Of a stretch of 64,000 nt of DNA, positions 1 through 64,000 are shown piece after piece. The first letter of the stretch is position 1; every line of letters begins with the position of its first letter. The translations under genes and the position numbers were made by a program. This DNA comes from Octopus sinensis (taxonomy: Eukaryota): NCBI RefSeq assembly GCF_006345805.1, contig NC_043002.1:82398001-82462000 (forward strand), read 5' to 3'. The notes under the pieces are model-generated. The model saw only the letters and a program-made list of their open reading frames with translations, searched no databases and was not told the DNA's origin.

Positions 1-2094
1 AAACAAATAGATGAATCAATAGCTAGAAACAACAGCAATTACACCCCTACCAAGGGAAAGAATAAAGCCTTAGACTGCTATTGTGACTACATAACTAATT
101 TCCCTTTTCAATTCACCAAGAAACAAAAACATAGCCAAAACTTTAACAAAAGAGAATGGAATGACCTCATCAAACTAAGAGAAGACAAAACAATAACAAT
201 TAAGGAGGCAGATAAGGGCAACGCGGTAGTATTAATGACTACAAACGATTATAAAAATTTAGTGCTATCCCTATTAAAAGATGAAACGTATTATGAAAGG
301 GCCCAACAGTATAATCAGCCAAAAATAATGTATAACCTCAGGACATTAATCAACACATACCGAGAAGGACTCACGGACAAGGAGTACGAATACATCACTA
401 ACTTTAAGTGCAAATCAAGTTTGTTCTACGGTATCCCTAAAGTCCACAAAAGCCAAATAATTAGTGAAACATGCAAAACATCTACCGATATACTCATCAA
501 AATCCCTTCACCAAATGATCTTAAATTTAGACCGATAATAGCAGGCCCAGCATGTGAAACTCACCGCCTCAGCAATTTCTTAGACACACTTCTTAAACCT
601 TTCCTAAAGCACATCAAAAGCTACGTAAGAGATGATATAGACATGCTTAACCACCTCCCCAAAACAGTCAATGAGAAAACCCTTCTAGTATCCTTCGACG
701 TAATTAACCTTTATTCAAACATCCCTCACACCCTAGGAATAGAAGCGATCACTTTCTGGCTAAATAACTACTCCTTTGAACTCCCAACTCGCATAAATAA
801 AGAACTTATAATAGAAGGACTTACATTTATTTTAGAAAACAATTACTTTATTTTTGACAATAATTTCTACAGACAAAGATCGGGAACAGCGATGGGCACG
901 CGTACTGCGCCTTTTTTTGCCAACCTAGTGATGGGATACCTCGAGAAAATACTCTACCAGAAAACACTCGAGAAATATGGAAACACCTTCTCCACCTATA
1001 TCCAGAACAACTGGAAAAGCTACCTCGACGACTGCTTTATCCTCTGGGATAAAAGTATAGAGAAACTTGAGGAATTTAAAATACTATTAAATGGAATAAA
1101 TGATAATATTCAGTTCACGATGGATCATAACGAAGAAGAATTGCCATTTTTAGACATCCTCATTAAGAAAGCCGGCAACAAAATAGAGACAGATATCTAT
1201 TATAAATCGACAAACTCCAAGCAGTACCTACCCTTTGATTCATGCCACCCAAGACACACTAGAATAAATGTCCCTTTTTGTTTAGCTAGAAGGATTTGCA
1301 CCATAATATCAGACACAAACACCCAACACACACGTCTCCAGGAACTTAGAACTACACTCACAAATAGAAATTATCCACAGCCCCTAATAGACAGTGCAAT
1401 CCAACGGGCACTTAAATTAAGTATAGAAGACCTGAGACAAACAAAACCAAAAAAGAAAGAAAAATTAAAAACCCTTCCCTATATCTCTACACACAACCCA
1501 CTTAACAATGCGGCCTTCAGCACCATACTACAAAGCACAGCCCTACTAAAGGGAGACCCAAAGATGAACCGGATCCTCGAAACACACACCATCATTAAAA
1601 GTAAACGGCAACCAAAATCCTTGAAAAGGATTTTAACCCAAGCTAAACTGCACTCAACATCAACCACAAAACCAGCAGTTAGAAAATGTGGAAAGCCCAA
1701 CTGCGGAATCTGTGTCATCTTGGTAGAAGGTTCAGAATTTATACTAAAGCAAGGCCATCAGTTCACCATTAGAACAAACTTCACCTGTGCATCAGAAAAC
1801 TTAATTTACATCTTAACATGCGCAGGTTGCAATAGGCAGTATATAGGCCATACAAAAAATAGCTTACGTAAAAGGATGGCGGTGCATAAATCCCAAATTA
1901 GAAACCCTGAATACCGGAAAATACCAGTCAGCGGACACATAGATAGATGTGCTTCAAATGAAAATCCGAAATTTACAACTTGCCCACTTTACAAATTCAG
2001 TGACAGCGTAACCTTCACCCAACGCCAAAATAAAGAACTTTATTTCATCAAAAAATTTAGACCAAGTTTGAACACCCTGGGCCAGGAATATTAA
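1..2094 (+). CDS. Penelope-like element (PLE) ORF: reverse transcriptase plus GIY-YIG endonuclease; 5' end lies outside the window
   Basis: Frame 1 is open from base 1 (…IKEADKGNAVVLM, the PLE DKG motif) into the 235-2094 ORF. Motifs: FYGIPKVHK, FRPIIAG, VSFDVINLYSNIPH, GTAMGT, SYLDDCF, YLPFDSCHP, CGKPNCGIC, IYILTCAGCNRQYIGHT (GIY-YIG). No stops or frameshifts. Confidence 0.95.
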   Translation, partial: KQIDESIARNNSNYTPTKGKNKALDCYCDYITNFPFQFTKKQKHSQNFNKREWNDLIKLREDKTITIKEADKGNAVVLMTTNDYKNLVLSLLKDETYYERAQQYNQPKIMYNLRTLINTYREGLTDKEYEYITNFKCKSSLFYGIPKVHKSQIISETCKTSTDILIKIPSPNDLKFRPIIAGPACETHRLSNFLDTLLKPFLKHIKSYVRDDIDMLNHLPKTVNEKTLLVSFDVINLYSNIPHTLGIEAITFWLNNYSFELPTRINKELIIEGLTFILENNYFIFDNNFYRQRSGTAMGTRTAPFFANLVMGYLEKILYQKTLEKYGNTFSTYIQNNWKSYLDDCFILWDKSIEKLEEFKILLNGINDNIQFTMDHNEEELPFLDILIKKAGNKIETDIYYKSTNSKQYLPFDSCHPRHTRINVPFCLARRICTIISDTNTQHTRLQELRTTLTNRNYPQPLIDSAIQRALKLSIEDLRQTKPKKKEKLKTLPYISTHNPLNNAAFSTILQSTALLKGDPKMNRILETHTIIKSKRQPKSLKRILTQAKLHSTSTTKPAVRKCGKPNCGICVILVEGSEFILKQGHQFTIRTNFTCASENLIYILTCAGCNRQYIGHTKNSLRKRMAVHKSQIRNPEYRKIPVSGHIDRCASNENPKFTTCPLYKFSDSVTFTQRQNKELYFIKKFRPSLNTLGQEY

Positions 2095-2124
2095 AACAAA
2101 ACATTGGTCTTCCGAAAAGGAAAA

Positions 2125-2465
2125 ATGAAATTCTACCACAACCACCACGATCACTACGACTGCTTCCACTATCACTACTACTACAACCACCGTGGTCACT
2201 ACTATTGCTGCTATGAGCAACAGTCCTCTACTACTGCTGCTGCTACGGCCACAGCTTAACTGCTACAACCCCAACCACCACCACGGTTGCCAAAACTACG
2301 ACCAACAGTAACTGCTACTACTGCCATTTAAGCCACTAAACATACTGCTGCTGCTAGGACAGCCACAACTTAGCTACCACAACCAATAAGCTGCTGCAAC
2401 CCCAACCACCACCACGGTTACTACTACTACGACCAACAATCACTACTGCTGCTACCATTCCATTG
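2125..2465 (+). repeat. Low-complexity (ACT/GCT/ACC)n tract with internal duplicated blocks, 3' of the PLE ORF
   Basis: Blocks such as ctgctacaaccccaaccaccaccacggtt occur twice (about 2261 and about 2392) among trinucleotide runs. Confidence 0.7.
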
Positions 2466-2657
2466 GAACACAAGGAAAAAAAAAATAAGCACATGGTTCC
2501 TTTTGATACCAGCAAGAAACAATAATGAACTTCTTTACTACACTCAACTATAATATAGCGATTATACCAACTACCGACAAAACACCACCACATGGATTCT
2601 ATTGAGACCAGTAAGAAACAATTATGAACTTTTCTATTGCACTTTTCTTTCTATAAT

Positions 2658-2702
2658 ATTTTTGATAAGGTTCGTTTTTTCAAGAACCGAAACATGTAAA
2701 AT
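2658..2702 (+). ncRNA. Minimal type I hammerhead ribozyme in the PLE 3' terminal region
   Basis: ATTT-[TTGATAA]-GGTTC-loop-GAACC-[GAAA]-CATG-TA-AAAT. Helix I is ATTT/AAAT, helix II is GGTTC/GAACC, helix III is the palindrome ACATGT, and the triplet is GUA. The core C3-G8 pair is replaced by U3-A8. Confidence 0.8.
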
Positions 2703-2777
2703 TCATAAGAAAATTAAAATTTATCTAATATAGTGGCGTTTTCAAACTTCTTTTTTACAAATATATATATATATATA

Positions 2778-4246
2778 TCATCATCATTATCATCATCGTT
2801 TAACGTCCGTTTTCCATGCTAGCATGGGTTGAACGGTTCAACTGGGGTCTGGGAAGCCAGGAGGCTGTGCCAGGCTCCAATCTGATCTGGCAGTGTTTCT
2901 GCAGCTGGATGCCCTTCCTAACGCCAACCACTCCGCGAGTGTAGTGGGTGCTTTTTACGTGCCACCTGCACAGGTGCCAGACGAGGCTGGCAAACGGCCA
3001 CAATCGGATGGTGCTTTTTACGTGCCACAATCGGATTGTGCATTTTACGTGCCACTGGCACGGAGGCCAGTCGGGGCGGCACTGGCAACAGCCACGTTCA
3101 GATGGTTCTCTTACATGCCATCGGCACTGGTATCACAGCTACAATTTCCATTGATGTTGATTGATTTAGATTTTCATTTTCATTTTCACTTGCCGCAACA
3201 GGTCTACACAAGTAGGGTTTGTGTCACAAGAAGGAAAGGTATGCACAAGTGGGCTGGCTACATCCCAGGTAGAGGCCACGGGCTATGGTCTCACTTGTCC
3301 TGCTGGGTCTTCCCACGCACAGCATACTTCCAAAGGTCTCAGTCTCTGGTCATTTCCTCGGTGAGACCTAATGTTCGAAGGTCATGCTTCACCACCTCAT
3401 CCCAGGTTTTCCTGGGTCTACCTCTTCCACAGGTTCCCTCAACCGCTAGGGTGTGGCACTTTTTCACACAACTATCTTCATCCATTCTCGCTACATGACC
3501 ATACCAGCACAAACATCTCTCTTGCACACCACATCTGATGCTTCTTAAGTCCAACTTTTCTCTCAAGGTACTTACACTCTGTCGAGTATGAACACTGACA
3601 TTACACATCCATCGGAGCATACTGGATTCATTTCTTATGAGCTTACTCATGTCCTCAGCAGTCACGGCCCAAGTTTCACTGCTATGTAGCATGACTTTTC
3701 GTACATATGCGTCATACAGTCTGCCTTTTATTCTGATTGAGAGGCCTTTTGTCACCAGCGGAGGTAATAGCTCTCTGAACTTTGCCCAGGCTATTCTTAC
3801 TCTAGCAGTTACACTTTCAGCACACCCACCCCCGCGACTGACTTGGTCACCTAGGTAACAGAAGCTATCAACAATTTCTAGTTTTTCTCCCTGGAATGCG
3901 GCAGAAGTTGGTCTCTGAGCATTTTCAGTGTTTATTGCTCCTGAGTATCTGCCACATACAAAAACTACCTTCCTAGTTAGCCTTCTTTTGACATTGCTGC
4001 ACCTCTTATGTGTCCATAGCTTACACTTGGTGCATCTTATAGAGCTTCTGCCTACGCCTTTTCTACAGATCGAGCAGGGCCATCTACCTGAAGGCGTTTG
4101 ATTTACCTGCCTTCCTACACATTAGGACCTTGGTTTTAGCTAGGTTGATTTTAAAGCCCTTCGATTCTAATCCTTGTCTCCACATTTGAAACTTTGCCTC
4201 TAGTTCTGATAGTGACTCAGCAATTAGAGCAAGGTCATCAGCATAT
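2778..4246 (-). mobile_element. 5'-truncated RTE-clade LINE (end of RT, C-terminus and 3'UTR with (GAT)n tail)
   Basis: The minus ORF 3339-3755 (RLYDAYVRKVMLHSSETWAVT…RKTWDEVVKHDLRTLGL) is near-identical to the element at 56.9-60.4 kb. Homology ends at the YADD motif near 4246. Confidence 0.92.
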
Positions 4247-4286
4247 ACCTTGCTCTAATAGCTGAGTCACTACCAGAACTATATAT

Positions 4287-7200
4287 ATGCGGGCCACCAT
4301 TCGCTCCAATCTCTCCAAACTACATACCATCAACCGCCTTCTTCCTCCTGCTTTCTCCACCTTCTTCTCCTCTCTGCCGCCTCTCTATGCTCCAAACACG
4401 CTACGCTTCATTATCCATTTGAATCAACTCTTCCATCAATTTCTTTCTGATACCAAACTTCGTAAACTCCAATCACTCTTCCATTCCACCCTACCCGACG
4501 CCACTACCCCAACTCCTCCACCCCCACCCTTCTCCCCTCCCGATAGGCTCCGTCCACCCACACCTAACCCCACTGCCCCTCCCTACAACCCCTTCTCCCC
4601 TCCCGTTAGGCTCCATCCACCTACACCTAACCCTACTGCCCCGCCCAACCACTCCCCACACACCTCCCCAATCCCTCCCCTCAGACCTCCACGAGACCTA
4701 CCACCCCTCCTACTTCTATTCCACCCACCCCTTCTCCACTTCCGTCTGTTGTTACCATTCCCCCCGATCTTCCCCTCTCTGCGCTGAACGCTCCGTCCTT
4801 GGTAGGGGTCTGCGTTTCATCCCCCTCACTCCATCCTGTAAGGAATTCCAGACGCGAGTTGATGTCCACAGCTTTGTGCGCCGTGTCCGGTTGGGTGCGC
4901 ATTACCACGACTCGCCACCCACACCCAACGAAGAGGATGACTGCTTCACTGGCCTGGGCCGCCGACCGTGGACGCCTGCCCCTGGCCAGATCCTAGCAGT
5001 GGATCTTTTCGCGGGCGCTTGTCAGCGTGCATTGGAGCGGTTCAACTTCTCCAGGCGCCAACGCCGCCTCTACATCTCCCCGGCTGAGCTCTTGGCTCTT
5101 CGTTCCCTCCAACGGCGCGCTGACATTATCATCAAACCGGCTGACAAGGGTGGAGCTGTAGTGGTGTGGCGCGCGGACCTCTATAGGGCCGAGGCTTTCC
5201 GCCAACTCAATGACACCTCCTTCTATTCCCCTCTGCCCTCTAACCCCACACGTAGCTACCAACAGACGGTATCCTCTACTGTCCAAGACCTCATCTCGTC
5301 CTCCCGTCTCCCCCGCACCGCATCCAACCTAATTGTGCGAACCTCACGTACCCCCACCATTTACTTCCTCCCCAAAATCCACAAACCCAACACCCTGGCC
5401 GCCCATCGTCTCCGCCTGTAACTGCCCCACGGAGCTCATCTCTAAATACCTCGACCGTGTCCTTGCCCCCCTAGTGGCATCTCTTCCCTCCCACATCCAC
5501 GATACCAACCATGCTCTCCGGCTTTTCAACTCTTTCTCCTTCCTCCCGGCTCCTCAAATCCTTTTTACTATGGACATCCAAAGCCTCTATACTGTTATCC
5601 CTCACCACGAAGGACTGCAGGCCCTTCGACACTTTCTTGACCTCCGCTCTAACCCTGTACCTGACACCTCCACACTCATTCGTCTGGCCGAACTTGTCCT
5701 TACTCTGAACTGCTTCTCGTTCGCGGGCGAGTTCTACCATCAGTCTCGGGAGTGGCCATGGGAACGCGAATGGGCCCCAACTATGCGAACCTGTTCGTTG
5801 GCTATGTTGAGGCCCAAATATTCTCTAATTCACTGGTCCCACTCCTGAACTATATGGTCGTTATATTGACGACATTATCGGTGCCACCTCACTCTCCCGC
5901 GAACATCTAGATTCCTTCCTCTCTTTCGTCCAATCTTTCCATCCAGCCCTCCACTTCACTTCCACTATCTCCAACACCTCTGTCTCCTTCCTCGACATTT
6001 CGGTTAGCATTCTTCACTCCACTCTTACCACCTCCATTCACTACAAACACACAGACTCACACTCATACCTCAACTTCTCTTCCTCCCACCCAGAACACAC
6101 CAAGCTTTCCATCCCCTATTCCCAATTCCTCCGTCTACGTAGGCTCTGTAGTGACGACCATGACTTGAGACTCAGTCTCAACGTATGGCTCACCACTTCA
6201 CCCTACGTGGATACCCCCTCACCACTATCAACACCGCCCTTGCCAGAGCACGGTCCGTGGACCGTGTATCTGCTCTCTCTCCCCGAACCCGCCCTGTAGT
6301 CTCTCCCGCCTCCTTTTCCCCTCACTTACCACCCCACGACCCTACGTCTCCAACGCACCATTCTTCGAGCTTTCCGTCATCTCCAGTCCGACCCGTCACT
6401 TCACACCTCTTCCCTAACCGACCCCTCCCCTCTTTCAAACGAGCCCACAACCTTCGAGACCTTTTGGTCCATAGCTCCTTCCCTGACCCTACCTCCAACC
6501 CGGCTCGTTCCCCTGCTCCCGCCCACGTTGCCGCACTTGCCCTTACCTCTCCAACACCACCCGCCTCACTAGCACCCACCATCGACCTATCCCATCATCC
6601 ACTCCTTCACCTGCACCTCCAGCAATATTATCTATTGCATCTCTTGCTCTCTCTGCAATCCTTGTACATCGGACAAACGGGACGCCGCTTGGCTGACCGG
6701 TTCGCGGAACACCTTCGTGACATCCACCTTGCGAACGACACCACGGTCTCACGCCATTTCCGCTCCACCGGTCACTCCTTGCAACACCTATCTGTGTTCG
6801 GTTTGTCCTTACACAGAGGCCATCCGGATTCCCGTTTGCGCCGTGAACAGGAATTAATCTTCTCTCTTCGCTCTTATACGCCATTTGGTCTCAACTCTCC
6901 CCCCTCCCCCTCCTCACCTATCCTTTCTCCCCCCGACCCCTACTTCTTCAGTCCTTCATCCTTTCACCCCTACTCCCCTTCCTTCTTCCCTCTTTCTCCC
7001 TCCCTCTTCCCCTTCCCTCTGCTCCCTCTCTCCCCTTCCTTCTCCCCCATCCTCTCCTCTTTCCCCCTTCTCCTCCCCCTCTTCTTCCCCTCCCCTTCTC
7101 CCCCTCCCCCTCTTCTCCTCACTAAACAACATGACTTACACATCACATCACCATGATGTGCCATACTAATACACACACAACTAATACATACTAATACGTA

Positions 7201-7790
7201 CTAATACATACTAGTACATACTAACTTACACCAACCCTATACATACACACGTCCAGACCCCGCATACGCACTTATACTCTCTCACACACACACACACCTA
7301 TACATACCAATACGTACTAATACATACTAATACATACACCAACCCCATACATACGCACGTCCAGACCAATCCTACGCACTAATACTCTCTCATACACACA
7401 CACACACACACACACACACAGCCTTATACATACTATATATACACCAACCCTATACATACACACATCCAGACCCCTCCCACGCACTTTTAGCTGGTCCTCA
7501 ACCCGTTTATCAACCCTATTATCTCCCCTTATTTCGCTCTCGCGTCTCATGTTTGATCTTTGACCTCTGGCCGAAATCAGATCGCCATGTTGATTCGTTA
7601 GCTACTGCACGCATCTTTTTTCTCTCCTTCTTTCTGTTTTTCTCTCTCTGTGTATCTTTCTGTTGAAGAGCGTAGGCTCGAAACGTTAAAGACTTGTTTT
7701 ATTTATATTTCCTGAGCGCCATACTAATACAATTGTTCGTTTGTTTCCACCTGCCTTCGTCATTTGTTTATTTTCATAAAGCTTCCCGTT
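4287..7790 (+). mobile_element. Second Penelope-like element of a different family, near full length, ORF broken by frameshifts
   Basis: Motifs spread over several frames: IIIKPADKGGAVVVW, TIYFLPKIHKPN, IVSACNCPTELISKYLD, FTMDIQSLYTVIPH, YIGQTGRRLADRFAEH (GIY-YIG). The 3' region has tandem catactaatac repeats and a hammerhead-like motif. Confidence 0.92.
7655..7692 (+). ncRNA. Minimal hammerhead-like ribozyme with a non-canonical core (CUGUUGA)
   Basis: TCTTT-[CTGTTGA]-A-GAGC-GTAG-GCTC-[GAAA]-CGTT-AAAGA. Helix I is TCTTT/AAAGA, helix II is GAGC/GCTC, and helix III is a palindromic ACGT. The position equivalent to A6 is U. Confidence 0.65.
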
Positions 7791-8191
7791 ATATATATAT
7801 ATAATATATATATTATATATATTATATAATAATATATATATATATTATATATATATATACATACATATACATATACACACATACATACATATGCACATAC
7901 ATACATAAATGCATACATGCACACATACATATGTACATATATATCATGAACTAACTGTTACTTTCTCAGATGCAGCATGGAGTTTTATCAGTGAACAGTT
8001 CGCGGTCTCAAAGTGACGAAAATATTTTCACAAATTAAATTTAAATGTTGAAGTGAATCTAACGGTTTTTGTGTGTTCTTAAATGGCTTATAAACACCTT
8101 CCACGCTGCAATTGTTGCGTTCCAGCACACGATCTCAGGTCAGGTCACTTGCTATGCAAGTACATCTCCGTAATATATATAATATATATAT

Positions 8192-8262
<71 letters not shown>
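7790..8262. repeat. (TA)n, (CATA)n and (GA)n microsatellites flanking a short dispersed repeat of about 210 bp
   Basis: Seen directly in the sequence. Confidence 0.85.
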
Positions 8263-8265
<3 letters not shown>

Positions 8266-8508
8266 CATTATCATATATGTTGCTATAAAAACATTTCTGG
8301 TTATTAAAAAAGGTTTTGTTAGCAGAGATTTTCAGTTTAAATTTTTCTTTGTCGAAGATTCATCGTTTTGTCAATGGACCCATATTGTTGTCCGCAAACA
8401 ACAGCAGTAACTTGCTACAGTTGAATACATGTCGTTGATTGGTTAAAATTACCCAAATATGACAACTTTAACACAAGATAACTTATAAAATACAAAATTT
8501 TGTCAAAA

Positions 8509-8905
8509 CCGCAGGAGTGGCCGTGTGGTTAGTAGCTTGCTTAACAACCACATGGTTCCGGGTTCAGTCCCACTGCGTGGCACCTTCGGCAACTGTCTTT
8601 TACTATAGCCTCGGCCGACCAAAACCTTGTAAGGGGATTTGGTAGATGGAAACTGAAAAAAGTCCGTCGTATATATGTATATATGTGTGTGTGTATGTAT
8701 GTATGTTTGTGTGTCTGTGTTTGTCCCCGCAACATCGCTTGACAACCGATGCTGGTGTGTATACGTCCCCGTAACCTGGCGGTTCGGCAAAAGAGCCCGA
8801 TAGAATAAGTACTAGGCTTACAATGAATAAATCCTGGGGTCGATTTGCTCGACGAAAGGCGGTGCTCCAGCATGGCCACAGTCAAATGACTGAACCAAGT
8901 AAAAA
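8509..8905 (+). mobile_element. tRNA-derived SINE; further copies near 27.56-27.79, 30.2-30.4, 32.7-32.9, 52.13-52.48 (minus) and 52.8-53.1 kb (plus)
   Basis: Head with A/B-box-like GGAGTGGCCGTGTGG…GGTTCAGTCCC, internal (TG)n, and a shared tail ggcggtgctccagcatggccacagtcaaatgactgaa found in several copies in the window. Confidence 0.8.
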
Positions 8906-9976
8906 AGTAAAGTGGAAGTATGCAAAAAAACATTATTTTCCATCTTACTGTTTCGTTTCGTTTTGAAAAATAAAAATTTATTTTATGGCTTGTTATTGTT
9001 TACATTTTGAATTACATAATCTTTATGGGATGAGGGGCAAAATTTTCTACGTGCAACGGTGGACCTTAATCCGGCCCTGTATAAGTAGCAATTGAATTGA
9101 AATAAGCAGTTTTGCATCTTTTTCTTAAAATTCGCATTTCTAAAATGTAATCACCGACACATTAAAAACTGACCAAAAGAGTAATAATACGAAATACACA
9201 TCTGAGGGTAATTTCGTTGACTTACAGTGTCGGTTTTTCGTAGAGTCTTCAAATGACATTTCCCGCTAAATCTCTTTTTCATGTATTTAAAGATATTTCG
9301 TATTAAACACTGATTTATTTATCCTAACAGGTAAGATATACTACATATTTTATTTTAGTAAAAGCCAATGAACCTAGCTAATTAGAAATTCCAGACAATA
9401 GTGAAAGTTTTCAATATTACTAGTCTAAGATCGATTTTAATTAGGCGTAACTTCGGTATACGACCCGGAAGTATCGGATACATTTCAAGAAAGTGTTTTT
9501 TTTAAAATATATATAGGGGGTTAGGGGTGGAAGAAAAGGGTTTCTGTTATCTTCAGAAATGCAAACACAGCCACTTAGGGTACCTATACCGAAGGATCGC
9601 CCCGTTCTTTAATAAAAGCCAATGGACCTGGCTACTTGACTGAAAGTTTTCAATATTGCTAGTGTGACATCGATATAAATTCTGTACTCCGGTAAACTTC
9701 TTTAATTAGGCGAATAAAATCTAAAGTGTATTTTATTTGGTATTGCCATGAAAAAGCACCAAATTTTCATTTCTTTTATTACAGTAAATATTCCATTTGC
9801 TAATTGTCCCCATCCAAAGCCGTTTATTGTTTTATCATAAAATTATCACTTGCGTCATATCTCTGCTGTTTCTTTTCTCTCAAAATGATCCACGTTAATA
9901 GTTTACATTTTTTTCCCGTTCCAATCGTCTTGATTGCTCTTATAGATATAATCAATTAATTCCATTTATAGATTGT

Positions 9977-10180
9977 ATATTCGCTGGAATTGAGCGGATT
10001 AGCAAACGTCGCTTTGTTGTTCCTGTGACTGGTCAGAAGCGTGACAAAGCTACATTGCTTCCACTAATTCAAAAATACATCAAACCTGGCTCAGTTATGT
10101 ACAGTGATTCTTGGACGGCTTAAAAAGATATACAAACTTTGGGTTCTCAGCATTAAATGATAAACCACAAAGAAACTTTT
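9977..10180 (+). pseudogene. Merlin/IS1595-like DDE transposase fragment
   Basis: Translates as IFAGIERISKRRFVVPVTGQKRDKATLLPLIQKYIKPGSVMYSDSWTA*KDIQTLGSQH*MINHKE, parallel to the 44.5-44.9 kb transposase (RRDATTLIPLITRYIRQGSIVYSDSWAAY). Confidence 0.8.
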
Positions 10181-10434
10181 GCTCCCTAACTTGTTACATT
10201 CTACCAACTATTTCTTGTGAAATATTTATCTAAAAGGATTGCCCAACATTTACTGAATCTTGAGTCTGTGTGCCCCAGATTCCTGAATTCTGTTCTCATC
10301 CCCTTCTAAGTAAAATGCATGTCATCTGGATGGTGAGGAATACTTCATTGGGAGTGGTAACAACTAGGGTACTGTAGCTGACTGCTTATTGTTATCATAT
10401 GTCTTTTGGTTTCCTGTAGCTTTGCTCTCTTTTA

Positions 10435-11715
10435 TGAGGGGTGTTCGATAAGTAATGCTCCTGACCCACTTCCCATAGCAGTAGAGCAACGAAACTTGGC
10501 ACAGTTATTAGTCTTTTGCTACATAGGAACCACACAGAGTTACGCATTTCTCCCATCGTTTGATGCAGCTCTGGAGACCGTTTTTGTAGAAGACCCTAGC
10601 TTGGTCCTCCAATCACGACGTGACTTCAGAAATCAAGGCTGCATTATCTGGGAAACGCTTTCCTTTCAAAAACAAACTTCATGGCTGGGAAGAGGTGAAA
10701 ATCAGAGGGTGCAAGGTCAGGAGAGTAGGGGGGATGGGGGAGGAGTTCATAGCCGTATGCTTGTGCTTCTGATCTGGTGACACGCGAGTTGTGGACCGGA
10801 GCATTGTCCTGCAGGAGGAGGATGCCTTTGCTGATCTTGCCCCGCCTCTTGATTTTGATAGCTTCTCTTAATTTCCTCAAAAGTGAAGCATAATAGGCTC
10901 CTGTAATTGTGGTACCCTTTGCCAGGAAATCTGTTATCACTACTCCGTCCTGGTCCCAGAAGACTGTGAGCATGACCTTGCCAGCGGAGGGCTGCACCCT
11001 TGCCTTCTTTGGAGGTGAGTCACGGTACTTCCACTGCATTGACTGGGCTTTGGTCTCTGGATCATAGTGATGGACCCAGGTTTCATCCTGTGTAATCAGT
11101 CTTTTGAAAAATTTTGACTCATCTTCTTGGCACATCTCCAAATTCATCCTCGAGCACTCGACGCGTTCTTGCTTCTGTAAAGGTGTGAGCAACCTGGGAG
11201 TCCACCTGGCAGACACCTTTTGCATATGAAAATGGTCATGAATGATAGTTTCCACAGACCCAGTACTAATCTTGACCTCGTGGGCTATTTGGCGAATAGT
11301 TATACGTCGCTCTTCCAAAATGGCAGCCTCAACTTGACGGACAGATGCCTCATCAATGGCAGAAGCGGGGTGACCAGATCTGGGAACTGTTTCCACAGAG
11401 TTCCGACCATGTTTGAATTCACGATGCCAGCGTTTTACAAGGTCATATGACGGGGCATCATCACCATAAGTTACTTTCATTTCATCAAAAGTGTGCGTCC
11501 TTTCAAATACAAAAACCGGATCACTGCTCGACACTCAACAGGCTCCATTTCACATTTGACTCAGTTCAAACACCTGTAAATCAGAAACCACAATTAGTTC
11601 AGAGCTGTAATTTGCCATTTAATCTATAGAGATAGAAATAATTACTCATGCAAAATTTCAGCTAGATCAAACAATTGCAAGTGGGTCAGGGGCATTACTT
11701 ATTGAACGTCCCTCG
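10435..11715 (-). mobile_element. Full-length mariner DNA transposon (1281 bp) with a frameshifted transposase
   Basis: Imperfect TIRs (tgaggggtgttcgataagtaatgctcctgacccact and agtgggtcaggggcattacttattgaacgtccctcg) with TA on both sides. The ORF has ITQDETWVHHY, LLQDNAPVH and HPPYSPDLAPSDF. The likely ATG at 11548 (MEPVECRAVIRFLYLKG) and the C-terminus are in other frames. Confidence 0.95.
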
Positions 11716-12294
11716 TACAAACCCAGTGAGCATATATTTCCTATTTCAGAGAAATTCAAACAATAGATATAGGATCCAAGTTAAAAAGATTCTCAACAAT
11801 TCAACTTCTCTGGTTGACATTAAGATACCCACCCTCAATAGGGGCCTCAACTCTCACATTTTAAAGTTCCATGACCTCCATTTATCAGGAGAAAAATCCT
11901 TTTAACAGGTTCTATAAGACTGAAATTTTAGAATATGCGCATAAAAATCAGTAGTATGGGATACATGTGGTATGATTACAATTTCTTTAGGGGGTGTAAA
12001 GAAGGAAATAACCCTCATCTGCAATTTTCATGAAATTTGAAACATAGGTATTCCAGTTCATTACAGAAAATATAACAGAAAAGTTTAATTCTTCAATTAC
12101 ATATAACAAGGGCAACTCTGCTAGTACACATATATATATATATATTAAAGTAATCAAGTTAATGTCAGATTATTAACTGATCAATGGTTCTGCATACACA
12201 AAGCCTTTGTAGATGCAAAACATTTGGTCACTCTATGACTGGACATCAACTCAATAACTTCAATACACACACACACACACAAACATGTATAAAA

Positions 12295-12421
12295 AGCACC
12301 AACCGATCATGGCCATTGCCAGCCTCACCTGGACCTGGTACAGCCTTCTGGGTTCCCAGACCCATGTCGAACTGTCCAACCCATGCTAGCATGGAAAACG
12401 GACGTTAAACGATGATGATGA

Positions 12422-12425
<4 letters not shown>
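12295..12425 (+). mobile_element. RTE LINE 3' tail fragment; similar remnants near 32.1, 33.5-33.8, 35.46, 37.9-38.3, 41.1, 41.4, 43.0-43.25 and 48.8 kb
   Basis: ccatgctagcatggaaaacggacgttaaacgatgatgat, the same end as the LINEs at 2.8 and 56.9 kb. Confidence 0.85.
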
Positions 12426-12470
<45 letters not shown>

Positions 12471-13375
12471 AACATACATATACATAAATTTTAGTTTCAA
12501 TAGGTAGATGTGTGACATACTTCTGATGACACCCACACACACATATAACTGTATTCCTAACCTCTTGACACCTTCCCCATATCATCTCTTACTTTGTGAG
12601 GGTTTTTTCCTTGCATCTTGTCACCAACATCTTATTTTTATTCCTGATACTCCCACCCACTCTTAGGTAAAAGTATGTTAACTATGTATCTTCTCTATAG
12701 CAAAACATTTCTTCTTTCGTGCAAAATCACATTTCAGGCCTTTTAAACTCTCTCCTCCCACTTAGCGAAGGGAACTGCTTTTTTTGTCTTATTTTTTCAT
12801 ATCTTACAAGTTACTTGGCAACCCGTCACTAGTGCTGGTAGTAAGAAACAAGCACCCAGTGCACACTGCGAAGTTGTTAGCGCTAGGAAGGGTATCCAGC
12901 TGTGGAAACTATACCAAAGTTGACATGTATTGATGAGGAATATGAGGGAGGGAAGGAGAAAGCAGGAGGAAAGACGAATGGATTGGACGTGTACGTACAT
13001 AGATAAATGAACACGCACATTCTTAAGTACAGACAAACACGAGTGTATCACTTCTAATTAAACTGCGACCATGCCGAAGTATCAGCTCGTAGGTTCCGTT
13101 CAGCAATGCAACACCAGAACTTAGTTTTCATTTGGTAGTTATAGTGTTGGAGTCTTTTGATGCAGGAATGTAAACAAACTAACAATGGTTTTCGAACACT
13201 TATGGGAGAAACACACACGCGTCTACATCTCACCTCCCTCCATCATCACTGTCTGACAAGTTGTGTTGGTTTCTTTCCGTACCTGACGTAGGTTCGGTAA
13301 CAGGATAGCGTAAAAGAAGCAACAGACATGAAAAGAAGCAGCCAGTTACTAGTTTTCTATATTTTGCCATCATAA

Positions 13376-13605
13376 AGACGGCGAGCTGGCAGAAACGTGA
13401 GCACGCCGGGTAAAATGCGTAGCCGTATTTCGTCTGCCGTTACCTTCTGAGTTCAAATTCCGCCGAGGTGGACTTTGCCTTTCATCCTTTCAGGGTCGAT
13501 AAATTATGTACCAGTTACGCACTGAGGTCAGTATAATCGACTTACTCCGTTTGTCTGTCCTAGTTTGTCCCCTGTGTGTTTAGCTCCTTGTGGGTAGTAA
13601 AGAGA
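13376..13605 (+). mobile_element. Second SINE family; copies also near 26.75, 28.24 and 56.65 kb
   Basis: ggcgagctggcagaa…ttctgagttcaaattccgccgaggt…tgtgggtagtaaaga recurs in the window. Confidence 0.75.
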
Positions 13606-13759
13606 TATATATTTTGCCATCATTCGGATTTTTTTTTATTACAATTCACATTTTCAGAAAGTAATTATAGCAATAAAAATCATAAAATTTACCACTTGTG
13701 TTTTAGCAACAGACAATTGTGGAATAATATAAGGTTTACAACGGTTGGATATTTAGTTC

Positions 13760-13883
13760 GTTTCGTTGATTTTCCGTGTCGCTTTTCTGAAGTGTCCTTA
13801 ACTTATATTTCCCGCTAAATCCACTCCTTCGGTTGATTAACGTTAATTCACATTAAACTGGATTTATTTGATACGAGGTAAGA
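13760..13883 (+). promoter_or_regulatory. Putative non-coding first exon and donor of ZNF1 (paralogous copy at about 9230-9336)
   Basis: Donor GAG|GTAAGA at 13878, paralog CAG|GTAAGA at 9331. The downstream intronic sequence 13901-14200 is duplicated at 9612-9915. Acceptor tttcag|aatat at 15203/15204. Confidence 0.45.
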
Positions 13884-15532
13884 TATAACACATTTTTTTA
13901 ATAAAAGCCAATGAACCCGGCTACTTGACTGAAAGTTTTAAATATTGCTAGTATGACATCGATATAAATTCTGTACTCCGGTAAACTTCTTTAATTAGGC
14001 GAATAAAATCTAAAGTGTATTTTATTTGGTATTGCCACGAAAAAGCACCAAATTTTCATTTCTTTTATTACAGTAAATATTCCATTTGCTAATTGTCCCC
14101 ATCCAAAGCCGTTTATTGTTTTATCATAAAATTATCACTTGCTACATATATCTGTTTGCTGTTTTTTCTAACAAAATGACCCACATTAATAGTTTAAATT
14201 TTAATGATGGTGGTTATTTAGTGAATATGTCATGGAGCCATTGAGTAGATGGTAGCCACGTTAGAGGGAGTGTGAGGAAAATATATTTCCCAGTCACTGA
14301 TAAAATGTTAGAATATAACAATGGTAGGAAATTTTCAACAGAACTGAACAGCAGAAGGTCTTCAGAGACAAAACCCCACTGAGGCAAGTGTTTTGCTCCC
14401 TAACTTGTTACATTCTATCAACTATTTCTAAGTTAGCACTCGCTCTCCACTCCACATTTGACGGCATCTACTTTCTTGTATTTATTGCACATGTACATCT
14501 ACTATTTTTCATTTTGACGTTCCTCTAATATTGCTGCACATCTTATGTATCCATAACTTGCACTGGCTACACCTTATGGAGTTTCTGCACATTCCTTTTC
14601 CATATCTCAAGCAGGGCCATTTCCCTGTAGGATTTGTCTGCTTACTAACTTACTAAAGGCCCACTAATTGCAGATCCTGCTTACACACCTGAAATGTCTT
14701 TTCTTTTGCTGGTATTGATTCAGCTGTAAGATGATCAGCACAGAGGATCTCACAGGGTCAGCCCAGTATATGTGTGTGTGTGTGTCTGTATTGTTGTTAG
14801 TGACTAAATTATAGTGATGTTTATGTTTGGTCTGTTCTAAAAGTCTTGACACTCGTGAACACTAATTTCCTAAATAGATCTGCTCAGTCAGGTTTGACCT
14901 GGGGCTAAACAACATTGACTCATCATGTTTCCTAAGACAGTACAACGTTATTGTCCAGTATTTTGTAGCTTAGCATTTTACATAATATCTGAAGGTGGAC
15001 GAGCTGAAGGCCGTGCATATGTGGACATTACACAAGGTTGTATAATATAATTTTAATGATAAAATAAATTTTAAAGACTAATTATTAGGGTAAAAGTTTA
15101 TATCCACAGTTTATCACTATGAAAATGTAGTTATATTTTCTATTGTTGAATCTCTGCTTTTTATGTCTTTCCTATATCTTCTACTGTTTCTGTATCATTT
15201 CAGAATATGAGATGTTAGTGGTATAAAGGAGTTTTTACATCAGATACATCATGAATATTGATCATCATTTGAAGACTAATGGAAGATATTATAAATAATA
15301 TATATAACCCTGTTTCTATAACAAATCTCTGGTAAATAACTGAAATGTTTCTTCTGAATTAATAGCAACATTTGCTTTCCTCCATTGCCAGGAATATATA
15401 CTTGGAAAAATCTGTAAAGGTGTTTGCATTACCTTCAGATATTCACGAAGATTAGATTTGCTCTAATTATAGCTGTAGAACTTTTTGTATCAACAGAGAA
15501 ATATATAAAGAAGAAAGAAAAACTGAACAATA

Positions 15533-16339
15533 ATGAATCCTCAAGAGGTGACAAAAGAAAGTGAAAAATTATCATACCAATGTGATATCTGTAAAAAGTT
15601 TCTATCTAGTAAGGGAAATCTCACTATTCACAAACGTATTCATGCAGGAGGAAAGCAATATCACTGTGATATCTGTGGAAAGCCTTTTATGGTGAAAAGT
15701 AACCTTACCAGACACAAATACATTCATAGTGAAGAGAAACCATATTTTTGTGATATCTGTGGTAAATCATTCACTCAAAAAGATAGCCTTACTTATCACA
15801 AATCTATTCATACAGGAGAGAAACCATATCACTGCAATATCTGTGGTAAATCCTTTGCAGTAAGAGGTAAATTAAATTCTCATGAACTTACCCATACTAA
15901 TGAGAGGCCACATCAGTGTGATATTTGTGGTAAATCTTTCTCTCATAAGAGTGGCCTTACTTATCACAAATCCCTTCATACAGGAGAGAAACCATATCAC
16001 TGCGATATCTGTGGTAAATCCTTCATAATAAGAAGTAATTTAACTTCTCATGAACTTACGCATACTAATGAGAGGCCACATCAGTGTGATATTTGTGGCA
16101 AATCATTCTCTCAAAAAAGTAACCTTACCACTCACAAAGCGATTCATACAGGAGAGAAACCATATCACTGCGATATCTGTGGTAAATCCTTTGTACAAAG
16201 ACAGCATTTGACTACTCATGAATTTACCCATAATAATGAGAGGCCATATCAGTGTGATATTTGTGGCAAATCATTCTCTCAAAAATGTCACTTTACTCAT
16301 CACAAATACACTCACACAAGAGAGAAACCATATAACTGA
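15533..16339 (+). CDS. C2H2 zinc-finger protein (ZNF1), 9 intact fingers, 268 aa
   Basis: Nine CxxC-x12-HxxxH units with TGEKPYH and TNERPHQ linkers. A 10th finger is lost through a 2-nt deletion (aac-tga-tatttgtggt). Confidence 0.93.
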   Translation: MNPQEVTKESEKLSYQCDICKKFLSSKGNLTIHKRIHAGGKQYHCDICGKPFMVKSNLTRHKYIHSEEKPYFCDICGKSFTQKDSLTYHKSIHTGEKPYHCNICGKSFAVRGKLNSHELTHTNERPHQCDICGKSFSHKSGLTYHKSLHTGEKPYHCDICGKSFIIRSNLTSHELTHTNERPHQCDICGKSFSQKSNLTTHKAIHTGEKPYHCDICGKSFVQRQHLTTHEFTHNNERPYQCDICGKSFSQKCHFTHHKYTHTREKPYN

Positions 16340-16361
16340 TATTTGTGGTAAATCATTCTCT

Positions 16362-17144
16362 CATTTGATCTGACCCTGGACCTGGAATCAAGTACATATA
16401 CGTCCTTTTGGAAACGAAATGAGAAGTCGTCTTACATTAACACAGCTCCCTATCATCAAGCCACAGTGTTCAGGAACCTGATTAAGGGTGTCAGCAGGAG
16501 AAACTCCAGAGCAAAGAGAAATTTGATGCTACCGCCCAGTACTACAACCAGGCTCTTGCTGCTCGCGGTTTCAAGGATAAGTCAGAGCCTAGCTCCCCAC
16601 CACAAGAGAAAGCGCAACTGAAAAGTAATGGTTCACACTAGGTAAAATGTTCCTTAGTTTAGTTTCGTCTGTAGCAATGGATTCAACAAAATATGCAAAA
16701 GACATACAGAGATTATGCTTTAGCTATGCACTTAGTGTAAAAAAGATTTTAGTAGGTAGGCCCAGCTCCAAGGCTGAGACAGGATGCTCATACAGGTGTA
16801 ACACAACTTGTCCACTACACAGCCACTGCAATATGGAAACTGTTGTTTACCAGGTAGAAGTAACAGCACAAGGAGCAAATGGACAACCAAGTGTGCAGAA
16901 ATATGTGGGGTCAATGTCAGACCTCGTGAGAATCCACTTTAATAACCACACGTCCTTATACACCATCTCAGAGAGATGTAATGCCATAACCGCAGGCAAG
17001 TACGTCTGGGCTTTGAAAGAAGGCACCATAGAGTACTGCATAAAGTGGGTGACCTTAGAAAGATGCAAGCTATACATTAATAGCAGCAAGTGCAGATTAT
17101 GCTTCTTTGAGAAGAGATCAATTTCAAAAGGTACCCAAAGGTAA
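16362..17144 (+). pseudogene. Degenerate Penelope-like element of a third family (C-terminal region and GIY-YIG)
   Basis: CPLHSHCNMETVVYQVEV…QKYVGS…HFNNHTS…KYVWALKE…IKW…CRLCFFEK fits the PLE GIY-YIG C-terminus. It starts abruptly inside the relic 10th finger of ZNF1. Confidence 0.8.
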
Positions 17145-18244
17145 CCTACCTCTGCGCCTCACCATCAAATAGGGTTTTGACCAAACCACATACCAATGCA
17201 TCCATGTACACATATTGACATCCCTAAAATGTGGATACCCTAGAAAATAAACTCTCCCCCACAGACATAACCATTCACACATATTGTACCCCCACATATA
17301 CACAAATTACAGCAATTGTGTTACTTTTTATTGAGCAAATTAATTTTTTACATTTTTCCTCATTTGCATCAACTCACTAATTATGATGTGAATCTTTCAT
17401 TCAAATATTGTTGATTTAAATTTATTTGTTCTGTTTCCATGTAGATATGTCATTATGACACTAATGTATGACATTCCAGACTGGGTGTTTCCTACTGGAC
17501 ATGCTTAGGTATCCCAGCACCTGCATCCTTTGTTGCTACGGCTCCACACCTCCAAGAACAATCTGGAGGCTTATTACTGTGTTGGATGGAGGTTGCAATA
17601 TACTTTTCAAAAGCCTTTCCCCTACCATGCTTATCATCCAAACGTGTCCTGTATGAACCCGTGCAGTTAATGATACTGCATGCTTCTTTTTTGTAAATTC
17701 CTGAAATTTGATCTCATTAATTTTGATGAATAAATTTAATAAACTGAAAGGAAAATAAAGTTGTTTTACTCTTCAATTATTTTTCTCTCATTTTATATGC
17801 AGACCATCCAAACAAATCTTGTGCTGGGGACACAAAGATAAACTATAGAATTTACACCGTTGATCAATGTATGAGAACTGTAACGTTTCTCCAAACTGAT
17901 TTACAATAAATGTTTATTTTGAAGCTATTTAATTTGTTGATCTTATTTAATATACAAAACACAAGGTATTAGCTGTTAAGATGCAGTGATGAGAGATAAA
18001 CGAATGGATGAGTTTGTATATTAAATGATAATGATGGTGGTTATCTAGTGAAGATATAATGTTAAAACATAACAATGGTAGGAAATTCTTAAGAGTGCTG
18101 AACAGTAGAAGGTGTTCAGAGATGAAAGCCAGCTGAGGCAAGTATTTTGGCCTCTAACTTGTTACATTCTATCAACTACTTCGTTAACCACTCCCCATCA
18201 CATTTGACATCTACATTCTGTATATTTCTAGTATTTATTCTAGA

Positions 18245-18395
18245 CTAGCAGTATTACCCAGCCTTGCCCAGGATTAAGTTACGATTATTAAGCTAATCAA
18301 GTTCTTTATTTTAAATCAAACTAAGTAATATCGACGTCAAATTTGGGCGAAATCCGTTGAAGCTGGTTATATTATATATATATATGAAATAGATA
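18245..18395 (-). mobile_element. Short non-autonomous Helitron-like element
   Basis: The minus-strand 3' end is CTAG|T preceded by a GC-rich stem-like segment (plus strand: a-ctagcagtattacccagccttgcccagg). The other end merges into (TA)n. Confidence 0.45.
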
Positions 18396-18419
18396 TATAT
18401 ATATATATAACATAATTTA

Positions 18420-19630
18420 TTACACACGTGAGTGAGAACACTTTGAGATATTTTTGGTATCTAACATATGTCAGATACAACGAGCGCTGCTTCTGATTGG
18501 TCAATCCATAGTGATGACCCGAGGTCACGGTGACGGCACTACTTTTGACATTCATAAGTTACAACTAAACTTCATTCATTACTTTCACAAGCAGGTAGAA
18601 TGTAGCCATGTAATTAAACAAACATACTATCTTTTTTATACCAAATATCACTTAAAGTCATATACACATAAAATATAAACATTTCTGGTGGTAATTCAAT
18701 TTTTTGTTGCCAAAAAAATCACAACATATTTCGTCTGCTCATCGATACTCTTGCAGTGCAGGTAGATCTATCAACAAGATGGCTACTGTTGTCGATATCA
18801 AGGTGAATAATTTTGTTAAGATTGATGGTAAAGATGGGGGAAGAGTGTTATCCGTTGTTCAACCTCTTGGAACATACAGAATGTTCAAAGTGAAGATCAA
18901 TACTGGCCAAGTTCGACATATTGCTGGATACAGGTTAACAAAGGTACCTGAAACAGTGTTATCGACGAGTGGATTGTCATCGAACCCTAGATCTAACATC
19001 CCTGATGAGGTGTGGACATCATAATGTGCAAAGCATCAATAGTTACAGCAATATTTCCATGGATCGTCATCGTGCCATCAGTAACCTCCTTAGTAGCAAC
19101 AACGACCAGACTGGTTCGCTTGTACTTCCGTCACACTCAGCAGCAGCGAGTGCAAGTGATCTCCCCTCCACTGTCAATGTTATGTTGAGTCAATCTCGGA
19201 CCGCTGTCACTTGCTTTGGTTCAGTGCACTCCATTTTCTTGGCTCCAATATATGGGGGAACAATCAATGTGAACTTCTTTGGTTCAGATGCAAAGCGACC
19301 TCGTCTCACAGATAATGAGGACTGTTAAGTTTTACTGGACTGCATGGACTGTTGTGCTCTACTCTGACTGACATTGCTACTCGAAAACAGGTTTGAGTAT
19401 TATTGAAGATTCAATCTGTGTTATGTATTTCTTGAATGTTAACAAAATGTTAAACAGTCATCAGTTATCAGTCATTTCACCTGAAAACTTAGCGCTATAA
19501 AGTCGGACTATCTTCCTGCGGCATGACATCTTTTACAGTTACACATTGTGACGTCACGTGAAATCAAGCTGTATTCATGTGCACTTGAACACGATGTGAA
19601 GAATTTAGTTATTGGGTTAATAAAATATGG
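18420..19630 (+). mobile_element. Internally deleted Crypton-like (tyrosine-recombinase) element
   Basis: The ORFs at 18779-19024 and 18969-19328 together give SNIP…GHHNVQSINSYSNISMDRHRAISNLLS, which resembles the Crypton/DUF3504 C-terminal GH…SY catalytic motif. A terminal IFLAPIYGGTINVNF motif follows. The central recombinase domain is absent. Boundaries are approximate. Confidence 0.55.
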
Positions 19631-21064
19631 TCGTTTATTCGTGTGTAATAAATAAAATACCAAACTCATTCCCTATGGATACCGTATTTATTACAACTCG
19701 TGGCTTGTAAATGTATCTAACTCGCTTTCGCTCATTAGATACGTTTACAAGACACTCGTAATAAATACAGTATCCATAGGGAACTCGTTTGGTATTCTCT
19801 ATATAAATTAAATTACAGATAAAACCACTATTATGCAAATCAAATAGTGAAAAACTTAAACTAAAACATAAAAATAATTAATATAATATACAAAATATTT
19901 AAAATTTTTTATTTATATTTATAAATTTTTATATTTTTTAATGTTACAGTAATGTAATACTATTTATTGTTTTCTATTGGGAAATAGATTATTTTTATTT
20001 GGCTTTTTTGAGTAGGGGTGAATATAATGATTAAAATGTCACTTATAACTTAAGTGTTATCATTATACACAAATCTGAACTACAGTATATAATGCCATAG
20101 AGAAATATACTCATGAAACGCTATGAATATTAACGACGTATGTATAATATTTTCTTCGTGTTCATTTAACCGCTATAAAAATATAATTTAATGATTACAA
20201 AAATGCATATTTATTTATACTCAGTTGAAAAAAACGTGAAGAGAAACATTATCTTAATTTTATATTATTTACATTAGGAAGGAAAGACAATTTTCGTCGT
20301 GTAGAAGAACAACTATATATCCATTAACTAATTCGTAAATCTAACTAATACATTAATCAACAAATCAAAATAGACTTGGGATTATCTTTGGACATGGCAT
20401 AAAATCACCAATGTCTCAAAGGAGTGAGTGTCGTGGAGTTCAGTTACGTCCAACAAAACACTAAAGTTTTTCCCAAAATCCAGGGTTTTTATAACTGCTC
20501 AACTTGACTTAAAAGAATCGAAATCCATTACAAATATCCTTTACGTAACTTTTTAGAATCTTTATATGAGCAGTTATATTAACCAATGGAAAAAACGAAA
20601 ACAATAATTCTTCGGCAATATGACATTACGTCATATTGCCAATTTGCGCTGTATTTCAAAATGCTATTGCTATAATATATATATATCTAAAGGACAATGG
20701 CCATGAATGACCATGGGATTGCATCAAGAAACTTATCTGAGACATGTCCAGCTAAGGTTCTTTTTTTGGAAGCCCAGCAGTCACCTATGCATACCAGTCT
20801 CCCCTTTCCAAGCCACCAATGTTATCCAAGTGAAAGACAAAGGCTGAAGCAGCTTGGCACCAGTGATGTTGCAACTCATTTCTGGAGGTGAATGAACTGA
20901 AGCAACATGAAATAAAGTGTCTTGCTCAAGAACACAACACACAACCTGATCCAGGAATCATAACCACTACATGATTGTGAACACAACAATCTAACCACTG
21001 AACCATGTCCATATGTATCTCTCTCTCTATATATATATATTTAACTTCACTTTGTTATATATAA

Positions 21065-21174
21065 TTTTTTTAAAAACAAAGTAAATAAAACACAAAGTAA
21101 GGATCGACTAATTACGACTAGCTGGCGTGGATGCGCAAGTGCGCACACTGGGACCACTCTTCTTAAGTAGTACC
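21065..21174. mobile_element. Right half of a GGTACTAC-terminated MITE (copy X)
   Basis: Ends in ggaccactcttcttaagtagtacc and is followed by TAAAACCCC (21175-21183). Confidence 0.75.
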
Positions 21175-21238
21175 TAAAACCCCTTGAATGAGCACCACCG
21201 GTCGTTACCTGTAATAAAACTTATAGTGAGGGGTTAGG

Positions 21239-21647
21239 GGATCTTTTCGGTTTGAATGGCAGTTTTTTCTAGTGGTGTCATATGAAATTGTCACCCATAA
21301 TTATGACCCTAGTATCGATCTATTGCATTTCAATCTGTTTTAGGGTTAGGGTTTGGGGGAAGGGTATCTTTTTTTTCTTCAGAAATGTAAATAAACCCAA
21401 TCTGTTTCTTAAACGAGGGACATATTCATACGGTACAGTATGTTTTCACCTCAATAGACGTCATTGATTGGTTGAAATCGCAGAAATTGAAGGGAAAAAA
21501 CCCTCAAATATCTTACTATAGAATTTTCTCAAGAAAGTCAAGAGAAGAAGATGCTTTATAATCACATTCTACCAGTATAGGAAGTTTAAAAGTGTTTAGT
21601 TACGTGGAAATTATTTTTAAAAACTGCCAGTCAAACCGAAAAGATCC
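21239..21647. mobile_element. MITE with GGATCTTTTCGGTTTGA TIRs and a 9-bp TSD
   Basis: TIRs are present at both ends and GGGGTTAGG flanks both sides (21230-21238 and 21648-21656). Related copies lie at 49681-50089, 45422-46132 and 51130-51190. Confidence 0.9.
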
Positions 21648-21901
21648 GGGGTTAGGGTTAGGGAAGCTATATTCGGTGCACAAAGCAGAGGGAAATAGGA
21701 AGGGTGATCGCGATCAGTACTTCAAATAATGTATCAGTGGATGGAATGCTGCGTCACGTGTTGGATACTCGAAGGGAAATTAGCTCTTCCTATGATGACG
21801 GGGAGGGAGAGGCCGGCCACATTACCCTACGGACATCTGAAACAGAACGTTGACCCCTGACCCAACTGAAAGTGGGGTTACGAAATGGAGTAGAGGAGCA
21901 G

Positions 21902-22051
21902 GGTACTACTTAATAAGAGTGGTCCCGGTGCGTGTACTCGCGCTGGCTAGTCAATCCTATAACAGCTACCTAGCAAAGTAAATAATTTTTTTACACAAAA
22001 TAACTTTGGTATAAGTACCGGAAGTACCGAATACATTTCAAGATAGTGTTT

Positions 22052-22110
<59 letters not shown>

Positions 22111-22331
22111 GGAGGGGATTTTAGGGATGAGAAAAGGGTTTCTGTTACTTTCAGAAATGTAAGCAACGCCACGTGTGTACTTATACCGAAGGATCGCCAA
22201 TTTTTTTAAAGCAAAGTAAATAAAACACAAAAACACACAGTAAATGATTTTTTTTTAACAAAGTAAATAAAACACAAAGGATCGACTAGGCACGAGTGCG
22301 CGTACCGAGACCACTCTTCTTAAGTAGTACC
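21902..22331. mobile_element. GGTACTAC-terminated MITE (copy Y) with 9-bp TSD GAGGAGCAG
   Basis: TIRs GGTACTACTTAA…TTAAGTAGTACC. GAGGAGCAG at 21893-21901 and 22332-22340. Confidence 0.92.
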
Positions 22332-22340
22332 GAGGAGCAG

Positions 22341-22772
22341 TTATCGTGAAATCCGGGTGGAGTAAAGGGGAAGGAAAATGACCGGAAAGGAGAGGAAGTG
22401 ACCTCAGGAATCAACAGAAAGGGCCACGAAAATGACGTCACGTCAGGAAGAGACAGGTTAAAGACGACATCTTCCATCCAGGATCAGCAACGCAGTTAAT
22501 TCGTGTGCTGGAAACGTTTGCAGAGTAGAATATGAGTCGACTTTGTTAAAATAATATGGAGAAAATTTGAAAAGAGTTGAAGGGAAATTGTTGACAGAAA
22601 AGAACAAAGGAAAACCCTGGAACAAATCGCCATCTATTGGGGAATTAAAGAAAGACAATCATATCAAGGGAAATAACTTCTACAACACCTCAACCTCGGT
22701 TCTTTTCAATTATTAATTAAGGTGCTTAATTACTGATCACTGACTCGCAGTTTATATCCGAATACGGTAAGT
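22341..22772 (+). promoter_or_regulatory. Putative promoter and non-coding exon 1 of ZNF unit A
   Basis: CpG-containing segment with TGACGTCA (CRE-like) and CCGGAA/GGAAGT (ETS-like) motifs and a donor ACG|GTAAGT at 22767. Near-identical at 62831-63262; the exon part is also homologous to about 50100-50336. Confidence 0.55.
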
Positions 22773-22991
22773 TGACAAAGATTTACTTTAAGGCTGTAAT
22801 AGTGATATGTGAATATGTTATCCTGTTGTTTATGAGGCATTGATAAAACGGTAATGTTATATTAATAATAGTAATGATGATGATGATTTCAAAACTGACC
22901 CAGGGTCAGCAATCTTTAATACGAGCGATAAGTCGATTGCATGGGTCCCGGTTTTTTCCCGAAAGAGATGAAAGACAAAGTCGATCTCATA

Positions 22992-23976
22992 GGGTTAAAC
23001 TAAAGCGTTAAACCCACTCAAAGAAACAAAAAAAAATGTGTAATATGTGTAAAACAACTTCCTCTAAACGAATAGGAAAAAAAAATGCGCGCACGCGAAA
23101 GGGGAGTGGGGGAGGGGCCTCGGAAAATTCACATCGAGAATTTCTGAAATCGCCTGAGGGGCTGACCCGGGCACAAAAAAAAAAAAAATAGTGTAATATG
23201 TGTAAAACAACTTGCTCTAAACGAATATGACAAAAAAAAAATGCGCACTCGCGAAAGGGGGGGTGGGGGAGAGGCCTCGGAAAATTTACATCGGAAATTT
23301 CCGAAAGCGTCTGACCCGGGTACAAAAACAAAAATAGCGTAATAGGTGTAAAGCAACTTGCTCTAAACGAATATGATGAAAAAAATGCGCGCTCGCGAAA
23401 GAGGGTGGGGGAAATATGTACAAAAATACGGAGTTTATGATTCATATGTGAGTGTGTGTTCTTGATAATCGTTTAGAACAAGTAGTTTTACACCAATTAC
23501 ACTATTTTTTCTTAGTTTAAAGGCCGTGGACTGAAGATGTGAAATTTCCGAAGCCTCTCCCCCACCCCCTTTCGCGAGCGCGCATTTTTTTTTCATCATA
23601 TTCGTTTAGAGCAAGTTGCTTTACACCTATTACGCTGTTTTTGTTTTTGTGCCCGGGTCAGACGCTTTCGGAAATTCCCGATGTAAATTTTCCGAGGCCT
23701 CTCCCCCACCCCCCTTTCGCGAGTGCGCATTTTTTTTGTCATATTCGTTTAGAGCAAGTTGTTTTACACATATTACACTATTTTTTTTTGTTTTGGTGCC
23801 TGGGTCAGCCCCTCAGACGCTTTCGGAAATTCCCGATGTGAATTTTCCGAGGCATCTCCCCCACTCCCCTTTCGCGTGCGCGCATTTTTTTTCCTATTCG
23901 TTTAGAGGAAGTTGTTTTACACATACTACACACATTTTTTTTTTCTTTGTGTGGGTTTAACGCTTTAGTTTAACCC
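22992..23976. mobile_element. Non-autonomous foldback element of the Merlin family, with TIRs of about 420 bp each built from three subrepeats of about 140-150 bp
   Basis: Termini GGGTTAAACTAAAGCGTTAAACCCAC and its inverse. The subrepeat (tgtaaaacaacttgctctaaacgaata…atgcgcgc…gcgaaagggg) occurs three times per arm. The terminus and the internal tacggagtttatgattca block are shared with the right end of the transposase-bearing element at 45.1-45.26 kb. No TSD found. Confidence 0.85.
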
Positions 23977-25134
23977 AGATTTGCTTGTCAGCTGCTTAAC
24001 TATAACCAGTTGTGCATGTCACTTAATGGCTGATGCTATGTGCATCTCTTATCACAAGCAGAAATAGTGGGGGAGCATCATAACCATGTTTTGAGAAGTG
24101 TTTCACCCATCATCCTTAACCCTTATTCAGGGATGTCTTAAGCAGGATGAACTTGACCTGAAGAAAATTATAACTGGGTTCCACCTGTGAGGTCATGTGC
24201 TGTTCATCTTGATATGAGGTCACCATGTCACACACATGGTTTTTATGTATGTGCCTGGTGTATCCTTCCTTGTCAGATAGTATATTGGGCTTCGTATATT
24301 TGTACCCCACCATCACTTTGATGGCATGCATTGCTCTCATCGTCATCATCATCATCATCATAATAATTAATAATTTTTAAATTTTGGCACAAGGCCAGGA
24401 ATTTTAGAGTTAGAGAAGAAGTCAATTAAATTGACTCCAAGTTCTTCACTGGTACTTATTATCGACCCCAAAACAAGGATGGGCAGATCTTGTATGCTAT
24501 GTTCCTTTAATGCCCTAAAAACTTTTCCCTTGAATATGCTGTGCATCTTTTATACCATCAATTATGGTAATTCCTGTATTGCCATGTAGTCCAGCACGGT
24601 TCTTGCTTCACACTTTCTTTAACTGCATTTTAACAAGTAGCCTGTCTATGTATTCCTATAAATTTTCAATATAATCAAGATTTTCAAAGTATTTAGTGAA
24701 ATATCTGTAAATTTATGTATTGGTATATATATATTATGTTGGTGTTGACCAATTGAAATCTCATGTAATTAGGTTACTATTTAAACACTTTTGATACCAA
24801 ACCACCTGACATTGCCCCTGGCATTATGGTACAGACTTCCCATTTTAAAATCATCTAAATTAAAACTTTCCATTAAAATCTCAAGTTAATTTATGTTGGA
24901 AACATCAATTTAAAAATGATGAAGTTAATTCATTAAATTCTTCGTTATTAAAAAAAAAATTAATGTGTAAAGTGAAATAATGTATTTCAACAGAAATGTG
25001 GTAACACAAGGGTTAAATATCTCAGTATTGGCTTAGAAGCAAGATTGCTGATTAAATGCATAAATGGATAAATTGTCTTCATTTAGAGCATGGACTAATG
25101 TCTTAGGATAACCTCTATGAGGACAGTTAAGCCA

Positions 25135-25680
25135 TCATCATCATTGTCTTTTCTTGTCTTGAGACAGCATTCACCCGGGGTGGGATGAACTGGCTTCATT
25201 TATCCTCAATGCTGCATCTCTCACAAACGCTGACCAGACCCGGCGATTTGAGGCTAATGACCACGTGATCTCCAACCACTCCTTATTCCAGCAGTGAGTG
25301 CCGTAGATATGGGGTCCTAAGTTGGGTTCCAGATCAGCCTTCACTGTCATCAGCCAGGTTTTACGTTGTCCACCACATCACTTTCGCCAACCCTGAAGGG
25401 GAGCTGGGGCAATTGCTTCGTAGATGAATTCTCCTGGTTGACGATGGAGGGCATGACCCAGCCAATGCAGACATCTCGTTAAGATGACTTGTCGGAGGGA
25501 GGTGATTCTGCACTGGTGTTGCACCGAATTGTTGGAGACAAAGTGATGCCATTGGACACGAAGGATGCGGCGTAGACAGAGATGATCGAAGGATTCTAGT
25601 CGCTTAATTTCTTCCACCCTCATCGGCCATCACTCGCTGCCATAAAGGAGAATCGTTTGCACTAGTGAACTCATTAACTT
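25135..25680 (-). pseudogene. LINE 3' fragment (RTE-like, family distinct from the 57-60 kb element)
   Basis: RLESFDHLCLRRILRVQWHHFVSN…LHWLGHALHR resembles the LINE ORF2 C-terminus. Confidence 0.75.
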
Positions 25681-27215
25681 CATTGGTTGAAGTTAATGAG
25701 ATGTTTAAGACAGCAAGCTGGCAGAATCATTAGCTCACTGGTCAAAATGCTTAGCACCATTTCATTTGTCTTTATATTCTAAGTTGAAGTTGGTTGAAAA
25801 AAGAAATAGCAGTTATGCACAGGGGGGGTTGATGTGATTGACTTAACCCTTCCTTGTGTCAAAATTTGAAACTGAATTTAATGGGTTGTGTTGTTGTAGA
25901 AGGGTATCCAGCTGTAGAAATCATGCCAAAGCATACACTGGAGCACAGCATAGTCCTCTGGCTAGTTGGGTCCTGTCAAGTCATCCAGTCCATGCCAATA
26001 TCCAGCGTACCACCCACCAAATGTACTCACTCATTAAGTGACAATAAATGTGTTGTTGATTGTCTTAGAAAGAAGATTGATGGTTAAATGCATAAATAGC
26101 TAAATCGTCTTCATTTAGAGCATGGTTTAATGTTCACATGTAACATTTCCAATGGACATTCTTCAAAATGCGATAGGTGCTTGATTTAGGGATTCCGCTC
26201 TCATGAGTCATTTGTCATACAGATTTTTGTGGGGGACAGTGAAGGGTTTCCAGCAATTCTTTTTCCTTTAGGACAATTCCTTTTTCTTTACTTTCTTGAA
26301 TGCTCCTTATGGATGTCATGCACAGTTCCATCTAATTCAAACTTATCTTGGATGCAAGCAGTGTTGCATCGCATTGGTGGATCTTTGTGAAAATGACTTC
26401 AAATTGTCTTAGCACTTCCACGATGTTTCAGTGCTTCCAAGTCGCACTTTTTCATGAATTTTCTCCTTCAAATCTTTGTCATACTTCTGCCTTTACTAGG
26501 ATCAATTTGATCCAAAAAGAAATGAAAAATCCAGTGAGTTACGGAGAGTTAAAATGTGAGTACATTTTTTTGGCACACCCTGTAGAAGACAGACAGACAG
26601 ATATTAAATGATGATGATGATGACAACAATCCTTTTGATTGAAATCGCATTCAATATTTCATTGCAGCCTAAAATGGCAAGCTGACAGAATTGTTAGCAC
26701 AGCAGGCAAAATGCATAATGGTATTTTGTATATTAAAACAGCAAGCTGGCAGAAACGTTAACGCACCGAGCTAAATACTTCGCGGTATTTCATCTGCCGT
26801 TACATTCTGAGTTCAAATTCTGCCGAGGCCAACTTTGCCTTTCATCCTTTTGGGATTGATAAATTAAGTACCAGTTACGCACTGGGGTCGATGTAATCGA
26901 CTTAAACCATTTGTCTGTCCTCTCTGTGTTTAGCCCCTTGTGGGTAGTAAAGAAATAGGTATTTTGTTTGTCTTTATGTGCTGAGTTTAAATTTTGCTGA
27001 GGTTTTGCCTTATAAACTTTTGCGATCGACTTTGCCTTTCTTCCTTTCAATAAAATGAGTACAGGGGTGGTCATTGTCATTGACTTGCCCCGTCCCTCCA
27101 AATTACTGGCCCTGTACCAAAATTTGATAGCAATGCTTCATTGCAGCCTATTGAAAATGTATTTGTCTAACAGCTTCTACTTGTTATCTTAGTAAAATTC
27201 AATTCTCTCTTACAG

Positions 27216-27427
27216 ATGACTGAAGATAGTGCAGGGGTGATAACAGTCACCTGTGGAAATTTGGTTGGCAAACTACATATGAAGAAATTTATTTGTCCTG
27301 GCATTCACCGAGAATGTATTGAGTTTGAAGGCCGTTTTATCTCTCCAAAACTGTTTTCTGTCATGGGCGAGAAAGAAAAGCTGAAAGACTGGAAGAATGC
27401 TGTTCGAATAAATGGCATCCAACTCAG
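27216..27427 (+). CDS. GMEB-like SAND-domain gene, coding exon 1 (N-terminal part of the SAND domain)
   Basis: Acceptor tacag|ATG. VTCG…KFICPGIHRECIEFEGRFISPKLF…LKDWKNAVRINGIQL contains the SAND KDWK motif and is GMEB-like. Donor AG|GTATTT, phase 2. Confidence 0.9.
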
Positions 27428-28613
27428 GTATTTCATCTTGATTTTGATCTGTTTCATTAAAGTTTTTTTATCACAGTTTTTACCTTATTTGGAATCAAGG
27501 CACCACCTTGAAGAATTTTAGTCGAATAAACGAATCAATTCCAGTACTTTTTTTTTTAAGCCTGGTACTTATTCTATCAGTCTCTTTTGCCGAAGCACTA
27601 AGTTACAGGACCATAAACACAAACATAGACACATACACAATGGTTTTTCAGTTTCTGTCTACTAAATCCACTCACAAAGCTTTGGCCTGCCTGATGCTAT
27701 AGTAGAAAACACTTGTGCAAGGTGCCATACTGTGGAACTGAACCCGGAACCATGTGGTTGGGATGCAAACTTCTTATCACACAGCCACATGCTAATCTAT
27801 TCTAAGAAATTTAATGATATATGATTTATCAATGCAGTGATGCTTCTTGTTTATAAACAAGCACAATTTTGGGAAATTAAAGAATCTATTTGTATACTTT
27901 GATGATACAAGCAACACTTAATAGTCAAGACATCACTGTTGTCATTTTTATGTCTCAAGCTGCCCCTCCACTCCTGCTCATCACTTACTACATTCACCTC
28001 TACCCCCATCTCTACTCTTGTGCATAGCTAAGTGGTTAGGGTATCCAGCTTACGATTGTAAGCTTGTGAGTTTGATACTTGGCAGTATAGTGTTTCCTTG
28101 AGCAAGATGGTTTCACGTTGCTCCAGTCCACTCAGCTGGCAAAAATGAGCTGTAGCTGTAATTCAAAGGGCCAGCCTTGTCTTGTTCTATGTCATGCTGA
28201 ATCTTCCTGAGAACTACATTAAGGGTACCTGTGTCTGTGGCGAGCTGGCAGAATCATTAACACGCCGGGCGAAATCCTTAGCGGTATTTTGTCTGCCGCA
28301 ACGTTCTGAGTTCAAATTCCGCCGAGGTCGACTTTGCCTTTCATTCTCTCGGGGTCGATAAATTAAGTACCAGTTATGCACTGGGGTCTATCTAATCGAC
28401 TTAATCCATTTGTCTGTCCTTGCTTGTCCTCTCTGTGTTTAGCCCCTTGTGGGTAGTAAAGAAATAGGTACCTGTGTCTGTGGAGTGCTCAGCATCTTAC
28501 ACATTATTATATTGTGTGTATGTATTTGTGTGTGTGTGTATCCTAGTCTTGACATCATGTGGTGTTTGTAGGAAAAGCATTAAGCTGTAAAAAATCTGCC
28601 TCAACAAATTCTG

Positions 28614-28835
28614 GGTACTATTACCGAACAGTGGTCCCGGTGCGCACACACGCGCATCCGCAGTAGCTAGTAGTAAGTAGTCGATCCTAAATAATTTTTT
28701 AAACTAAGCAAATAAATTATTTTTATTAACAAACTAAGGTTAGGGTTAAAAAGTCGTTGTAGGATCGACTACTTACGACTAGCCTGCACAGATGCGCATG
28801 TGCACGCACCAGGACCACTGTTCACTAGTAGTACC
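28614..28835. mobile_element. GGTACTA-terminated MITE with 9-bp TSD CAAATTCTG (SAND gene intron)
   Basis: TIRs GGTACTA…GAACAGTGGTCC and GGACCACTGTTC…TAGTACC. TSD at 28605-28613 and 28836-28844. Confidence 0.9.
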
Positions 28836-28957
28836 CAAATTCTGTGTGGCCCATTCAGGCTTGGAAAAGTAGATGTTAAATAATAATAATGATGATAATA
28901 CAAATGTATAAAGTGGTGTAGAGTTGTTCTAAATGTCTTCACTTTCATTCCCTTCAG

Positions 28958-29295
28958 GAAGTACATTGAATCAGGACAGTTGGATTTTACTAATCACCAA
29001 GAGATGTGTACAGGTCGCTGTGTACCGCGAGTACCATTGAAGACAATGGTATTTGATGATGGCACTTTGGCCCCAATCTCAACTCTGCTGGCAGGGACTG
29101 GGATTAGCATTAAAGAAAACAATTATCTCTATGTTTCTGAACAGACTTCTGGCAAAATTGCTGAACCAGTAGGAAGTCAGTATACATATGTTAATCAATC
29201 TCAAAACCAAGATGACCCCGATATCAAACCAAGTGTACAGGTTCTGCATAGAGCTGTGACAGCTGAAAACACTGAAGAACAACAACCACCTGATG
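28958..29295 (+). CDS. GMEB-like SAND gene, coding exon 2
   Basis: Acceptor ttcag|G completes the Arg codon and gives RKYIESGQLDFTNHQEMCTGRC, matching the GMEB SAND C-terminal pattern. Donor G|GTATGT, phase 1. Confidence 0.9.
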
Positions 29296-29540
29296 GTATG
29301 TAATTTGCCATTTATTAACTAATGAACATCTATCCTTGTCTCTCTTTATCTTTAAAATCTCAACTGGCTCAAAGCCACTCTTGCCTCAATACGATTTACT
29401 GTGTCCCCCAAGCCAAGAAGTTTTGCCTTGCAAATTGCTTGGTGACCCTGTTGGTGTTGGTGCCATGAAGGGCATCCAGCTGTAGAAACCATTCAAGAAC
29501 AGACAATGGAGCCTGGTGCAATTCCAGCCTTACCAACTCC

Positions 29541-30025
29541 TGTAAAGGAACTGGTTGGAACAGGTTGTGTCTTTACACTGTTTGGATGCAACACAATTTC
29601 CTTTCTTTTGTTTCCAGAAACTACCAGTCAGGAACAAGAACGCAACCTTAAAAATATATGACTCTTTATTTTCTTATTTACAAAAGAAGGCACATTGGTA
29701 TCCACTTGGTTCGATATAGCAAGGCTGAATTTTAACACTTGTAAGATAACCCTCACAACAAATTCAGCAGCAACAGAGCAGGTCAAATCCCAAGCGTCTG
29801 GGACAGGAGAATAGGCTAATCACATGTTTAACACGTCCTCTCTCTTCAATAGCCATGTCTCAAGTCACCGACGCTAACAAGGAACGCGAAAGAATTTTCT
29901 TCCCCAGTCTCTAGCGCATGTGCATGAGGGAACTTCCTTAGGCCTTTCCAGAAGGTTCCAGCCCCACACATGCACACTGAAGAATGATGTCCCACACACG
30001 CACATTGGAAAATGACGTCACTACA
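29541..30025 (-). mobile_element. Solo LTR (Gypsy-like), 485 bp, inserted in an RTE tail
   Basis: TGTA…TACA termini, 4-bp TSD CTCC (29537-40 and 30026-29), and AATAAA on the minus strand near 29665. The interrupted RTE-tail sequence resumes after it. Confidence 0.75.
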
Positions 30026-30406
30026 CTCCTATCAAACTGCCCAACCCATTCCAGCATAGAAAAATGACATATGATGATGATGATCACTTCTGGTTCCTTT
30101 TGTTAGGCAATCTACCATAGAACCTAACTATTTTCTCTTTCTTTTTGTTTGTTTTGTTTAAGCTCTGCTTCTTCTAGAAATTCACATCTTTTATCTTTTA
30201 CTTGTTTCAGTCATTGGACTGTGGCCATGTTGGGTTACTACCCTAAAGAGTATTTTTAGTTGAACTAATTAACCCCAGTACTTTAATTCTAGTACTTATT
30301 CTATCATTGACTCATGACAAACCACTTACAGGGATGTTAACAAACCAACACTGGCTCTTAATGAGTGCTAGGGAACAAACACAAAGATGCACACACACAC
30401 ACACAC

Positions 30407-31575
30407 ATATTGGGTCATCCCATAAATAACACAGTTTTTTTCAACTACATGAACTAAAAGTCGGAGGGGGACAGGATAAACTACCTGCATCAACTTGCTA
30501 TAAAAGCAGGTAGTAATTTCACCTTGCTCTTATTCTTAGTGCAAGTTTTGAAGAGTGCAGTTCAATTTTAACAGTTACTTTTTCAAAGCTGTAAAGGAAG
30601 TGACAAAGGAGCATATTTTACTTAATGAGTTCAGTAAAGGCAACAGCACAACAGATAGTGCGAGGAATATTAATGCAGTATAGGGGGATCAGACAGTAAG
30701 TGTAAGCAAGTGCCAATGGTGGTTCCAGAAATTCTGAGCCAGAAACTACAGCCTAGAAGATGAGCATTGTCCTGGAAGATCTGTAGAGCTTGATGAGGAC
30801 ATCCTACAAATCTTGATGGAACAAAATCCCATTGTAACTGTTTGAGGAACTAGCAGAGAAGCTTGGATTTGTTCATTCAACCATTCATCGGCACCTGCAT
30901 GCCATGGGAAAGTCAGTAAAGTGGGTCAATGGGTTCCTTACAAACCTTCCGAGTCTAATCGTGTGCAGAGAGTGAATATGTGTTCTTCTCTGCTGTCACG
31001 TCTCATGAATGAACCATTTTTGGACCGAATAGTGACTGGTGACAAGAAATGGGTTCTCTATAAAAATGTCAACCGCCAAGAACAGTAGGTAGGGGAAGGA
31101 GAAACACTAGTACCCCAGGCTAAAGAAGGTCTTCACCCAAACCAAATGATAACAAAGGAGATCTACTGCGAGCAGCTTGAGTGGCTTAAATCAGCACTAG
31201 AAGGAAAACAACCCGTTTTAAGTTTCAAGGCAAAAGGTGTTCTTCCATTGGGATAATGCTCGTCCACATACAGGCCGGAGTAGTTTGAATGGGGAAACGA
31301 TGCCCCACCCACCCACCCACTGTGGTTGCTGGACATTGTGCCATTTGATTATCATTTATTCTGCAGTCTTCAAAATCATTTGGAAGAAAAAAATATGAAT
31401 TCTGTAGATAAGGTCAGAATAGCACTGGAAGAGTATTTTTCATCACGGACAAGTGAATTTTGGAAGAGGGGGGAGGGCTTACAAGTCTAACATATAGATG
31501 GAAGAGCATTGTAGAAAATGAAGGAGAATATATCTTAGATTAAAAAAGAAATTTGTTTATCTTAATTTTGAAAAA
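30407..31575 (+). mobile_element. Degenerate mariner transposon of a second family
   Basis: Left TIR-like tattgggtcatcccataaataa. Frameshifted WVPYK…QRVNMCSSLL…DRIVTGDKKWVLY and a PHPP-like motif. The right TIR is not recognised. Confidence 0.75.
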
Positions 31576-31599
31576 TAAAATAAAAAATAAATATCTTCA

Positions 31600-31770
31600 A
31601 TATCCTCCCGAAGAACCTGAGAGACCTGCATGGGGTGGATGCAGATGTCTTTAAAATAAAACTGGATCTCTTCCTGTCAGGTGTCCCAGATGAACCAACT
31701 TCACGGCAGGAGGTGCAGATGAGGGCAGCTGCATCAAACTCTCTCATGCACCAAATGGCAGTTGCTAAAA
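31600..31770 (+). mobile_element. LINE 3' end fragment (CR1/L2-like)
   Basis: ILPKNLRDLHGVDADVFKIKLDLFLSGVPDEPT…RAAASNSL resembles a LINE ORF2 terminus. Confidence 0.55.
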
Positions 31771-33298
31771 AGCATTCGTGAAGTAAAATCATGTAGCAAC
31801 ACCAAATGGCGGTGCCCCAGCATGGCCACAATCCGTGAGCTGATACTAGATAAAATAAAATATATAAAAAATAAAAAATAAAAAAACCCACATTATTTAT
31901 GAGATGAATCAATACTTACATATATACTTAAACATGAATTTTGTGGACAGTGACTTCAAAGTTTCAGTCTAATAACTGAAACAAATAAAAGATAAAAGAT
32001 ATTCTTTTCTACTCTAGGCACAAGGCCTGAAATTTTTTCAGGGAAAGGGCCAGTCGATAAGATTGACCCTCAGTACACAACTGGTACTTTGAACATCGAA
32101 ATAAATATCAATGGAAGTAGTAGTTGTGATACCTGTGCCGGTGGCACATAAAAAGCACCATCTGAACGTGGCCGATGCCAGCGCCACCTTGAGTGGCTTC
32201 TGTGCCGGTGGCACGTAAAAAGCACCAACTGATCGTGGCTGCTGCCAGACTCCTCTGGCAGACGTTAAATGATGATGATGATGAAAGGATGAAAGGCAAA
32301 GTTGATCTCGGTGGAATTTGAACTCAGAATGTAAAAACAGCCGAAATACCACTAAGTATTTCGCAGTGTGCTAATGTTTCTGCCAGCTTGCTACCTTAAA
32401 ATATAAAAGATATTACCACAAGAATGGTTTCCTGCTGGGTTTTATTTATTTTCTTACAATCTTTCCAAAAGTGAATTGTTTTAGCTTTCTATTGAAAGAC
32501 TGTCCAATTTTTTGATCCATGGAATAGCTTTTCTTTCACTTTGAATGCGTACCACTTGATAGATGGGTCTTCTCCCTGACTGTTCATCGAATTAACAGCA
32601 AAGTAGTGTTGGAGGCACAAAACAGAACTCAGTACACCAGTACATACTGTAAAGTGGTTGGCATTAGGAAGGGCATTTGGCCAAAGAAGCTTTGCCAAAG
32701 CTGAAACTGAAGTGCAATGCAGCCCTGTGGCTTGCCAAATCCTGTTGAACCAACCACACACACATACACACACATGATGAGCTTCTTTCTGTGTCTGCCT
32801 ATCAAATCCACTCACAAGGCACTTTTGTCAACTCTGGGTTATAGTAGAAGACACTTGCCCAAGGTGCCCAAGAGTGGAACTGAACCTAGAACCGTGTGGT
32901 TGGGAAGCAAGCTTCTTATTCACACAACCACTCCTTTCTAGTTTCCATGAAGATTATTTTCTTTACTTCTCCTTGTTTTACATATTTCACGTCCTTAATT
33001 AAAGCAATTTCTAAAAATTCTTTGCAGCCCCTTGAAGCCTCAATCTTCAGGGCCTTGAGTTGTTTCTTGAATACAATATTTAAAGGAAGATATTTGGTCC
33101 TGTAGTTTTTGGTTTATCCTATTGAAAAAGGTTTACTGTGGAATGTATTTTGAACACTTCAGCTGCGGACACTTGACATTTCATGTCAAGTGCCAAATTA
33201 AATATTCTATACTTCAGTGCTGTGCTTATCTCGAAAACTCTTTTTGTTTTAATAAGTCAAAATGAGTCTTTTTTGGTTTTGTTTCTTTCTTTTTGCAG

Positions 33299-33370
33299 TT
33301 TTACAGACATTTCCTCGTGCTAGTTCTACTGGTGAGATGGCTTATGTTGGAGCACAGCCCGGTGGCTCTG
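33299..33370 (+). CDS. GMEB-like SAND gene, coding exon 3
   Basis: Strong polypyrimidine tract with tttgcag| and donor G|GTAAGG. The 72 nt are phase 1/1 and open (VLQTFPRASSTGEMAYVGAQPGGS). Confidence 0.7.
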
Positions 33371-35965
33371 GTAAGGTTTGAGCTCACGACTGTGATCATT
33401 GCTCTAGTAGCTTAACCACATAGCCATTGTACTTCATCAACTAACAACTGTTCTTGTTTCATGAAATACTTACCAAGACACATTCTCACACTGATAAATA
33501 AACTCCTTAGTATCTCTGTTATTAATCACCATCATCATTTGGCACATGTGGTCGTGATCCCTGTGCCAGTGGCACGTAGAAAGCACCTTCCAAACGTGAC
33601 TGATGCCAGCGCCGCCTTGACTGGCTTCTGTGCCGGTGGCACAAAAGCACCAACCGATCGTGGCCGTTGCCAGCCTTCCCTGGCACATAAAAAGCACCCG
33701 CCTCACTCACAAAGTGATTGGTGTTAGTAAGGGCATCCAGCTGTAGAAACACTGCCAGATCAGATTGGACCCTGGTCGAATCGTCCAACCCGTGCTAGCA
33801 CGGAAAACGGACGTTAAACAATGATGATGATGAAAAGCAATGACATTTGAACACCTGGAGGTTTGCTTTTCTATGTTAGTCTGTTTTACTGGCATTGACT
33901 AAGCTAAAGATATCTTAGTGGTTTTTGTATTGAGGGAAAATACTAATGAAAGCTAAACGAACCAACTGAGTTGATTGGAGACAAATTAGAATGTCATCTT
34001 TGCCATCATTGTTTGCTTTCCATGCTGTCAGGAGTTAGAGGGGTTGCCACAGTTTGCAGAATTACTACCCTCTTTGACATAGTTGCAGGAAAGCACCTTG
34101 TTCTTGTATTTTGTACTGGCAAGGTATCTATGGTTGGATGTACTTCAATCATTTTACCGAATGTACTGGGTGCATTTTATCATGGTGCCAGCTCTAGGCA
34201 GGTTGTTATGTCCTCAGTAAGAATAAAGGGTCCTTTCAACCTTAGGATACCCCTGCTTGTTTACCGACCTCTTTGCAGAGTGAATGGGGTACAGTTTATG
34301 ATGGCACCAGCACCAGTGAGGTTACCTTCTACTCAGCAAAACTGTTGCAAATCTCAGTTCTCTCTCCCTCTCCATATTTCTCTGCTTTATTTTGTGCAAC
34401 AAAGCAAACAACAAACATAATCTACAAAGTGTGGGAGGATTGATGGAAACAAACTAATATAACATCACCATCATTGTCGTCATCACTTTAACGTCTGTTT
34501 TGTGACGTGTCTGTGTCATTGTTTTGACATTGTGTGCTGTTGCAAATGAGCATCATTTATGTACAGTTTTTCCATGAAAAAATATCTGGCTATGGGGAGG
34601 TGCATGGCTTTGTGGTTAGGGTGTGGGATTCATGATTGTAAGATTGTGGTTTCGATTCCTGGACCAGACCATGCACTGTGTTCTTGACCAAAATATTTCA
34701 TTTTACGTTGCTCCAGTCAGCTGGCAGGAATGAGCAATCCTGTGGTGGACCATGAGGAATATATTTTCCAGAGAAACTGGGAAACCAGTCCTATGCTCCT
34801 GACGGAGTAATATGGACTAACCGATGGGGAAATATTATGTTGCTTGGAAACAGGTTAGGGTTGGCAACAGGAAGTGCACCCAGCCTTAGAATCTGTCTCG
34901 GTGAACTTCATCTAAAGCCCTCAGATGTCTTTATTCCTTACTCTTCGCTTAAAATACACTCAAAATAATTTCATTACATTCAATCTCTTTTTTTCTTTTC
35001 TTTTTGTAATCACCAGGCAGGTCTGTGTGCTTTGCAAGTGTGTGATCTCAGGTTCAATTCCAGTGCACAACACCTTAGTTTAATTGTCGTCCACCAGAGC
35101 CTCTGGTCAACGAAGTGAAAGTGCGTGGCTTCATGGTTAAAGTTTTCGGCTGACAATCATAAGGTCATGAGTTCAATATCCAGCACCACATTGTATCCTT
35201 AGGCAAGACACTTTATTTCACATTGCTCCAATCCATTCAGCTTATGAAAATGAGTTGTACCTGTGATCCAAAGGGGTCAGTCGTCACAGTCTGTGACACA
35301 CTGAATCTCCTTGAGAACTACATTGAGGATACATGTGTCTGTGGAGTGCTCAGCCACTTTAATTTCCCCAGTTGGCTGTTCCATTGATTCTATCAACTGA
35401 AACTTGTAACTGATGCAAAGCCAGTTACATCAACCAAATCTTTCATCATCATCATCATCGTTTAACGTCCGCTTTCCATGCTAGCATGGGTTGGACGATT
35501 TTGACTGAGGGCTGGCGAACCAGACGGCCGCACCAGGCTCCAATCGGATCTGGCAGTGTTTCTTTCCTAACGCCAACCACTCTGAGAGTGTAGTGGGTCC
35601 TTTTTACATGCCACTGGCATGGGGCCAGTCAGGCGGTACTGGCAATGACCTCACTTGAATCTTTTTACACATTCCACCGGCACAGGTGCCAGTAAGGTGA
35701 CGTTGGTAACGATCACACTCGAATGGTGCTTTTACATGCCACCAGCACGGAGAGAAAACTATGAAATCCTTTGGAAGGACTAACCTTGTTCTTGGGTGGT
35801 AGACTTTAGCTTCTGGTTTAGCACTATCACCACTTGGCTTTTGGATGTCTTTGTTAGTGTCCATTCTGTACCAGCACTCAGGCTGGATCTTTCAAATGAC
35901 AACTTCCTTTCTTTCTCCTATTAGTCTTGCAAAGGATCATGGGTGCTACTCTTCTCTGGCTAAAT

Positions 35966-36217
35966 CAGTGGTCCTCAACCATCTTTTTTTTTACCTATGG
36001 ACCCCTTTGATTCCTATTTTTTTCTACTGGACCTCAATAGCCACTCACTGGATATAAAAAAGAAATCCTACTGTATTTTTATAATTAAATATTACTAGGG
36101 ATTGTATAAAAAAATTAAAATATTTTGTGTATTGTAGAATTATAACCAACTTATTGCAGTTAAATTTTAAATAACAAACTCTTATATAGACCCACAAGGG
36201 TCATATGAGAACCACTG
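35966..36217. mobile_element. hAT-type MITE
   Basis: Termini CAGTGGTCCTCA…TGAGAACCACTG with an 8-bp TSD GGCTAAAT/GGCTAAAC (7 of 8 match). Confidence 0.75.
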
Positions 36218-36456
36218 GGCTAAACCATTAAAAATAAACAAGTGAAATAGTCCAGAAGAATTTTTTGAATTCTCTAAAATGGTATGGCTTACAGTTGATT
36301 CTAATATTCTATTCTAAATTTATTTTTACATTCTAAATTCTATTACATTTTCATTTTTCTTTTTATATATCTTAGGAATCAAACTTTCCATTGAGTATAT
36401 AATTGTTTACTGTTACTCCTTGATGAAATGATGTTCTTGTTTTTTGTCTCTTGTAG

Positions 36457-36579
36457 AAAGTCAACTGTTTTGGAAAGGAATCATTGAGCTCGGTCTTGCT
36501 GATGAAATATTTCGGGAAATCAAGACCACCTTGGACAATCTAAAATATAATCTCATTCGAAACCAATGTCCACTTGAAG
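36457..36579 (+). CDS. GMEB-like SAND gene, coding exon 4
   Basis: ttgtag|AA…GAAG|GTAAGT, phase 1/1, reading ESQLFWKGIIELGLADEIFREIKTTLDNLKYNLIRNQCPLE. Confidence 0.8.
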
Positions 36580-36645
36580 GTAAGTTTAACTTTGTTATAA
36601 ATCAATGTCAGATCAGTCCTGTATGAGAATATCTAGGCTCTAAAC

Positions 36646-36767
36646 CAGTTTTTCTCAACACTTTTACCCTTGCATAACCCTGAAAATAAATTACATCTCA
36701 AGGAACCTCTGCATAAAAAAAATTATATACCATGTCTTTCTCATATTTTTTTCATCGTAGTTCACGT

Positions 36768-36816
<49 letters not shown>

Positions 36817-36859
36817 ATATACTTGTGCGGTACCCCACAACTCCACTTTGTTATATATA

Positions 36860-36899
<40 letters not shown>

Positions 36900-37486
36900 T
36901 ATATATGGTTGTTATATTTTTTTGATAATATAATAGGTTAGATAGGATGATGTCTATATTACAATAACCAATAATATGTTGTACATTTATGGTAATACTA
37001 GCAGCATCGCCCGGCGTTGCTTAGGTTTGTTTCAACCCTTTAGAATTGGAATTTTTGAAAAGTAAAAATTTTGCATTATGTAGCTTGTTATCTCTATAAG
37101 TGAATATTTTTCTGGTTGCAATACACCGGAAAATGGAGACACAGTAGTCAAAAAGATCGTAAAAAATAGGAATTTTCATAGAAAAAAAGCACCTTTTTGA
37201 TGTAAATAATTTTTGGTGTTAACATGGTCTTGTTTGAATTTTTTCTTCTACCGAAGGAAGAGCAAGCCTTCTTCTATCATACTCTCAATTTTGGTCAACT
37301 TGCACCGCAGGGTCTTGGAGGAGATAGTGGTAGTTGAAGGCTACCAAACCTGCCATACACAGACAACTTCAGCTTTATATATAGAGAGATTATGAAATTA
37401 GCACTGGCTTATCTCTTTCTCGTGGAACCCCTAGGAACCTTTTGTGGAACTCTAGGGTTCTGGGGAACCCCAGTTGAGAAACACTG
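36646..37486. mobile_element. hAT-type MITE containing a nested Helitron (36998-37389, minus strand)
   Basis: Termini CAGTTTTTCTCAAC and GTTGAGAAACACTG, TSD CTCTAAAC/CTCTAAGC. The nested element has TC…CTAG ends on the minus strand, a subterminal GC-rich segment and an A|T target. Confidence 0.78.
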
Positions 37487-38935
37487 CTCTAAGCTATTCC
37501 AGCCATGACTGTCCTGTCTTTTATTGAACATTGTGTATTTAGGACTACATTATTCAGTGTGTCTCTCCCTTTTTAATGTGATAGTGTGTAATTTCAATGC
37601 AATAGTTGTAAACGAGTATCACTGTTGTACAAGCAGTGTCCTTTATTTCCAATCTTCCATGAAAATATGTCTGGCGGTGGAAAAATATTGTCTTGCTTAG
37701 AAACAGGTGTGTGTGGGTGACACAAGGGATATTTGGTAATAGAAAAATCTGCTTTGACAAATTCTGCCTTATCCATGCAAAGTATTTTTTGAAAGTCATG
37801 AGCTGCAAACTGTGGTGTTGTAGTCAATTGCCTTGTCAACAAATCATTGCTCACTTTGTGCTTTCAGTGACATCATCATCATCATCATTTAATATCTGTT
37901 TTCCATGCTAGCATGGGTTGGACGGTTCGACCGGGATCTGGGAAGCCAGGAGGCTGCACCAGGCTCCAGTCTCATCTGGCAGTCTTTCTACAGCTAGATG
38001 CCCTTCCTAACGCCAGCTACTCCGTGAGTGTAATGGGTGCTTTTTTCGTGACACCGGCACCGGAGGGAGGGGGCAGAGGAGGCTGGCAATGGCCACAATC
38101 AGTTGGTGCTTTTTATGTGCCACTGGCATGGAAGCCAGTCAAGGCGGCGCTGGCATTGGCCACATTCAGATGGTGCTTTTTACGTGCCACTGGCACAAGG
38201 ATCACAACTACAATTTCCATTGATTTTTGATGTTGATATACTTGACTCAATAGGTTTCTTCAAGCACAGGGTCGAAACGGTGTTTCTTTACTTGCCACCT
38301 GCACAGGAGTCAGTCCAGCGGCACTGGCAACGGCAGGGTGCCAGTCGTAGGACTTGGATGGGAAATAAAAGAATGCTTACTTGAAAACTAGGTAAGGCTT
38401 GATGACAGGAAGGCCGTCTGGTTGCAGAGCACTGCCTCAGTAATGTAAGATGTCAAGCCTGGAAAAAGAAGAGACAAAAAAAGACATAAAACAAATTGAG
38501 AAAGAATTTCTTTTCTGATATCAAAACCTTCAAGTCTGCTTTATTACTGAAAATTGATTTAAAGAATAATAATAAAATTGTAATATTCCATATCATGGCA
38601 AGACCGTTAGTATGCTGGGAAAAATGCTTAACTGCATTTCATGTTTGTAGAATCTGAGTTCAAATGCTACCAGGGTTGATGTAATCCACTTTCCACTGCT
38701 CTGAAATTGCTGGCCTTGTGTCAGAATACTTCACAGTATTTCGTCCATCTTGATGTTCTGAGTTCAAATTCGGCTAAAGCTGACTTTGCCTTTCATCCTT
38801 TTGCAGTCGATAAAGTAAGTACCAGTTGTGTACTGGGGTCGATGTAATCGACTTATCCCCCCCTCCCTAAAATTGCAGGCCTTGTGCCAGAATTTAAAAC
38901 CAGTGTTATTCCATATGCTTAATTGTGAATTGCAG

Positions 38936-39049
38936 AGGTACGGAAGGTTTCAAGAGTTGTCAGTGAACTGGGTTTGACATCGAAACTGAAATACAGGTTA
39001 GCAGCTCACAAAACTGACATGGAACGATAGAAAGATAAAGAACTGGAAG
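38936..39049 (+). CDS. GMEB-like SAND gene, putative coding exon 5 with an in-frame TAG at 39028-39030
   Basis: ttgcag|AG…GAAG|GTAAAG, phase 1/1, reading EVRKVSRVVSELGLTSKLKYRLAAHKTDMER*KDKELE. The acceptor polypyrimidine tract is weak. Confidence 0.6.
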
Positions 39050-39963
39050 GTAAAGTGATTCTTTTGTTTTATTTTCTTTGTTGGTATTGGTTTGAAATTT
39101 GTAAGTTTAGGTTTTTCGTTGGGGGATGGTTTTCATTCGAGCTGTTATTGTGGTAATTAAAAAGAAAAATGTGTTTGTCTTTAAATAAAACCTCTTAACA
39201 ACCACTTTGAGCGTCTTTTTGAGCTCCATGTGTGTAACACATGTAGGCATGTCTACAAAGTCAGTAAACAGCTCAGCTCCCATGACTTTCAGAAACATTT
39301 TGTCACTCAGAGTTGCTGAAGAACGAAACAAACTACCTGCTTCAGTTGCTAGTTGCTGAGACATTGCATCCTTTAAAACCCTCCATGCTTCCTGAAATTC
39401 GCCAACACTACACCTGATATCCCCCCACCTCCATACACATGCACACATGTATATCATGACTCCTCATACACTGGCCACTTTCCTGACTTTTCTACATAAT
39501 TCTATGTACTCTGTAATTCTATGCACCTTTGATGAATTGTAGTGCACCTGAGCACTATACACAATAATTTCATTATTATTATTATAGTTAGGTGTGTAAT
39601 GTTCAGGTAATTGTGTTTCATTTGGAATTGTCTTATTAATTCTCTGCATAGGTTGCAGTGGCTGCTACTATTGAAAAGGGATTGAGATTAATATAGTGGC
39701 TGCTACTGCTAAAATAGAATTTGTACTATTCGTCCAAAGTACTGCATGAAAGAAAGACTAGTGATTCAATCTCAGCCTGATCAGAAGTACATTATATATA
39801 TATATATATATGTGTGAGAGCCTCAGTTCAAATCGCATGTGCCTCGAATGGGCTGGAGTATTTCTATTTTGGATGTATTTGGGGTACTTAGTTGTGCCCG
39901 TGACTTAGTGTTTGCTTCTTCCATGGGTATGAGTAAGTATCTCATTTATTTCTTTTGCCACAT

Positions 39964-40018
39964 GTATCACTGACGAAGAGAGGGCTCTTAGTAGCTAACT
40001 CTGAAATTGGTCCGATAT
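39964..40018 (+). ncRNA. Decayed minimal hammerhead ribozyme motif
   Basis: GTATCA-[CTGACGA]-AGAG…CTCT-[GAAA]-TTGGTC-CGATAT. The core is canonical; helices I and III carry transition mismatches. Confidence 0.55.
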
Positions 40019-41794
40019 GGTAATAATGGAATTTTTTAGAAATTTCTGTCGACCTTTTTTCAAGTAGCGTGCGTATTGTGAAAAAATTATATGGTTAATG
40101 GACAATATGTCCAATTTTTCGGCATATTTGGCATTAGAATTTTTTTCCTTTGCCCTCATTTATGAATTGTTTATAAATTTAACCGTTAAAGGTATTTTTT
40201 AATATGCTGGCCATTGATAAAATTTTTTTCGAGAAAATATTTTTTTTCGAAAAGAATTTTATCTTCACATTTGATATATATATATATATACTGTTGTGTC
40301 TGGGGAGAGTATTTTCTTTTTGTGCCTTATAATCTAACACACTCACCGGTAAAATTTCCACTTTTTTCTTATTTTTATTTTTCCTGAAATTTTCGTTGCG
40401 TCTTGCAACCTTTTCAATAGTTTTGACTCTCAAAAATCCAAAAACGAAATATATGTGTATATATAAAAACGTCAGTGATCCTGAGTTCTAAATATTTGTT
40501 TGGATGTAATTTCATGCTTTCAGATAAAAACTTTCCTATTTGTGTTATATCAAACAATCATTTTCCAAGCTACCATGGCTGAAACGATGGCTTTTGTTCA
40601 CACAAGTTGTTCTACAGCAGGATATTTTTGTGATTGTTTGCCACTTGGAAGTAAAATCGTTTTCTCAGTCAGCAAAACTGTAAAAAGCTGAGTTACCTAC
40701 CTTGTTCTGTGTGTGGGGGGGTGCAGGGGATGTCGATAACACGATGGTTATGGCAAACCTTGAACTTATAAGGCTTGTGGCTGTTGTTCAAAAATCTTGT
40801 AGCCATTGAGAGACATTTTGTTTTTGTTATTAAAAGGAAAATAATTAATTAACTGAGGCTTTGTCTACAGGAAAAACAAAGATTAAAATCCAAAATTTAT
40901 CAGATACCAGTAAACTCTGACATCAAATATGTCGAGCCAGGTTAATTCAACATTCAAACCTCAGAAGAGAAGAGGTTGGTTAAAAAGCCATCCTTTCTAT
41001 CTTCGGTTTGGTTTTCATGCCTATCCTCACCTCTGGTCGTAAATGTTAGGTAATGACTGAAAGAGTCATCATCATCGTTTAACGTCCGCTTTCCATGCTA
41101 GCATGGGTTAGAAACCAGTGAGATCTGGCCCCTCACATCTATCCAACAATGACATTCTAAAATTAAACAGTCTCATCGTTGACATCTGAAGGCCACAAGA
41201 TAATACAGGATTAATTCAAAGCCATGCAAATAAATAAGAGTAATCTGAATGCTAAAGAGTTAACTTGCAGCTTGGAATTATATATTTCCATACACAAAGT
41301 CTGTTGAGATAATTTTTTCTGAGACAAAATCCCACAGTGAATACCTTTCATGTGTGCAGGAGTGTGTTGAAAAATGTGTACAGCATCATCGTTTAACACC
41401 CCTTTTTCCACGCTAGCATGGGTTGGACAGTTTGACAGGAACCGATGCGCCAGAGGCCTGCACTGAACTCCGATGTTTATTTTTTGTTTGGCATGGTTTC
41501 TACATTGGATGCCCTCTTTCATGCCAGCTACTTCACAGAGTGTACTTGGTGCTTTTATCCACGGCACCAGCATTAGTGAAGTCCCCAGGTATCTGTAGGA
41601 CAAGACCCCCCCTCAACATGTTTGTAGAAATTAAATACATACCCTTGAGTATAAAAAGGATCCATTTGTGTTGGAGATGTGTGTATTTTGGAGACCTGCT
41701 GGAAACTTTGGTTAATATTAGAGACATTTAGTGGGCTTGTGTTCGATAATGGCGATGATCCACCTGGAAATATAAAAGTAAAACAATCATTTTA

Positions 41795-42155
41795 TCTCTA
41801 TATATATAAACGGCAAAATGTCTGCGTGTTCTTCATACAAATCCACAATTTTTCAGTTAGAGGGCTCGCACTTTCTATGGTCACTCAAAACCATCCAAGG
41901 GTGGTTGTGCACATCTTTACATTTCCCCAGTCACCCCGCAAAGCCATTAAAAAAATCAATAGAAGTGACTTTTTTGTGAATTTTCTATCCAAAACCCAAT
42001 CAAAATGCCCGAAACTTGATACGCCAATTGAATGACAGCTAGTTGTATGTGATTGGTCGGAGATTTGGACAGTACTCGTATGTATGTGCGCACGCATGCA
42101 GCTGTATATGCATGCATTAGCACTATGACCTGGCGTTGCTGGGTCATAATGCTCG
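41795..42155 (+). mobile_element. Non-autonomous Helitron-like element
   Basis: Starts a|TCTCTATATATATAAA and ends with the hairpin atgacctggcgttgctgggtcat and a degenerate CTCG|T. Confidence 0.5.
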
Positions 42156-43676
42156 TGTCTTATAATCAGGGCCAGATTATAAGGCCCATAAAGGCCCCAA
42201 GCACTTAAAAAATTTTGCTGCCCCTACATATAAATGTAATTCAAAATTTGAAAAGTTTTCTATTCTTTTTTAATTGCAAAGTCTTTGATCAGATCCTCAA
42301 AATTACTCTTGCGTAACACATCTGCTTCTATACTTAATAGAGATAAGACATCAAGAATATTATTTTAGCAACTTGAAAGTGGTTTCTTTTGTGCCGTAAA
42401 CCCCTTACCATTTCTGTGGTGTCCTCTTCCCTTGATGCTTTAAGCACATGCTTATAATGCTTAGTGGTTAAGCCAGCGCTGTTTATAATGATCATATTTT
42501 TGGGGTTATGCAATTCCATGCAGCCTTCACACGAAACCAGGTTCAGCTGCTTTAATTTCTATTAACGACTGTTTGGTTTTATTATTTGCTGAGAAATTAT
42601 TCATTGCCTTCATAAACAGAATAAGATTTAATAATGTGGTGTGATACACTGGAACCTTTAAAAGGCTGAGCATCCTTTCTACTATAGGCACAAGGCCTGA
42701 CATTTTGGGGGAGGGGACAAGCCAATTACATTGTCCCCAGTATACAACTGGTATTTATTTCACCAACCTTGGTGGAATCTGAACACAAGATGGATGAAAT
42801 GCAGTAAAGCATTCTGTCCAGCATGCTCATGGTTTTGTCAGCTCACCACTTTATAATTAGGCATTAGTATTGACTACACACACACACACACAATAGGTGC
42901 AGGCATTGGCTGTGTGGGTGAAAAGTTTGTTCTGCAACCAAATGGTTTTAAGTTCAGTCCCATTGCATGACAATACAAGGAAGTGTTTTTTTTTTCAGTT
43001 AAGCACCATCCATACATGGCACCAGCCGATCATGGCTGTTGCCAGCCTCCCTTAGTATCTGCGCCGGTGGCATGTAAAAAGCACCCACTACACTCACGGA
43101 GTGGTTGGCGTTAGGAAGGACATCCAGCTGTAGAAACTCTGCCAGATCAGACTGGAGCCTGGTGCAGCCTCCTGGCTTCCCAGACCCTGGTTGAACCGTC
43201 CAACCCATGCTAGCCTGGAAAACGGACGTTAAACAATGATGATGAACCCAGACCAACCAACCCCATCCATGAATGAATTGTGAATAATTAAATTTGCTCT
43301 TACCAATTTGCATCATTTCAGGTTCAAAGATGGGCCACGATACAGCTGGGGACGTGTGTTGTCGAGTGAAGGAGGAGTAAGGAGTCTACAAAAATGTGAA
43401 ACAGGAAATGTGAAATTGTGAAAGTAATGTCAACAGGAGAAATAATAAGTGAGATTAGAAATTAGCCGTTTGATTCTTTTGATAGCAACCTGCCCAAGAC
43501 TGCCTCTGATTCTACGATACAAGCTTCCTATTTTAAAGTGATTTAAATTAAATCCTTTAATCAAAATTTCACGTTAATTTATATTTTAAACATCAGCTTA
43601 ATAATGACAAAAATATTTTACTTAATTCTTTTTGAAGAGTGTGTGTGTGTTACATAAAGTGAAATAACAAAGCCAA

Positions 43677-45262
43677 GGCAGTGTGAAATTTCTAGGACAA
43701 TCAGTGATTGTCTAGGACAAACAGTGATTTCTAGGACAATCACTGTTTACAAGACAGTGATTGTTGGTACCAAGTTCTATTGAAGTCCAGGCCCCTAAAG
43801 ACAGTTAGTTCTTGTAAACAACTGTCCTTAGACAAAAGACTGACCTTTCATTGGACTAGTGTTTACTCATCCCATCTTCTGGTGTGGAGGATTTCCTGCT
43901 CCTTGGTACCAACAAGTTCTTATTCATTTCAGTCGTGGATACACAAGCGTTAAGTTGTATGATACAGAATGGCACTTTGCAATTCATGTGAATTAACATT
44001 ACAGGATGGGATTCACCAATTTAATAATGACAGTGAGGCATTAGATTTCTTCCGAAAACATATCATTCCCAGCACAGTAGACTGCCCTAGATGTCATTTA
44101 CCATGTACACTCCGCGAAAATACAAGCATCTTCCGATGTCGAAGGACTGTTTGCCATCGAAGACAAAGGCCCATGCAATGTGGATATTCTATATCCCTAT
44201 ACAGCAACACTTTTTTGGAGCGGAGTCAGATACCACCCTGTAAAGTCCAGTTATTTGTAAATTACTTCCTTACAGACTGTTGGTCGCATGTATTAGTCAT
44301 GGAGAATTTAAACATTTCATATCCGACCTCGATTGATTGGCGATCCTTCTGTTTGGAGGTTTGTCAGCATTGGGTTGAAAATTACCAGGAGTTGAAGTAG
44401 AGAATGATGAGACGGTTATTGTAAGAAGAAAGTATAATCATGGAAGACTCACAAAAACTATCTGGCTTTTCGGTGGGATAGAGTGAGTAGCCAAAAAGAA
44501 AGTTTTGATACCTCTTTCATCTGAGTGTGGTGAAGAGGAAAGGCGAGATGCCACCACACTGATCCCCTTAATTACCCGATATATACGCCAAGGGTCCATA
44601 GTATATAGCGATTCTTGGGCTGCATATAACTCTCTTGGAAATCTCGGCTATACCCACTTCCGCATCAACCACAGTGAAAATTTTGTTGATCCTACAAATG
44701 CATCGGTGCACACACAGACGATAGAGAGATTGTGCGGCTCAGTTAAGAGATCAGTTGTTCACCCAGGCATACGTGCATGTTACTTAAAGCAATACCTCTC
44801 CAAGTTCCTATTTATGGAAAGTGCCAAGAGAATACACGTATTCTTATTGGCAGCAGCAAGTCTTTATCCTGGCCCGAGATAATTTTTTCCTCCAAACGCA
44901 ACCCATCTCATTTCTTTATCATCACTGTCGATGGACCAATCAAAGAGGTATGTATACATTATCATTTTCGTAACATAATTTCTGTAGTATTTCAAGATGT
45001 TTCTGACACGTATTTTGATTCACATGGCGGAGATCCAACATTTCTTCACTTTTTTCCAGAATTTCTTCTCTTTTTTTTTTTTTTTGCGAAATATATACAT
45101 AAATACGGAGTTTATGATTCATGTGTGAGTGTGTGTTCTTGACCCCCACCCCCCTTTCGCGTGCGCGCATTTTTTTTTCATATTCGTTTAGAGGAAGTTG
45201 TTTTACACATATTACACACATTTTTTTGTTTCTTTGAGTGGGTTTAATGCTTTAGTTTAACC
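43677..45262 (+). mobile_element. Merlin/IS1595-like DNA transposon with a disrupted transposase; the right terminus matches the 23-kb foldback element
   Basis: ORFs 43969-44400 (CPRC…FRCRRTVC…SNTFLERS…TSIDWRSFCLEVC) and 44505-44882 (RRDATTLIPLI…IVYSDSWAAY…INHSENFVDP…HTQTIERL), with RRKYNHGR…WLFGGIE between them. Subterminal repeats of about 20 bp (ctaggacaatcagtgatt) at 43691-43760. Right end GTGGGTTTAATGCTTTAGTTTAACC. No matching left TIR nearby. Confidence 0.88.
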
Positions 45263-45421
45263 GTAATCTTTTGATAATTAAAACAATAATCATTTGTGCT
45301 TTTGACCTGAAAATTGGCGGGAGGGCATAAGTGAATTACATAGACCCTAGTACTTGATTGCTTGTAATTTTTTCTACCTGGAAATGATGAACTTTGAGAG
45401 TAATGATGCGATCTTTTTACT

Positions 45422-46132
45422 TTGACCGGCAGATTTTTAAAATAATTTCTATGTAACTATAAAATTTTAAACTACATATACTGGTAGAATGTGTTTAAAA
45501 AGCATCTTTTTCTCTTGGCTTTCTTGAGAAAATTCTGTAGTTTGTAACATATTTGTTGTTTAATTTCTTGCATTTCGGCAATTTCAAACAATCAATGACG
45601 TCTATTGAGGTGAAAACGATTTTCTGCCGTAACAGTTTCTGGTGGCGTTATATGAAAATGTCCCTGTTACGTATTATATATTCGTTTAAGAAACAGATTG
45701 GGTTTATTTACATTTCTGAAGAAAAAAAGATACACTTCCCCCAACCCTAAAACAGATTGAAATGCAATAGATCGATACTAGGGTCATAATAATGGGTGGA
45801 CACTAAAGAGGAACAGTTTTGTTATCCAGCTCTGTTTACGAGTGACCCCTCAGTTTATTGCCACAGGGTATCTTTTTTCTCATAAAAAACAGGGACATTT
45901 TCATATGACGCCGCCAGTAAATGTTACGGCAGAAATCGTTTTCACCTCAATAGACGTCATTGATTGGTTGAAATTGCCGAAATGCAAGAAATTAAACAAC
46001 AAATATGTTACAAACTACAGAATTTTCTCAAGAAAGCCAAGAGAAAAAGATGCTTTTTAAACACATTCTACCAGTATACGAAGTTTAAAATTTTTTAGTT
46101 ACATAGAAATTATTTTTAAAATCTGCCGGTCA
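45422..46132. repeat. Inverted pair of MITE fragments (21.2/49.7-kb family) forming arms of about 230 bp
   Basis: About 45422-45650 is the near-perfect reverse complement of about 45920-46132. Confidence 0.8.
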
Positions 46133-46825
46133 ATGCAAAAACATTCTAATGATGTGTAGGGCACTGACCATGGTCTCATCGTAGACAACATGAAGACAGG
46201 GACCTTCAGTGCTGGCGAGCTGGTCCAGAAAAGGGAATTCCAGTCGGGCAACATGAAGTCTTAAATCAAATATTTTTCTGAACGGTAGAGGTGAAGTGCG
46301 TAGTAAACTTCTGTGGGTATACCAATATTTCAACGCCTCAATGAACTCCCTTGTAAACATTGACATTAAATGGCTGACAGTGTTTATGTTGTAATATTTA
46401 CAATGTTGAATTATTATGTCACTTAACTATACTCTTTATCTTACTGCTTCTTTTTCTATTTCAGAATATCACATCATGTTATCATGAAAGAAATTACTTC
46501 ATTCAGATGTGCCTTTGATGTTTTTATCAACTTTCATCAACTAAAGGAAGACGATATATTTATAAGGAGCATTCATCCATACATCAACGTTTCTATATAA
46601 ATATAATATATGACGAACAACAGCAAAATATTTTTCTTGTCTTCACTGTCTGGAATGTTTGGATAACTTTACAAACGAGTTGACAGTTTTCACCTGTTGA
46701 TTTAGATATTAAGTAAGATCACAGATGAAAGAAAGATTAACATTAAATTATTATCTGAAAAAAGTGATGCAAATGAACACAAACATATTCATAGAAAGGA
46801 AAAAAACAATATCTTTGTGATATAT

Positions 46826-47904
46826 ATGACAAATTATCCTGTCATAATGAATAATTTAACTGAACCTAAAAACCCTGATACAGGAGAGAAACCATATTTC
46901 TGTGATGTCTGTGGAAAATCATTCTCTCAAAAAGTCACTTGACCCTTCACAAACATATTCAAACGGGAGAGAAACCATATCAGTGTGATATCTGTGGTAA
47001 ATCATTTTCTGATAATAGCAATTTAACTCGACATAAATGTATTCATACAGGAGAGAAGCCATGTCATTGTAATATCTGTGGTAAATCATTCTCTCGAAGA
47101 AGTCACTTGACCATTCACAAACGTACACATACAGGAGAGAAACCATATCATTGTGATATCTGTGGTGAATCATTCTCTCGAAGAAGTCACTTGACTATCC
47201 ATAAACGTATTCATACAGAAGAGAAACCTCATCATTGTGATATCTGTGGTGAATCATTCTCTCAAAAAAGTCACTTCTCTATTCACAAATGTATTCATAC
47301 AGGAGAGAAGCCATATCGTTGTAATATTTGTGGTGAATCATTTTCTGATAATAGCACTTTAACTCGACATAAACATACACATACAGGAGAGAAGCCATAT
47401 CATTGTAATATCTGTGGTAAATCATTCATTGAAAGTGGTAACTTGAATAAACACAAGCGCATTCATACAGGGGAGAAGCCACATCATTGTAATATCTGTG
47501 GTAAACCATTCACTGCAAAAAGTGACTTGACTAGACACAAGTGCATTCATATAAGAGAGAAGCCATATCATTGTGATATCTGTGGTAAATCCTTCTCTCG
47601 TAGTGACCACTTGTCTAAACATAAACGTATTCATACTGGGGAAAAGCCATATCATTGTGATATCTGTGGCAAATCATTTGCTGAAAATAGCCATTTAATT
47701 ATTCACAAACTTATTCATACAGGAGAGAAGCCATATCATTGTGATATCTGTGGTAAATCATTCACTGCAAACAGTGACTTGACTAAGCACAAGCGTGTTC
47801 ATACGAGAGAGAAACCGTATCATTGCAATACTTGTGGTAAATCATTCTCTGAAAGAGGTGTCCTAACTAATCACCAGTGCAGGATAGAAACCATATCATT
47901 GTGA
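46826..47904 (+). pseudogene. C2H2 zinc-finger gene ZNF2: frameshift in the first finger, 10 intact fingers after it, degenerate end
   Basis: ATG at 46826 (MTNYPVIMNNL, paralogous to ZNF3 [11 protein letters not shown]). CAAAAAGT has 5 A where the finger register needs 6 (compare CAAAAAAGT near 47263). ORF 46939-47904 has 10 complete fingers. Acceptor tttcag|aatatc at 46464/46465. Confidence 0.85.
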
Positions 47905-47963
47905 TATCTGTGGTAAATCATTCTCTGAAAGAGGTGTCCTAACTAAACACCAGTGCAGGGTAG

Positions 47964-48068
<105 letters not shown>

Positions 48069-49680
48069 TAGGGTAAATCATTCTCTCAAAAATGCCATTT
48101 ATGTACATGTGAGTATTCACACAAAAGTGCAACCATTCAGTATTAATATTTATTACAACAATTATGACAATTTTTTTCTGCTGAAAGACAGGGCTATTTT
48201 TATCTCTTCAAATATGATGTTATCGACTTCAATTTCAATAATGTCAACATCAAATTCATGAATGTCATGTATATATATGGAAGTATATCAACAATGCCTT
48301 TGATTTCTGAAGATGATTGCTCTGGATTTTTGAGCGATTTGTTATGAGAGAATAAAGAAATAGGAATGATGAATAAAAGGTTACACTGAAGTTGATTTTG
48401 TCTATGTGTTTTCATCATTGCCGCTGTTATCATCATCATCCTTTAGTGAATTTTTTTTTTTACAGGCATGGGTGGCACAGTGTGACATGACCTGTCAAGC
48501 CATAATGCTGCACTAGGTTCCAATCTGATTTGCTTGGGTTTCTTTGGGTGTATTCTCCTAATGCTAACCAGTTCACAGTTTATGCTGTGTGCTTCAAATA
48601 TATGTGTGCGTATATATAGATTAGTATAAAGGAGCTAATTTTAAATTCCCATATATAAAGTAAACTCTCAGGTGGGGTTGGTTGTATTTAACAGGAAAAA
48701 ACTAACGAAATAAGGGAGTATGGAATTTTAAATACAGCTTAGATATTAATATGAAAGAAATCATCATCATTTACTGTTTGTTTTCCATGCTAGCATGGGT
48801 TGGATGATTCAACTGGGGTCTGGGAAGCCATGGAGGCTGCACCAGGCTCCAGTCTGATCTGGCAGTGTTTCTACCGCTGGATGCCCTTCCTAACGCCAAC
48901 CACTCCGTTAGTGAAGTGGGTATTTTTTACGTGCTACCAGCACAGGGGGCTGGCAAACAGCTATGATCGGTTGGTGCTTTTACGTGTCACCGACACAGAC
49001 GCCAGTGAGGCGGCGCTGGCATCTTCCACGTTCGGGTGGTGCTTTTTATGTGTCACCGGCACGGGTATCTTGAAAGAAATGTTTGAAAAAGATGTTCTGA
49101 GTGCAGTAGCTGCAGCTTGTCGGCTGGAAGGCCGTATATCGTGCACAATATGAGGGCTCAACAAGACGTGGTTTTCAGCCACGATATTCACCCCGATGTC
49201 ACTGGAGAGAGTGTTCGTAGGTAGTGTGGAATTGCAACAAATGCTAATCCGTCAACCCTGCACACAAAACAGGAATGATTCGGGCGGAAGGAGACCGGAA
49301 TAGTGTAGCCATTGACATCATGAACTATTGGGAAAAATGTATACCCCTCAATGGCCGATTGTGATCCAGAGCAGATGGCTATATGGAGAGATATCAGGGC
49401 GGAGAGTGCTGCTGAAATTGCCAGAAGACAATGGAAGTAGTCTTCTGGTACAACATACCGTCCAGGGTAAGGCAAACCGAAAAGTCTGCCTCAAAAAGAG
49501 CCATATTCTAGTGAAAAGGGAGACATCTCAGCATGGTGTCTGTACAGTTCGAAGATGAGGTGTGAGTGAAGACCCTGAATGCTTGTGTAGGGCGCTGCCC
49601 ATAAATTTATAACAGACGGACTATAGACAGGAACGTCACAGCAGGCTACTTAGTGAGTTGCTCTGCAGAGAAGGGACTTC

Positions 49681-50089
49681 CGATCTTTTCGGTTTGACCG
49701 GCAGTGTTTTCTAGCGGTGTCATATGAAATTGTCACCCAAAATTATGACCCTAGTATCGATCTATTGCATTTCAATCTCGTTTAGGGTTAGGGGTGGGGG
49801 AAGGGTATCTTTTTTTCTTCACAAATGTAAATAAGCCCAATCTGTTTCTTAAACGAGGGACATATTCATACGGCACGGAATGTTTTCACCTCAATAGACA
49901 TCATTGATTGGTTGAAATTGCAGAAATTGAAGAAAAAACAACAAATATCTTACAAACTATAGAATTTTCTCAATAAAGCCAAGAGAAAAAGATGTTTTAT
50001 AAACACATTCTACCAGTATACAAAGTTTAAAAGTGTTTAGTTACGTGGAAATTATTTAAAAAAAACTGCCGGTCAAAGCGAAAAGATCG
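49681..50089. mobile_element. MITE of the same family as 21239-21647, no TSD detected
   Basis: Termini CGATCTTTTCGGTTTGACCGGCAG and CTGCCGGTCAAAGCGAAAAGATCG. Confidence 0.88.
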
Positions 50090-50099
50090 TAGAGTATAC

Positions 50100-50336
50100 A
50101 AGAACAGTTTGTTAAAATAATCTGGTGAGAATTAAAAAAAAAACTTGAAGTTATTGACAGAATGGGACAAAGTAAAAAAAAACACCGGAATGAATCTAAC
50201 AAGTCAGTAGCGCTCTCTAGTGGAGAATTAAGGTAATACAATCATCTACAACACCTCAACCTCGTGGCCAAAATAGCTAATTAGGGAGGTTAATTACCGA
50301 TCACTGAGTCGCTGTTTATTTGTGAATACGGTAAGT
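50100..50336 (+). promoter_or_regulatory. Putative non-coding exon 1 of ZNF3 (unit B)
   Basis: Homologous to 22545-22772 and 63035-63262. Donor ACG|GTAAGT at 50331, acceptor at 53254/53255. Confidence 0.5.
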
Positions 50337-50550
50337 TGACAAAGATTTACTTTAAGGCTGTAATAGTGTTGATAATACTACTAATAATAAGGTAAATAAT
50401 AGAATTCTGTAAACTTCTCGATGTTACAGTAATTATTTTTCGAAGCGGAAACTAACAGCATTAGGAAAATATATTTGTTCGTCTCAATTAATAATTTCCA
50501 AACTGAAATGTTGATTTGTTGTTTATAAAATACTATGGCAGACTGTTACA

Positions 50551-51067
50551 TCTATATATATAAAACTGTAGTTGTGTGAGTGTCTGTCTCCTACGAGTTA
50601 GATTCCTAACTCCTCCCACATTTTGCGGTGCAGTTTAACCAAATTCGGGTATCTTATAGTCGTGATTAATATCGAGCCCGTCTGGATATTAGCACGCGTC
50701 TACGATGAGTCTACGATTTTTAAAATAATTTAACATCATTTTTTATTCCATTTGAATGCATAATTTTTCGTGTGTCGATGGCGGCGGAGTTGGCGTCCAC
50801 GCTCAAACACCTGCACCTGTGTTTGCTTCTCCCTCTTCTTCCCTCCCTCGTGAAGCTGTGGGGAAGGGAGTTTAAGGAAATCAACGTCGTAATGCGTTGT
50901 CAAGGAGACCAGCGTTCTTTTAGAACAACGACTTCATGGCTTGAAGACAACAAAACAGAAATGGCTAAGAAAGCCCGAATTGGCATCTATAAAGGAAGTA
51001 ACTCTCTAAAAATGCTTATATAGTTATTTCCCTTACAAACCCGAGCAACGCCGGGCGATACTGCTAG
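50551..51067 (+). mobile_element. Non-autonomous Helitron
   Basis: TC…CTAG ends with a subterminal GC-rich hairpin-like segment (cccgagcaacgccggg). The A|T insertion is supported by the empty site gactgttaca|tgtgata at 63474/63475. Confidence 0.9.
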
Positions 51068-53639
51068 TGTGATATAAAGGAAATTAGTTGGTAAAAGTGA
51101 ATGTAATGTGGCATAATTAATTAGTAATTTTGGGTGACAATTTCATATGACACCGCTAGAAAAAAACTGCCGTTCAAACCAAAAAGATCCCCCAAAACTT
51201 ACTGTCGAGATCGATTCTGTCTTTCATTTTTTTCAGGGTGAGTAAAAAATAATAATAATCTTCGGCACTTTAGGCACAAGTCCTGGAACTTGGCGGAAGA
51301 GGGTAAGTCGATTCCATGGACCCCAGTACTGTTCTTATTTTATCGATCTCGAAAGGCAAAGTCGACCTCGGCGGACTTTGAAGTGTTAGAGTGAAGATGG
51401 ACGAAATGTTGTTAAGCATTTTGTCCGGTATGCTAATGATTATGCCAGTACGTAACTGAATTAAATGAATCCTTCGAAGTAATTATTGGATTGGTATGAA
51501 AGTAATTTCGATGTTTAGCATGAAATAAAAGTTGTTTTGTTTTTTTCATACTAAGGATGAACTTTAATCAGTTATATTTTCCATTTTATTCGATGACTTT
51601 TGGCCATCTTTCTGGCAACTTCATGATTCTGCACGTATAGAACTTCTGGTCCTTATCAGCCAAAAAAGTGAAGGAAGGGCGATTTCAGGTCATCATCATC
51701 ATTGAAAGTTTTACCAGTAAAAGAATTTTGCAAAGTAAGCTAAAAGTAACAGCTATCAATATCAGAAGGAAAATAATCATAACATTGACAAAAGTGATTC
51801 CAAAAAATCTATTTGTGTAAAGCAAAATTACTTTCTTGCCAACCCAAAATATAGGAGTAGTGAAAACGCTTTGGGAAAATATGCTTCCTTTTCTTATGTT
51901 TTAAAAATACCCTGTGGTAATTTAATCAACATTAAATTCTTATTTACACGAGTAATACGCAAATTCTTTTCACTTAAATGTTTTTGTCTGTGTTTAATTT
52001 CGATTTGCATATGTTCGTCAATTCGCTACGATCTCTTTAAAGTGAACAAAATCAAAAATTTGAATGTGGTGGGGGGAGTCAGGGCGGGTGGAAAAAAAAA
52101 TTTTTTATAATCGCCAACATCTCTCTTCTTTCACTCATTTGACTGTAGCCATGCTGGAGCACTGCCTTTAGTTGAGCAAATCGACCTCAGGACTTATTCT
52201 TTGGAAGCCTAGTACTTATTGTATCAGACTCTTTTGCTGAACCGCTAAGTTACGGGGGACATAAACACACCAACATCGATTGTCAAGCGATGGTGAGGGG
52301 ACAACACAGACACAGAAACATATACACACACATACATATATATATTGTACGAGCTTCTTTCACTCACAAGGCTTTGGTCAGCCCGAGGCTATAGTAGAAG
52401 ACACTTGCCCAAGGTGCTGCGCAGTGGGAATCAACCCAGAACCATGTGGTTGGTAAGCAAGCTACTTACCACACAGCCACTCCTACAACAGGAATTCAAA
52501 AAATGCATTTTTCAAGGAGAGGTGTGAAACTGCATTAACCCCAATTAGTCGAATTACATGAACCCCAGTGTTTCACTGGTACTTAATTTATTGACCTCGG
52601 CGGAATTTGAACTCAGAACATAATGATAGGCGAAATACCACTCAGCATTACATGCAGCGTGCTAATGACTCTGCCAGTAAATAACGGAATTATGTGAACC
52701 CTTCGAAGTTACTGCAATTTCTGAAAATGCATAGAAAGATTGAGAAAATATGGTCCCTTGTCTTAGATATATCAAACATGAATTTTTCTGAAAGGTATGA
52801 GGAAGGTAGGTGTAGGGCCGACCTAAGCCTTGTGAGTGGATTTCGTAGACGGAAACTGAAAGAAGCCCTTGTATATGTGTGTGTGTGTGTGTGTATGTTT
52901 TTGTGTCTGTGTTTGTCTCCCCAACATCGCTTGACAACCGATACTGGTGTGTTTACGTCCCTGTAACTTAGCAGTTCGGCAAAAGCGACCGATAGAATAA
53001 GTACTAGGCTTCCAAACAATAAGTCCTCAGTCGATTTACTTGACTGAAAGGCGGTGCTCCAGCATGGCCACAGTCAAATGACTGAAACAAGTAAAAGTTG
53101 TGTAGGTATGCCAGTCTTTCAACGCTTCAATGAGCTCCGACCCTTGCGAACATTGACATTAAACGGATGACAGTATTGATGTATCATTTGCAATGTTGAA
53201 GTATTATGTCACTTAACTATTCTCTTTATCTTACTGTTTCTTTTCCTCTTTCAGAATATCACATCATGTTGACATAAAAGAAATCTTGTCGTTCAGATGT
53301 GCCTTTTGATATTTTTATGGACTTTCACCAACTAAAGGAAGACAATATATTTATAAGGAGCCTTCATTAATACATCAACCTTTTCATATTGATATAATCT
53401 ATGACAAACAACAGCAAAATATTTTTCTTGTCTTCACTGTCTGGAATGTAGAGGAGGTGATTGCTTTACAAGTTTGGATAACTTTACGAAGGACCTGACA
53501 GTTTTCACCAGCTAATTTAGATATTAAGTAAGATCACAGATGAAAGAAGCATAGCATTAAATTATTCCCTGAAAATACTAACTGAACTGAACACAAACAT
53601 ATTCATAGAAAAGAAAAAAACAATATTATTGTGATATAT

Positions 53640-55649
53640 ATGTCAAATTATTCTCCCATAATGAATAATTTATCTAAATCTAAAAACACTGGTACAAGAG
53701 AGAAACCATATTCCTGTGATGTCTGTGGAAAATCAATCTCTCGAAAAAGTAACTTGATTAAACACAGACGTATTCATACGGGTGAGAAGCCATATCGTTG
53801 TGATATCTGTGGAAAATCATTTTCTCGGAGAAGTCACTTGTCTGTTCACAAACATACACATACAGGAGAAAAACCATATCCCTGCGATTTATGTGATAAA
53901 TCATTTTCTCAAATTACTGCTTTAACTATACACAAACGTATTCATACAGGAGAAAAGCCATATCCCTGCGATTTATGTGATAAATCATTTTCTCAAATTA
54001 ATGCTTTAACTAGACACAAACGTGTTCATACAGGTGAGAAGCCATATCATTGTGATATCTGTGGTAAATCATTTGCTGCAAACGCTAGCTTGACGATTCA
54101 CAAGCGTGTTCATACTGGGGAAAAACCGTATCACTGTGATATCTGTGGTAAATCATTTTCTGATAATAGCACTTTAACTAAACACAAAACTACACATACA
54201 GGAGAGAAACCATATGGTTGTGATATCTGTGGTAAATCATTCTCTAGAAATAGTGACTTAACTAGTCACAAAGGTATACATACGGGAAAGATGCCATATC
54301 ATTGTAATACTTGTGGGAAATCATTTTCTAAAAATAGCACTTTAACTAGTCACAAACGTATTCACACAGGTGAGAAATCATATCGCTGTGATATCTGTGG
54401 TAAATTGTTTTATGGAAATAGTGATTTAACTAGACACAAGCGTATTCATACAGGTGAGAGGCCATATCGATGTATTATCTGCGGTAAATCATTTCCTGTA
54501 AATAGTGTCTTGACTAGCCACAGACGTATTCATACTGGGGAAAAACCATATCCTTGTGATATCTGTGGCAAATCATTTTCTGAAAGTAGCAGTGTAACTA
54601 GTCACAAGCGTATTCATACAGGAGAGAAGCCATATTATTGTAATATCTGTGGTAAATCATTCACTGCAAACAGTGACTTGACTAAACACAAGCACGTTCA
54701 TTCTGGAGAGAAGCCACATCGCTGTGATATCTGTGGTGAGTCATTTTCTAATGCCAGTTACATGAAAAGGCACCAACGTATTCATAGAGCTGAGAAGCCA
54801 TATCACTGTGATACATGTGGCAAATCATTCTCTAAATGTAGTGTCTTAACTAAACACCAGCGTGTTCATACAGGAGAGAAACCATATCATTGTGATACCT
54901 GTGGTAATTCATTCTCTAGAAATAGTGAATTGACTGAACATAAACGTATTCATACTGGGGAAAAACCATATCACTGTGATATCTGTGGTAAAACATTCTC
55001 TCAAAGTAATGGCTTAACTAAACACAAGCACGTTCACACTGGAGAGAAACCATATCATTGTGATATCTGTGGTAAATCTTTCTCTCGTAGTGACACCTTG
55101 TCTAAACATAAACGTATTCATACTGGAGAGAAGCCATATCACTGTGACATTTGTGGTAAATCATTTTCTAACAATTTTACTTTAACTTGTCACAAGCGTA
55201 TTCATACGGGTGAGAAGCCATATCAGTGTGCTATTTGTGGTAAATCATTTTCTGAAAATAGCACTTTAACTTGTCACAAGCATATTCATACAGGTGAGAA
55301 GCCATATCAGTGTGACATTTGTGGTAAATCATTTTCTAAAAATAGCACTTTAACTAGTCACAAACGTATTCATACGGGTGAGAAGCCATACCATTGTAAT
55401 ATCTGTGGTAAATCATTTTCTGAAAATAGCACTTTAACTTGTCACAAGCATATTCATACAGGTGAGAAGCCATATCAGTGTGACATTTGTGGTAAATCAT
55501 TTTCTGAAAATAGCTCTTTAACTACTCACAAATATACTCATACTGGGGAGAAGCCATATCATTGTGACATCTGTGGTAAATCATTCTCTTGTAGTAGCCA
55601 CTTGACTAAACACAAACGCATTCATACAGGGGAGAAATTATATCCTTGA
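53640..55649 (+). CDS. C2H2 zinc-finger protein ZNF3, 23 tandem fingers, 669 aa, no recognisable effector domain
   Basis: Uninterrupted ORF. The first ATG is at 53640 (the track start at 53631 is GTG). 23 CxxC-x12-HxxxH units, mostly with TGEKPY linkers. Confidence 0.95.
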
Positions 55650-56869
55650 GATATCTGTGGTTAATCATTCTCTTTTAATACTCACTTGACTAATCATAAA
55701 CTTCTTCATACTGGGGGAAAAACCACATCACTGTGATATCTGTGGTGAATAATTCTTTCACAATGGCCACTTCAGTACACATGTGCGTATTCACACACAA
55801 CTGTAACTGTACCAGTATTGAAAAATAACTTCTGTTTTTCTCTGCTAAAAGTTGATAACATCAAATTCTTGAATATGAACCTGAATGCTGTGTATATATA
55901 GAAATATATCAACACAACAATGCCTTTGTTTTCTGAAGATGGTCATGCCGGATTATTGAGGAATTTGTTATGAGAGAATAAAGAAACGGGAATATTGAAT
56001 AAAAACTGAATTAAACTGAAATTGGTTTTGTCTATGTACTTTCATCATTGTCGTCATTTTCAACATCATCATCCTTCAGCAATAATTTTTCTTTATATGC
56101 TGGCATGGGTGGGACAGTGTGACATGAGCTGGCAAACCATAATGCTGCACTAGCTTCCAGTCTGATTTGTTTGGGTTTCTTTGGATGTATTCTCCTAATG
56201 CTAACCAGTTTACAGTTTATGCTGTGTGCTTTATATATGTGTGTGTGTATGCATATACATACATACATATATATATCCTTTCAAAATTTCTCCCAGGCAT
56301 TGCCCATTACAATTTGTCTTCGCCTAACGGTCCCTAATGTTTGTCTTTGTAGATTGTTTACTCTGTTGCTGTTTGTTCATTCGAAGACCTAAATCTCCAC
56401 AAATTTTATATTTTCAAAATTTCTGGATGCTGCCATCTTATGAAGTTCTCCTTTCTCTTTGTTGACAGTATGAAATAGGGAGTAAGAAATAGCCTACAAC
56501 TGAGGAGGTGTTAGACGTCTTTTGGTACTTTGTCTTGTACTCATCTCTCGTTACGTGTTTATGTATTTTTCACTTATTGGTGATGTCCTCTACTTAACGT
56601 ATCTTTTCTGAATTTTTATTCGTAGTCGAATGTCACGCAGTCTTGTCCACAGGTGGCAAACGGCAGAATCATTAGCACACAGTGAAATGCTTAGCAGAAT
56701 TTTGCTCATAGCTTCATTCTGAGTTTAATTTCCACCAAGATTGACTTTGCCTTTCATCCTTTTGTGATTGATTAAGTACCAGTTACGCACTGGGGTTGAT
56801 GTAATTGACTTAATCCCTTTGTCCTTATTTGTCCCCTCTGTTTAGCCCCCTGTGGGCAATAAAGAAATA

Positions 56870-59800
56870 TCATCATCATCATCATCATCATCATTTAGCG
56901 TCCGCTTTCCATGCTAGCATGGGTTGGACGGGTCAACCGGGGTCTGTGAAGCTGGAAGGCTTCGTCAGGCCCAGTCAGATCTGGCAGTGTTTCTACGGGT
57001 GGATGCCCTTCCTAACGCCAACCACTCCGCGAGTGTAGTGGGTGTTTTTTACGTGCCACCTGCACAGGTGCCAGACAGAGCTGGCGAACGGCCACGAACG
57101 GATGGTGCTTTTACGTGTCACTGGCACGGGGCCAGGCGATGCTGGCAACGGACACGTACGGATGGTGCTTTTACGTGCCACCGACACGGGGCCAGACAGA
57201 GCTGGCAAACGGCCACGAACGGACGGTGCTTTTACGTGTCACCGGCACGGGGGCCAGCCGAGGCTGGCAACAGACGCGAATGGATGGTGCTTTTACGTGC
57301 CACCGACACGGTTGCCAGACAGAGCTGGCAAACGGCCACGAACGGACGGTGCTTTTACGTGTCACCGGCATGGGGCCAGGCGAGGCTGGCAACGAACACG
57401 AACGGATGGTGCTTTTACGTGCCACCGACACGGGGGCCAGGCAGAGCTGGCGAACGGCCACGAGCGAATGGTGCTTTTACGTATCACCAGCACGGGTGCC
57501 AGACGAGGCTGACAGCGGACACGAACGGATGGGTCACTTAACCCCTGCTTTCTGATATATGATTTGATTTTGATTGTTCTCACTGGTCTTGCCGGGTCTT
57601 CTCACGCACAGCATACTTCCATAGGTCTCGGTCTCTGGTCATTTCCTTGGTGAGACCTAGAGTTCGAAGGTCGTGCTTCACCACCTCGACCCAGGTTTTC
57701 CTGGGTCTACCTCTTCCACAGGTCCCCTCAACTGCCAGGGTGTGGCACTTTTTCACACACCTATCTTCAACCATTCTCACCACATGACCATACCAGCGCA
57801 ATCGTCTCTCTTGCACACAACATCTGATTCCTCTTAGGTCTAACTTTTCTCTCAAGGTACTTACACTCTGTCGACTATGAACACTGACATTACACATCCA
57901 ACGGAGCATACTAGCTTCATTTCTCGCGAGCTTACGCATGTCCTCAGCAGTCACGGCCCATGTTTCACTGCCATGTAGCATGGCTGTTCGTACACATGCA
58001 TCATACAGTCTGCCTTTTACTCTGAGCGAGAGGCCTTTAGTCACCAACAGAGGTAAGAGCTCCCTAAACTTTGCCCAGGCTATTCTTACTCTAGCCGTTA
58101 CACTTTCAGCACACCCACCCCCACAACTGACTTGGTCACCAAGATAACGGAAGCTATCAACCACTTCTAGTTTTTTCCCCTGGAAAGTGACGGAAGTTGT
58201 TTTCTGCAGATTTTCAGAGGTTAATGCTCCCGAGCATCTGCCACATACAAAAACCATCTTCCTAGTTAGCCTTCCTATGACATTGCTGCACCTCTTATGT
58301 GTCCATAGCTTACACTTGGTGCATCTTATAGAGTTTCTACCTACACCTTTTCTAGAGATCGAGCAGGGCCATCGACCTGAAGGCGTTTGTGATTTGTCTA
58401 CCTTCCTACTTATTAGGACTTTGGTTTTAGCTAGGTTGACTCTAAGGCCCTTCGATTCTAAACCATGCTTCCACACCTGAAACTTCTCCAGTTCTGATAA
58501 TGACTCAGCAATTAGAGCAAGGTCATCAGCATAGAGGAGCTCCCAGGGGCATCCTGTCTTGAATTCCTCCGTTATTGCCTGGAGGACTATGATAAATAGG
58601 AGGGGGCTGAGGACTGAGCCTTGGTGGACCCCTACCTCTACCCGGAATTCTTCACTGTACTCATTGCCAACCCTCACCTTGCTAGCAGCGTCCCTGTACA
58701 TGGCTTGCACAGCTCTCACTAACCATTCATCTATTCCTAGTTTCCTCATTGACCACCATATGAGGGATCGGGGGACCCTGTCGAAGGCTTTCTCCATGTC
58801 AACAAAAGCCAGGTACAGGGGCTTATCTTTGGCTAGGTATTTCTCCTGCAGCTGCCTTACCAGGAATATAGCATCAGTGGTACTTTTCCCTGGCACGAAA
58901 CCAAACTGCATCTCATCTAAACTAACTCTCTCTCTAATTAGTTGGCTTATGACCCTCTCTGTAACCTTCATCACCTGATCCAACAGCTTGATACCTCTGT
59001 AATTATTTGTATCTAGGGCATCACCTTTACCTTTGTAGCAGTTGACTATTATGCTGCTACACCAGTCATTGGGTATGACTCCTTCATGTATCACCTGATT
59101 AACTATACAGGTGACTAGGCTATAGCCGACACTACCAGATATTTTGAGCATCTCTGCAGTGATACCTGATGGGCCTGGGGCTTTCCCTGTCTTCATGCTT
59201 CTAATTGCCTTAGCTACTAAGGAACTATCAACCCTGATAGCTGGTCCCTCTGTTGGGTCAACGTTCGGCAGACTCTCTTTATCCCATTCATTTTCTTTAT
59301 TCAGCAACCTTTCATAGTGGCGTCTCCAAGCCTCTCTCTTTGCATCCTCGTTTAGCGCATGTGAACCATCTTCCATGCGAACACACTTCTCTCCCACCAC
59401 ATCACAATTCTCTCTCACACACTGTCTTGCAACGCGAAACACCTCCAGTCTTTGGTCCTCACGGCGCAGAACATTGGCAAATTTTTTCTTATCTGCTTCC
59501 CCTCTGGCTAGATAGACCTGTCTCCTAGCTTCCCTTTTAGCAGTCTGATACAATTCCCTGCTACCACCATTCTTCCAGTGCTTCCAAGTCTGTCTCTTTT
59601 CTCTAATAGCCCTGTCTACGACACTGTTCCACCACCACGTTACCTTGGGACGAGAGGGGACTTTGCACCAGCCACAGATTTGGTCAGTGGCTCTCAGCAG
59701 GTTGTCCCTTAGAAACGTCCAGTTGTCCTCTATCCCATGTGATACTCTATCCCCTTCTACTTCGTCAAAGGCTTCAAGTAACATGTCTCTAAATCTCTGT

Positions 59801-60393
59801 CCATTCACAGGATCCTTAAGCTTCCAGATCCTTCTTCTCCATGTTGGTCGTTTTCTGGTTGTCCTCCTACTCCTGATCCTAAAGTCACTAACTACCAGTC
59901 TATGTTGTGGGGTACATTCTTCGACTGGGAAGGTTTTGGCATTTATAAGTAGCCATCTCTCCCTTTGCCTGGCAAGGATGTAGTCAATTTGGCTGGTATG
60001 TTGGCCCGATCGGTAGGTGACTAGGTGGCTGGTAGGTTTCCTGAAGTTAGTGTTGCAAATCATAAGATTATTTGCATCGCAGAACTCCAGCAGCCTGGTT
60101 CCCTCCTCGTTGCGGGAACCAGAGCCATAGCCTCCATGCACGCCATGGAAGCCCCCAGCATGTCGTCCAACGTGACCATTGAAGTCACCAGCCACAAAGA
60201 GAAGGTCTCTGTTGTTTGTCAACGAGGTAGTCTGCAGTAGAGTGTCATAGAATCGGTCTTTCTGTCCATCAGGTAGCCCCGACTGAGGAGCATAGGCTGA
60301 TATAATGGTTGCTAAACTATGATGAAGCGCTAATCTAATCTTAAGTATTCTGTTGCATACTCTGATTACCTCAATTACTTTATCTACTTTATC
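56870..60393 (-). mobile_element. RTE-clade LINE, 5'-truncated within the AP endonuclease domain, ORF otherwise intact
   Basis: The frame is open from about 60393 (…TIISAYAPQ…VAGDFNGHVG…SQIDYIL) through the RT (NYRGIKLL, QFGF, AFVDMEKAFDRV, GVHQGSVLSP, LLYADDL) to the stop at 57580. The 3'UTR ends in (GAT)n near 56870. Confidence 0.96.
57040..57530. repeat. Minisatellite of about 60 bp (8 units, alternating A/B types) in the LINE 3'UTR
   Basis: Repeated ggtgcttttacgtg(c/t)cacc…gctggc…cgaacgga. Units alternate between cagacagagctggc and caggcgaggctggc types. Confidence 0.9.
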
Positions 60394-60420
60394 TATATCT
60401 ATATAAATATATATTTATAT

Positions 60421-61245
60421 ATATATATAAGAATTTTTTGCGTAATAAGATAAAAAACCAAGGCTGTATAGATAGTAGAGCATTTATAGACAGGTCTTAC
60501 ATCTGTTTCTAGGATATTAATAACATCCCTTCATCGTAGATGGTGTGAAAGGAAAAATTAATGAATATCCTAGAAACATCTGTAAGACCTTCTATCTATA
60601 AATGCCCTAATATCTATACAGCCTTGGTTTTTTATCTTATTACGCAAAAAATTCTTATATACACACGCTGAGATAGAACCAAAGTTGAACCCTTTATTCG
60701 CAATATTACCGAATCTGGAACTTATCTATGGTCTGTCTATAGCACTTATTCAGTATTACCTAACACCTTTGGGTCTCAATGACACTATTATCTCTCTATA
60801 TGTGTATATCTATCTATCTATATATATATATATATATATAAGAATTTTTTGCGTAATAAGATAAAAAACCAAGGCTGTATAGATAGTAGAGCATTTATAG
60901 ACAGGTCTTACATCTGTTTCTAGGATATTAATAACATCCCTTCATCGTAGATGGTGTGAAAGGAAAATTAATGAATATCCTAGAAACATCTGTAAGACCT
61001 TCTATCTATAAATGCCCTAATATCTATACAGCCTTGGTTTTTTATCTTATTACGCAAAAAATTCTTATATACACACGCTGAGATAGAACCAAAGTTGAAC
61101 CCTTTATTCGCAATATTACCGAATCTGGAACTTATCTATGGTCTGTCTATAGCACTTATTCAGTATTACCTAACACCTTTGGGTCTCAATGACACTATTA
61201 TCTCTCTATATGTGTATATCTATCTATCTATATATATATATATAT
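60421..61245. repeat. Tandem duplication of a 411-bp unit, each copy containing an imperfect palindrome of about 240 bp
   Basis: Period 411 (60431 versus 60842). The copies are identical apart from one A in a homopolymer and the (TA)n length. Confidence 0.92.
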
Positions 61246-61767
61246 AAATTATAAGATGACAAAGAAAACTCTTCAACACATCTCATGGCCAGTCAGTACA
61301 AACAGTTCCACTGGTACTAAAATTCGTCTGATGGGTGAAAATTTATTTGACCACCAGACGATCTTCACCAGTGACAACGGAAAATAGGAAAAATTATAAA
61401 ATAGATAACGTGACAATTACCATGGAACCAAATAATGAAGATATTTATGATGTTTGTGGTGGGGGAGTTGTGTGGTCTGCAGTAGTGTAGCATAAATCAC
61501 CTCCCAGCAAACATCATGACCTAGGAGTGTGCAGGCAAGGGTAAAGAGAAACAAAAAGAATGTGAATTATATTGTATGTATGTGTATGTATATATGTATA
61601 TAAAGGACAATGGGTAAAGGCACCCTTAGGTCACGAATGACCATGGGATTGCATGGAGAAATTTTTCCTAAGTAGATGTCCAGGTAAGATTCTACATATT
61701 TATGGACATATGTACATAGGCTAATTCACCCATAATACACCAACAAAACAATCACTTATATGTTTCC

Positions 61768-61810
<43 letters not shown>

Positions 61811-62039
61811 AAGGACAATAGCCATGAATGACCATGGGATTGCATCAAGAAACTTCTTAGAGACAGATGTCCAGCTAAGGTTCTTTTTTGGGAAGCCCAG
61901 CAGTCACCCACGCATACGAAGAAATATAACTCTTAACTTATCCCCCGCTCGATTCGTTTCATCATGTCTTTCCCCGTGACCACAAACCCGATTGCTCTAT
62001 TCAGTCACCATATTTTATTCCATAAGAACTGTCGCTGAA

Positions 62040-62396
62040 GAGCGCACGGTTACATTTTCAGACGAAGCTGCAGTGTACAGAAGGTGTGGGTAGCCTTGTT
62101 CTGCTGCACTCAGAAGGCAGTGGACAAAGAGGACCAAGAGAAAGTCAAAAACTTGAAGAGATTCTGAAGGTTACGTACACGGACGGGTCGCCCACGTGGA
62201 AAGTAAGCCCGAGAGTCTCAGAGCAGCACGGTTCATGGACAAATACTTTAGATATCGCCTTCCGTACATGCTTAGGGAATGCACAGATTCAAAGCAAATG
62301 GTGGTGTATTAACGATGTGGCCAACCTGGGCACATAGCGAAGTATTGCATGCAGGGAAATGAGGGGAGGGAAATTATTGCGCCAATTATTTCCCCG
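62040..62396 (+). pseudogene. LTR-retrotransposon gag relic with a zinc knuckle
   Basis: VY*RCGQPGHIAKYCMQGNE is a decayed CX2CX4HX4C followed by a QGN motif. Confidence 0.5.
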
Positions 62397-62405
62397 TAAA
62401 ACCCC

Positions 62406-62821
62406 GGTACTACTTAAGAAGAGCGGTCCCGGTGCGCGCACACGCGCATCGGAGCTAGCTAGTCGTGACTAGTCGATCCTACAACGACTATCTAGCGTAG
62501 TATAAAAACACAAAATAATTTTTTTACACAAATAAATAATTTTTTGGCGTAACTTCGGTATAAATACTAGAAATACCGGATACATTTCAAGAAAGTGTTT
62601 TTTTTATATATATGGGTGGTTAGGGTTAGTGATGGGAGAAAAGGGTTCCTGTTATATTCAGAAATGTAAACAAAACACTTCCGGTACTTATACCGAAGGA
62701 TCGCCTAATTGTTTTTAAACAAAGTAAACAAAACACAAAGGATCGACTAGTCATGACTATCAAGTGCAGATGCACGAGTACGGGAGTGCGCGCACCGAGA
62801 CCACTCTTCTTAAGTAGTACC
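62406..62821. mobile_element. Chimeric GGTACTAC MITE (left flank of copy X, right flank of copy Y)
   Basis: Left flank TAAAACCCC (62397-62405), right flank GAGGAGCAG (62822-62830). Confidence 0.85.
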
Positions 62822-62830
62822 GAGGAGCAG

Positions 62831-63262
62831 TTATCGTGAAATCCGGGTGGAGTAAAGGGGAAGGAAAATGACCGGAAAGGAGAGGAAGTGAACTCAGGAA
62901 TCAACAGAAAGGGCCACGAAAATGACGTCACGTCAGGAAGAGACAGGTTAAAGACGTCATCTTCCATCCAGGATCAGCAACGCGGTTAATTCGTGTGCTG
63001 GAAACGTTTGCAGAGTAGAATATGAGTCGATTTTGTTAAAATAATCTGGAGAAAATTTGAAAAAATGTTGAGGGAAGTTGTTGATAGAAAAGAACAAAGG
63101 AAAACCCTGGAACGAACCGCCATCTATTGGGGAATTAAAGAAAGACAATCATATCAAGGGAAATAACTTCTACAACACCTCAACCTCGGTTCTTTTCAAT
63201 TATTAATTAAGGTGCTTAATTACTGATCACTGACTCGCAGTTTATATCCGAATACGGTAAGT
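62831..63262 (+). promoter_or_regulatory. Putative promoter and exon 1 of ZNF unit C (coding exon expected beyond the window)
   Basis: Near-identical to 22341-22772, with donor ACG|GTAAGT at 63257. Confidence 0.55.
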
Positions 63263-64000
63263 TGACAAAGATTTACTTTAAGGCGGTAATAGTGATAATA
63301 CTACTACTAATAATAATGTAAATAATAGAATTATGTGAACCTCTCGATGTCACAGTAATTATTTTTCGAAGCGAAAACGTAACAACAGGAAAATATATTT
63401 CTTCGACTTAAATAATAACTTTGAAACTGAAATGTTGATTTGTTCATTATGAAATACTATGACCGACTGTTACATGTGATAGAACTGAAATTAATTGGTA
63501 TAATGAGAATAAAACAGCGTAATTAATTAGTAAAATGTGAGGAGTCCACACTAATACATGTTATGTTGTTTATGAGGCATTGATAAAAAGGTAAGTTGAT
63601 AAAGATTTACTGTAATGTTATATTAATAATCGTAATGATGATGATGATTTCAAAACTGGCCCAGGGTCAGCAATCTTTAATACGAGCGATAAGTCGATCG
63701 CATGGGTCCCGGTTTTTTTCCGAAAGAGATGAAAGACAAAGTCGATCTCATCCGTATTTGAACTCAGGACTTTCCACCAAGGTTGGCTTTGTATTTCATT
63801 CCATTCCGTGTGAAGAAAATAATAATTATGATGATGATAATAGTAACTTTTTGATAATTAAAACAATAACCTTTCGTGCTTTTGACCTGAAAATTGGCGG
63901 GAGGGCATAAGTGAATTACATAGACCCTAGTACTTGATTGCTTGTAATTTTTTCTACCTGGAAATGATGAAAGGCGACCTTGATGTGATTTGAACTTTGA

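Follow-up and report, generated by a model that had tools for sequence, protein, structure and literature searches.

How did a copy of a host transcription-factor gene come to lie inside an intron of a zinc-finger (ZNF) gene, between the ends of a single transposon family? The question is raised by a real block of about 22.3 kb (22992–45262) in intron 1 of C2H2 ZNF unit A, on Octopus sinensis chromosome CM016864.1. Positions are those of the window, the whole 64-kb stretch of DNA that was analysed (Table 1). A DNA transposon made the duplicate, probably by a route of botched transposition and break repair.

Table 1. Features of the block, its flanks and the paralogous target site, in window coordinates
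Feature	Position	Strand	Basis or remark
ZNF unit A upstream exon	22700–22767	+	donor 22767/22768 (ACG/GTAAGT); paralogous to unit B 50245–50368 and to unit C
Left target flank, ZNF intron within old SINE copy	22848–22991	+	96.5% identity, 22848–22990 against unit C 63609–63751
Merlin-family MITE, complete, palindromic, 985 bp	22992–23976		TIRs 22993–23017 and 23951–23975
Duplicated 5′ part of GMEB1-like (SAND/Spe-44) gene	23977–41112	+	90–96% identity to parental loci
Coding exon 1, SAND domain	27216–27427	+	tblastn of P0001/P0002; Pfam SAND E=1.1e-22; splice sites
Coding exon 2	28958–29295	+	tblastn of P0001/P0002
Alternative coding exon 3, isoform X1 only	33298–33369	+	tblastn of P0001/P0002
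Coding exon 4, boundaries good to ~2 nt	36456–36578	+	tblastn of P0001/P0002
Coding exon 5, ends in premature TAG	38929–39030	+	tblastn of P0001/P0002; parents have CAG
Tract nearly identical to parental L002	32972–34829	+	2 differences
SINE head, internal junction, end of parental homology	41066–41112	+	alignment to parents
Orphan DNA, 2.86 kb	41113–43968		99–100% identity in O. vulgaris
Merlin (IS1595-like) transposase pseudogene, full length	43969–44882	+	Pfam domains; colinear with residues 1–299 of P0022
Merlin copy right end: 55 bp of centre, one subterminal repeat, TIR 45238–45262	45088–45262	+	sequence comparison
Right target flank, ZNF intron	45263–45391	+	96.1% identity to unit C 63843–63971
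ZNF unit A zinc-finger exon, acceptor 46463/4	46464–47904	+	sequence comparison
Unit C stretch missing from unit A, 91 bp	63752–63842	+	unmatched between the two flank alignments

The block and its termini

The terminus GGTTAAACTAAAGCGTTAAACCCAC occurs three times in the window, always at an edge of one of the block's two elements (22993–23017 on the plus strand; 23951–23975 and, with one mismatch, 45238–45262 on the minus strand); no match to such a 25-mer is expected there by chance. Two copies enclose a complete palindromic MITE and the third closes a Merlin transposase pseudogene (43969–45262). The termini of the block face outward and belong to one Merlin family. An earlier note on this DNA had stated that the block opens with the terminus and closes with its inverse, and mapping of the 25-mer to both edges bears this out; for the left element its terminus stands, while the start coordinate was one base off.

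The two arms of the MITE (22992–23412 and 23976–23558) are each about 420 bp long and share 94% identity. An arm holds about three subterminal repeats of about 150 bp, and the centre of the element measures 145 bp. Its centre and right arm share homology with the Merlin copy at the 3′ end of the latter (45088–45262), and more fully with positions 38203–38614 of locus L005. The earlier note had not stressed that this palindromic MITE is complete, with both of its ends. Inspection of both outer junctions revealed no 8–9-bp target site duplication (TSD) around the block, and no TSD belonging to either the MITE or the right-hand Merlin was found.

The target site

The left flank aligns with a SINE family also found at 13380–13607, 26741–26961 and 28240–28470. 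In unit C the two flanks had been described as contiguous apart from about 90 bp, and the measured gap is 91 bp. These 91 bp continue the old SINE copy across the target site; because the SINE consensus runs through them, they are ancestral and have been deleted in unit A. Removal of the block restores an intron of 1425 bp between donor 22767/8 and acceptor 46463/4, in agreement with the 1.4 kb or so proposed earlier. An annotated O. sinensis gene range (17216–46942) spans the block. Unit A has a frameshift near 46939, which O. sinensis and O. vulgaris share.

The duplicated gene

The cargo is about 17.1 kb long: 3.2 kb of DNA from upstream of the gene, followed by coding exons 1–5 of six with their introns. 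SINE, mariner and LINE fragments are embedded in it. It was aligned to parental loci L002, L007 and L001 (O. sinensis CM016861.1), L004 (O. vulgaris) and L006 (O. bimaculoides). A search for a parental SAND locus elsewhere, which the earlier note had called for, thus leads to CM016861.1, a different chromosome from that of the block. The five GMEB-like exons that it had listed are all recovered by tblastn, with a Pfam SAND match at E=1e-22. The copy is not whole, having five of six coding exons and a premature stop; the TAG is common to the O. sinensis and O. vulgaris copies. One tract within the cargo is nearly identical to L002, yet roughly 200 aligned positions set it apart from its orthologue in the O. 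vulgaris block. The pattern indicates either an artefact of polishing or gene conversion between the two chromosomes at a recent date.

The internal junctions

Parental homology begins exactly at 23977, flush with the inner end and TIR of the MITE. The DNA from this point, which had been described as bearing no relation to the unit C paralog, comes from upstream of the GMEB1-like gene on the other chromosome and is foreign to the ZNF unit. Because the start of the gene copy coincides to the base with a Merlin terminus, the Merlin family was mechanistically involved. At the corresponding breakpoint the parental sequence reads CAATACCAC on the left and AGATTTGC on the right in six of six copies from three species (O. 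sinensis L002, L007 and L001; the plus and minus copies of O. vulgaris; O. bimaculoides L006), and none of these six holds a MITE or an excision footprint there. A MITE insertion at the GMEB1 parent would correspond to CM016861.1:~4,933,617. Microhomology between MITE and cargo amounts to only 1 nt, or to ACC-C with a gap.

On the right, parental homology stops about 300–470 bp short of the last parental exon. The O. vulgaris parent keeps a whole SINE at the junction site (L004 ~39205–39380), and O. bimaculoides homology to the cargo stops at 41066. On this side the cargo has no Merlin terminus as its boundary: it ends in the SINE head and is followed by the orphan DNA. The latter has no match in any parental locus compared and was not located within 6.8–7.5 kb upstream of the parental gene. 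It contains a reverse SINE (43019–43245) and short repeat fragments; short direct repeats (43690–43760) lie just upstream of the transposase ATG.

Merlin elements are related to the IS1595/IS1016 group (PMC8101967), and the transposase pseudogene matches the Pfam domains DDE_Tnp_IS1595 (E=5e-18) and Zn_ribbon_IS1595 (E=6e-5, below the family cut-off). Its reading frame is full length against a 299-aa relative and has one in-frame stop, also present in O. vulgaris, and a 15-bp deletion found in O. sinensis only. Since the frame is full length, only the left end of this Merlin is gone. A remnant of the left arm could not be detected, which fits the earlier description of a relic lacking its left TIR. 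The O. vulgaris Merlin copy retains the whole centre and two or three subterminal repeats.

Occurrence in other octopuses and age

The independent O. vulgaris assembly (OX597819.1) carries the same block with the same four junctions, at 97–100% identity and with species-specific subrepeat numbers. An assembly artefact, in which repeated MITE copies led to a chimeric join, would accord with the repeats at the block edges and with the tract that looks homogenised with its paralog. However, because O. vulgaris has the block with identical junctions, and with subrepeat differences of its own, the block is not a misassembly; the chance that it is one is vanishingly small.

The SINE at 26741–26961 and the segment 25111–25681 are found in the duplicate and in the O. 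sinensis and O. vulgaris parents, and are absent from O. bimaculoides. These shared insertions, together with the block in O. vulgaris, place the event after the O. bimaculoides split and before that of O. sinensis and O. vulgaris. A tree accompanies this dating. The product is several million years old.

Comparison with known systems

In bacterial composite transposons of the Tn5 and Tn10 type, the outer ends of two IS-like copies delimit the cargo; such composites move repeatedly and make TSDs. The octopus cargo is likewise set by the outer ends of two same-family elements, but the block is single-copy, has no TSD, combines one complete with one truncated element and shows no sign of repeated movement as a unit. 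Other systems of this sort are the Foldback-bounded giant transposons of Drosophila and gene capture by Pack-MULEs and Helitrons; in Pack-MULEs the fragments are small and lie between the two TIRs of a single element. The block shares with these systems a palindromic, foldback-like element bordering a large cargo of host DNA, as well as a gene fragment duplicated by a class II element. It differs from them in superfamily and in giving no evidence of repeated mobility.

Macrotransposons have been described for Ac pairs (Huang and Dooner 2008, cited in PMC9910405) and for Tam3L, where one created the maize White Cap (Wc) locus (10.1101/082677). They resemble the octopus block in that host genes lie between two elements of the same family, the element at the boundary has no TSD of its own, the empty site shows the flanks side by side, and the host gene is duplicated to a new locus and retained. 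In those cases, however, the model was confirmed by matching 8-bp outer TSDs, and the elements are also seen at the progenitor; the block fails on both counts.

Maize composite insertions of 10–23 kb arise by alternative (reversed-ends) Ac/fAc transposition and re-replication, with NHEJ or MMEJ joins (Zhang et al. 2014, PMC4270019). There, too, outward transposon termini flank a segmental duplication, a complete element and its flank are joined internally to another flank and a fractured element, the size is similar (22.3 kb here), and the source is copied, not lost. The maize elements, however, are plant hATs with an 8-bp TSD, in contrast to a Merlin without TSD and with 91 bp of target lost; and a single donor, close by on the chromosome of the insertion, supplied both maize segments, whereas here the donor chromosome is a different one and the second segment matches none of the parental loci compared.

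Origin of the block

There is about an even chance that the block arose once, long ago, as a composite insertion between chromosomes, produced by aberrant Merlin transposition and subsequent break repair, with no clean composite-transposon hop. In the favoured variant, the MITE and an autonomous Merlin would have entered the ZNF intron in two separate insertions, about 100 bp from each other, so that the outer flanks were never a TSD pair. Transposase would then have cut the two facing ends, with loss of the short DNA between them. The broken end at the MITE terminus may have been joined to the GMEB1 upstream region, or have primed synthesis on it, and about 17 kb of that locus would have been copied until synthesis halted or switched template within the SINE. 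The Merlin side would meanwhile have been resected, and end-joining that brought in filler DNA would have sealed the copied end to it. A variant of the same class is a maize-type composite insertion, in which reversed donor ends would be re-replicated and joined by NHEJ.

Aberrant transposition is consistent with termini unique to the block edges, flanks contiguous in unit C bar the 91 bp, a parent on another chromosome, homology flush with the TIR, and six of six parental copies free of MITE and footprint. It also accords with homology that ends in a SINE head before 2.86 kb of unmatched DNA, with the loss of only the left end from a Merlin whose transposase frame is complete and whose left arm has no remnant, and with the same block in O. 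vulgaris. The anatomy (complete element and flank, internal junction, flank and fractured element, ~22 kb) fits maize composite insertions (PMC4270019), and for Tam3L an insertion that was abortive and one-ended, and that deleted a little of the target, has been inferred (10.1101/082677). Against this, the mechanism is reconstructed from a single product, with no step directly observed; the orphan DNA has no match among the parental loci compared, the microhomology at the MITE is slight, and a donor allele with elements could have vanished from the population. The favoured variant further requires two same-family insertions within ~100 bp and interchromosomal copying of ~17 kb, for which no animal precedent could be cited. 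The maize-type variant predicts a target TSD, which is absent, and predicts that the 2.86 kb derives from DNA immediately preceding the parental gene, where it is not found within 6.8–7.5 kb.

The earlier note had proposed that Merlin ends moved or copied a host transcription-factor gene. Its block, termini and host SAND gene copy stand, and the parent elsewhere that it named as supporting evidence is found; the composite hop is not supported, given the absent TSD, the lost 91 bp and the lack of donor elements. In the canonical form of that hop, one 22-kb transposon would have been made up of a MITE lying upstream of GMEB1 and a Merlin within the last GMEB1 intron. Transposase, using the MITE outer end and the Merlin right end, would have pasted it into the ZNF intron, and the donor would have been repaired with the sister chromatid as template, or its allele lost. 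This is unlikely, roughly a one-in-five prospect, even though each edge coincides exactly with an outward-facing terminus of one family, the two termini being compatible, only a short stretch parts the flanks in unit C, the cargo is flush with the MITE as expected if the two adjoined at the donor, a parental copy exists elsewhere, and a boundary MITE without its own TSD follows the logic of the Wc macrotransposon (10.1101/082677). The defining signature of a clean hop is missing: no TSD matches, and the target has lost 91 bp of its ancestral sequence, whereas a matching 8-bp TSD was the confirming evidence at Wc (10.1101/082677). Neither donor breakpoint shows a MITE, Merlin or footprint in the six parental copies from three species, and the right element lacks its inner end and stands apart from the cargo by 2.86 kb of unrelated DNA. 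Because TSD, donor elements and inner end are all absent, at least three extra events are needed: loss of the donor allele, an adjacent deletion ending flush at the TIR, and loss of the inner end. Homology-directed transfer, by double crossover or gap repair (SDSA) between a Merlin-family element in the ZNF intron and two family members at GMEB1, could draw on the ~420-bp arms, and the tract nearly identical to L002 suggests that ectopic exchange between these loci occurs. It is less probable still, as it needs the same undetected donor elements, would keep the TSD of the original insertion where none is seen and 91 bp are lost, and leaves the orphan DNA and missing left end unexplained. Nothing specific favours a transposon-independent segmental duplication, in which NHEJ captured a chromosome fragment and Merlins later reached both edges by coincidence, beyond a repeat-rich genome and a cargo ending in a SINE. 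Since both outer junctions and the left inner one match to the base the termini of one family, found nowhere else in the 64 kb, and since later insertions would have brought TSDs that neither element has, such a coincidence is very improbable.

The outcome is a truncated SAND-domain paralog (255/279 aa), lying in sense orientation inside a ZNF gene whose own frame is broken. Unless the tract resembling L002 is a polishing artefact, its near-identity indicates that this paralog may still exchange sequence with its parent by gene conversion.

Bounding elements of the block

The 22.3-kb block in intron 1 of ZNF unit A is real: it is a duplicative insertion, bounded by Merlin elements, that carries most of a transcription-factor gene of the host. 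An earlier note on this DNA had described it as bounded by inverted Merlin termini, and the 25-nt terminus GGTTAAACTAAAGCGTTAAACCCAC is indeed found at both of its edges, as well as at the inner end of the left-hand element. These three sites are the only ones in the 64-kb window, where none is expected by chance. The features of the block and of its surroundings are collected in the table.

Features of the block and of neighbouring repeats in the window
Feature	Position (strand)	Size or similarity	Remarks
25-nt terminus GGTTAAACTAAAGCGTTAAACCCAC	22993-23017 (+); 23951-23975 (-); 45238-45262 (-)		1 mismatch at the third site
Complete palindromic Merlin-family MITE	22992-23976	985 bp	Bounded by the first two GGTTAAACTAAAGCGTTAAACCCAC sites
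Orphan segment	41113-43968	2.86 kb	Between cargo and Merlin
Merlin transposase pseudogene	43969-44882		IS1595-type zinc ribbon and DDE_Tnp_IS1595
Merlin right end	45088-45262		Homologous to the MITE centre, one subrepeat and the TIR
Second, unrelated Merlin-like relic	9977-10183 (+)	32% identical to the Merlin transposase relative P0022	With stops
Mariner-type transposase ORF	10644-11534 (-)	296 aa	Pfam Transposase_1, E=2.5e-24; beside the Merlin-like relic
Putative mariner-like fragment (by eye)	30838-31487 (+)		Within a cargo intron
Other palindromic MITE-like repeat	45409-46141	Arms 45414-45668 and 46141-45888, 95% identical	Directly right of the block; recurs at 21240-21646 and 49682-50088, upstream of units A and B
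LINE-like element	57580-60222 (-)	880-aa ORF	Intact reverse-transcriptase ORF, Pfam RVT_1, E=5e-29
Second, partial LINE-like copy	3286-4245	89% identical	GC-rich, strongly GC-skewed 4000-7000 may continue the copy
Tandem array	57047-57532	Units of ~61 bp	Adjoins the LINE-like element
Direct repeat	60394-60836 and 60805-61246	443 bp, 98.9% identity	With an inverted partner

In the MITE, each arm measures ~420 bp and includes about three ~150-bp subterminal repeats; the two arms share 94% identity. The right-hand element carries a Merlin ORF that is colinear with the entire 299-aa transposase relative P0022 and contains one in-frame stop. This ORF matches PF12762 (DDE_Tnp_IS1595) with E=5e-18 (66 bits against a cut-off of 27) and PF12760 (IS1595 zinc ribbon) with E=6e-5, the latter at 23.3 bits, slightly below the cut-off of 25.4. 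It has the domain composition of the Merlin superfamily, DDE_Tnp_IS1595 often accompanied by an N-terminal IS1595 zinc ribbon. The right end of the element is homologous to parts of the MITE, which identifies the MITE as an internal-deletion derivative of an autonomous Merlin family. No trace of the left arm of the right-hand Merlin was found in 41000-44000 by short-word blastn and nhmmer, as the earlier note had supposed in describing a relic without its left TIR. When the intact O. vulgaris N-terminal transposase ORF was used as a protein query it returned three relatives only, with no Octopus copy among them, and exact look-up of the C-terminal piece of the transposase gave no record.

Merlin elements possess TIRs of 24-462 bp with a terminal 5'-GG and, as a rule, a TSD of 8 or 9 bp (PMC8101967). 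The termini described here read GG(G)TTAAAC... and agree with this definition of the TIR. No direct repeat of 8-9 bp surrounds the MITE, the Merlin copy or the whole block, a lack already remarked upon for the block in the earlier note.

The cargo gene and its parental loci

The gene nested in the block is annotated as a GMEB-like protein of 255/279 aa. Its parent, the SAND locus elsewhere in the genome that the earlier note had proposed looking for, is a 390/414-aa GMEB1 gene, 96% identical, located on a different chromosome (CM016861.1) from that of the window (CM016864.1, about 82,398,001-82,462,000). By protein search, the first 182 residues of the copy match O. sinensis GMEB1 at 96% identity. 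PF01342 (SAND) matches the window protein P0002 with E=6e-24, the motif KLKDWK is present and the gene is colinear with GMEB, as in SAND proteins of the GMEB/Spe-44 type, which have a KDWK motif. Among the annotated O. sinensis proteins, the block copy and the two parental genes are the only representatives of this gene.

The copied DNA starts with 3.2 kb from upstream of the gene and goes on through coding exons 1-5 of 6, in accordance with the five GMEB-like exons counted previously; the last exon (116 aa, C-terminal) is missing. A premature TAG in exon 5 is common to the O. sinensis and O. vulgaris copies; apart from this stop, exons 1-5 form an intact ORF. Between the two copies dN/dS is 0.59, a value based on 256 codons with few substitutions.

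Two of the O. sinensis parental copies, L002 and L007, are arranged head to head and are 95.5-98.3% identical to each other. They form an inverted pair with arms of more than 25 kb at CM016861.1:4,897,984-4,960,094, and a corresponding pair is found on O. vulgaris OX597816.1 (L004). The head-to-head GMEB1 pair is thus present in both species; the O. bimaculoides locus L006, which was reached through protein P0025 (P0007 is not on record), showed a single copy. Window positions 23977-39375 are 90-96% identical to L002 and L007, and alignment to the O. vulgaris and O. bimaculoides parental loci extends as far as 41066-41112.

Junctions of the copied segment

The DNA from 23977 onwards, which had been recognised as unrelated to the unit C paralog, is the GMEB1 upstream region from CM016861.1. 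Parental homology starts exactly at this position, the first base past the MITE terminus: the window reads ...GTTTAACCC|AGATTTGCTTGTC, whereas every parental copy reads ...CAATACCAC|AGATTTGCTTGTC. A MITE or excision footprint is absent from the donor breakpoint in all six parental-type copies (three from O. sinensis, two from O. vulgaris and one from O. bimaculoides), and parental intron 5 contains no Merlin.

At the right junction, 41112/41113, homology ends within the first ~47 bp of a SINE seated in O. vulgaris parental intron 5, ~300-470 bp upstream of the last parental exon. The orphan segment that follows shows no match beyond common repeats in the parental loci of O. sinensis (L001, L002, L007), O. 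vulgaris (L004) or O. bimaculoides (L006), and no match to it was found in the 6.8-7.5 kb that precede the parental gene. Pfam recognised no domain in its ORFs, and exact look-up of one of them returned no record.

The target site in the ZNF intron

The flanks of the block had been judged contiguous in unit C, the paralog that lacks the block, apart from about 90 bp. The gap is exactly 91 bp: the left flank (22848-22990) is 96.5% identical to 63609-63751 of unit C and the right flank (45263-45391) is 96.1% identical to 63843-63971, and the 91 bp of unit C between these matches are absent from unit A. They continue an old SINE that spans the site. Because several copies of this SINE elsewhere run through the same point, the 91 bp are ancestral and have been deleted in unit A. 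The outer flanks read ...gatctcata and gtaatcttt..., and O. vulgaris is in the same state. Removal of the block restores an intron of 1425 bp, close to the predicted 1.4 kb, and an annotated gene range spans the block.

The zinc-finger exon of ZNF-A has a frameshift in its first finger, within 46706-46990 (...GKSFSQKVT* followed by SKSHLTLHK... in another frame). It is common to O. vulgaris, and the ZNF gene hosting the insertion may be a pseudogene. The corresponding ZNF intron of O. bimaculoides was sought with the ZNF-A protein, for which matches were swamped by generic C2H2 proteins, and by cluster look-up of two neighbouring ORFs, which returned no entry.

Age of the block and later sequence exchange

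The orthologous O. vulgaris locus on OX597819.1 was found via a cluster member of the window's protein. It contains the same block with the same outer and inner junctions at 97-100% identity, and differs by species-specific numbers of subrepeats and a 15-bp indel in the transposase. Misassembly, which had been allowed for earlier, is therefore excluded, and the event is older than the split between O. sinensis and O. vulgaris. The duplicate shares the segment 25111-25681 and the SINE at 26741-26961 with the O. sinensis and O. vulgaris parents, and O. bimaculoides lacks both; the duplicate is also closer to these parents than O. bimaculoides is to them. Together these observations place the event after the O. 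bimaculoides split, a timing based on shared SINE insertions, the tree of duplicate, parents and O. bimaculoides being unrooted.

A tract of 1.86 kb (32972-34829) has two differences from L002 and ~200 aligned positions (mismatches plus gap columns) that differ from its O. vulgaris ortholog. The pattern suggests either that gene conversion between chromosomes took place recently or that the paralogs were homogenised when the assembly was polished. The segment 28500-29000 shares 98.4% identity with the 'minus' parental copy of O. vulgaris, against 91.8% with the O. vulgaris duplicate.

Mechanism of formation

That a Merlin transposon took part in making the block is beyond reasonable doubt, because three of the junctions fall, to the nucleotide, on termini of a family that has no other copies in the window. 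The earlier note had interpreted the block as a composite (macro)transposon. The part of this reading that stands is a copied host gene bounded by Merlin; a TSD, elements at the donor and an intact target are all missing. A canonical macrotransposon hop into the ZNF intron would explain why termini of the same family face outward around host DNA from the two edges of the block. However, the outer junctions have no matching TSD and 91 bp of ancestral target have been lost; the donor breakpoints carry neither MITE, Merlin nor footprint in six parental copies from three species; the right end of the cargo lies away from any Merlin terminus; and the right-hand element is fractured. A donor allele with such elements may once have existed and since been lost. 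In maize, macrotransposons have been confirmed by a matching TSD and by elements at the progenitor locus (10.1101/082677), neither of which accompanies the block, and a hop of this kind is an unlikely origin for it. Homology-directed transfer is more improbable still.

Maize composite insertions, which are 10-23 kb long, consist of a complete element with its flank, an internal NHEJ junction, and a second flank with a fractured element (PMC4270019). The block resembles them in the order of its elements, its internal junction and its fractured element: the MITE and 17.1 kb of adjoining DNA meet, at 41112/41113, a segment of 2.86 kb followed by a Merlin without its left end. Under the maize model the insertion site should have a TSD and both flanks should come from one donor (PMC4270019). 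The block differs in that neither is confirmed, the insertion site being without a TSD and the orphan segment being unmatched at the parental loci. The block fits best among the composite insertions produced by alternative transposition, and should not be taken for a functioning composite transposon. A pure reversed-ends model with resident elements was rejected: beside Merlin it predicts an intact left TIR, along with DNA from upstream of the parental gene, and neither is present.

Aberrant transposition plus repair, as a class, may account for the block, with a likelihood that we place at about even. Of its variants, the one with resident elements and break repair requires the fewest extra events, although the whole order of these events is one that we infer. 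The MITE and an autonomous Merlin would have inserted separately, ~100 bp apart in the intron, so that the outer flanks were never a TSD pair. Transposase would then have cut both facing ends with loss of the short DNA between them, which would account for the 91-bp deletion and the absent TSD. The end at the MITE terminus would next have been joined to the GMEB1 upstream region, or have primed copying there, giving a flush junction and leaving a donor free of elements. Finally, copying would have stopped in the SINE and the break would have been sealed, with filler DNA, to the resected Merlin side; this would account for the loss of the left end and for the 2.86-kb orphan segment.

Consequences and significance

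The O. vulgaris gene model P0021 (624 aa; positions 10001-41256 of the O. vulgaris block locus L005, equivalent to ~18780-47901 of the window) joins an upstream exon, SAND exons and the ZNF-A array. The model skips the ZNF-A frameshift as well as the premature stop of SAND exon 5. The predicted fusion could be a real chimeric transcript or an artefact of the gene predictor.

Class II transposons duplicate and shuffle host genes in plants, by Ac/Ds alternative transposition, as macrotransposons and as Pack-MULEs. To our knowledge, clean natural animal cases of host-gene duplication by class II elements are few, and none involving the Merlin superfamily was found described in the literature. What is new here is the animal host and the Merlin superfamily; this type of composite insertion is already known. 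It is possible, if rather doubtful, that a break made by Merlin transposase in the octopus germ line captured, via replication-based repair, ~17 kb of a transcription-factor gene located on a different chromosome. The block would then be the first natural animal equivalent of the composite insertions formed by alternative transposition in maize. On the same tentative proposal, the truncated SAND paralog, kept in two species, may splice to the zinc-finger array to yield a SAND-C2H2 chimeric factor, as P0021 predicts.

The locus offers base-level junctions, a donor on another chromosome, an unoccupied target paralog and an ortholog in a sister species, which together are enough to test models of how the ends of DNA transposons create interchromosomal gene duplicates. 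The event placed a new truncated SAND-domain gene in an expanded cephalopod C2H2 cluster, in sense orientation within a ZNF gene. This new gene, together with the evidence within the block of interchromosomal gene conversion (or of a polishing artefact), bears on the growth of lineage-specific transcription-factor repertoires in octopuses.
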